NCBI RefSeq assembly: GCF_036365525.1
Contig: NC_090378.1
Location: forward strand, 120,575,593 to 120,639,592
DNA length: 64,000 nucleotides
From: Heterodontus francisci
Taxonomy: Eukaryota
Reading direction: 5' to 3'
Both the position numbers and the translations under genes were made by a program. Below are positions 1-64,000 of the stretch, in pieces. Each line of letters opens with the position of its first letter. Position 1 is the stretch's first letter. The notes under the pieces were generated by a model. That model did not search any database, was not told the origin of the DNA, and saw only the letters and a program-made list of their open reading frames with translations.

Positions 1-1444
1 ACAGACAGTACTGGGTAACCCACACACACTCAGAGACACACACCTACAGACAGGGCAGGGTAACCCACACACACTCAGACACACACACCTGCAGACAGTA
101 CTGGGTAACCCACACACACTCAGACACACACACCTACAGACAGGACAGGGTAACCCACACACACTCAGACACACACACCTACAGACAGTACAGGGTAACC
201 CACACACACACAGACACACACACCTACAGACAGTACTGGGTAACCCACACACACTCAGAGACACACACCTACAGACAGGACAGGGTAACCCACACACACT
301 CAGACACACACACCTACAGACAGTACTGGGTAACCCACACACACTCAGAGACACACACCTACAGACAGGACAGGGTAACCCACACACACTCAGAGACACA
401 CACCTACAGACAGTACTGGGTAACCCACACACACTCAGACACACACACCTACAGACAGTACTGGGTAACCCACACACACTCAGAGACACACACCTACAGA
501 CAGGACAGGGTAACCCACACACACTTAGACACACACACCTACAGACAGGACAGGGTAACCCACACACACTCAGACACGCACACTTACAGACAGTATAGGG
601 TAACCCACACACACTCAGACACACACACCTACAGACAGTACTGGGTTACCCACACACACTCAGACACACACATCTACAGACAGTACAGGGTAACCCACAC
701 ACACTCAGATACACACACCTACAGACAGTACAGGGTAACCCACACACACTCAGACACACATACCTACAGACAGTACTGGGTAACCCACACACACTCAGAC
801 ACACACACTGACATACAGTACTGGGTAACCCACACACACTCAGACACACACACCTCCAGACAATACAGGGTAACCCACACACACTCAGACACACACACCT
901 ACAGACAGTACAGGGTAACCCACACACACTCAGACACACACACCTACAGACAGTACAGGGTAACCCACACACACACAGACACACACACCTCCAGACAATA
1001 CAGGGTAACCCACACACACTCAGACACACACACCTACAGACAGTACTGGGTAACCCACACACACTCAGACACACACACCTACAGACAGTACAGGGTAACC
1101 CACACACACACAGACACACACACCTACAGACAGTACTGTGTAACCCACACACACTCAGACACACACACCGACAGACAGTACAGGGTAACCCACACACACA
1201 CAGACACACACACCTACAGACAGTACTGTGTAACCCACACACACTCAGACACACACACCAACATACAGTACTGGGTAACCCACACATACTCAGACACACA
1301 CACCTACAGACAGTACAGGGTAACCCACACACACTCAGACACACACACCTACAGACAGTACAGGGTAACCCACACATACGCAGACACACACACCTACAGA
1401 CAGTATTGGGTAACCCACACACACTCCGAAACACACACCTACAG
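1..1444. repeat. 45-bp tandem minisatellite, ~32 copies, truncated by the window start
   Basis: Unit acagacagtac(t/a)gggtaacccacacacactcagacacacacacct repeats head to tail; ORF 646..1434 shows the matching 15-aa period. Confidence 0.95.
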
Positions 1445-1972
1445 GATGTAAATGTGTTGGAATCAGTTCAGAGAAGGTTTATTAGACTAATACTTGGAAT
1501 GTGCAGGTTTTCCTCTGAGGAAAGGTTGGACAGGTTAGGTTTATATCCACTGGAGTTTAGAAGAGTAAGAGGTGACTTGATGGAGACATATAAGATTCCT
1601 GAGGGGTTTTGACAGGGTGGATGTGGAAAGGTTGTTTCTTCTTGTTGAAGAAACTAGAACTTGGGGTCACTATTTAAAAATAAGGTGTCACCCATTTAAT
1701 ACAGAGTTGAGAATTCTTTTATTTCCAAGGGTCGTGACTCTTTGGAACTCTCTTTCTCAAAAGGCGATGGAAGCAGAGTCTATAAATATTTTTAAGGCAG
1801 AGGTGGATAGATTCTTGATAAGCAAGGGGGTGAAAGGTTATCATGGGTAGGAGGGAATGTGGTGTTGAGATTACAATCAGATCAGCCATGATCTTATTGA
1901 ATGGTGGAGGAGGTTCGAGGGGCCGAGTGGCCTACTCCTGTTCCTAATTCATATGTTTGTATTTATGTTTGT
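1445..1972 (+). mobile_element. 5'-truncated CR1-type LINE (end of ORF2 plus 3' UTR)
   Basis: Translates as DVNVLESVQRRFIRLI...LDRLGLYPLEFRRVRGDLMETYKI and ...RVVTLWNSL, typical of the CR1 ORF2 C-terminus; ends in gggccgagtggcctactcctg plus a tatgttt-type tail. Confidence 0.85.
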
Positions 1973-2212
1973 AATCAAATCTTATGCTAATGTGCTATTG
2001 ATTGAGAGTTCAACCAGCCAATCATTAGAATCACTTGCTGAAATACAGCCAATCAACTGACAGGAATGTGGGACATTTCCAAAGTACTCCCGAGACATTT
2101 ACTGAATATTCTTAATGTTTATTACCTTTTACAGATTTACATTTACAGTAAAAAGACTTGAATAAACAGCTCAGTGAGAGGAAGCTGGAGAAATTCACAG
2201 GGAGAATGAAGG

Positions 2213-2218
2213 TTTATT
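2213..2218 (-). terminator. Probable polyadenylation signal (AATAAA) of the light-chain transcript
   Basis: TTTATT on +; first canonical AATAAA I can find downstream of the C stop (~500 nt), followed by a pyrimidine/GU-rich tract. Confidence 0.55.
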
Positions 2219-2412
2219 AAAACAGTTGTGGAGATTTTCTCAATAACATGAGAATCCTGTCGCTTTAAACAGAGACTAAACTTTAAATTGTAACTGCAGG
2301 GTGAGCAGGAAGGAGGTCTGGTTTACTGAAGCAGCGACTTCTGAGGTTCACATTATTTTAGCTCAGCTGACAGTCTTCAGCATCTTAGAGAGGTTTTACT
2401 TGGCATCACGAG

Positions 2413-2559
2413 TCTACATTGTCCAATCAAACACTCCCAGGGCAGGTACAGTACGGGTTAGATACAGAGTAAAGCTCCCTCTACACTGTCCAATCAAACA
2501 CTCCCAGGGCAGGTACAGTACGGGTTAGATACAGAGAAAAGCCCCCTCTACACTGTCCC
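2413..2559. repeat. 67-bp tandem repeat (~2.2 copies) in the C-exon 3' UTR; resembles a dispersed shark repeat
   Basis: tctacactgtccaatcaaacactcccagggcaggtacagtacgggttagatacagagtaaagctccc starts at 2413, 2480 and 2547 (last copy partial). Confidence 0.85.
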
Positions 2560-2715
2560 AATTTAGTGCCTTAACCCCTGATCCTCAGAGGTGTCTCAGA
2601 CCCAGTCACGAGAAGGAAGAGAGTTGAAATTCCGTGCTGACAATGACCTTTATCCTCCCAGCTCACCCCTGTTATATTTAAAGTTGTGTCTCCTCTGCGG
2701 ACTGTCTCTAACATT

Positions 2716-3044
2716 CTACACACATTCTGATCTGCTCACACTCTTACTGAGGGGAGAGGACAGGGTCTCGTGGGTGAGGGCACAGGAGAAGCGGGCGTTG
2801 GACTCCCAGTCAGAGCCAGAGAGGGTCAGCAGGCTGCTGACACTGTAGGTGCTGTCCGAAGCTCGCAGGTAATTGCTGGTCTGAACTCCGGCCGAAATGG
2901 CTGCACCGTCCTTCTTCCACTCCACCCCCACTTCATCGGGATAGAAGTGATCGGCAAGGCACACCAGGGTGGCAGTGCCCTTGGCCTTGACCTCCTCCGG
3001 CGAGGGGGGCATCAGGGTCAGTGTGGGTTGAGACTTCTCTCGGC
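2716..3044 (-). CDS. IGKC: Ig light-chain constant exon, kappa/type III (NS4-like)
   Basis: Acceptor ttctctttcag at 3045, phase 1. Translation (S)REKSQPTLTLMPPSPEEVKAKGTATLVCLADHFYPDEVGVEWKKDG...STYSVSSLLTLSGSDWESNARFSCALTHETLSSPLSKSVSRSECV*: both C1-set Cys, FYP, the conserved Trp and a penultimate Cys for the H-L disulfide. Confidence 0.96.
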
Positions 3045-3076
3045 CTGAAAGAGAAGAGAAAAACTGTTAATCACTG

Positions 3077-3315
3077 CATGTTTGTGTATTTCTGTGTTCT
3101 ATTTGTATATTTTTTGCTCTCTGTATATATTTGTGTGTTTTATGTATATATTTGTGTCTTTTGTCGGTATATTTGTGTGTCCTCTGTATATATTTGTGTG
3201 TTTTATGTATTTATTTGTGTGTTCTGTCTGTACATTTGTGTATTCTCTGTGTATATTTGTGTGTTCTATGTGTATATTTATGTGTATGTTTCTGTGGGTG
3301 TTTCTGTGTTTGGAT
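3077..3315. repeat. Degenerate ~21-bp TG/TA-rich low-complexity repeat
   Basis: Recurring tgtatatatttgtgtg... units; source of spurious YICVF ORFs. Confidence 0.75.
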
Positions 3316-3506
3316 ATGTCACATCAGATAACAGACAGCAGAGTTAATGAACTGCAGCTGGTGTTGAATCGTTAGAAATGAGCACCATCACTTCTTAATT
3401 TGCCTCGCTTGCTAGGTTTAGTCTAAAATACAAAGACAGTGGATGGTTTGATGTTCAACTGGTTAAATTGTGTTCGACTGCTCTTGGAAGTATGATATGG
3501 TAGTTT

Positions 3507-4355
3507 TTTTTATTCATTCATGGGATGTGGGCGTCGCTGGCCAGGCCAGCATTTATTGCCCATCACTAATAGCCCTTGAGAAGGTGGTGGTGAGCTGCCT
3601 TCTTGAACTGCTGCAGTCCATGTGGGGTAGGTACACCCACAGTGCTGTTAGGCAGGGAGTTCCAGGATTTTGACCCAGTGACAGTGAAGGAACGGCGATA
3701 TAGTTCCAAGTCAGGATGGTGTGTGGCTTGGAGGAGAACTTGCAGGTGGTGGTGTTCCCATGCAACTGCTGGCCTTTCCTCCTAGGTGGCCAGCCTTTGA
3801 CCTGCTCTTGTAGCCACAGTATTTACAGGGCTACTGCAGTTCAGGTTCTGGTCAATGGTAACCCTCAGGATGTTGATAGTGGGGGATTCAGCGATCGTAA
3901 TGCCATTGAATGTCAAGGGGAGATGGTTAGATTCTTTCTTATTTGAGATAGTCATTGCCTTTCACTTGTGTGACGCGAATGTTACTTGTTACTTATCAGC
4001 CCAAGCGTGGACAGTGTCCAGGTTTTGCTGCATTTCTAGATAGTCTGTTTCCGTTTCTGTGGATTCGCGAATGGTGCTGAAGGTTGTGCAATCATCAGCG
4101 AACATCCGCTCTTCTGACCTTATGGTGGAGGGAAGGTCATTGATGAAGCAACTGAAGATGGTTGGGCCTAGGACACTATGCTGAGGAACTCCTGCAGTGA
4201 CGTCCTGGAGCTGAGATGATTGACCTCCAACAACCACAGCTATCTTCCTTTGTGCTAGGTATGACTCCAAACAGTCGAGAGATTTCCCCCTGATTCACAC
4301 TGACTCTAGTTTTGCTCGGGCTTCTTGATTCCAGACTCAAATGCTGCCTTGATGA
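3507..4355 (-). mobile_element. Truncated, internally deleted non-LTR retrotransposon (CR1/L2 group), RT region plus 3' end
   Basis: ORF 3989..4270 has GVPQHSVLGPTIFSCFINDL...MFADD RT motifs; highly similar to the copy at 62495-64000 but missing ~300 bp near 3790. Confidence 0.85.
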
Positions 4356-7300
4356 CAGTTATTACTGAAATGAGTCTGAAAGAAGGGCAGGAATGGCAGC
4401 TCAATATTCCTGATACTGAGTTTCCCAACGGGATAGAGAGGGAGAGAAAAAAGGAGAAGGGTTTCACAATATTAGTCAAAAGAAAAAATCGCAGCTGTGA
4501 GGAGGGATGATATTCAAGCAGGATCATCGAATGAGGACATTTGAATGAACGTAGGAACAAAAAAGGGGCAATCACATTGCTGCACTATATATAGACCAGG
4601 GGTCGGTAACCTTTATTACCTGAAGAGACTGTTTTCAAAAATATTACCTAAAATAAAAACTACTGGCAGCGTCAAGACCAAAATTCAGCATTTCTAAACC
4701 AAATACCTTCTAAATTGCCAAGTGTCTCTGGTAGAATGCACACTTTGTATATATAATAAATAAAATACATGTATTGAATTTATGTATCAATAGAAAAAAA
4801 GTCAAAATCAGAATAGGTTTCACTCTGAATTATTGCATTTTTTTGACTTGTTTTTGTATAATTTTGTCAGTAAAGTCAAAATTTAAAAAAAAAATTTAAA
4901 TTCAGACGTGCAGAATTAAGACAATTTTTTCAGCTATTGATTCTCGTAATAAAAAAGAAGTTTCTAATAGCAGAATAATTTATCATCTCAGTGATATTAG
5001 AAACAATAATGGTCACAAACATAAAAGCTGTTCCTCCAATGGAAGCTGTACCACTCAAACAAGTTCATTTAGACAATGATGATGCTTTTCATTTAAATAA
5101 TCATTTGAAACTATAAAGTACAACATAATGATTAGCCTTTTATCCCACAATAAAAACACAGTTTACTTTCCTTGACTGAATTTTTTCGGCCTTTTTCATG
5201 TTAATGTGATCCAACTGGAAAAGGTTGGCAGCTGTAAATGAGCTGTTAAAGAGTCACATGTGGCTCCGGAGCCGCAGGTTCCAGACTCCTGCTATAGACC
5301 CTCAAACAGTCAGAGGGAGAGAGAAGAGCAAATGTGTCGGCAAATTACTGAAAAGTGCAGAAACAACAGGCCAGTAATAGGAGGGGATTTCAACTTTCCA
5401 AATATTAACTGGGATAAATTCAGTATAAAAGGTACAGAGGGCGCAGAATTCCTAAAATACATTCGGGAGAACTTTTCTCATCAGTAGAAAGACCAACAAG
5501 AGAAGATACAGTTCTGGACTTAGTTTTCAGGAATGAATCTGGGCAGGTGGAAGGGGATCAATGTGAGAGTGTTTTAGTGGCAGTGATTATAATTCAGTTC
5601 GATTTAGAGCAGTTATAGAAAAGGATAAAGATGGACCAAGAGTAAAAGTTTTAAACTGGGGAAAGGCCAATTTTACTAAGCTGAGATGTGATTTGTCAGA
5701 ATTAGACTGGAAACAGCTACTTGAAGGTAAATCAGTGTCAGAGCAGTGGGAGGCATTCAAGGAGGAGATAGTGAGGGCTCAGAACAAACATGTTCCCACA
5801 AAAGAAAAAGGGTGAGACTCCCAAATCTCCATTTACCGCAGATGGTAAAGAGCATACACAGTAGGATAAGGTACAAAAGGGAAACTTATATCAGATTCTG
5901 AGATCTTGATACTGCAGAAAACCTGGAGAAGTGTAGAGAGTTCAGGGGTGAAATTGAAAAGGAAATTAGGGAAACAAAGAGAGGACATGAAAAAATATTA
6001 GCTAGTAAAATCAAGGAAAACCCAAAGATGTTTAATAAATACATATAGAGCCGGAGAATCACTAAGAAAAGAGCGAGGTAAATTGGAGTCCAAAAACCTA
6101 ACCTGTGTGTGGAGGCGGAGGATGTGGACATGTTTCTGAATGAATACTTCGTGCCTTTTTTCACAGAGAGTGACAAAGCAGACATTGTAGTTAAGGAGGA
6201 GGAGTGTGAAATCTTGGATGGGATAAACTTAGTGAGGGAGGAAATATTAAGGTGTTTCACATCCTTGAAAATGGATAAATCACCAGGCCCAGGTGAAATG
6301 TATCCCAGGCTGCAAAGGAAGCAATGGGAGAAATAGCGGAGGCTCTGATCCTCATTTTCCAATTCTCTCTGGTTAAAGGCATGGTCCCTGAGGACTGGAG
6401 GACTGCTAATGTTGTACTGTTGTTTAAAAAGGAAAGAATGGATGGACCAAGTAATTACAGATCAGTCAGCATAACCTCGGCAGTGGGAGAATTATTGGAA
6501 AAAGTTCTGAGAGACAGTAAAAACCATCATTTAGAGAAACACGGGATTAATTCAGGACAGTCAGCATGGATTTGTTAAGGGAAGTTTGTGTCTGACTAAC
6601 GATTACATTTCATGAGGAGGTTACAAGGAGTGTCAAAGTGGGCGTCATGTTTGATATAGTCTACATGGATTTTAGCAAGGCCTTTGATAAGATCCCACAT
6701 GGCAGACTGGTCAGAAAATTAAAAGCCCATGGGATCCAAGGAAAAGTGGGAAATTGGATCAAAAATTGAGTCAGTGACAGGAAGCAAAGTTTTATTGTCA
6801 ACGGGTGTTTTTGTGAGTGGAAAGCTGTTTTCAGTGGGGTTCTGCAGGGCTCAGTACTGGGTCCACTGCTGATTATAGTATCTTTCAATGATTTAGATTT
6901 AAATGGAAGGGGTATTAAGAAGTTTGTAGATGATACAAAAATAGGCCTTGCGGTTGATAATGAGGAAAAAAGCTGTAGACTGCAGGAAGATATCAATGGA
7001 CTGGTCAGGTGGGCAGAAAAATAGCAAATGGAATTCAGTCCAGAGAAATGTGAGGTAATGCATTTGGGGAGGACAAACGAGGCAAAGGAATATCCAATAA
7101 ATGGGATGATACTGAGAAGTGTAGAGGAACTGAGGGACCTTGGAGTTCATGTCCACAGATCCCTGAAGGTCGCAGGACAGCTAGATAAGGTGGTTAAGAA
7201 GGCTTACGGGATGCTTGCCCTTATTCGCTGAGGCCTGGAGTATAAGGGTAAGGAGGTTATGCCAGAACTGTAGAAAACACTAGTTAGACCACAGCTAGAA

Positions 7301-7850
7301 AACTGTGTACAGTTCTGGTCACCACATTACAGGAAGGATGTGATCAAACAAGAGGGGGTACAGAGGAGATTTACGAGGATGTTACCAGGAATGGAGAATT
7401 TTACCTATGAGGAAAGATAGGATCGGCTGGGATTGTTATCTCTGGAACAGAGGAGACTGAGGGGAGATTTAATTGAGGTGTATAAAATTATGAGGGGCCT
7501 AGATAGAGTGGATAGGAAGGACCTACTTCCCGCAGCAGAGAGGTCAATAACCCAGCGGCATAGATTTAAATTAATTGGTGGAAGGGTGAGAGGTGAATTG
7601 AGGAGTAATATTTTCACCCAGAGGGTGTTGGGGGTCTGGAACTCACTGCCTGAAAGGGTGGTAGAGGCAGAAACTCTCATCACATTGAAAAAACACTTGG
7701 ATATGCACTTGAGGTGCCGAAACCTACAGGGATATGGGAATAAGAGCTGGAAAGTGGGATTAGGTTTGTTAACTCATTTTCAGCTGGCATGGAAACCATG
7801 GGCCGAATGGCCTCATCTGCATTGTAAATCTTTCTATGTTTCTCTGTATA
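4356..7850 (+). mobile_element. Decayed CR1 LINE ORF2 (endonuclease + RT + 3' UTR), interrupted by a DNA transposon
   Basis: ITEMSLKEGQEWQLNIP, YRP and IGGDFNFPNINW (APE endonuclease); KSPGP, PEDWRTANV, QHGF, DFSKAFDKIPH (RT); LEQRRLRGDLIEVYKI; 3' UTR tgggccgaatggcct. Multiple stops and frameshifts. Confidence 0.9.
4597..5291. mobile_element. Non-autonomous hAT (Charlie/Buster-like) MITE, 695 bp
   Basis: Imperfect TIRs CAGGGGTCGGTAACCT / AGGTTCCAGACTCCTG; 8-bp TSD atatagac (4589-4596) / ctatagac (5292-5299) with central TA; AT-rich non-coding interior; splits the CR1 endonuclease YRP motif. Confidence 0.85.
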
Positions 7851-8282
7851 AATGTCTCTAATGAAGGTTTATCACCAATTCAGCACTGAAATGGTTAATA
7901 GTAAGAGTGTTTAAAGACTCAGTGTCCCTTTAAGACACTGTTAACCTGACAGGAAGCTCGAACTGTAGATCAGTCTATCTGGAGGAAACAGGCTCAGTGT
8001 TAACAAATCTCAGATCACACACACATCCTGAGAACTTTCTCCGAGAACACTGGAGCAGACTTGTATCAACACATGTCAGAAAGGATTCATGTTGGGTGTC
8101 GGTGCAGAAGGTTTTCGATTTCATTTAAAACCTTCTTGTCCAACACTGGGGTGAGGTCAAGGGTGAGGTTATAATCAGTCTCAGTGTACTGGGGTCAGGC
8201 AGGGTCACTGCTCCAAATGATCCCATGACCCCTGGAAGGTGAGAGTGTGCGCGAGGGTCAGGATCAGGAGCCTCCAAACTCA

Positions 8283-8670
8283 AAGAAAGACTTGCATTTC
8301 TATAGTGCCTGTCACTACCTCAGGATGTCCCAAAGTGTTTTACGGCCAATTGTGCACAGCAAGATCCCAGACAGCTGAGTGATAATGAGCAGATAATCTG
8401 ATTTTCAGTGCTGTTGGTTGAGTGATAAACATTGTCCAGAACACCGAGGAGAACTCCCCTGCTCTTCTAATAGTGCAGTGGGATCCTTTACATTCACCTG
8501 AGAGGGCAGACGTCAGTTTGTCTCATCTGAAAGACAGCACCTCTGACAATGCAGCACTCCCTCAATACTGCACTGTAGTGTCAGCCTGGATTATGTGCTC
8601 CAGTCTCTGGAGTGGGACTTGAAGCCACGACATTCTGACTCAGAAGTGAGAGTGCGACCCACTGAGGCAA
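8283..8670 (-). mobile_element. tRNA-derived SINE with a Deu-like central domain (shark SacSINE-like)
   Basis: Contains tcatctgaaagacagcacctctgacaatgcagcactccctc (Deu-domain-like) and a tRNA-like head near 8615-8670; tail aaagaaagacttgcatt shared with the fragment at 9075. Confidence 0.6.
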
Positions 8671-9074
8671 CACTAAAACCTCACAGTCGAATAGCCTGCC
8701 ATTCTCAACCTCCCGGCTCACACTTGGAGGAATGAGGCCACTTGGGGAGGGTGGAGCTGTGCCCCAGCCAGAGATAGTGCCTTCAGGAGAGAGATGGAGA
8801 GCAGATTACGGGAGACCTGTAGTCTAGAGGGGTGACATTTAACCAGTCGATGGCAGGTGCTGAGCCCTTTCCCCGTAAGTATTATGTAAGTCGATGGGGA
8901 AAGTGGGAGGGGCACTAGAGTAACACCTTTGTTGCTGCTGAAACTCTTGCTATCTGCTCAGTCATGTCTAATAAACACACAGACAAATCAGACAAACATT
9001 AGTCGGTTTTCTGTGGATTTTCTGCTGGGTTCAGCTTTAATCAACAGGGTATTGTGGGAGCTCCCGGTTAATAA

Positions 9075-9282
9075 AAAGAAAAGAAAGACTTGTATTTATA
9101 TCGAGTATTTCACACCTCAGGACCTCCCAAAGTCATTTACAGACAATGAAGGACTTGTTTAAAGAGCAGTCACTGTTTGAATGCAGGAAATGTGGCAGAC
9201 AATTTGTGCACAGCAAGATCCCACAAACAGCAATGAGGTAAATGAACATTTTCAGTGACATCGGTTCAGAGATAAATATCAG
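9075..9282 (-). mobile_element. 3' fragment of the same SINE family
   Basis: aaagaaagacttgtatttatat...cctcaggacctcccaaag...ttgtgcacagcaagatccca matches 8283-8380. Confidence 0.6.
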
Positions 9283-10188
9283 TGTCATGCAGGCCCCCAC
9301 CTGCCAAGAATGAGGCACATTAATTTCACCATATGAACACTGCTTTTTAATCTGTTGCTGGAGTAAAGAAAGAACTTGTTTTTAAAAAACAACACCAGGC
9401 CCTTGACTGGAAAGACATTGGCATAATAACAGACAGAACTTGGAAGGGACAAAAGACCATTTCCTGACAAATTCAATCCACAATGGACTTTTGAATACCA
9501 GACATTGAGGATGGAGGAGCTCCCATTCCAGCTTGACTGCTAAGATGGCCGACTACACCATCGGACATGGCCAGACCAGTTTAGTCACATGACTAACTGG
9601 CTGTTGTAGTTTTTTGAATTTGAACTTGCCACAGAGAATTTGAACTCAGAAAGCTGTTTGCTCCTGGACTGAAAAGACTTTTCATGGCTGGCTTGCCACT
9701 GTCTCTCTCCCATTGGCTTTCATCTCTCTGACCAGCTTCAGGAATCATTGAAGACATATGAACCGCAAGAGGGAAAAGTCTCCCACAGTGAACAAGGTTT
9801 AAGAAGAATACTGGGCCCCAATGAAAAGCAACACCTACCGACAAGCAAGGACTACAGTGAGCTCGAAGCACAGTAACAAAAACTCTCTTCAGAGATTGCC
9901 TCAAACCTCTGCACTTTATTTTTCTTCTGCTCTTTTCTGTCTCTATTTGCATGTGTGTATCGCATATGCATGCTAGCATGGGGCATGGCGTGTATCCGTA
10001 CGCGTTAACTGAATTAGAGTTTTAGTTTAAGTTTTAATAAATTTCACCTTTCTTCTTTAAACCTAAGAAAACCTGTTTGTGCTCATTTCTTTGCCTCACA
10101 CAGTGTGTTTCAAATTAAATCTTGTTACAGTAAGACCAGGTGAAGGCTGTGAAAGACCCCTAGAGACTTTCATCACCTGGTCAGAACA
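9283..10188 (+). mobile_element. Probable solo LTR (~900 bp)
   Basis: Starts TGTCATG, ends ggtcagAACA, internal AATAAA near 10036; flanks atcag/atcga are only an imperfect TSD; truncates the SINE fragment. Confidence 0.45.
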
Positions 10189-10725
10189 ATCGACCTGAAC
10201 TTGACCCAAAGACAAAGCAACTGAGAGTCTCCCCAAAACCCTGGAACACTGAAGCCACTGGATTGGGAGCCCTGCTGTCGCTGTTTGTCATCAGAACTTT
10301 GACAAGAGATAAGCAGGGAGTGGACAGAGCAGAGTTAAAGCTGGGGGAGGTGGGACCTTGGTGTCTCACTGTGCTGGTGCTGAGATCAGTTCTATCAGAG
10401 ACTGTGACAGAGACCCAGAGCTCACACTGAGACTGGCAGGAGTCTAGTGAGGGATTTCACTCCATGGAGCAGGAATGTGACCACAGTCTGCAAACGTCCA
10501 GATCTCCTCTACACACTCGGTAAAAGTTGGTTACTTATATCTTGCTGGTTAAAGGGGGAATGTAACTAAAGAAATACAGCTGGGCACCCTGTTATACACA
10601 GTGCTCTTCAATGAACCATTTCATTGACTGCAGCTCCTTACTAACACCTTCCACTATTCAGCATTTGTGTTTTCAAAAGTTTCAGTATTTAAAGGATTAA
10701 TAACGGAGGATTGAGGTTTACTTAC

Positions 10726-10760
10726 TCAGTCTGAGCTTGGTTCCTTTACCGAACGTAAAC
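10726..10760 (-). CDS. IGKJ: Ig light-chain J segment, FTFGKGTKLRL(S)
   Basis: g ttt acg ttc ggt aaa gga acc aag ctc aga ctg a|GTAAGT: F-G-X-G-T motif and a consensus phase-1 donor matching the C acceptor (A+GC = Ser). Confidence 0.96.
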
Positions 10761-10799
10761 CACACTGACAGCTTCCAGTGCAGGGGCTGTACAATATCC
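10761..10799 (+). other. 23-RSS of the J segment
   Basis: CACACTG (10761-10767) + 23-bp spacer + ACAATATCC (10791-10799); consensus is CACAGTG / ACAAAAACC. Confidence 0.92.
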
Positions 10800-11665
10800 T
10801 CTGCTCTCTGTTTCACTCACTCACTCTCACCCTCTCTCTGTCTTTCACTGTCACTGTGTCTCTCTCTCTGTCACTCTTTGCCTGTGTGTATGTGTGTCTC
10901 TGTCTCTCACACTCTCTCTATATATATCTATTTGTCTCTGTCTCTATGTGTGCTTCTGTCTGTCTCTGTCTGTGTGTGTCGTTCACAGTGTGTCACACTC
11001 TGTCTCTGCTACTTTGGGTTTCTCTCACATTCTGTCTCTCTCTCATTGTTTTCTCTCACTCTGTCTCTTTCACTCTCTCATTATGTCCCTCTCTCTCACT
11101 CCCTGTTACTCTGTCTCTGTCACACGCTCTCTCTCTCTCACACTCTCTCTCAATCTGTCTCTCTCTTTCTCTCACTCACTCTGTCTCTCTTTCTCACTCT
11201 CTCTCACTCCCTCACTCTGTCTCTCTTTTTCTCCCTCTCACTGTCTCTCTCTTTCTTTCTCTCTCACTCTCTCTCTCTTTCTCACTCTCACTCTCTCATT
11301 CTGCCTCACTCTGTCTCTCTNNNNNNNNNNNNNNNNNNNNNNNNNNNNNNNNNNNNNNNNNNNNNNNNNNNNNNNNNNNNNNNNNNNNNNNNNNNNNNNN
11401 NNNNNNNNNNNNNNNNNNNNNNNNNNNNNNNNNNNNNNNNNNNNNNNNNNNNNNNNNNNNNNNNNNNNNNNNNNNNNNNNNNNNNNNNNTCTCACTCTCT
11501 CTCATTCAGTCTCACTCTGTCTCTCTTTTTCTCCCTCTCACTATCTCTCTCTTTCTCTCTCTCTCACTCTCTCACTTTGTCTCTCTTTCTCACTCTGTCT
11601 CTCTTTTTCTCCCTCTCACTCTCTCTCTCTTTCTCTCTCTCTCACTTTCTCTCTCTCTGTCTCTA
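10800..11665. repeat. CT/CA-rich degenerate microsatellite containing an assembly gap
   Basis: (CT)n/ctca low-complexity sequence on both sides of the N run. Confidence 0.9.
11321..11489. other. Assembly gap (169 N)
   Basis: Run of N. Confidence 1.
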
Positions 11666-12444
11666 ACAGACTGGGATGAATTCTCCCGGTGCCATGGAGA
11701 CGGGGTTCTCATTTGGAGGTTGGGCAGGACTGGGAAAAATACGACGAGCCGTGTCAACATGGCTCCCTGACACATTCCCGCCTCCGGGTTACTTTCCCAT
11801 GGGTGTACTGGGAACCGGTCATCTGCTGCCTCCATGGAGATGGGCAGACAATTAGAGCAATGAAGTTCACATTTAGGGGCCATTTTTGAGCCGGTGCTGG
11901 TATTTTACCAACGTCGGAGCGGCCTCCCCACCCCCGAGTGCGGAGGCCACCAGCTCAATGGAGGAGGCCTCCCGGCAGCAGGCCAGGGGACCATCGGAGA
12001 CGGAGACTCTATGTCCCAATGACAGAGCTACAGGGATGAAAAGCTGCAGTCCCGCCTGTTAATAATCCTGTGGAGGAGTTTCCTAACCCTAACCCTCTTC
12101 AACCTGATGGCCCAACTGGCTTCAGCCCTTTTTATTTTACTATTCCTCTGCAGGCAGCCAAGGGCGTCTCCATGTTGAGGGGCCCTCACTCTCGCCTGCC
12201 TGTTTCAGCAGGGCCCACCTCTCCCGGTGGAGCTGCCAGCCTGACATCACTGTGGGCCCTCTGATTGGGCCTGCAGGCTCGGGAGCCTGACTGCCATCAT
12301 TAATAGGACAGTGAGTGTGGAGGTGACCAATTAAGAGGCTGCCTCCCAGAAAGTTGCTCCGGCGAGTGCTGATGACATGGGCAGGCTCGGGACCCTCATA
12401 TAGGCCAGAAGTCAGAGTCCCAATGTCCACTGGGCCAACCAGCC

Positions 12445-12705
12445 ATCTCTCTCTCTCACGCTGTCCCTCTTGTGCTCTTTCCCTCTGTCTATCTCACTAT
12501 CTCCCTCTCTCTCTTTCTCTCATTCTCTTTCTCTCACTCTTTCTCTCTCTCTATCTGTCTCTCTCTAGCACTTTCTCTCTCTCTCCTACTGTCTCTCTTT
12601 ATCTCTCTCTCTCTCTCTCACTGTCTCTCTTTCTGTCATTCTCTCTCTCCCACTGTCTCTGTTTCTCTCTCTCTCCTGCTGTCTCAGCTTCACTCTCTCT
12701 CTCTG
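12445..12705. repeat. (CT)n-type low-complexity tract
   Basis: Direct inspection. Confidence 0.9.
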
Positions 12706-13816
12706 TTTGAATTCCATGCTGCCATGCTTGGGAAAGTTGGGAATTCTACTTGTCGATGATAAATCTTCCAGCTGCTCTTCCCACCACATCAGATGGAAAA
12801 ACCTGGAGCCACTCAATTCCTGGAAAATGAAAATCTCCCAGCTAACCGAGCTCACCTGCCTGTGCCCTGGAGAAAAGGGGAGGAGTGTTTCTGTAAATGT
12901 GATGTTTCTGTTGCTGACTCTGGTCTTCCTCATGGACCATTTGAAAACAGTGAGTTTCAGAGTCGGTGGATCATGTCTACATGGAGTGGGAGAGGTTGTG
13001 GCCCCTGTTCCATTATTTGAAGGGGCTGCTCCTCATCCTCTGGTTCTAATTCAGGCCCACACTCCTGATCTTTGGCCACCCAGTGCAGAGGGGACTGGGC
13101 AGGTTGGAGGCCCCTCCTCGTGGGTCTGCTCCTGGGCCTGGCCAAGGTGTCCATCCAGAGGCCCGAGTTGGATGGGACCCATGGGGGTGGTGGCACTGGC
13201 TGCCAGTCTCTCTACCATGGCATTGTCCCCACCCGGGTGGCCCTGGAGAAGGAGCAGGGGGTGTCTGCTGGGTCACTTGAGGCCTTCAGGCTGCAGTGGG
13301 CACCACAGGGACAGGAGTGTGTAGTGGATCGTGGAAATAACATCAGGCTTTAATTTGTTCAGTTTGCTTTCTATTTATGATTTCAGTTTTATTCATTTCG
13401 ACACTTTTCTAAATTGGATTTTGATTGGTGAAAATTGTGTCATCCAGATTGTCCAATCAGATGATAAGAAACCTGTTTCCATAGTAACTGACCTGGGGTG
13501 TCTGACCTGGGATGGGGGGTCAATAATAATGATCAATAATTAGTCTGTGCTCATGAAGCGACTCCACGAGAACCCAGAGAGAATCGAATGAAGCAAAATG
13601 TCAAATCTCCAGAGCTGTGAGATTCTCACTGATGAAGACAGCAGCTCCTCGTCCTCTCTAAACTCCTCCATCCTTTCTCAATTCCTCACACCGTTCAGGG
13701 GAATGTTTCTGTCAACACTCTCATCGACACATGTGGCAGCAATGCACAAAACAGCAAATATTTCCCAGATAGATAAGACAGGAGATTGAAGCAACTGTTT
13801 TAATAGAACGTCTGTT

Positions 13817-16800
13817 TATTATATAATAAATATAACTGTGGGATGTGTCGGTACAGGAGGTGGGACTGTGTGTCCATTATTAAATATTATATATAACTGT
13901 GGGATGTGTCAGTACAGGAGGTGGGACTGTGTGTCCATTATTATATATTATATATAACTGTGGGATGTGTCAGTGCAGGAGGTGTGACTGTGTGTCCATT
14001 ATTATATATTATATATAACTGTGGGATGTGTCAGTACAGGAGGTGGGACTGTGTGTCCATTATTATATATTATATATAACGGTGGATGTGTCAGTACAGG
14101 AGGTGGGACTGTGTGTCCATTATTATATATTATATATAACTGTGGACGTGTCAGTAGTGAAATTGGGACTGTGTGTCCATTATTATATATTATATATAAC
14201 GGTGGATGTGTCAGTAGAGAAATTGGGACTGTGCGTCCCTTATTATATATTATCTATAACTGTGGAACGTGTTAGTCGAGGAGGTGGGACTGTGTGTCCA
14301 TTATTATATATTATCTATAACTGTGGGATGTGTCAGTCGAGGAGGTGGGACTGTGCGTCCCTTATTATATATTATCTATAACTGTGGAACGTGTTAGTCG
14401 AGGAGGTGGGACTGTGTGTCCATTATTATATATTATATATAACTGTGGGATGTGTCAGTGCAGGAGGTGTGACTGTGTGTCCATTATTATATATTATATA
14501 TAACAGTGGGTTGTGTCAGTACAGGAGGTGGGACTGTGTGTCCATTATTATATATTATATCTAACTGTGGGATGTGTCAGTACAGGAGGTGGGACTGTGT
14601 GTCCATTATTATATATTATATATAACTGTGGGATGTGTCAGTACAGGAGGTGGGACTGTGTGTCCATTATTATATATTATATATAACTGTGGGATGTGTC
14701 AGTGCAGGAGGTGGGACTGTGTGTCCATTATTATATATTATATATAACTGTGGGATGTGTCAGTGCGGGAGGTGGGACTGTGCGTCCCATATTATATATT
14801 ATATATAACAGTGGAACGTGTCAGTCGAGGAGGTGGGACTGTGCGTCCCTTATTATATATTATCTATAACTGTGGAACGTGTTAGTCGAGGAGGTGGGAC
14901 TGTGTGTCCATTATTATATATTATATATAACTGTGGGATGTGTCAGTGCAGAAGGTGGGACTGTGTGTCCATTATTATATATTATATATAACTGTGGGAT
15001 GTGTCAGTGCAGGAGGTCGGACTGTGTGTCCATTATTATACATTATCTATAACTGTGGGATGTGTCAGTGCAGGAGGTGGGACTGTGTGTCCATTATTAT
15101 ATATTATATATAACTGTGGGATGTGTCAGTGCGGGAGGTGGGACTGTGCGTCCCATATTATATATTATATATAACAGTGGAACGTGTCAGTCGAGGAGGT
15201 GGGACTGTGCGTCCCTTATTATATATTATCTATAACTGTGGAACGTGTTAGTCGAGGAGGTGGGACTGTGTGTCCATTATTATATATTATATATAACTGT
15301 GGAACGTGTCAGTCGAGGAGGTGGGACTGTGCGTCCCTTATTATATATTATATATAACTGTGGAACGTGTTAGTCGAGGAGGTGGGACTGTGCGTCCCTT
15401 ATTATATATTATATATAACTGTGGAACGTGTCAGTCGAGGAGGTGGGACTGTGCGTCCCTTATTATATATTATATATAACTGTGGAACGTGTCAGTCGAG
15501 GAGGTGGGACTGTGCATCCATTATTATATATTATATATAACTGTGGGATGTGTCAGTGCGGGAGGTGGGCTGTGAGTCCATTATTATATATTATATATAA
15601 ATGTGGAACATGTCAGTCGGGTAGGTGGGACTGTGCGTCCATTATTATATATTATATATAACTGTGGAACGTGTCAGTCGAGGAGGTGGGACTGTGTGTT
15701 CATTATTATATATTATATATAACTGTGGAATGTGTCAGTGCGGGAGGTGGGCTGTGAGTCCATTATTATATATTATATATAAATGTGGAACATGTCAGTC
15801 GGGTAGGTGGGACTGTGCGTCCATTATTATATATTATATATAACTGTGGGATGTGTCAGTGCGGGAGGTGGGACTGTGTGTCCATTATTATATATTATAT
15901 ATAACTGTGGGATGTGTCAGTGCGGGAGGTGGGACTGTGTGTCCATTATTATATATTATCTATAACTGTGGGATGTGTCAGTGCGGGAGGTGGGCTGTGA
16001 GTCCATTATTATATATTATATATAAATGTGGAACATGTCAGTCGGGTAGGTGGGACTGTGCGTCCATTATTATATATTATATATAACTGTGGGATGTCAG
16101 TGCGGGAGGTGGGACTGTGTGTCCATTATTATATATTATATATAACTGTGGGATGTGTCAGTGCGGGAGGTGGGACTGTGTGTCCATTATTATATATTAT
16201 ATATAACTGTGGGATGTGTCAGTGCGGGAGGTGGGACTGTGTGTCCATTATTATATATTATATATAACTGTGGGATGTTTCAGTGCGGGAGGAGGGACTG
16301 TGTTTCCATTATTATATATTATATATAACTGTGGGATGTGTCAGTGCGGGAGGTGGGACAGTGTATCCATTATTATATACTATATATAACTGTGGGATGT
16401 TTCAGTGCGGGAGGTGGGACTGTGTTTCCATTATTATATATTATATATAACTGTGGGATGTGTCAGTGCGGGAGGCGGGACTGTGTTTCCATTATTATAT
16501 ATTATATATAACTGTGGGATGTGTCAGTGCAGGAGGTGGGACTGTGTGTCGATTATTATATATTATATATAACTGTGGGATGTGTCAGTGCAGGAGGTGG
16601 GACTGTGTGTCGATTATTATATATTATATATAACTGTGGGATGTGTCAGTGCGGGAGGTGGGACTGTGTGTCCATTATTATATATTATATATAACTGTGG
16701 GATGTGTCAGTGCAGGTGGTGGGACTGTGTGTCCATTATTATATATTATATATAACTGTGGGATGTGTCAGTGCAGGTGGTGGGACTGTGTGTCCATTAT

Positions 16801-19800
16801 TATATATTATATATAACTGTGGGATGTGTCAGTACAGGAGGTGGGACCGTGTGTCCATTATTATATATTATATATAACAGTGGGATGTTTCAGTGCAGGA
16901 GGTGGGACTGTGTGTCCATTATTATATATTATATCTAACTGTGGGATGTGTCAGTACAGGAGGTGGGACTGTGTGTCCATTATTATATATTATATATAAC
17001 TGTGGGATGTGTCAGTACAGGAGGTGGGACTGTGTGTCCATTATTATATATTATATATAACTGTGGGATGTGTCAGTACAGGAGGTGGGACTGTGTGTCC
17101 ATTATTATATATTATATCTAACTGTGGGATGTGTCAGTACAGGAGGTGGGACTGTGTGTCCATTATTATATATTATATATAACTGTGGGATGTGTCAGTA
17201 CAGGAGGTGGGACTGTGTGTCCATTATTATATATTATATATAACTGTGGGATGTGTCAGTGCAGGAGGTGGGACTGTGTGTCCATTATTATATATTATAT
17301 ATAACTGTGGGATGTGTCAGTGCGGGAGGTGGGACTGTGCGTCCCATATTATATATTATATATAACAGTGGAACGTGTCAGTCGAGGAGGTGGGACTGTG
17401 CGTCCCTTATTATATATTATCTATAACTGTGGAACGTGTTAGTCGAGGAGGTGGGACTGTGTGTCCATTATTATATATTATATATAACTGTGGGATGTGT
17501 CAGTGCAGAAGGTGGGACTGTGTGTCCATTATTATATATTATATATAACTGTGGGATGTGTCAGTGCAGGAGGTCGGACTGTGTGTCCATTATTATACAT
17601 TATCTATAACTGTGGGATGTGTCAGTGCAGGAGGTGGGACTGTGTGTCCATTATTATATATTATATATAACTGTGGGATGTGTCAGTGCGGGAGGTGGGA
17701 CTGTGCGTCCCATATTATATATTATATATAACAGTGGAACGTGTCAGTCGAGGAGGTGGGACTGTGCGTCCCTTATTATATATTATCTATAACTGTGGAA
17801 CGTGTTAGTCGAGGAGGTGGGACTGTGTGTCCATTATTATATATTATATATAACTGTGGAACGTGTCAGTCGAGGAGGTGGGACTGTGCGTCCCTTATTA
17901 TATATTATATATAACTGTGGAACGTGTTAGTCGAGGAGGTGGGACTGTGCGTCCCTTATTATATATTATATATAACTGTGGAACGTGTCAGTCGAGGAGG
18001 TGGGACTGTGCGTCCCTTATTATATATTATATATAACTGTGGAACGTGTCAGTCGAGGAGGTGGGACTGTGCATCCATTATGATATATTATATATAACTG
18101 TGGGATGTGTCAGTGCGGGAGGTGGGCTGTGAGTCCATTATTATATATTATATATAAATGTGGAACATGTCAGTCGGGTAGGTGGGACTGTGCGTCCATT
18201 ATTATATATTATATATAACTGTGGAACGTGTCAGTCGAGGAGGTGGGACTGTGTGTTCATTATTATATATTATATATAACTGTGGAATGTGTCAGTGCGG
18301 GAGGTGGGCTGTGAGTCCATTATTATATATTATATATAAATGTGGAACATGTCAGTCGGGTAGGTGGGACTGTGCGTCCATTATTATATATTATATATAA
18401 CTGTGGGATGTGTCAGTGCGGGAGGTGGGACTGTGTGTCCATTATTATATATTATCTATAACTGTGGGATGTCAGTGCGGGAGGTGGGACTGTGTATCCA
18501 TTATTATATATTATATATAACTGTGGGATGTGTCAGTGCGGGAGGTGGGACTGTGTGTCCATTATTATATATTATCTATAACTGTGGGATGTGTCAGTGC
18601 GGGAGGTGGGCTGTGAGTCCATTATTATATATTATATATAAATGTGGAACATGTCAGTCGGGTAGGTGGGACTGTGCGTCCATTATTATATATTATATAT
18701 AACTGTGGGATGTCAGTGCGGGAGGTGGGACTGTGTGTCCATTATTATATATTATATATAACTGTGGGATGTGTCAGTGCGGGAGGTGGGACTGTGTGTC
18801 CATTATTATATATTATATATAACTGTGGGATGTGTCAGTGCGGGAGGTGGGACTGTGTGTCCATTATTATATATTATATATAACTGTGGGATGTTTCAGT
18901 GCGGGAGGTGGGACTGTGTTTCCATTATTATATATTATATATAACTGTGGGATGTGTCAGTGCGGGAGGTGGGACAGTGTATCCATTATTATATACTATA
19001 TATAACTGTGGGATGTTTCAGTGTGGGAGGTGGGACTGTGTTTCCATTATTATATATTATATATAACTGTGGGATGTGTCAGTGCGGGAGGCGGGACTGT
19101 GTTTCCATTATTATATATTATATATAACTGTGGGATGTGTCAGTGCAGGAGGTGGGACTGTGTGTCGATTATTATATATTATATATAACTGTGGGATGTG
19201 TCAGTGCAGGAGGTGGGACTGTGTGTCGATTATTATATATTATATATAACTGTGGGATGTGTCAGTACAGGAGGTGGGACCGTGTGTCCATTATTATATA
19301 TTATATATAACAGTGGGATGTTTCAGTGCGGGAGGTGGGACTGTGTTTCCATTATTATATATTATATATAACTGTGGGATGTGTCAGTGCAGGTGGTGGG
19401 ACTGTGTGTCCATTATTATATATTATATATAACTGTGGGATGTGTCAGTACAGGAGGTGGGACTGTGTGTCCATTATTATATACTATATATAACTGTGGG
19501 ATGTTTCAGTGCGGGAGGTGGGACTGTGTTTCCATTATTATATATTATATATAACTGTGGGATTTGTCATAATGGGAGGTGGGACTGTGTTTCCAATATT
19601 ATATCTTATATATAACTGTGGAACGTGTCAGTCGAGCAGGTGGGACTGTGCGTCCATTATTATATATGAGATATAACTGTGGGATGTGTCAGTGCGGGAG
19701 GTGGGACTGTGTGTCCATTATTATATATTATATATAACTGTGGAACGTGTCAGTCGAGGAGGTGGTACTGTGCGTCCATTATTATATATTATATATAACT

Positions 19801-22800
19801 GTGGGATGTGTCAGTGCGGGAGGTGGGACTGTGTGTCCATTACTATATATTATATATAACTGTGGAACGTGTAAATCAAGGAGGTGGGACTGTGTCTCCA
19901 TTATTATATATTATATATCACTGTGGAACGTGTCAGTCGAGGAGGTGGGACTGTGCGTCCATTATTATATATTATATGTAACTGTGGAAAGTGTCAGTCG
20001 AGGAGGTGGGACTGTGTGTCCATTATTATATATTATATATAACTGTGGGATGTGTCAGTGCGGGAGGTGGGACTGTGTGTCCATTATTATATATTATATA
20101 TAACTGTGGGATGTGTCAGTACAGGAGGTGGGACTGTGTGTCCATTATTATATATTATATATAACTGTGGAACGTGTCAGTCGAGGAGGTGGGACTGTGC
20201 GTCCAATATTATATATTATATATAACTGTGGGATGTGTCAGTGCGGGAAGTGGGACTGTGTGTCCATTATTATATATTATATACAACTGTCGGATGTGTC
20301 AGTGCGGGAGGTGGGACTGTGTGTCCATTATTATATATTCTAGATAACTGTCGGATGTGTCAGTACAGGAGGTGGGACTGTGTGTCCAATATTATGTCTT
20401 ATATATAACTGTGGGATGTGTCAGTGCGGGAGGTGGGACTGTGTGTCCATGAACATATATTATATATAACTGTGGGATGTGTCAGTACAGGAGGTGGGGC
20501 TGTGTGTCCAATATTATATATTATATATAACTGTCGGATGTGTCAGTACAGGAGGTGGGACTGTGTGTCCAATATTATATATTATATATAACTGTCGGAT
20601 GTGTCAGTACAGGAGGTGGGACTGTGTGTCCAATATTATGTCTTATATATAACTGTGGGACGTGTCAGTCCAGGAGGTGGGACTGTGTGTCCATTATTAT
20701 ATATTAGATATAACAGTGGGATGTGTCAGTACAGGAGGTGGGACTGTGCGTCCATTATTATATATTATATATAACTGTGGGATGTGTCAGTTCAGGAGGT
20801 GGGACTGTGTGTCCATTATTATATATTATATATAACTGTGGGATGTGTCAGTGCAGGAGGTGGGACTGTGTGTCCATTATTATATATTATATATAACAGT
20901 GGGATGTGTCAGTGCGGAAGGTGGGACTGTGCATCCATTATTATATATTATATATAACAGTGGAACGTGTCAGTCGAGGAGGTGGGACTGTGCGTCCCAT
21001 ATTATATATTATATATAACAGTGGAACGTGTCAGTCGAGGAGGTGGGACTGTGCGTCCCTTATTATATATTATATATAACTGTGGAACGTGTTAGTCGAG
21101 GAGGTGGGACTGTGCGTCCCTAATTATATATTATATATAACTGTGGAACGTGTCAGTCGAGGAGGTGGGACTGTGCGTCCCTTATTATATATTATATATA
21201 ACTGTGGAACGTGTCAGTCGAGGAGGTGGGACTGTGCAACCATTATTATATATATATATAACTGTGGGATGTGTCAGTGCGGGAGGTGGGACTGTGTGTC
21301 CATTATTATATATTATATATAACTGTGGGATGTGTCAGTGCGGGAGGTGGGACTGTGCGTCCATTATTATATATTATCTATAACTGTGGGATGTGTCAGT
21401 GCGGGAGGAGGGCTGTGAGTCCATTATTATATATTATATATAATTGTGGAACATGTCAGTCGGGTAGGTGGGACTGTGCGTCCATTATTATATATTATAT
21501 ATAACTGTGGGATGTCAGTGCGGGAGGTGGGACTGTGTGTCCATTATTATATACTATATATAACTGTGAGATGTGTCAGTGCGGGAGGTGGGACTGTGTG
21601 TCCATTATTATATACTATATATAACTGTGAGATGTGTCAGTGCGGGAGGTGGGACTGTGTGTCCATTATTATATACTATATATAACTGTGGGATGTGTCA
21701 GTGCGGGAGGTGGGACTGTGTGTCCATTATTATATACTATATATAACTGTGGGATGTGTCAGTGCGGGAGGTGGGACTGTGTGTCCATTATTATATATTA
21801 TATATAACTGTCGGATGTGTCAGTACAGGTGGTGGGACTGTGTGTCCATTATTATATATTATATATAACTGTGGGATGTGTCAGTGCGGGAGGTGGGACT
21901 GTGTGTCCATTATTATATACTATATATAACTGTGGGATGTGTCAGTGCGGGAGGTGGGACTGTGTGTCCATTATTATTATTATATATAACTGTGGGATGT
22001 GTCAGTGCAGGAGGTGGGACTGTGTGTCGATTATTATATATTTTCTATAACTGTGGGATGTGTCAGTGCGGGAGGTGGGACTGTGTGTCCATTATTATAT
22101 ATTATATATAACTGTGGGATGTGTCAGTGCAGGTGGTGGGACAGTGTGTCCATTATTATATATTATATATAACTGTGGGATGTTTCAGTGCGGGAGGTGG
22201 GACTGTGTTTCCATTATTATATATTATATATAACTGTGGGATGTGTCATAATGGGAGGTGGGACTGTGTTTCCAATATTATATATTATATATAACTGTGG
22301 AACGTGTCAGTCGAGGAGGTGGGACTGTGCGTCCATTATTATATATTATATATAACTGTGGGATGTGTCAGTGCGGGAGGTGGGACTGTGTGTCCATTAT
22401 TATATATTATATATAACTGTGGAACGTGTCAGTCGAGGAGGTGGTACTGTGCGTCCATTATTATATATTATATATAACTGTGGGATGTGTCAGTGCGGGA
22501 GGTGGGACTGTCTGTCCATTATTATATATTATATATAACTGTGGAACGTGTCAGTCGAGGAGGTGGCACGGTGCGTCCATTATTATATATTATATATAAC
22601 TGTGGGATGTGTCAGTGCAGGAGGTGGACTGTGTGTCCATTATTATATATTATATATAACTGTGGGATGTGTCAGTGCGGGAGGTGGGACTGTGTGTCCA
22701 TTACTATATATTATATATAACTGTGGAACGTGTAAATCAAGGAGGTGGGACTGTGTCTCCATTATTATATATTATATATAACTGTGGAACGTGTCAGTCG

Positions 22801-25800
22801 AGGAGGTGAGACTGTGCGTCCCTTATTATATATTATATATAACTGTGGGATGTGTCAGTGCGGGAGGTGGGACTGTGTGTCCATTACTAAATATTATATA
22901 TAACTGTGGAACGTGTCAGTCGAGGAGGTGGGACTGTGCGTCCCTTATTATATATTATATATAACTCTGGAAAGTGTCAGTCGAGGAGGTGGGACTGTGT
23001 GTCCATTGTTATATATTATATATAACAGTGGGATGTGTCAGTGCGGGAGGTGGGACTGTGTGTCCATTATTATATATTATATATAACTGTGGGATGTGTC
23101 AGTACAGGAGGTGGGACTGTGTGTCCATTATCATATATTATATATAACTGTGGAACGTGTCAGTCGAGGAGGTGGGACTGTGCGTCCATTATTATATATT
23201 ATATATAACTGTGGGATGTGTCAGTGCGGGAGGTGGGACTGTGTGTCCATTATTATATACTATATATAATTGTGGGATGTGTCAGTGCGGGAGGTGGGAC
23301 TGTGTGTCCATTATTATATATTATATATAACTGTGGGATGTGTCAGTGCGGGAGGTGGGACTGTCTGTCCATTATTATATATTATATATAACTGTGGGAT
23401 GTGTCAGTGCGGGAGGTGGGACTGTGTGTCCATTACTATTTATTATATATAACTGTGGAACGTGTAAATCAAGGAGGTGGGACTGTGTCTCCATTATTAT
23501 ATATTATATATAACTGTGGAACGTGTCAGTCGAGGAGGTGGGACTGTGCGTCCCTTATTATATATTATATATAACTGTGGAAAGTGTCAGTCGAGGAGGT
23601 GGGACTGTGTGTCCATTATTATATATTATATATAACTGTGGGATGTGTCAGTGCGGGAGGTGGGACTGTGTGTCCATTATTATATATTATATATAACTGT
23701 GGGATGTGTCAGTACAGGAGGTGGGACTGTGTATCCATTATTATATATTATATATAACTGTGGAACGTGTCAGTGCAGGAGGTGGGACTGTGTATCCATT
23801 ATTATATATTATATATAACTGTGGGATGTGTCAGTACAGGAGGTGGGACTGTGTGTCCATTATTATATATTAAGTATAACTGTGGGATGTGTCAGTACAG
23901 GAGGTGGGACTGTGTGTCCATGAACATATATTATATATAACTGTGGGATGTGTCAGTACAGGACGTGGGACTGTGAGCCCATTATTATATATTCTAGATA
24001 ACAGTGGGATCTGTCAGGACAGGAGGTGGGGCTGTGTGTCCATTATTATATATTATATATAAATGTGGGATGTGTCAGTGCAGGAGGTGGGACTGTGTGT
24101 CCATTATTATATATTATATATAACTGTGGGATGTGTCAGTGCGGGAGGTGGGACTGTGTGTCCAATATTATGTCTTATATATAACTGTGGGACGTGTCAG
24201 TCCAGGAGGTGGGACTGTGTGTCCATTATTATATATTAGATATAACTGTGGGATGTGTCAGTACAGGAGGTGGGACTGTGTGTCCATTATTATATATTAA
24301 GTATAACTGTGGGATGTGTCAGTACAGGAGGTGGGACTGTGTGTCCATTATTATATATTATATATAACTGTGGGATGTGTCAGTGCGGGAGGTGGGACTG
24401 TGTGTCCATTATTATATATTATATATAACTGTGGGATGTGTCAGTGCGGGAGGTGGGACTGTGTGTCCATGAACATATATTATATATAACTGTGGGATGT
24501 GTCAGTACAGGACGTGGGACTGTGAGCCCATTATTATATTTTCTAGATAACAGTGGGATGTGTCAGTACAGGGGGTGGGACTGTGTGTCCATTATTATAT
24601 ATTATATATAACTGTGGGATGTGTCAGTGCAGGAGGTGGGACTGTGTGTCCATTATTATATATTATATATAACTGAGGGATGTGTCAGGACAGGAGGTGG
24701 GACTGTGTGTCGATTATTATATATTATATATAACTGTGGGATGTGTCAGAGCGGGAGGTGGGATTTTGTGTCCATTATTATATATAATATATAAATGTGG
24801 GATGTGTCAGTGCAGGAGGTGGGACTGTGTGTCCATTATTATCTATTATATATAACTGTGGGATGTGTCAGTGCGGGAGGTGGGACTGTGTGTCCATTAT
24901 TATATATTATATATAACTGTGGGATGTGTCAGTGCGGGAGGTGGGACTGTGTGTCCATTATTATATATTATATATAACTGAGGGATGTGTCAGGACAGGA
25001 GGTGGGACTGTGTGTCGATTATTATATATTATATATAACTGTGGGATGTGTCAGAGCGGGAGGTGGGATTTTGTGTCCATTATTATATATAATATATAAA
25101 TGTGGGATGTGTCAGTGCAGGAGGTGGGACTGTGTGTCCATTATTATATATAATATATAATTGTGGGATGTGTCAGTGCAGGAGGTGGGACTGTGTGTCC
25201 AATATTATATATTATATATAACTGTGGGATGTGTCAGTGCGGGAGGTGGGACTGTGTGTCCATTATTATATATTATATATAACTGTGGAACGTGTCAGTG
25301 TGGGAGGTGGGACTATGCGTCCATTATTATATATTATATATAACTGTGGAAAGTGTCAGTCGAGGAGGTGGGACTGTGTGTCCATTATTATATATTATAT
25401 ATAACTGTGGGATGTGTCAGTGCGGGAGGTGGGACTGTGTGTCCATTATTATATATTATATATAACTGTGGGATGTGTCAGTACAGGAGGTGGGACTGTG
25501 TGTCCAATATTATGTCTTATATATAACTGTGGGACGTGTCAGTCCAGGAGGTGGGACTGTGTGTCCATTATTATATATTAGATATAACTGTGGGATGTGT
25601 CAGTACAGGAGGTGGGACTGTGTGTCCATTATTATATATTAAATATAACTGTGGGATGTGTCAGTACAGGAGGTGGGACTGTGTGTCCATTATTATATAT
25701 TATATATAACTGAGGGATGTGTCAGGACAGGAGGTGGGACTGTGTGTCCATTATTATATATTATATATAACTGTGGGATGGGTCAGTGCGGGAGGTGGGA

Positions 25801-28800
25801 CTGTGTGTCGATTATAATATATTATATACAACTGTGGGATGTGTCAGTACAGGAGGTGGGACTGTATGTCGATTATTATATATTATATATAACTGTGGGA
25901 TGTGTCAGAGCGGGAGGTGGGATTTTGTGTCCATTATTATATATAATATATAAATGTGGGATGTTTCAGTGCAGGAGGTGGGACTGTGTGTCCATTATTA
26001 TCTATTATATATAACTGTGGGATGTGTCAGTGCGGGAGGTGGGACTGTGTGTCCATTATTATATATTATATATAACTGTGGGTTGTGTCAGTAGAGGAGG
26101 TGGGACTGTGAGTCCATTATTATATATAATATATAATTGTGGGATGTGTCAGTGCAGGAGGTGGGACTGTGTGTCCAATATTATATATTATATATAACTG
26201 TGGGATGTGTCAGTGCAGGAGGTGGGACTGTGTGTCCAATATTATATATTATGTATAACTGTGGGTTGTGTCAGTAGAGGAGGTGGGACTGTGAGTCCAT
26301 TATTATATATAATATATAATTGTGGGATGTGTCAGTGCAGGAGGTGGGACTGTGTGTCCAATATTATATATTATATATAACTGTGGGATGTGTCAGTGCG
26401 GGAGGTGGGACTGTGTGTCCATTATTATATATTATATATAACTGCGGAACGTGTCAGTGTGGGAGGTGGGACTATGCGTCCATTACTATATATTATATAT
26501 AACTGTGGAAAGTGTCAGTCGAGGAGGTGGGACTGTGTGTCCATTATGATATATTATATATAACTGTGGGATGTGTCAGTGCGGGAGGTGGGACTGTGTG
26601 TCCATTATTATATATTATATATAACTGTGGGATGTGTCAGTACAGGAGGTGGGACTGTGTGTCCATTATTATATATTATATATAACTGTCGGATGTGTCA
26701 GTGCGGGAGGTGGGACTGTGTGTCCATTATTATATATTCTAGATAACTGTCGGATGTGTCAGTACAGGAGGTGGGACTGTGTGTCCATTATTATATATCA
26801 TATATAAATGTGGGATGTGTCAGTACAGGAGGTGGGACTGTGTGTCCATTATTATATATTATATATAACTGTGGGATGTGTCAGTGCAGGAGGTGGGACT
26901 GTGTGTCCATTATTATATATTATATATAACTGTCGGATGTGTCAGTGCGGGAGGTGGGACTGTGTGTCCATTATTATATATTCTGGATAACTGTCGGATG
27001 TGTCAGTACAGGAGGTGGGACTGTGTGTCCAATATTATGTCTTATATATAACTGTGGGATGTGTCAGTGCGGGAGGTGGGACTGTGTGTCCATGAACATA
27101 TATTATATATAACTGTGGGATGTGTCAGTACAGGACTTGGGACTGTGAGCCCATTATTATATATTCTAGATAACAGTGGGATCTGTCAGGACAGGAGGTG
27201 GGGCTGTGTGTCCAATATTATATATTATATATAACTGTCGGATGTGTCATAATGGGAGGTGGGACTGTGTTTCCAATATTATATATTATATATATCTGTG
27301 GAACGTGTCAGTCGAGGAGGTGGGACTGTGCGTCCATTATTAGATATTATATATAACTGTGGGATGTATCAGTGCGGGAGGTGGGACTGTGTGTCCATTA
27401 CTATATATTATATATAACTGTGGAACGTGTAAATCAAGGAGGTGGGACTGTCTCCATTATTATATATTATATATAACTGTGGAACGTGTCAGTCGAGGAG
27501 GTGGGACTGTGCGTCCCTTATTATATATTATATATAACTGTGGAAAGTGTCAGTCGAGGAGGTGGGACTGTGTGTCCATTATTATATATTATATATAACT
27601 GTGGGATGTGTCAGTGCGGGAGGTGGGACTGTGTGTCCATTATTATATATTCTAGTATTCTAGATAACTGTCGGATGTGTCAGTACAGGAGGTGGGACTG
27701 TGTGTCCATTATTATATATCATATATAAATGTGGGATGTGTCAGTACAGGAGGTGGGACTGTGTGTCCATTATTATATATTATATATAACTGTGGGATGT
27801 GTCAGTGCAGGAGGTGGGACTGTGTGTCCATTATTATATATTATATATAACTGTCGGATGTGTCAGTGCGGGAGGTGGGACTGTGTGTCCATTATTATAT
27901 ATTCTGGATAACTGTCGGATGTGTCAGTACAGGAGGTGGGACTGTGTGTCCAATATTATGTCTTATATATAACTGTGGGATGTGTCAGTGCGGGAGGTGG
28001 GACTGTGTGTCCATGAACATATATTATATATAACTGTGGGATGTGTCAGTACAGGACTTGGGACTGTGAGCCCATTATTATATATTCTAGATAACAGTGG
28101 GATCTGTCAGGACAGGAGGTGGGGCTGTGTGTCCAATATTATATATTATATATAACTGTCGGATGTGTCATAATGGGAGGTGGGACTGTGTTTCCAATAT
28201 TATATATTATATATAACTGTGGAACGTGTCAGTCGAGGAGGTGGGACTGTGCGTCCATTATTATATATTATATATAACTGTGGAACGTGTCAGTCGAGGA
28301 GGTGGTACTGTGCGTCCATTATTATATATTATATGTAACTGTGGGATGTGTCAGTGCGGGAGGTGGGACTGTCTGTCCATTATTATATATTATATATAAC
28401 TGTGGAACGTGTCAGTCGAGGAGGTGGGACTGTGTGTCCATTATTATATATTATATATAACTGTGGGATGTGTCAGTGCGGGAGGTGGGACTGTGTGTCC
28501 ATTACTATATATTATATATAACTGTGGAAGGTGTAAATCAAGGAGGTGGGACTGTCTCCATTATTATATATTATATATAACTGTGGAACGTGTCAGTCGA
28601 GGAGGTGGGACTGTGCGTCCCTTATTATATATTATATATAACTGTGGAAAGTGTCAGTCGAGGAGGTGGGACTGTGTGTCCATTATTATATATTATATAT
28701 AACTGTGGGATGTGTCAGTGCGGGAGGTGGGACTGTGTGTCCATTATTATATGTTATATATAACTGTGGAATGTGTCAGTACAGGAGGTGGGACTGTGTG

Positions 28801-31800
28801 TCCATTATTATATATTATATATAACTGTGGAACGTGTCAGTCGAGGAGGTGGGACTGTGCGTCCATTATTATATATTAAGTATAACTGTGGGATGTGTCA
28901 GTACAGGAGGTGGGACTGTGTGTCCATTATTATATATTATATATAAATGTGGGATGTGTCAGTGCAGGAGGTGGGACTGTGTGTCCATTATTATATATTA
29001 TATATAACTGTGGGATGTGTCAGTGCGGGAGGTGGGACTGTGTGTCCATGAACATATATTATATATAACTGTGGGATGTGTCAGTACAGGACGTGGGACT
29101 GTGAGCCCATTATTATATTTTCTAGATAACAGTGGGATGTGTCAGTACAGGGGGTGGGACTGTGTGTCCATTATTATATATTATATATAACTGTGGGATG
29201 TGTCAGTGCAGGAGGTGGGACTGTGTGTCCATTATTATATATTATATATAACTGAGGGATGTGTCAGGACAGGAGGTGGGACTGTGTGTCGATTATTATA
29301 TATTATATATAACTGTGGGATGTGTCAGAGCGGGAGGTGGGATTTTGTGTCCATTATTATATATAATATATAAATGTGGGATGTGTCAGTGCAGGAGGTG
29401 GGACTGTGTGTCCATTATTATCTATTATATATAACTGTGGGATGTGTCAGTGCGGGAGGTGGGACTGTGTGTCCATTATTATATATTATATATAACTGTG
29501 GGATGTGTCAGTGCGGGAGGTGGGACTGTGTGTCCATTATTATATATTATATATAACTGTGGGTTGTGTCAGTAGAGGAGGTGGGACTGTGAGTCCATTA
29601 TTATATATAATATATAATTGTGGGATGTGTCAGTGCAGGAGGTGGGACTGTGTGTCCAATATTATATATTATATATAACTGTGGGATGTGTCAGTGCGGG
29701 AGGTGGGACTGTGTGTCCATTATTATATATTATATATAACTGTGGAACGTGTCAGTGTGGGAGGTGGGACTATGCGTCCATTATTATATATTATATATAA
29801 CTGTGGAAAGTGTCAGTCGAGGAGGTGGGACTGTGTGTCCATTATTATATATTATATATAACTGTGGGATGTGTCAGTGCGGGAGGTGGGACTGTGTGTC
29901 CATTATTATATATTATATATAACTGTGGGATGTGTCAGTACAGGAGGTGGGACTGTGTGTCCAATATTATGTCTTATATATAACTGTGGGACGTGTCAGT
30001 CCAGGAGGTGGGACTGTGTGTCCATTATTATATATTAGATATAACTGTGGGATGTGTCAGTACAGGAGGTGGGACTGTGTGTCCATTATTATATATTAAA
30101 TATAACTGTGGGATGTGTCAGTACAGGAGGTGGGACTGTGTGTCCATTATTATATATTATATATAACTGAGGGATGTGTCAGGACAGGAGGTGGGACTGT
30201 GTGTCCATTATTATATATTATATATAACTGTGGGATGGGTCAGTGCGGGAGGTGGGACTGTGTGTCGATTATAATATATTATATACAACTGTGGGATGTG
30301 TCAGTACAGGAGGTGGGACTGTATGTCGATTATTATATATTATATATAACTGTGGGATGTGTCAGAGCGGGAGGTGGGATTTTGTGTCCATTATTATATA
30401 TAATATATAAATGTGGGATGTTTCAGTGCAGGAGGTGGGACTGTGTGTCCATTATTATCTATTATATATAACTGTGGGATGTGTCAGTGCGGGAGGTGGG
30501 ACTGTGTGTCCATTATTATATATTATATATAACTGTGGGTTGTGTCAGTAGAGGAGGTGGGACTGTGAGTCCATTATTATATATAATATATAATTGTGGG
30601 ATGTGTCAGTGCAGGAGGTGGGACTGTGTGTCCAATATTATATATTATATATAACTGTGGGATGTGTCAGTGCAGGAGGTGGGACTGTGTGTCCAATATT
30701 ATATATTATGTATAACTGTGGGTTGTGTCAGTAGAGGAGGTGGGACTGTGAGTCCATTATTATATATAATATATAATTGTGGGATGTGTCAGTGCAGGAG
30801 GTGGGACTGTGTGTCCAATATTATATATTATATATAACTGTGGGATGTGTCAGTGCGGGAGGTGGGACTGTGTGTCCATTATTATATATTATATATAACT
30901 GCGGAACGTGTCAGTGTGGGAGGTGGGACTATGCGTCCATTACTATATATTATATATAACTGTGGAAAGTGTCAGTCGAGGAGGTGGGACTGTGTGTCCA
31001 TTATGATATATTATATATAACTGTGGGATGTGTCAGTGCGGGAGGTGGGACTGTGTGTCCATTATTATATATTATATATAACTGTGGGATGTGTCAGTAC
31101 AGGAGGTGGGACTGTGTGTCCATTATTATATATTATATATAACTGTCGGATGTGTCAGTGCGGGAGGTGGGACTGTGTGTCCATTATTATATATTCTAGA
31201 TAACTGTCGGATGTGTCAGTACAGGAGGTGGGACTGTGTGTCCATTATTATATATCATATATAAATGTGGGATGTGTCAGTACAGGAGGTGGGACTGTGT
31301 GTCCATTATTATATATTATATATAACTGTGGGATGTGTCAGTGCAGGAGGTGGGACTGTGTGTCCATTATTATATATTATATATAACTGTCGGATGTGTC
31401 AGTGCGGGAGGTGGGACTGTGTGTCCATTATTATATATTCTGGATAACTGTCGGATGTGTCAGTACAGGAGGTGGGACTGTGTGTCCAATATTATGTCTT
31501 ATATATAACTGTGGGATGTGTCAGTGCGGGAGGTGGGACTGTGTGTCCATGAACATATATTATATATAACTGTGGGATGTGTCAGTACAGGACTTGGGAC
31601 TGTGAGCCCATTATTATATATTCTAGATAACAGTGGGATCTGTCAGGACAGGAGGTGGGGCTGTGTGTCCAATATTATATATTATATATAACTGTCGGAT
31701 GTGTCATAATGGGAGGTGGGACTGTGTTTCCAATATTATATATTATATATATCTGTGGAACGTGTCAGTCGAGGAGGTGGGACTGTGCGTCCATTATTAG

Positions 31801-34800
31801 ATATTATATATAACTGTGGGATGTATCAGTGCGGGAGGTGGGACTGTGTGTCCATTACTATATATTATATATAACTGTGGAACGTGTAAATCAAGGAGGT
31901 GGGACTGTCTCCATTATTATATATTATATATAACTGTGGAACGTGTCAGTCGAGGAGGTGGGACTGTGCGTCCCTTATTATATATTATATATAACTGTGG
32001 AAAGTGTCAGTCGAGGAGGTGGGACTGTGTGTCCATTATTATATATTATATATAACTGTGGGATGTGTCAGTGCGGGAGGTGGGACTGTGTGTCCATTAT
32101 TATATATTATATATAACTGTGGGATGTGTCAGTGCAGGAGGTGGGACTGTGTGTCCATTATTATATATTATATATAACTGTCGGATGTGTCAGTGCGGGA
32201 GGTGGGACTGTGTGTCCATTATTATATATTCTAGATAACTGTCGGATGTGTCAGTACAGGAGGTGGGACTGTGTGTCCATTATTATATATCATATATAAA
32301 TGTGGGATGTGTCAGTACAGGAGGTGGGACTGTGTGTCCATTATTATATATTATATATAACTGTGGGATGTGTCAGTGCAGGAGGTGGGACTGTGTGTCC
32401 ATTATTATATATTATATATAACTGTCGGATGTGTCAGTGCGGGAGGTGGGACTGTGTGTCCATTATTATATATTCTGGATAACTGTCGGATGTGTCAGTA
32501 CAGGAGGTGGGACTGTGTGTCCAATATTATGTCTTATATATAACTGTGGGATGTGTCAGTGCGGGAGGTGGGACTGTGTGTCCATGAACATATATTATAT
32601 ATAACTGTGGGATGTGTCAGTACAGGACTTGGGACTGTGAGCCCATTATTATATATTCTAGATAACAGTGGGATCTGTCAGGACAGGAGGTGGGGCTGTG
32701 TGTCCAATATTATATATTATATATAACTGTCGGATGTGTCATAATGGGAGGTGGGACTGTGTTTCCAATATTATATATTATATATATCTGTGGAACGTGT
32801 CAGTCGAGGAGGTGGGACTGTGCGTCCATTATTAGATATTATATATAACTGTGGGATGTATCAGTGCGGGAGGTGGGACTGTGTGTCCATTACTATATAT
32901 TATATATAACTGTGGAACGTGTAAATCAAGGAGGTGGGACTGTCTCCATTATTATATATTATATATAACTGTGGAACGTGTCAGTCGAGGAGGTGGGACT
33001 GTGCGTCCATTATTATATATTATATATAACTGTGGGATGTGTCAGTCGAGGAGGTGGGACTGTGTGTCCATTATTATATATTATATATAACTGTGGGATG
33101 TGTCAGTGCGGGAGGTGGGACTGTGTGTCCATTATTATATATTCTAGATAACTGTCGGATGTGTCAGTACAGGAGGTGGGACTGTGTGTCCATTATTATA
33201 TATCATATATAAATGTGGGATGTGTCAGTACAGGAGGTGGGACTGTGTGTCCATTATTATATATTATATATAACTGTGGGATGTGTCAGTGCAGGAGGTG
33301 GGACTGTGTGTCCATTATTATATATTATATATAACTGTCGGATGTGTCAGTGCGGGAGGTGGGACTGTGTGTCCATTATTATATATTCTGGATAACTGTC
33401 GGATGTGTCAGTACAGGAGGTGGGACTGTGTGTCCAATATTATGTCTTATATATAACTGTGGGATGTGTCAGTGCGGGAGGTGGGACTGTGTGTCCATGA
33501 ACATATATTATATATAACTGTGGGATGTGTCAGTACAGGACTTGGGACTGTGAGCCCATTATTATATATTCTAGATAACAGTGGGATCTGTCAGGACAGG
33601 AGGTGGGGCTGTGTGTCCAATATTATATATTATATATAACTGTCGGATGTGTCATAATGGGAGGTGGGACTGTGTTTCCAATATTATATATTATATATAA
33701 CTGTGGAACGTGTCAGTCGAGGAGGTGGGACTGTGCGTCCATTATTATATATTATATATAACTGTGGAACGTGTCAGTCGAGGAGGTGGTACTGTGCGTC
33801 CATTATTATATATTATATGTAACTGTGGGATGTGTCAGTGCGGGAGGTGGGACTGTCTGTCCATTATTATATATTATATATAACTGTGGAACGTGTCAGT
33901 CGAGGAGGTGGGACTGTGTGTCCATTATTATATATTATATATAACTGTGGGATGTGTCAGTGCGGGAGGTGGGACTGTGTGTCCATTACTATATATTATA
34001 TATAACTGTGGAAGGTGTAAATCAAGGAGGTGGGACTGTCTCCATTATTATATATTATATATAACTGTGGAACGTGTCAGTCGAGGAGGTGGGACTGTGC
34101 GTCCCTTATTATATATTATATATAACTGTGGAAAGTGTCAGTCGAGGAGGTGGGACTGTGTGTCCATTATTATATATTATATATAACTGTGGGATGTGTC
34201 AGTGCGGGAGGTGGGACTGTGTGTCCATTATTATATGTTATATATAACTGTGGAATGTGTCAGTACAGGAGGTGGGACTGTGTGTCCATTATTATATATT
34301 ATATATAACTGTGGAACGTGTCAGTCGAGGAGGTGGGACTGTGCGTCCATTATTATATATTAAGTATAACTGTGGGATGTGTCAGTACAGGAGGTGGGAC
34401 TGTGTGTCCATTATTATATATTATATATAAATGTGGGATGTGTCAGTGCAGGAGGTGGGACTGTGTGTCCATTATTATATATTATATATAACTGTGGGAT
34501 GTGTCAGTGCGGGAGGTGGGACTGTGTGTCCATGAACATATATTATATATAACTGTGGGATGTGTCAGTACAGGACGTGGGACTGTGAGCCCATTATTAT
34601 ATTTTCTAGATAACAGTGGGATGTGTCAGTACAGGGGGTGGGACTGTGTGTCCATTATTATATATTATATATAACTGTGGGATGTGTCAGTGCAGGAGGT
34701 GGGACTGTGTGTCCATTATTATATATTATATATAACTGAGGGATGTGTCAGGACAGGAGGTGGGACTGTGTGTCGATTATTATATATTATATATAACTGT

Positions 34801-37800
34801 GGGATGTGTCAGAGCGGGAGGTGGGATTTTGTGTCCATTATTATATATAATATATAAATGTGGGATGTGTCAGTGCAGGAGGTGGGACTGTGTGTCCATT
34901 ATTATCTATTATATATAACTGTGGGATGTGTCAGTGCGGGAGGTGGGACTGTGTGTCCATTATTATATATTATATATAACTGTGGGATGTGTCAGTGCGG
35001 GAGGTGGGACTGTGTGTCCATTATTATATATTATATATAACTGTGGGTTGTGTCAGTAGAGGAGGTGGGACTGTGAGTCCATTATTATATATAATATATA
35101 ATTGTGGGATGTGTCAGTGCAGGAGGTGGGACTGTGTGTCCAATATTATATATTATATATAACTGTGGGATGTGTCAGTGCGGGAGGTGGGACTGTGTGT
35201 CCATTATTATATATTATATATAACTGTGGAACGTGTCAGTGTGGGAGGTGGGACTATGCGTCCATTATTATATATTATATATAACTGTGGAAAGTGTCAG
35301 TCGAGGAGGTGGGACTGTGTGTCCATTATTATATATTAGATATAACTGTGGGATGTGTCAGTACAGGAGGTGGGACTGTGTGTCCATTATTATATATTAA
35401 ATATAACTGTGGGATGTGTCAGTACAGGAGGTGGGACTGTGTGTCCATTATTATATATTATATATAACTGAGGGATGTGTCAGGACAGGAGGTGGGACTG
35501 TGTGTCCATTATTATATATTATATATAACTGTGGGATGGGTCAGTGCGGGAGGTGGGACTGTGTGTCGATTATAATATATTATATACAACTGTGGGATGT
35601 GTCAGTACAGGAGGTGGGACTGTATGTCGATTATTATATATTATATATAACTGTGGGATGTGTCAGAGCGGGAGGTGGGATTTTGTGTCCATTATTATAT
35701 ATAATATATAAATGTGGGATGTTTCAGTGCAGGAGGTGGGACTGTGTGTCCATTATTATCTATTATATATAACTGTGGGATGTGTCAGTGCGGGAGGTGG
35801 GACTGTGTGTCCATTATTATATATTATATATAACTGTGGGTTGTGTCAGTAGAGGAGGTGGGACTGTGAGTCCATTATTATATATAATATATAATTGTGG
35901 GATGTGTCAGTGCAGGAGGTGGGACTGTGTGTCCAATATTATATATTATATATAACTGTGGGATGTGTCAGTGCAGGAGGTGGGACTGTGTGTCCAATAT
36001 TATATATTATGTATAACTGTGGGTTGTGTCAGTAGAGGAGGTGGGACTGTGAGTCCATTATTATATATAATATATAATTGTGGGATGTGTCAGTGCAGGA
36101 GGTGGGACTGTGTGTCCAATATTATATATTATATATAACTGTGGGATGTGTCAGTGCGGGAGGTGGGACTGTGTGTCCATTATTATATATTATATATAAC
36201 TGCGGAACGTGTCAGTGTGGGAGGTGGGACTATGCGTCCATTACTATATATTATATATAACTGTGGAAAGTGTCAGTCGAGGAGGTGGGACTGTGTGTCC
36301 ATTATGATATATTATATATAACTGTGGGATGTGTCAGTGCGGGAGGTGGGACTGTGTGTCCATTATTATATATTATATATAACTGTGGGATGTGTCAGTA
36401 CAGGAGGTGGGACTGTGTGTCCATTATTATATATTATATATAACTGTCGGATGTGTCAGTGCGGGAGGTGGGACTGTGTGTCCATTATTATATATTCTAG
36501 ATAACTGTCGGATGTGTCAGTACAGGAGGTGGGACTGTGTGTCCATTATTATATATCATATATAAATGTGGGATGTGTCAGTACAGGAGGTGGGACTGTG
36601 TGTCCATTATTATATATTATATATAACTGTGGGATGTGTCAGTGCAGGAGGTGGGACTGTGTGTCCATTATTATATATTATATATAACTGTCGGATGTGT
36701 CAGTGCGGGAGGTGGGACTGTGTGTCCATTATTATATATTCTGGATAACTGTCGGATGTGTCAGTACAGGAGGTGGGACTGTGTGTCCAATATTATGTCT
36801 TATATATAACTGTGGGATGTGTCAGTGCGGGAGGTGGGACTGTGTGTCCATGAACATATATTATATATAACTGTGGGATGTGTCAGTACAGGACTTGGGA
36901 CTGTGAGCCCATTATTATATATTCTAGATAACAGTGGGATCTGTCAGGACAGGAGGTGGGGCTGTGTGTCCAATATTATATATTATATATAACTGTCGGA
37001 TGTGTCATAATGGGAGGTGGGACTGTGTTTCCAATATTATATATTATATATATCTGTGGAACGTGTCAGTCGAGGAGGTGGGACTGTGCGTCCATTATTA
37101 GATATTATATATAACTGTGGGATGTATCAGTGCGGGAGGTGGGACTGTGTGTCCATTACTATATATTATATATAACTGTGGAACGTGTAAATCAAGGAGG
37201 TGGGACTGTCTCCATTATTATATATTATATATAACTGTGGAACGTGTCAGTCGAGGAGGTGGGACTGTGCGTCCCTTATTATATATTATATATAACTGTG
37301 GAAAGTGTCAGTCGAGGAGGTGGGACTGTGTGTCCATTATTATATATTATATATAACTGTGGGATGTGTCAGTGCGGGAGGTGGGACTGTGTGTCCATTA
37401 TTATATATTCTAGATAACTGTCGGATGTGTCAGTACAGGAGGTGGGACTGTGTGTCCATTATTATATATCATATATAAATGTGGGATGTGTCAGTACAGG
37501 AGGTGGGACTGTGTGTCCATTATTATATATTATATATAACTGTGGGATGTGTCAGTGCAGGAGGTGGGACTGTGTGTCCATTATTATATATTATATATAA
37601 CTGTCGGATGTGTCAGTGCGGGAGGTGGGACTGTGTGTCCATTATTATATATTCTGGATAACTGTCGGATGTGTCAGTACAGGAGGTGGGACTGTGTGTC
37701 CAATATTATGTCTTATATATAACTGTGGGATGTGTCAGTGCGGGAGGTGGGACTGTGTGTCCATGAACATATATTATATATAACTGTGGGATGTGTCAGT

Positions 37801-40800
37801 ACAGGACTTGGGACTGTGAGCCCATTATTATATATTCTAGATAACAGTGGGATCTGTCAGGACAGGAGGTGGGGCTGTGTGTCCAATATTATATATTATA
37901 TATAACTGTCGGATGTGTCATAATGGGAGGTGGGACTGTGTTTCCAATATTATATATTATATATATCTGTGGAACGTGTCAGTCGAGGAGGTGGGACTGT
38001 GCGTCCATTATTAGATATTATATATAACTGTGGGATGTGTCAGTGCGGGAGGTGGGACTGTGTGTCCATTATTATATATTATATATAACTGTGGGATGTG
38101 TCAGTACAGGAGGTGGGACTGTGTGTCCAATATTATGTCTTATATATAACTGTGGGACGTGTCAGTCCAGGAGGTGGGACTGTGTGTCCATTATTATATA
38201 TTAGATATAACTGTGGGATGTGTCAGTACAGGAGGTGGGACTGTGTGTCCATTATTATATATTAAATATAACTGTGGGATGTGTCAGTACAGGAGGTGGG
38301 ACTGTGTGTCCATTATTATATATTATATATAACTGAGGGATGTGTCAGGACAGGAGGTGGGACTGTGTGTCCATTATTATATATTATATATAACTGTGGG
38401 ATGGGTCAGTGCGGGAGGTGGGACTGTGTGTCGATTATAATATATTATATACAACTGTGGGATGTGTCAGTACAGGAGGTGGGACTGTATGTCGATTATT
38501 ATATATTATATATAACTGTGGGATGTGTCAGAGCGGGAGGTGGGATTTTGTGTCCATTATTATATATAATATATAAATGTGGGATGTTTCAGTGCAGGAG
38601 GTGGGACTGTGTGTCCATTATTATCTATTATATATAACTGTGGGATGTGTCAGTGCGGGAGGTGGGACTGTGTGTCCATTATTATATATTATATATAACT
38701 GTGGGTTGTGTCAGTAGAGGAGGTGGGACTGTGAGTCCATTATTATATATAATATATAATTGTGGGATGTGTCAGTGCAGGAGGTGGGACTGTGTGTCCA
38801 ATATTATATATTATATATAACTGTGGGATGTGTCAGTGCAGGAGGTGGGACTGTGTGTCCAATATTATATATTATGTATAACTGTGGGTTGTGTCAGTAG
38901 AGGAGGTGGGACTGTGAGTCCATTATTATATATAATATATAATTGTGGGATGTGTCAGTGCAGGAGGTGGGACTGTGTGTCCAATATTATATATTATATA
39001 TAACTGTGGGATGTGTCAGTGCGGGAGGTGGGACTGTGTGTCCATTATTATATATTATATATAACTGCGGAACGTGTCAGTGTGGGAGGTGGGACTATGC
39101 GTCCATTACTATATATTATATATAACTGTGGAAAGTGTCAGTCGAGGAGGTGGGACTGTGTGTCCATTATGATATATTATATATAACTGTGGGATGTGTC
39201 AGTGCGGGAGGTGGGACTGTGTGTCCATTATTATATATTATATATAACTGTGGGATGTGTCAGTACAGGAGGTGGGACTGTGTGTCCATTATTATATATT
39301 ATATATAACTGTCGGATGTGTCAGTGCGGGAGGTGGGACTGTGTGTCCATTATTATATATTCTAGATAACTGTCGGATGTGTCAGTACAGGAGGTGGGAC
39401 TGTGTGTCCATTATTATATATCATATATAAATGTGGGATGTGTCAGTACAGGAGGTGGGACTGTGTGTCCATTATTATATATTATATATAACTGTGGGAT
39501 GTGTCAGTGCAGGAGGTGGGACTGTGTGTCCATTATTATATATTATATATAACTGTCGGATGTGTCAGTGCGGGAGGTGGGACTGTGTGTCCATTATTAT
39601 ATATTCTGGATAACTGTCGGATGTGTCAGTACAGGAGGTGGGACTGTGTGTCCAATATTATGTCTTATATATAACTGTGGGATGTGTCAGTGCGGGAGGT
39701 GGGACTGTGTGTCCATGAACATATATTATATATAACTGTGGGATGTGTCAGTACAGGACTTGGGACTGTGAGCCCATTATTATATATTCTAGATAACAGT
39801 GGGATCTGTCAGGACAGGAGGTGGGGCTGTGTGTCCAATATTATATATTATATATAACTGTCGGATGTGTCATAATGGGAGGTGGGACTGTGTTTCCAAT
39901 ATTATATATTATATATATCTGTGGAACGTGTCAGTCGAGGAGGTGGGACTGTGCGTCCATTATTAGATATTATATATAACTGTGGGATGTATCAGTGCGG
40001 GAGGTGGGACTGTGTGTCCATTACTATATATTATATATAACTGTGGAACGTGTAAATCAAGGAGGTGGGACTGTCTCCATTATTATATATTATATATAAC
40101 TGTGGAACGTGTCAGTCGAGGAGGTGGGACTGTGCGTCCCTTATTATATATTATATATAACTGTGGAAAGTGTCAGTCGAGGAGGTGGGACTGTGTGTCC
40201 ATTATTATATATTATATATAACTGTGGGATGTGTCAGTGCGGGAGGTGGGACTGTGTGTCCATTATTATATATTCTAGATAACTGTCGGATGTGTCAGTA
40301 CAGGAGGTGGGACTGTGTGTCCATTATTATATATCATATATAAATGTGGGATGTGTCAGTACAGGAGGTGGGACTGTGTGTCCATTATTATATATTATAT
40401 ATAACTGTGGGATGTGTCAGTGCAGGAGGTGGGACTGTGTGTCCATTATTATATATTATATATAACTGTCGGATGTGTCAGTGCGGGAGGTGGGACTGTG
40501 TGTCCATTATTATATATTCTGGATAACTGTCGGATGTGTCAGTACAGGAGGTGGGACTGTGTGTCCAATATTATGTCTTATATATAACTGTGGGATGTGT
40601 CAGTGCGGGAGGTGGGACTGTGTGTCCATGAACATATATTATATATAACTGTGGGATGTGTCAGTACAGGACTTGGGACTGTGAGCCCATTATTATATAT
40701 TCTAGATAACAGTGGGATCTGTCAGGACAGGAGGTGGGGCTGTGTGTCCAATATTATATATTATATATAACTGTCGGATGTGTCATAATGGGAGGTGGGA

Positions 40801-43800
40801 CTGTGTTTCCAATATTATATATTATATATAACTGTGGAACGTGTCAGTCGAGGAGGTGGGACTGTGCGTCCATTATTATATATTATATATAACTGTGGAA
40901 CGTGTCAGTCGAGGAGGTGGTACTGTGCGTCCATTATTATATATTATATGTAACTGTGGGATGTGTCAGTGCGGGAGGTGGGACTGTCTGTCCATTATTA
41001 TATATTATATATAACTGTGGAACGTGTCAGTCGAGGAGGTGGGACTGTGTGTCCATTATTATATATTATATATAACTGTGGGATGTGTCAGTGCGGGAGG
41101 TGGGACTGTGTGTCCATTACTATATATTATATATAACTGTGGAAGGTGTAAATCAAGGAGGTGGGACTGTCTCCATTATTATATATTATATATAACTGTG
41201 GAACGTGTCAGTCGAGGAGGTGGGACTGTGCGTCCCTTATTATATATTATATATAACTGTGGAAAGTGTCAGTCGAGGAGGTGGGACTGTGTGTCCATTA
41301 TTATATATTATATATAACTGTGGGATGTGTCAGTGCGGGAGGTGGGACTGTGTGTCCATTATTATATGTTATATATAACTGTGGAATGTGTCAGTACAGG
41401 AGGTGGGACTGTGTGTCCATTATTATATATTATATATAACTGTGGAACGTGTCAGTCGAGGAGGTGGGACTGTGCGTCCATTATTATATATTATATATAA
41501 CTGTGGGATGTGTCAGTGCGGGAGGTGGGACTGTGTGTCCATTATTATATATCATATATAAATGTGGGATGTGTCAGTGCAGGAGGTGGGACTGTGTGTC
41601 CATTATTATATATTATATATAACTGTCGGATGTGTCAGTGCGGGAGGTGGGACTGTGTGTCCATTATTATATATTCTAGATAACTGTCGGATGTGTCAGT
41701 ACAGGAGGTGGGACTGTGTGTCCAATATTATGTCTTATATATAACTGTGGGATGTGTCAGTACAGGACGTGGGACTGTGAGCCCATTATTATATATTCTA
41801 GATAACAGTGGGATCTGTCAGGACAGGAGGTGGGGCTCTGTGTCCATTATTATATATTATATATAACTGTGGGATGCGTCAGTACAGGAGGTGGGACTGT
41901 GTCTCCATTATTATATATTATATATAACTGTGGGATGCGTCAGTACAGGAGGTGGGACTGTGTGTCCATTATTATATATTATATATAACTTTGGGATGTG
42001 TCAGTGCGGGAGGTGGGACTGTGTGTCCATTATTATATATTATATATAACTGTGGGATGTGTCAGTACAGGAGGTGGGACTGTGTATTCATTATGATATA
42101 TTATATATAACTGTGGGACGTGTCAGTGCAGGGCTTGGGACTGTGTATCCATTATTATATATTATATATAACTGTGGGATGTGTCAGTACAGGAGGTGGG
42201 ACTGTGTGTCCATTATTATATATTATATATAACTGTGGGACGTGTCAGTGCAGGGGTTGGGACTGTGTATCCATTATTATATATCATATATAACTGTGGG
42301 ATGTGTCAGTACAGGAGGTGGGACTGTGTGTCCATTATTATATATTATATATAACTGTGGGATGTGTCAGTACAGGAGGTGGGACTGTGTGTCCATTATT
42401 ATATATTATATATAACTGTGGGATGTGTCAGTACAGGAGGTGGGACTGTGTATCCATTATTATATATTATATATAACTGTGGGATGTGTCAGTACAGGAG
42501 GTGGGACTGTGTCTCCATTATTATATATTATATATAACTGTGGGATGTGTCAGTGCGGGAGGTGGGACTGTGTGTCCATTATTATATATTATATATAACT
42601 GTGGGATGTGTCAGTACAGGAGGTGGGACTGTGTGTTCATTATGATATATTATATATAACTGTGGGACGTGTCAGTGCAGGGCTTGGGACTGTGTATCCA
42701 TTATTATACATTATATATAACTGTGGGATGTGTCAGAACAGGAGGTGGGACTGTGTGTCCATTATTATATATTATATATAACTGTGGGACGTGTCAGTAC
42801 AGGAGGTGGGACTGTGTGTCCATTATTATATATTATATATAACTGTGGGATGTGTCAGTACAGGAGGTGGGACTGTGTGTCCATTATTATACATTATATA
42901 TAACTGTGGGATGTGTCAGTACAGGAGGTGGGACTGTGTGTCCATTATTATACATTATCTATAACTGTGGGATGTGTCAGTGCGGGAGGTGGGACTGTGC
43001 ATCCATTATTATATATTATATATAACAGTGGAACGTGTCAGTCGAGGAGGTGGGACTGTGCGTCCCTTATTATATATTATCTATAACTGTGGGATGTGTC
43101 AGTGCGGGAGGTGGGACTGTGCGTCCCATATTATATATTATATATAACAGTGGAACGTGTCAGTCGAGGAGGTGGGACTGTGCGTCCCTTATTATATATT
43201 ATATATAACTGTGGAACGTGTTAGTCGAGGAGGTGGGACTGTGCGTCCCTAATTATATATTATATATAACTGTGGAACGTGTCAGTCGAGGAGGTGGGAC
43301 TGTGCGTCCCTAATTATATATTATATATAACTGTGGAACGTGTCAGTCGAGGAGGTGGGACTGTGCATCCATTATTATATATTATATATAACTGTGGGAT
43401 GTGTCAGTGCGGGAGGTGGGACTGTGTGTCCATTATTATATATTATATATAACTGTGGAACGTGTCAGTCGAGGAGGTGGGACTGTGTGTCCATTATTAT
43501 ATATTATATTTAACTGTGGGATGTGTCAGTACAGGAGGTGGGACTGTGTGTCCATTATTATATATTATATATAACTGTGGGATGTGTCAGTGCGGGAGGT
43601 GGGACTGTGTGTCCATTATTATATATTATATATAACTGTGGGATGTGTCAGTGCGGGAGGTGGGACTGTGTGTCCATTATTATATATTATATATAACTGT
43701 GGAACGTGTCAGTCGAGGAGGTGGGACTGTGCATCCATTATTATATATTATATATAACTGTGGGATGTGTCAGTGCGGGAGGTGGGACTGTGTGTCCATT

Positions 43801-46800
43801 ATTATATATTATATATAACTGTGGAACGTGTCAGTCGAGGAGGTGGGACTGTGTGTCCATTATTATATATTATATTTAACTGTGGGATGTGTCAGTACAG
43901 GAGGTGGGACTGTGTGTCCATTATTATATATTATATATAACTGTGGAACGTGTCAGTCGAGGACTTGGGACTGTGTGTCCATTATTATATATTATATTTA
44001 ACTGTGGGATGTGTCAGTACAGGAGGTGGGACTGTGTGTCCATTATTATATATTATATATAACTGTGGGGTCTGTCAGTACAGGAGGTGGGACTGTGTGT
44101 CCATTATTATATATTATATATAACTGTGGAACGTGTCAGTCGAGGAGGTGGGACTGTGTGTCCATTATTATATATTATATTTAACTGTGGGATGTGTCAG
44201 TACAGGAGGTGGGACTGTGTGTCCATTATTATATATTATATATAACTGTGGGATGTGTCAGTACAGGAGGTGGGACTGTGTGTCCATTATTATAAATTAT
44301 ATATAACTGTGGGATGTGTCAGTGCAGGAGGTGGGACTGTGTGTCCATTATTATATATTATATATAACTGTGGGATGTGTCAGTACAGGATGTGGGACTG
44401 TGTGTCCATTATCATAAATTATATACAACTGTGGGATGTGTCAGTAAAGGAGGTGGGACTGTGTGTCCATTATTATATATTATATATAACTGTGGGATGT
44501 GTCAGTGCGGGAGGTGGGACTGTGTGTCCATTATTATATATTATCTATAACTGTGGGATGTGTCAGTGCGGGAGGTGGGACTGTGTATCCATTATTATAT
44601 ATTATATATAACTGTGGGATTTGTCAGGACTGGAGGTGGGACTGTGAGTCCATTATTATATATTATATATAAATGTGGAACATGTCAGTCGGGTAGGTGG
44701 GACTGTGCGTCCATTATTATATATTATATATAACTGTGGGATGTCAGTGCGGGAGGTGGGACTGTGTATCCATTATTATATATTATATATAACTGTGGGA
44801 TTTGTCAGGACTGGAGGTGGGACTGTGTGTCCATTATTATATATTATATATAACTGTGGGATGTGTCAGTGCGGGAGGTGGGACTGTGTGTCCATTATTA
44901 TATACTATATATAACTGTGAGATGTGTCAGTGCGGGAGGTGGGACTGTGTGTCCATTATTATATACTATATATAACTGTGGGATGTGTCAGTGCGGGAGG
45001 TGGGACTGTGTGTCCATTATTATATACTATATATAACTGTGAGATGTGTCAGTGCGGGAGGTGGGACTGTGTGTCTTTTATTATATACTATATATAACTG
45101 TGGGATGTGTCAGTGCGGGAGGTGGGACTGTGTGTCCATTATTATATATTATATATAACTGTGGGATGTGTCAGTGCAGGTGGTGGGACAGTGTGTCCAT
45201 TATTATATATTATATATAACTGTGGGATGTTTCAGTGCGGGAGGTGGGACTGTGTTTCCATTATTATATATTATATATAACTGTGGGATGTGTCATAATG
45301 GGAGGTGGGACTGTGTTTCCATTATTATATATTATATATAACTGTGGGATGTGTCAGTGCAGGTGGTGGGACAGTGTGTCCATTATTATATATTATATAT
45401 AACTGTGGGATGTTTCAGTGCGGGAGGTGGGACTGTGTTTCCATTATTATATATTATATATAACTGTGGGATGTGTCAGTGCGGGAGGTGGGACTGTGTG
45501 TCCATTATTATATATTATATATAACTGTGGAACGTGTCAGTCGAGGAGGTGGTACTGTGCGTCCATTATTATATATTATATATAACTGTGGGATGTGTCA
45601 GTGCGGTAGGTGGGACTGTCTGTCCATTATTATATATTATATATAACTGTGGAACGTGTCAGTCGAGGAGGTGGCACGGTGCGTCCATTATTATATATTA
45701 TATATAACTGTGGGATGTGTCAGTGCAGGAGGTGGGACTGTGTGTCCATTATTATATATTATATATAACTGTGGAACGTGTCAGTCGAGGAGGTGGGACT
45801 GTGCGTCCATTACTATATATTATATATAACTGTGGAACGTGTAAATCAAGGAGGTGGGACTGTGTCTCCATTATTATATATTATATATAACTGTGGAACG
45901 TGTCAGTCGAGGAGGTGGGACTGTGCGTCCCTGATTATATATTATATATAACTGTGGAAAGTGTCAGTCGAGGAGGTGGGACTGTGTGTCCATTATTATA
46001 TATTATATATAATTGTCGGATGTGTCAGTGCGGGAGGTGGGACTGTGTGTCCATTATTATATACTATATATAACTGTGGGATGTGTCAGTGCGGGAGGTG
46101 GGACTGTGTGTCCATTATTATATACTATATATAACTGTGGGATGTGTCAGTGCGGGAGGTGGGACTGTGTGTCCATTATTATATATTATATATAACTCTC
46201 GGATGTGTCAGTACAGGTGGTGGGACTGTGTGTCCATTATTATATATTATATATAACTGTGGGATGTGTCAGTGCGGGAGGTGGGACTGTGTGTCCATTA
46301 TTATATACTATATATAACTGTGGGATGTGTCAGTGCGGGAGGTGGGACTGTGTGTCCATTATTATTATTATATATAACTGTGGGATGTGTCAGTGCAGGA
46401 GGTGGGACTGTGTGTCGATTATTATATATTATATATAACTGTGGGATGTGTCAGTGCAGGTGGTGGGACAGTGTGTCCATTATTATATATTATATATAAC
46501 TGTGGGATGTTTCAGTGCGGGAGGTGGGACTGTGTTTCCATTATTATATATTATATATAACTGTGGAACATGTCAGTCGAGGAGGTGGGACTGTGCGTCC
46601 ATTATTATATATTATATATAACTGTGGGATGTGTCAGTGCGGGAGGTGGGACTGTGTGTCCATTATTATATATTATATATAACTGTGGGATGTGTCAGTG
46701 CGGGAGGTGGGACTGTGTGTCCATTATTATATATTATATCTAACTGTGGGATGTGTCAGTGCGGGAGGTGGGACTGTCTGTCCATTATTATATATTATAT

Positions 46801-49800
46801 ATAACTGTGGAACGTGTCAGTCGAGGAGGTGGCACGGTGCGTCCATTAATATATATTATATATAACTGTGGGATGTGTCAGTGCAGGAGGTGGGACTGTG
46901 TGTCCATTATTATATATTATATATAACTGTGGGATGTGTCAGTGCGGGAGGTGGGACTGTCTGTCCATTATTATATATTATATATAACTGTGGAACGTGT
47001 CAGTCGAGGAGGTGGCACGGTGCGTCCATTAATATATATTATATATAACTGTGGGATGTGTCAGTGCAGGAGGTGGGACTGTGTGTCCATTATTATATAT
47101 TATATATAACTGTGGAACGTGTCAGTCGAGGAGGTGGCACGGTGCGTCCATTAATATATATTATATATAACTGTGGAACGTGTCAATACAGGAGGTGGGA
47201 CTGTGCGTCCATTATTAGATATTATATATAACTGTGGGATGTGTCAGTGCGGGAGGTGGGACTGTCTGTCCATTATTATATATTATATATAACTGTGGAA
47301 CGTGTCAGTCGAGGAGGTGGCACGGTGCATCCATTAATATATATTATATATAACTGTGGGATGTGTCAGTGCAGGAGGTGGGACTGTGTGTCCATTATTA
47401 TATATTATGTATAACTGTGGAACGTGTCAGTCGAGGAGGTGGGACTGTGCGTCCATTATTAGATATTATATATAACTGTGGGATGTGTCAGTGCGGGAGG
47501 TGGGACTGTGTGTCCATTACTATATATTATATATAACTGTGGAAAGTGTAAATCAAGGAGGTGGGACTGTGTCTCCATTATTATATATTATATCGAACTG
47601 TGGAACGTGTCAGTCGAGGAGGTGGGACTGTGCGTCCATTATTATATATTATATATAACTGTGGAAAGTGTCAGTCGAGGAGGTGGGACTGTGTGTCCAT
47701 TCTTATATATTATATATAACTGTGGGATGTGTCAGTGCGGGAGGTGGGACTGTGTGTCCATTATTATATATTATATATAACTGTGGGATGTGTCAGTACA
47801 GGAGGTGGGACTGTGTGTCCATTATTATATATTATATATAACTGTGGAACGTGTCAGTCGAGGAGGTGGGACTGTGCGTCCATTATTATATATTATATAT
47901 AACTGTGGGATGTGTCAGTTCGGGAGGTGGGACTGTGTGTCCATTATTATATATCATATATAAATGTGGGATGTGTCAGTGCAGGAGGTGGGACTGTGTG
48001 TCCATTATTATATATTATATATAACTGTCGGATGTGTCAGTGCGGGAGGTGGGACTGTGTGTCCATTATTATATATTCTAGATAACTGTCGGATGTGTCA
48101 GTACAGGAGGTGGGACTGTGTGTCCAATATTATGTCTTATATATAACTGTGGGATGTGTCAGTGCGGGAGGTGGGACTGTGTGTCCATGAACATTTATTA
48201 TATATAACTGTGGGATGTGTCAGTACAGGACGTGGGACTGTGAGCCCATTATTATATATTCTAGATAACAGTGGGATCTGTCAGGACAGGAGGTGGGGCT
48301 GTGTGTCCAATATTATATATTATATATAACTGTCGGATGTGTCAGTACAGGAGGTGGGACTGTGTGTCCAATATTATGTCTTATATATAACTGTGGGACG
48401 TGTCAGTCCAGGAGGTGGGACTGTGTGTCCATTATTATATATTAGATATAACTGTGGGATGTGTCAGTACAGGAGGTGGGACTGTGTGTCCATTATTATA
48501 TATTATATATAAATGTGGGATGTGTCAGTGCAGGAGGTGGGACTGTGTGTCCATTATTATATATTATATATAACTGTGGGATGTGTCAGTGCGGGAGGTG
48601 GGACTGTGTGTCCATGAACATATATTATATATAACTGTGGGATGTGTCAGTACAGGACGTGGGACTGTGAGCCCATTATTATATATTCTAGATAACAGTG
48701 GGATGTGTCAGTACAGGGGGTGGGACTGTGTGTCCATTATTATATATTATATATAACTGTGGGATGTGTCAGTGCAGGAGGTGGGACTTTGTGTCCATTA
48801 TTATATATTATATATAACTGAGGGATGTGTCAGGACAGGAGGTGGGACTGTGTGTCGATTATTATATATTATATATAACTGTGGGATGTGTCAGTACAGG
48901 AGGTGGGACTGTGTGTCCATTATTATATATTATATATAAATGTGGGATGTGTCAGTGCAGGAGGTGGGACTGTGTGTCCATTATTATATATTATATATAA
49001 CTGTGGGATGTGTCAGAGCGGGAGGTGGGATTTTGTGTCCATTATTATATATAATATATAAATGTGGGATGTGTCAGTGCAGGAGGTGGGACTGTGTGTC
49101 CATTATTATCTATTATATATAACTGTGGGATGTGTCAGTGCGGGAGGTGGGACTGTGTGTCCATTATTATATATGATATATAACTGTGGGATGTGTCAGT
49201 GCGGGAGGTGGGACTGTGTGTCCATTATTATATATTATATATAACTGTGGGTTGTGTCAGTAGAGGAGGTGGGACTGTGAGTCCATTATTATATATAATA
49301 TATAATTGTGGGATGTGTCAGTGCAGGAGGTGGGACTGTGTGTCCAATATTATATATTATATATAACTGTGGGATGTGTCAGTGCGGGAGGTGGGACTGT
49401 GTGTCCATTATTATATATTATATATAACTGTGGAACGTGTCAGTGTGGGAGGTGGGACTATGCGTCCATTATTATATATTATATATAACTGTGGAAAGTG
49501 TCAGTCGAGGAGGTGGGACTGTGTGTCCATTATTATATATTATATATAACTGTGGGATGTGTCAGTGCGGGAGGTGGGACTGTGTGTCCATTATTATATA
49601 TTATATATAACTGTGGGATGTGTCAGTACAGGAGGTGGGACTGTGTGTCCAATATTATGTCTTATATATAACTGTGGGACGTGTCAGTCCAGGAGGTGGG
49701 ACTGTGTGTCCATTATTATATATTAGATATAACTGTGGGATGTGTCAGTACAGGAGGTGGGACTGTGTGTCCATTATTATATATTAAATATAACTGTGGG

Positions 49801-52800
49801 ATGTGTCAGTACAGGAGGTGGGACTGTGTGTCCATTATTATATATTATATATAAATGTGGGATGTGTCAGTGCAGGAGGTGGGACTGTGTGTCCATTATT
49901 ATATATTATATATAACTGTGGGATGTGTCAGTGCGGGAGGTGGGACTGTGTGTCCATGAACATATATTATATATAACTGTGGGATGTGTCAGTACAGGAC
50001 GTGGGACTGTGAGCCCATTATTATATATTCTAGATAACAGTGGGATGTGTCAGTACAGGGGGTGGGACTGTGTGTCCATTATTATTTATTATATATAACT
50101 GAGGGATGTGTCAGGACAGGAGGTGGGACTGTGTGTCCATTATTATATATTATATATAACTGTGGGATGGGTCAGTGCGGGAGGTGGGACTGTGTGTCGA
50201 TTATTATATATTATATATAACTGTGGGATGTGTCAGAGCGGGAGGTGGGATTTTGTGTCCATTATTATATATAATATATAAATGTGGGATGTGTCAGTGC
50301 AGGAGGTGGGACTGTGTGTCCATTATTATCTATTATATATAACTGTGGGTTGTGTCAGTAGAGGAGGTGGGACTGTGTGTCCATTATTATCTATTATATA
50401 TAACTGTGGGATGTGTCAGTGCGGGAGGTGGGACTGTGTATCCATTATTATATAATATATATAACTGTGGGTTGTGTCAGTAGAGGAGGTGGGACTGTGA
50501 GTCCATTATTATATATTATATATAATTGTGGGATGTGTCAGTGCAGGAGGTGGGACTGTGTGTCCAATATTATATATTATATATAACTGTGGGATGTGTC
50601 AGTGCGGGAGGTAGGACTGTGTGTCCAATATTATATATTATATATAACTGTGGGTTGTGTCAGTAGAGGAGGTGGGACTGTGAGTCCATTATTATATATA
50701 ATATATAATTGTGGGATGTGTCAGTGCGGGAGGTGGGACTGTGTGTCCATTATTATATATTATCTATAACTGTGGGTTGTGTCAGTAGAGGAGGTGGGAC
50801 TGTGAGTCCATTATTATATATAATATATAATTGTGGGATGTGTCAGTGCGGGAGGTGGGACTGTGTATCCAATATTATATATTATGTATAACTGTGGGAT
50901 GTGTCAGTGCAGGAGTTGGGACTGTGTGTCCAATATTATATATTATGTATAACTGTGGGTTGTGTCAGTAGAGGAGGTGGGACTGTGAGTCCATTATTAT
51001 ATATAATATATAATTGTGGGATGTGTCAGTGCAGGAGGTGGGACTGTGTGTCCAATATTATATATTATATATAACTGTGGGATGTGTCAGTGCGGGAGGT
51101 GGGACTGTGTGTCCATTATTATATATTATATATAACTGTGGAACGTGTCAGTGTGGGAGGTGGGACTATGCGTCCATTATTATATATTATATATAACTGT
51201 GGAAAGTGTCAGTCGAGGAGGTGGGACTGTGTGTCCATTATTATATATTATATATAACTGTGGGATGTGTCAGTGCGGGAGGTGGGACTGTGTGTCCATT
51301 ATTATATATTATATATAACTGTGGGATGTGTCAGTACAGGAGGTGGGACTGTGTGTCCATTATTATATATTATATATAACTGTCGAACGTGTCAGTCGAG
51401 GAGGTGGGACTGTGCGTCCAATATTATATATTATATATAACTGTGGGATGTGTCAGTGCGGGAGGTGGGACTGTGTGTCCATTATTATATATCATATATA
51501 AATGTGGGATGTGTCAGTACAGGAGGTGGGACTGTGTGTCCACTATTATATATTATATATAACTGTGGGATGTGTCAGTGCAGGAGGTGGGACTGTGTGT
51601 CCATTATTATATATTATATATAACTGTGGGATGTGTCAGTCCAGGAGGTGGGACTGTGTGTCCACTATTATATATTATATATAACTGTGGGATGTGTCAG
51701 TGCAGGAGGTGGGACTGTGTGTCCATTATTATATATTATATATAACTGTCGGATGTTTCAGTGAGGGAGGTGGGACTGTGTGTCCATTATTATATATTCT
51801 AGATAACTGTCGGATGTGTCAGTACAGGAGGTGGGACTGTGTGTCCATTATTATATATCATATATAAATGTGGGATGTGTCAGTACAGGAGGTGGGACTG
51901 TGTGTCCATTATTATATATTATATATAACTGTGGGATGTGTCAGTGCAGGAGGTGGGACTGTGTGTCCATTATTATATATTATATATAACTGTCGGATGT
52001 GTCAGTGCGGGAGGTGGGACTGTGTGTCCATTATTATATATTCTAGATAACTGTCGGATGTGTCAGTACAGGAGGTGGGACTGTGTGTCCAATATTATGT
52101 CTTATATATAACTGTGGGATGTGTCAGTGCGGGAGGTGGGACTGTGTGTCCATGAACATATATTATATATAACTGTGGGATGTGTCAGTACAGGACTTGG
52201 GCCTGTGAGCCCATTATTATATATTCTAGATAACAGTGGGATCTGTCAGGACAGGAGGTGGGGCTATGTGTCCAATATTATATATTATATATAACTGTCG
52301 GATGTGTCATAATGGGAGGTGGGACTGTGTTTCCAATATTATATATTATATATAACTGTGGAACGTGTCAGTCGAGGAGGTGGGACTGTGCGTCCATTAT
52401 TATATATTATATGTAACTGTGGGATGTGTCAGTGCGGGAGGTGGGACTGTCTGTCCATTATTATATATTATATATAACTGTGGAACGTGTCAGTCGAGGA
52501 GGTGGCACGGTGCGTCCATTATTATATATTATATATAACTGTGGGATGTGTCAGTGCAGGAGGTGGGACTGTGTGTCCATTATTATATATTATATATAAC
52601 TGTGGAACGTGTCAGTCGAGGAGGTGGGACTGTGCGTCCATTATTAGATATTATATATAACTGTGGGATGTGTCAGTGCGGGAGGTGGGACTGTGTGTCC
52701 ATTACTATATATTATATATAACTGTGGAACGTGTAAATCAAGGAGGTGGGACTGTGTCTCCATTATTATATATTATATATAACTGTGGAACGTGTCAGTC

Positions 52801-55800
52801 GAGGAGGTGGGACTGTGCGTCCCTTATTATATATTATATATAACTGTGGAAAGTGTCAGTCGAGGAGGTGGGACTGTGTGTCCATTATTATATATTATAT
52901 ATAACTGTGGGATGTGTCAGTGCGGGAGGTGGGACTGTGTGTCCATTATTATATGTTATATATAACTGTGGGATGTGTCAGTACAGGAGGTGGGACTGTG
53001 TGTCCATTATTATATATTATATATAACTGTGGAACGTGTCAGTCGAGGAGGTGGGACTGTGCGTCCATTATTATATATTATATATAACTGTGGGATGTGT
53101 CAGTGCGGGAGGTGGGACTGTGTGTCCATTATTATATATCATATATAAATGTGGGATGTGTCAGTGCAGGAGGTGGGACTGTGTGTCCATTATTATATAT
53201 TATATATAACTGTCGGATGTGTCAGTGCGGGAGGTGGGACTGTGTGTCCATTATTATATATTCTAGATAACTGTCGGATGTGTCAGTACAGGAGGTGGGA
53301 CTGTGTGTCCAATATTATGTCTTATATATAACTGTGGGATGTGTCAGTACAGGACGTGGGACTGTGAGCCCATTATTATATATTCTAGATAACAGTGGGA
53401 TCTGTCAGGACAGGAGGTGGGGCTGTGTGTCCATTATTATATATTATATATAACTGTGGGATGCGTCAGTACAGGAGGTGGGACTGTGTGTCCATTATTA
53501 TATATTATATATAACTGTGGGATGCGTCAGTACAGGAGGTGGGACTGTGTGTCCATTATTATATATTATATATAACTTTGGGATGTGTCAGTGCGGGAGG
53601 TGGGACTGTGTGTCCATTATTATATATTATATATAACTGTGGGATGTGTCAGTACAGGAGGTGGGACTGTGTGTTCATTATGATATATTATATATAACTG
53701 TGGGACGTGTCAGTGCAGGGCTTGGGACTGTGTATCCATTATTATATATTATATATAACTGTGGGATGTGTCAGTACAGGAGGTGGGACAGTGTGTCCAT
53801 TATTATATATTATATATAACTGTGGGACGTGTCAGTGCAGGGGTTGGGACTGTGTATCCATTATTATGTATTATATATAACTGTGGGATGTGTCAGTACA
53901 GGAGGTGGGACTGTGTGTCCATTATTATATATTATATATAACTGTGGGACGTGTCAGTGCAGGGGTTGGGACTGTGTATCCATTATTATATATTATATAT
54001 AACTGTGGGATGTGTCAGTACAGGAGGTGGGACTGTGTATCCATTATTATATATTAGATATAACTGTGGGACGTGTCAGTGCAGGGGTTGGGACTGTGTA
54101 TCCATTATTATATATTATATATAACTGTGGGATGTGTCAGTACAGGAGGTGGGACTGTGTGTTCATTATTATATATTATATATAACTGTGGGCCGTGTCA
54201 GTACAGGAGCTGGGACTGTGTGTCCATTATTATATATTATATATAACTGTGGGACGTGTCAGTGCAGGGGTTGGGACTGTGTATCCATTATTATATATTA
54301 TATATAACTGTGGGATGTGTCAGTACAGGAGGTGGGACTGTGTGTCCATTATTATATATTATATATAACTGTGGGACGTGTCAGTGCAGGGGTTGGGACT
54401 GTGTATCCATTATTATATATTATATATAACTGTGGGATGTGTCAGTACAGGAGGTGGGACTGTGTGTCCATTATTATATATTATATATAACTGTGGGACG
54501 TGTCAGTGCAGGGGTTGGGACTGTGTATCCATTATTATATATTATATATAACTGTGGGATGTGTCAGTGCGGGAGGTGGGACTGTGTGTCCATTATTATA
54601 TATTATATATAACTGTGGGATGTGTCAGTACAGGAGGTGGGACTGTGTGTTCATTATGATATATTATATATAACTGTGGGACGTGTCAGTGCAGGGCTTG
54701 GGACTGTGTATCCATTATTATATATTATATATAACTGTGGGATGTGTCAGTACAGGAGGTGGGACTGTGTGTCCATTATTATATATTATATATAACTGTG
54801 GGATGTGTCAGTGCAGGGGTTGGGACTGTGTGTTCATTATTATATATTATATATAACTGTGGGACGTGTCAGTGCAGGGGTTGGGACTGTGTATCCATTA
54901 TTATATATTATATATAACTGTGGGACGTGTCAGTGCAGGGGTTGGGACTGTGTGTTCATTATTATATATTATATATAACTGTGGGCCGTGTCAGTACAGG
55001 AGGTGGGAATGTGTGTCCATTATTATATATTATATATCACTGTGGGATGCGTCAGTCTCGGAGGTGGGACTGTGCGTCCATTATTATATATTATATATAA
55101 CTGTGGGCCGTGTCAGTACAGGAGGTGGGAATGTGTGTCCATTATTATATATTATATATAACTGTGGGCCGTGTCAGTACAGGAGGTGGGACTGTCTGTC
55201 CATTATTATATATTATATATAACTGTGGGATGCGTCAGTATAGGAGGTGGGACTGTGCGTCCATTATTATATATTATATATAACTGTGGGATGTGTCAGT
55301 ACAGGAGCTGGGACTGTGTGTCCATTATTATATATTATATATAACTGTGGGATGCGTCAGTATAGGAGGTGGGACTGTGCGTCCATTATTATATATTATA
55401 TATTACTGTGGGCCGTGTCAGTACAGGAGCTGGGACTGTGTGTCCATTATTATATATTATATATAACTGTGGGATGCGTCAGTACAGGAGGTGGGACTGT
55501 GTGTTCATTATTATATATTATATATAACTGTGGGCCGTGTCAGTACAGGAGGTGGGACTGTGTGTCCATTATTATATATTATATATAACTGTGGGCCGTG
55601 TCAGTACAGGAGCTGGGACTGTGTGTCCATTATTATATATTATATATAACTGTGGGATGCGTCAGTACAGGAGGTGGGACTGTGTGTTCATTATTATATA
55701 TTATATATAACTGTGGGCCGTGTCAGTACAGGAGCTGGGACTGTGTGTCCATTATTATATATTATATATAACTGTGGGCCGTGTCAGTACAGGAGCTGGG

Positions 55801-56968
55801 ACTGTGTGTCCATTATTATATATTATATATAACTGTGGGATGCGTCAGTACAGGAGGTGGGACTGTGTGTTCATTATTATATATTATATATAACTGTGGG
55901 CCGTGTCAGTACAGGAGGTGGGACTGTGTATCCATTATTATATATTATATATAACTGTGGGCCGTGTCAGTGCTGGAGGTGGGACTGTGTGTCCATTATT
56001 ATATATTATATATAACTGTGGGCCGTGTCAGTACAGGAGGTGGGACTGTGTGTCCATTATTATATATTGTATATAACTGTGGGCCGTGTCAGTACAGGAG
56101 GTGGGACTGTGTGTCCATTATTATATATTATATATAACTGTGGGCCGTGTCAGTACAGGAGGTGGGACTGTGTGTCCATTATTATATATTGTATATAACT
56201 GTGGGCCGTGTCAGTACAGGAGGTGGGACTGTGTATCCATTATTATATATTATATATAACTGTGGGATGTGTCAGTACAGGAGGTGGGACTGTGTGTCCA
56301 TTATTATATATTATATATAACTGTGGGCCGTGTCAGTACAGGAGGTGGGACTGTGTGTCCATTATTATATATTATATATAACTGTGGGCCGTGTCAGTAC
56401 AGGAGGTGGGACTGTGTGTCCATTATTATATATTATATATAACTGTGGGCCGTGTCAGTACAGGAGGTGGGACTGTGTGTCCATTATTATATATTATATA
56501 TAACTGTGGGCCATGTCAGTACAGGAGGTGGGACTGTGTGTCCATTATTATATATTATATATAACTGTGGGATGCGTCAGTACAGGAGGTGGGACTGTGT
56601 GTCCATTATTATATATTATATATAACTGTGGGATGTGTCAGTACAGGAGGTGGGACTGTGTGTCCATTATTATATATTATATATAACTGTGGGCCGTGTC
56701 AGTGCTGGAGGTGGGACTGTGTGTCTATTATTATATATTATATATAACTGTGGGATGTGTCAGTACAGGAGGTGGGACTGTGAGTCCATTATTATATATT
56801 ATATATAACTGTGGGACGTGTCAGTACAGGAGGTGGGACTGTGTGTCCATTATTATATATTATATATAACTGTGGGATGTGTCAGTGCAGGAGGTGGGAC
56901 TGTGTGTCCATTATTATATATTATATATAACTGTGGGATGTGTCAGGACAGGAGGTGGGACTGTGTGT
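13817..56968. repeat. ~43-kb tandem array of a 61-bp unit (~700 copies) with higher-order repeats, filling the V-J interval
   Basis: Consensus aactgtgggatgtgtcagt(a/g)c(a/g)ggaggtgggactgtgtgtccattattatatattatatat; uninterrupted by other elements; multi-kb duplicated blocks visible as repeated ORFs. Confidence 0.98.
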
Positions 56969-56973
56969 ATTGA

Positions 56974-57001
56974 GGTTTTTGTAAGGCTCTGTCTCACTGT
57001 G
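56974..57001 (-). other. 12-RSS of the V segment (perfect consensus)
   Basis: Minus strand CACAGTG-agacagagcctt(12 bp)-ACAAAAACC immediately after the V coding end; V12/J23 is the kappa configuration. Confidence 0.97.
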
Positions 57002-57303
57002 GATAGACCAGCTTTTAGCTTGCTGACAGTAATAATCTGCGACATCCTCATTCTGTACATTACTGATTGTCAGAGTGAATTTGGTGTTCTGTTGACTGCC
57101 GGTGAATCGTTCGGATATTCCTGTGTATCGAGTTGTTGCATAATAGATCAGGAGAGTGGGTTTCTGACCGTCTCGCTGCTGATACCAAGCTACTTCATTG
57201 CTCACGGACTGGCTGGCCGTACAGGTGATCGTTGCGGTCTGTCCCAGTGTCACTGACAGTGCCGGTGGAGACTGGGTCATGATGATGGTGTCTCCACTGA
57301 TAC
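57002..57303 (-). CDS. IGKV: Ig light-chain V exon (kappa/type III), germline and unrearranged
   Basis: Acceptor tattacccctcag; (G)[100 protein letters not shown]; both Cys, WYQQ, LLIY and DYYC present; open frame. Confidence 0.96.
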
Positions 57304-57489
57304 CTGAGGGGTAATAGAGAAACAGAGTGAAGTAAGAACTGTCACAGAAAGACCCTGTAAAATGAGATATTATTAGAGACAGTGACCGCTCCTCATGTTT
57401 CAGCATTTTCTCTCCAATCACAAGTCAGTAGAATTGGACTGAAACAAACAGCAGGAAAATATTAACCGTGGAAGGAGAGAGATTTGTAC

Positions 57490-57538
57490 CTGCGACGCAG
57501 AATGCCAGAGGCCAGATCAGCTGGATGGGTGAAATCAT
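57490..57538 (-). CDS. IGKV: Leader (signal peptide) exon of the V gene, MISPIQLIWPLAFCVA(G)
   Basis: ATG in good Kozak context (ggcaccATG), 16 hydrophobic codons, phase-1 donor G|GTACAA, 186-nt intron to the V exon. Confidence 0.92.
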
Positions 57539-57596
57539 GGTGCCTGCTCCTGTCTCTGTGCCTGGTTACTGATAAACTCTCCCTTCACTGGGCTCT

Positions 57597-57652
57597 GCTT
57601 TATAAAGCTGCAGCCTGTGAGAGTCTGACTGCCTGTTTCTCAGTATGTAAAT
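57597..57652 (-). promoter_or_regulatory. V promoter: TATA box and variant octamer
   Basis: TATAAA within palindrome gctttataaagc (57597-57608), ~60 bp upstream of ATG; ATTTACAT (57645-57652) is one mismatch from the light-chain octamer ATTTGCAT, in the expected orientation. Confidence 0.7.
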
Positions 57653-57679
57653 GGTATCACCCAGAGAAAGGCACGTCAG

Positions 57680-58340
57680 CAACTCTCACTTCCTCTTCTC
57701 TCTTTCTGTTTCCCTCACTACCTCCCTCCTTCTATTTCTCACCCCCTCTCTCTCTGCCTCTTTATCTCCTATCTCAATCCCTTTCCCTCTTTTGCCCTCT
57801 CCCTCTCACTCACTGTCTCTCTCTCCCCCACCCTCCTGAAATCTTTCTCACTCCCCTTCCCTCATTCTCCTTGTCTCTCTCTCCATATCTCTTTCTCTCT
57901 TTTTCTGCTTCTCCCCATCCCTACCTCTCACTCTTTGTCTCTCTGCCTGCTCTCTGTCCGCTCTCTCTCCCTCATTCTCTGTCTGTATCTCTCTCTGTCT
58001 GTGTCTTTGTCTTTCTGCCTACTCATCTCTCTCTCCCTCACTCTTTGCCTGTCTCCCCATCTTGTTCTTCCAATCTCACTCTCCCTATTTTGCTCTCTCC
58101 TCCTCTCCCTGTCTCCCTGTCTCTGTCTCTCTCCCTCCCCATCTCTCTATCTCTCTGTCTTTGTTCCTCTGCCTACTCATCTCTCTCCCACCCTCCATTG
58201 TTCTGTAATTCTGTAACTGATCTCTAAAACAGGAGTTATTACTGGAGACTGGAACACTTTGAGGCCTGGTGCAACAGTTAAATGTCTCCCTCTCTATCTC
58301 TCTCTGTCTCACAGCCTCCACCTCACTCTCTCTTTCCCAC
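57680..58340. repeat. CT-rich low-complexity region
   Basis: Pyrimidine-rich degenerate (CT)n. Confidence 0.85.
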
Positions 58341-58826
58341 AGTCTCCCAGGTGGAGCACAGTTAAATGAAGGGTAAAACTCCCTCTGCTCTGCCCCACCA
58401 ATGGATGTTAACCCTTGACACCAGAAACATGCCTTCTCCTGGAGTAAGGCCCCATTCCCCACAGTGACCATGCTTTGGCCTCTCTCAGTAAGACTGGCAG
58501 ATTATTGTCAAATTTAGGGCAGTTCTGTGCTGTTGGTCTATTCTCAATGGGACTGGTTTGGACAGAAAGCTCATTTCATGAAGGCCCAGCAGAGAGAGGA
58601 GATCCTCACCCCATCAGTGTGAGCTGGAGGGACAGGACAGAGTCTGACCCACTGCCCCATCCTGTCAGCTCATAACATGTTCAAATCCCTTCCCGTCTCC
58701 ATCCCCTTCCATGGTCAGGCTCCAGGTCATTGGAGTTTTACTGGGATGAGGGGCGGACAATCAAACATTTACAACATGAAGGAGCTGTCCTCCACATCAA
58801 CCATAGTGTCCATGTTCCATTGGTCC

Positions 58827-59241
58827 TCCAATAGGGACCAGTAAACATGGGCCTCCTTCCCACTGGACCTCCAATAGGGACCAGTAAACATGGGCCTCCA
58901 TCCCACTGGGCATCCAATAGGGACCAGTAAACATGGGCCTCCTTCCCACTGGGCATCCAATAGGGACCAGTAAACATGGGCCTCCTTCCCACTGGGCATC
59001 CAATAGGGACCAGTAAACATGGGCCTCCTTCCCACTGGGCATCCAATAGGGACCAGTAAACATGGGCCTCCTTCCCACTGGGCATCCAATAGGGACCAGT
59101 AAACATGGGCCTCCATCCCACTGGGCATCCAATAGGGACCAGCAAACATGGGCCTCCTTCCTACTGGGCATCCAATAGGGACCAGCAAACATGGGCCTCC
59201 TTCCCACTGGGCATCCAATAGGGACCAGCAAACATGGGCCT
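58827..59241. repeat. 43-bp tandem minisatellite (~9.6 copies)
   Basis: tccaatagggaccagtaaacatgggcctccttcccactgggca repeated; ORFs in all three minus frames cycle through the same peptide. Confidence 0.95.
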
Positions 59242-59889
59242 CTGTTTTCCTCCATGGCCTCACTCCTCCCTACCTTTGCCTCCTGCTGCAGACTCACATT
59301 CCCTCTCTCACTCTTCCATATTCTGACACTGCTTTCCTGCCCATCGCTGCTTCCTTCATCCCACCATTGACAGCAGGGTCTTCAGATGCCTCGGCCCTGC
59401 TCTCTGAACTCCCGCCATTAATCCCTCTCCCTCTCCAGGTCTCTCTCTGCTCCATCAAACTCTATCCTTTCACCCAAGCCTTTGATCACTCTTCCTAAAG
59501 ACCCCTCACCACCTCCTCCGTTCCTCATACTGCAGCTCTGTGAAGCATCTTGTGACGTTTTGTATATTATAGGCGCTATATAAATTCAAGTTGGGTGTGG
59601 ATTTCGGGTGGGGACAGAATTGGATACAGTGGTGATGGTCCCTGTAGTCAAATATCCTGTTGACAGGGTCCAGGCTTATAGACACAGAATGGGGAAGTGG
59701 GTGAGGTAGGAATGTGCTGTCGGGGCCCATGGAACTGTCACCCCAGCATGAAGTGTCGCTCAGGAGGGGAGAGGGAATGTTCGGAGTCCTGAGCTCCATT
59801 TCCCACACCAGGCATTTTGTCTTCCAATGAATGAATGAGATGCCAATTTCGAGCCCAGGTTAGGGACAGTCTCGTACTGTGGGCCCAGG

Positions 59890-60030
59890 TCTCGATAAGG
59901 GAATTGGAGATATACCTGAAAAGGAAAGATTTTCTGGGTTATAGGGCTAGAGAGGGGCAGTGGGACTAATTGGGTAGCTCACAGGCACGATGGGCTGAAT
60001 GGCCTCCTTCTGTGCTGTAAAATTCTAGAT
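59890..60030 (+). mobile_element. CR1 3' UTR fragment
   Basis: ggcacgatgggctgaatggcctccttctgtgctgtaaaattcta resembles the CR1 3' ends at ~1920 and ~7800. Confidence 0.6.
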
Positions 60031-60299
60031 AGTGTGTGCGGTTCACAGTTTTCTCCCGTGTCATTAACAAACGTCCAGCTGCTCCAAGCTCCTTCTTTCA
60101 CTTCCTCTGTTGGTTAAGTTTCAATCTTCCGAACTGACAGTCTTTGCAGTTATTTTTTACATTGGGGATTTCTGCTGTGGTCTGAGTCTCTAATAATAAC
60201 CGTCCAATCAGTGAAAATAACAGCAGCTGAGAGCAGTCAGCACTGAGGACCCAGTCTCACTGGGAAACACATTGGGAAGATCAAAGCTGATTGTTTAGT

Positions 60300-60840
60300 G
60301 AATTCTCTGAATACTCTTGACTCCCCCACCAGAGGAAACAGTTTCTCTTGATCTCTCTGAATCATTTTAATCCTTTATTCATCTTAAATACCTCAATGAG
60401 ATCACCCCTAAATTCTCTGAACTCAAGGGAATACAAGCCTAGTCTATACAATCTGTCCTGATAATTTAACCCTTTCAGTCCCGGTATCATTCTGGTGAAT
60501 CTGTGCTGCACCCCCTCCAAGGCCAATCTCTCCTTCCTGAGGTGCGGGGCCCAGAACTGAACACAGTTACTCCAGATGCAGTTAAACCAGAGCTTTATTC
60601 AACTGGAGTAAAACCCCTTTGTATTCCAGTCCCCTTGATAGAAAGACCAACATTCCATTAGCCTTATTCAATATGTTTTGTACCTGTCACTAGATTTTAG
60701 TACTTTCTGTACTTGGACCCTTAAATCTCTCTGTTCCTCCACAGTTCTCAGCTTCTCACCATTTAGAAATTACTCTGATTTATCTTTCTCAGGTCCAAAC
60801 TGGATGACCTCACACTGTCCACATTGAACTCCATCTGCCA
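60300..60840 (-). mobile_element. CR1 ORF2 3' fragment
   Basis: Reverse complement resembles the CR1 at 7030-7530 (ggggtgatctcattgagg, cagttctgggccccgca, gcagatggagttcaatg). Confidence 0.65.
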
Positions 60841-60959
60841 TTGTCTTCGGTCCCCATCACAAACTCCATTCCCGAGCCACTGATTCCATCCCTCTCCCAG
60901 GGACTGTCTGAGACTGAACCAGGCAGTTCACAGCCATGGCATTGTAGTTGATGCTGAGA

Positions 60960-61315
60960 TGTGTTACTGACCACATAAACCACATCATCACTAAAACCAC
61001 CTATTTCCACATTGCTAACATTACCAGTTTCTACCACACCTCAGCTCATCCACTGCTGAAACCCTCATCCATGCATTTATTACCTCTAGACTTGAGTATT
61101 CCAATGCTCTCCTGACAGGTCTCACACATTCTACCCACTGTAAACTTGATCTCATCTAAAACTCTGCTGCCTGCGTTCGAACTCGCAGAAAGTCCTGTCC
61201 TGTTCCCCCATCACCTCGATGCTCATTGGACAACATTGTCTCCTGGTTCGGCAATGGCTCAGTTTTAAAATTCTCATCCTTGTTATCAAATCCCTCCCTA
61301 TCTCTGGAACCTCCT
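60960..61315 (+). mobile_element. L2-type LINE ORF2 fragment
   Basis: gctgaaaccctcatccatgcatttattacctctagacttgagtattccaatgctctcctg translates as AETLIHAFITSRLEYSNALL, typical of the L2 C-terminal region; FKIL downstream. Confidence 0.65.
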
Positions 61316-61800
61316 CCAAGCTGCTGAACTTAGTGTCATCAGCAATCTTGGATAGATGTCTCTATTCCTTCATCCAAGTCATTGATCAATATCGTGAAAA
61401 GTTGAGGCTCCAGCACAGATCCCTGGGGACACCACTATTCACAGCTTGCTAACTGGAGTAAATACACATTATCCCTACTCTCTGTCTCCTACCTCCTAAC
61501 CAATTCCTTACCCATGTCAAAACATTTCCTCACATTCCATATGCTTCCATTTTGCGAACAGTCTCTTGTGTGGAACCTTCTCAAATGCCTTCTGGAAATC
61601 CATATAAATAACATCCATAGACATTCCCTTATCGACCACATTAGTGACCGCTTCAAAAAATACAACTCGGTTAGTTAAACATGTTTCACCCTTTTTAAAT
61701 CCGTGCTGACTCTCTCTGATCAGTTTATATTTGTCAGTCATTCTGTCCCTAATAACAGATTCAAATAACTTCCCCAAAACAGATGTTAAACTGAGATGTT
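61316..61800 (-). mobile_element. CR1 RT fragment
   Basis: ORF 61517..61777: LIRESQHGFKKGETCLTN...DVIYMDFQKAFEKVPHKRL. Confidence 0.85.
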
Positions 61801-62494
61801 AGTCGTGAATTACTCAAGCAAACAGCCGTCAGAGAGACGAGGGCTGAACGGCCTCCTCCTGTGCTGCAGAATTATACTGCTTTTTGGCTGAAACATGTGG
61901 ATTGGAACAGGAGGTGTGCTGGAGTTTAAACAATGAGTTAAATATGGAGGTAGTGTCATTAGTGGGTAATGCACAGTCTACATTGTGTCCAGGACCCTCT
62001 CTAAAAGATGTCTTTCTCTTTTTCCTTTTTCAGGTCCAGGGCTGTAATTAAGGAGCTGAAAGAATATTTAGTGAAGAAGTTTCCGGACTGTGCGGTGTGT
62101 GTGAAGGTGTTCGGCAGTGACTGATGATTACAGCTCCTTGTTCAGTCTGCTCCGCCCTCACCACTGATCAAGCCATGTAACCTCCTGTCACACTGAGTGA
62201 AATTACAATCGATATCATAGTGTCAGTCACAGAAAACAACAGCATCACAGTCTGAGTCACTGGGACAGACATCACTGCCTCACATCAAAGAACAGACCCC
62301 TTATCCCCTCTCACCATGTTCATAAACCATACAGTAGAGAAAATATACTGACAAACACCACCTTATATTAAACACTCACATCCATAGAACACCTTCAGAG
62401 GTAGAGGATGGGACAGAGATTGAGAGAGATAGATAGAAAGAGAGAGTGAGATGGAGAGAGAGAGAGATAGACTCTGTGTCAGCTCCTGTACATG

Positions 62495-64000
62495 TTTTTT
62501 CTTATTCATTCATGGGATGTGGGCATCACTGGCTAGGCCAGCATTTATTGTCCATCCCTAATTGCCCTTGAGAAGGTGATGGTGAGCTGCCTTCTTGAAC
62601 CGCTGCAGTCCATTTGGGGTAGGTATACCCACAGTGCTGTTAAGAAGGGAGTTCCAGGATTTTGACCCAACGACAGTGAAGAAATGGGAATATAGTTCCA
62701 AGTCAGGATGGTGTGTGACTTGGAGGGGAACTTGCAGGTGGTCGTGTTCCCATGCATCTGCTGCCCTTGTCCATCTAGGTGGTAGATGTCACAGGTTTGG
62801 AAGGTGTTGCCTAAGGAGGCTTGGTGTCTTACTGCAGTGCATCTTGTAGATGGTACACACTGCTGCCATTGTAGGTCTCTTGTGGAGGGAGTGAATGTTT
62901 GTGGATGGGGTGCCAATCAAGCAGGCTGCTTTGTCCTGGATGGTATCGAGCTTCTTGAGTGTTGTTGGAGCTGTACCCATCCAGGCAAGTGGAGAGTATT
63001 CCATCACACTCCTGACTTGTGCCTTGTAGATGGTGGACAGGCTTTGGGGAGTCAGGAGGTGAGTTACCCGCCACAGGATTCCTAGCCTCTGACCTGCTCT
63101 TGTAGCCACGGTATTTATATGGCTACTTCAGTTCAGTTTCTGGTCAATGGTAACCCCCAGGATATTGATTGTGGAGCATTCCGCGATTGTAATGCCATTG
63201 AATGTCAAGGGAAAATATTTAGATTCTTACTTGTTGGAGATGGTCAGTGCCTGGCACTTGTGTGGCGCGAATGTTACTTGCCACTTATTAGCCCAAGCCT
63301 GGATATTGTCCAGGTCTTGCTGCATTTCTACACGGACTGCTTCAGTATCTGAGGAGTCACAAATGGTGCTGAACATTGTGCAATCATCAGCGAACATCCC
63401 CACTTCTGACCTTATAATTGAAGGAAGCTCATTGATGAAGCAGCTGAAGATGGTTGGGCCCAGGACACTACCCTACAGAACTCCTGCAGTGTTGTCCTGG
63501 AGCTCAGATGATTGATCTCCAACAACCACAACCATCTTCCTTTGTGCTAGGTATGACTCCAGCCAGTGGAGGGTTTCCCCCTGATTCCCATTGACCTCAG
63601 TTTTGCTCGGGCTCTTTGATGCCATACTCTGTCAAATGCTGCCTTGATGTCAAGGGCGGTCACTCTCACCTCACCTCTTGAGTTCAGCTCTTTTGTCCAT
63701 GTTTGAACCAAGGCTGTAATGAGGTCAGGAGCTGAGTGGCCCTAGCGGAACCCAAACTGAGCGTCACTGAGCCGGTTATTGCTAAGCAGGTGCCGCTTGA
63801 TGGCACTGTTGATGACACCTTCCATCACTTTACCGATGATTGCGAGTCGGCTGATGGGGCGGTAATTGGCCGGGTTGGATTTGTCCAGCTTTTTGTGTAT
63901 AGGATATACCTGGGCAATTTTCCACATTGCAGGGTAGATGCCAGTGTTGTACCTGAACTGGAACAGCTTGGCTATGGGCGCAACAAGTTCTGGAGCACAG
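62495..64000 (-). mobile_element. Non-LTR retrotransposon (CR1/L2 group), RT and 3' end, running off the window
   Basis: WKIAQVYPIHKK...NYRPIS...QFGFR, VLGPTIFSCFIN, MFADD region, IYKAQVRSVMEY; in-frame stops; same family as 3507-4355. Confidence 0.88.

Follow-up and report, generated by a model that had tools for sequence, protein, structure and literature searches.

A complete kappa light-chain cluster with an expanded V-J spacer

The minus strand of the window, by which we mean the whole 64,000-nucleotide stretch of horn shark (Heterodontus francisci) DNA analysed here, holds one complete immunoglobulin (Ig) kappa light-chain cluster of the NS4/type III kind, composed of single V, J, and C segments in a common orientation with V and J unjoined (Table 1). 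The reading frames are open, splice sites and promoter motifs are present, among them ATTTACAT, which we take to be an octamer-like promoter element, and the leader intron is 186 bp long. The kappa assignment rests on shark protein hits of 66–95% identity, most of them named kappa light chain, and other light-chain types of the same genome reach only 39–49% identity to the window V and C. The encoded protein is 79% identical to nurse shark kappa (P0041), and its C-kappa part is identical in 14 of the 28 kappa clusters described below. A single V, J, and C per cluster, a leader intron of 186 bp, and split V and J segments with recombination signals (RSS) are all features shared with published shark kappa, namely nurse shark NS4 and horn shark type III (PMC2193156, PMC5192425).

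Table 1. Parts of the horn shark kappa cluster, with positions counted from the first letter of the window
Feature	Position	Strand	Basis
Presumed octamer-like element ATTTACAT	57645..57652	-	sequence
TATA-like element TATAAA	57599..57604	-	sequence
Leader exon (MISPIQLIWPLAFCVA), GT donor	57490..57538	-	sequence; 186-nt splice joint in RNA-like contigs
V-kappa exon, open frame, end CQQAKSWSI	57002..57303	-	Pfam V-set E 8e-19; horn shark and other shark kappa hits
V 12-RSS, CACAGTG-12-ACAAAAACC, consensus	56974..57001	-	sequence
61-bp satellite, 708 copies, 43.15 kb	13816..56968	-	first unit 5 bp past V nonamer
Non-satellite part of spacer, ~3.0 kb, GA-rich tracts	10800..13815	.	2.3 kb with 99.96% identity to paralogues 11 and 21
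J 23-RSS, CACACTG-23-ACAATATCC, facing V RSS	10761..10799	+	sequence
J-kappa segment (FTFGKGTKLRL/S; FTFGKGTKLRLS), GT donor at 10725	10726..10760	-	matches J of cDNA-type protein P0009
C-kappa exon including the stop codon, 108-aa open frame	2716..3044	-	Pfam C1-set E 2e-23
Two AATAAA polyadenylation-type signals	2118..2218	-	sequence

The first-pass annotation of this DNA had described an intact kappa minicluster with V and J about 46 kb apart, a geometry that would make joining deletional, and a distance far above what is normal for shark miniloci, and all three points hold. The intervening DNA measures 46,241 bp, of which 43.15 kb is satellite, against roughly 0.4–0.5 kb published for such loci, and a search of this spacer found no other V, J, or C. 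Because the V 12-RSS and the J 23-RSS, both unjoined, face each other, V-J joining would be deletional and would release the 46,241-bp spacer as a circle. Other minisatellites flank the cluster, with 45-bp units downstream of C (1–1444) and 43-, 32-, 23-, and 36-bp units upstream of V (58827–59242), so the region appears generally prone to tandem expansion.

The satellite fills the spacer of all 28 kappa clusters

In the genome, 28 V, 28 J, and 28 C segments pair one-to-one as strict V-J-C triplets at 115.7–124.8 Mb of contig C8 (150 of 1,350 V candidates and 150 of 567 C candidates were scored, together with all 29 J candidates, one of which, a partial hit off the locus, was left out). The strict triplets, found in 28 of 28 cases, rule out a translocon locus in which many V segments share J and C, and both RSS are present in every cluster, which rules out a germline-joined light-chain gene. 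We read both ends of all 28 V-J spacers, and nine of the arrays wholly or nearly so (clusters 2, 3, 4, 11, 15, 21, 26, 27, and 28; cluster 15 is that of the window). The 61-bp satellite is present in all 28 spacers, beginning without exception 5 nt past the V nonamer and ending 2.8–5.4 kb before J. V-J distances range from 7,537 to 216,649 bp with a median of 48,950 bp, and the individual arrays comprise about 55–3,460 units, adding up to about 1.49 Mb and 24,400 units.

The annotation had described the expansion for the window cluster, and had held that paralogues all sharing such spacing would make it ordinary for the species. When V-J distances are compared across the paralogous kappa clusters, the same kind of spacing is found throughout; the window spacer ranks 13th of 28, with 15 clusters exceeding it. 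An oddity of a single cluster is thus ruled out, since all 28 carry the array. The related proposal of a programmed loss of the satellite from B cells was overstated, as one joining event would remove a single array, about 3% of the haploid 1.49 Mb.

The V frame is open in all 28 clusters. The leader donor of cluster 4 is AT rather than GT, and the J heptamer of cluster 13 reads CATACTG; these two clusters may be impaired by the changes. Clusters 1–15 lie on the minus strand and 16–28 on the plus strand, and the array of cluster 28, the longest, ends abruptly in unrelated sequence, 5.4 kb from J. The kappa V tree is poorly resolved, with 12 of 21 inner branches open, and we read from it neither an order of events nor any shuffling of V and J.

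Soundness of the assembled arrays

The array lengths, or some of the clusters, could be artefacts of assembly, through expanded repeats or false duplication of a second haplotype, and several near-identical copies speak for this. Clusters 6 and 12 are nearly identical and have the same 27,375-bp spacer, the pairs 9/23, 10/22, and 11/21 mirror each other at 98.7–100%, and the raw-data support stems from one sample; the DNA and RNA-like runs used here come from a single sample that may itself be the source of the assembly. We nevertheless regard such inflation as very improbable, because unit order is conserved between copies that were placed independently: 777 of 783 units are kept between clusters 11 and 21, and 636 of 699 between the window array and cluster 11, the offset jumping by 22–43 units at a time. 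The arrays are heterogeneous, with 199 distinct 61-bp units among 670 in the window and a mean distance of 5.9% from the consensus, and the mirrored pairs show differences of 61, 122, and 407 bp. Cluster 28 has an array of 211 kb, of which we read all but about 0.9 kb and which in these parts is continuous, in one orientation, and free of N, and more than 20 long spacers remain when one member of each near-identical pair is dropped. Head-to-tail unit junctions also occur in contigs of a DNA run. The single N run of the window sits in the non-satellite part of the spacer, where an unsized gap is ruled out by paralogue 11, whose interval is of equal length with 1 mismatch outside the N.

Clusters 9–11 recur in inverted orientation as clusters 23–21, a duplication about 430 kb long with 98.7–100% identity (119.10–119.53 and 122.82–123.25 Mb of C8), and clusters 6/12, 18/24, and 19/25 are direct near-duplicates. 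Such near-identical copies may reflect recent duplication or partial false duplication.

Distribution and likely origin of the satellite

An exact 31-mer of the satellite has 4,054 matches in the genome, 2,155 forward and 1,899 reverse, a ratio of 1.135 that agrees with the 1.142 obtained from the summed lengths of plus- and minus-strand kappa arrays (795 and 696 kb). The match rate in sampled arrays predicts about 4,700 matches from the kappa spacers alone, against 4,054 found, so that without any excess over the kappa prediction nothing is left to place elsewhere. The matches listed individually (100 of the 4,054 pattern hits, and 119 of 119 matches in a DNA search) all fall in kappa spacers. 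The satellite thus appears to be private to kappa spacers, with small arrays elsewhere possible. These strand counts and listed matches, with no large outside arrays, speak against a dispersed or centromeric satellite family.

Where the repeat came from is suggested by gene models of other sharks, in which the predicted protein continues past the RSS and there resembles the translated first satellite unit. The closest is Chiloscyllium (bamboo shark) P0049, HSDTEPYKNFKPHSTTSYTDTSHSYI, with 11 of 15 residues identical over the first unit, followed by Scyliorhinus (catshark) P0031 (11 of 20) and Cetorhinus (basking shark) P0033 (9 of 20), and the zebra shark gene model matches less well than that of the bamboo shark. 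Eight translated gene models were compared and share 5–11 identical residues over the unit part. Such matches point to the satellite monomer being the ancestral RSS flank, and the array likely grew where it now lies, out of the DNA that directly follows the V recombination signal. In a DNA run of another organism (X9), five 31-letter contigs identical to the unit occur at depths of 11–1,000, a hint that a related shark may share a satellite array.

Array length changes block by block. The window array contains internal duplications of 34–43 units and shows no regular higher-order period (at the best lag, 9% of units are identical), and clusters 26 and 20, whose flanks are 99.0% identical, have spacers of 7.5 and 81 kb.

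Other shark Ig clusters are compact

Nurse shark NS4 kappa spacers measure 502–524 bp (PMC2193156), unlike those of horn shark kappa, which at 7.5–217 kb are filled by one satellite. Within the horn shark genome the expansion likewise is confined to kappa among the clusters read. Two light-chain clusters on contig C46, which we take to be sigma-2/type I, have V-J distances of 378 and 381 bp without satellite, and V and J are about 1.33 kb apart in three heavy-chain clusters on contig C34, again without satellite. Two light-chain clusters on C23 were dropped as spacer controls since they carry germline-joined VJ; these joined genes belong to other light-chain isotypes. The two C46 clusters read are split and have a J-C intron of about 1.4 kb, and between 15.0 and 16.9 Mb this contig carries at least 45 light-chain C hits (among the 150 of 567 scored), most at a spacing of about 16 kb. 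Several D-type RSS are found in the C34 clusters, where the V RSS has a spacer of 22 bp.

In shark IgH miniloci, which resemble the kappa family in being independent clusters, 60–1,300 kb apart, with joining presumed to occur within the cluster, segments lie about 400 bp apart in the nurse shark, and the model that no long-range recombination or locus contraction is needed rests on this distance (Malecek et al. 2008, PMC2435157). Unlike the situation in that model, the V-J distances of horn shark kappa clusters overlap the scale on which clusters are separated from one another. The next reachable J lies 2.3-fold further than the cluster's own J in clusters 10 and 22, and 5.1-fold further in the window cluster. 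In mammalian translocon loci, RAG brings together segments at distances of 90 kb and above (PMC2435157). In horn shark kappa, unlike in those loci, such a distance spans one V and one J. The translocon distance in mammals is filled by other V segments and serves combinatorial choice.

Joined kappa sequences in RNA-like runs

Four sequencing runs from the one sample, none of them recorded as RNA, were taken to be RNA, a guess, and show the 186-nt leader splice joint; kappa contigs whose V end continues into J sequence are very numerous in these runs. Loose ends at the last base of the window V occur in 19 contigs of X1 and 14 of X6, and X8 has one contig with an in-frame joint to a J of the GTTTACG type. 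A V end of the window type is found only in clusters 11, 14, 15, and 21, whose spacers are 46–103 kb long and whose J segments are all of the GTTTACG type. The V-J-joined kappa sequences of the RNA-like runs therefore likely include a V-end type private to clusters with spacers of 46–103 kb, which suggests that joining spans at least 46 kb, a bridged distance that we infer and that would shrink if a second haplotype carries shorter arrays. The window V is linked in no contig to the J and C of its own cluster.

The cDNA-type horn shark 'secretory form' protein P0009, which comes from another source, scores best against clusters 11 and 21 (51 kb), with 19 and 25 one point behind, and could derive from clusters 19 or 25 (23–28 kb). 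Private alleles of clusters 9/23 (66 kb), 10/22 (124 kb), 13, 5, 26, 2, and 28 appear among 39 difference rows. A ranking of clusters by RNA was dropped, as contig depth cannot rank genes and alleles that belong to no cluster reach similar shares (at most 16%). The private FR3/CDR3 parts of cluster 28 (217 kb) have almost no cover at 98% likeness, and no loose end from V28 to a J is among those listed for two RNA-like runs; holes occur in the DNA run as well, and such coverage holes carry no evidence. The RNA-like runs also hold satellite-matching contigs and one contig running from V through RSS into satellite, which could represent germline read-through transcription or DNA carry-over.

What the array may do

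We think it probable that the window holds an ordinary member of the kappa family in which a satellite expansion, driven by drift, is tolerated in DNA that V-J joining excises anyway, with RAG bridging the distance. The RSS flank would have been duplicated in tandem in an ancestral kappa cluster, ahead of the multiplication of the family, and array length would since have drifted in both directions through unequal crossing-over and slippage. Each V 12-RSS would be paired by RAG with the J 23-RSS of the same cluster, across tens of kilobases to more than 100 kb, and the array, deleted as a circle, would never enter the mature gene. Because it is located in DNA removed by V-J joining, the array would be without cost to the mature gene, and in assembling a kappa gene B cells likely discard tens of kilobases of repeat each time. 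This account starts from features observed directly, that is, an array in 28 of 28 clusters with a fixed start, its range of lengths, the block-wise differences between copies, and the compact spacers of the other Ig clusters read. Against it, no kappa cluster has less than 3.4 kb of satellite, which is awkward for pure drift with deletion, and a review gives sigma-2 rather than kappa as the main light chain of the horn shark (PMC5192425), as would fit a cost of long spacers.

The latter point raises the alternative that the array acts as a brake or rheostat, in which distance and repeat-type chromatin lower or delay kappa rearrangement, rank the clusters by length, and shift the balance toward the compact sigma-2 clusters. 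According to a review, kappa is the most expressed light chain in the nurse shark, as sigma-2 is in the horn shark (PMC5192425). Kappa makes up about 90% of nurse shark light-chain cDNA (PMC2435157), with spacers as short as those given above. The expansion is absent from the five other split Ig clusters read, and the satellite carries about 1 CpG per unit. Gene number, however, explains the isotype shift equally well, the horn shark genome having at least 45 C hits on C46 and 28 kappa clusters, and the nurse shark has four NS5 genes (PMC2435157). The annotation's suggestion that the expansion could lower or delay use of the window cluster gains no support, as kappa V-J joints are abundant in the RNA-like contigs, and tenfold spacer differences between near-identical clusters look untuned, so a brake seems to us unlikely. 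A broader proposal, which we put forward only tentatively, is that the private, RSS-anchored satellite sets the V-J distance of horn shark kappa, that B cells join across 50–200 kb inside 'miniclusters', that sharks thus possess a machinery for long-range synapsis which they were thought not to need, and that array length is a heritable dial on the use of individual clusters and of the kappa isotype.

If the satellite is instead a tolerated passenger, as we favour, it still appears confined to DNA destined for somatic excision, and horn shark kappa still departs from the standard picture of shark Ig rearrangement, in which segments lie a few hundred bases apart and a long-range step is absent. 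With 28 near-identical kappa clusters, nearly the same RSS, and a 29-fold range of V-J distance, a single genome offers a natural experiment that bears on the effects of distance and repeats on RAG joining, on cluster fidelity, and on isotype choice in the oldest antibody lineage. The kind of gene is known; the family-wide, RSS-anchored satellite spacer is new to the extent of the literature searched. That search, of main texts only, found no report of a satellite-filled kappa V-J spacer, and Rast et al. 1994 and Iacoangeli et al. 2017, which lay outside its scope, may bear on novelty.

A last possibility is that the array presents RAG with a field of cryptic signals, such that V inverts into the satellite or RAG at the J captures CAC motifs, killing clusters or driving expansion in the germline. 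At the unit junctions a look-alike, CACAGTT-23-ACACAGTCC, is formed in the orientation of the V RSS, 396 times in the window array and some 1,890 times in that of cluster 28, and a match of this quality arises in 0.64% of 5,000 dinucleotide shuffles of the unit, at thresholds of our choosing. CAC occurs 2,932 times on the V-RSS strand of the window array against 11 on the other, and the true J RSS of this cluster is off-consensus. The A-tract is important for an RSS nonamer, but the nonamer look-alike ACACAGTCC has none. Its orientation would allow only inversion with V; there are 0 plus-strand 23-spacer sites and 2 loose 12-spacer sites, leaving almost no 12/23-compatible deletional decoys, and no strand-changing joint is seen among the joints shown, few contigs covering that part. 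RAG is active in shark germ cells (PMC2193156), and in the mouse it cuts cryptic 23-RSS in gamma-satellite (Cowell et al. 2003, PMC2193808). The two repeats are alike in that the unit includes a look-alike of a 23-spacer RSS, repeated thousands of times, here as a putative signal; unlike gamma-satellite, which sits outside antigen receptor loci (PMC2193808), the kappa satellite lies between V and J and appears to derive from the RSS flank. We consider a cryptic-signal field highly unlikely. In cluster 28, variants of the motif with a perfect CACAGTG heptamer (19 counted) cluster toward J.
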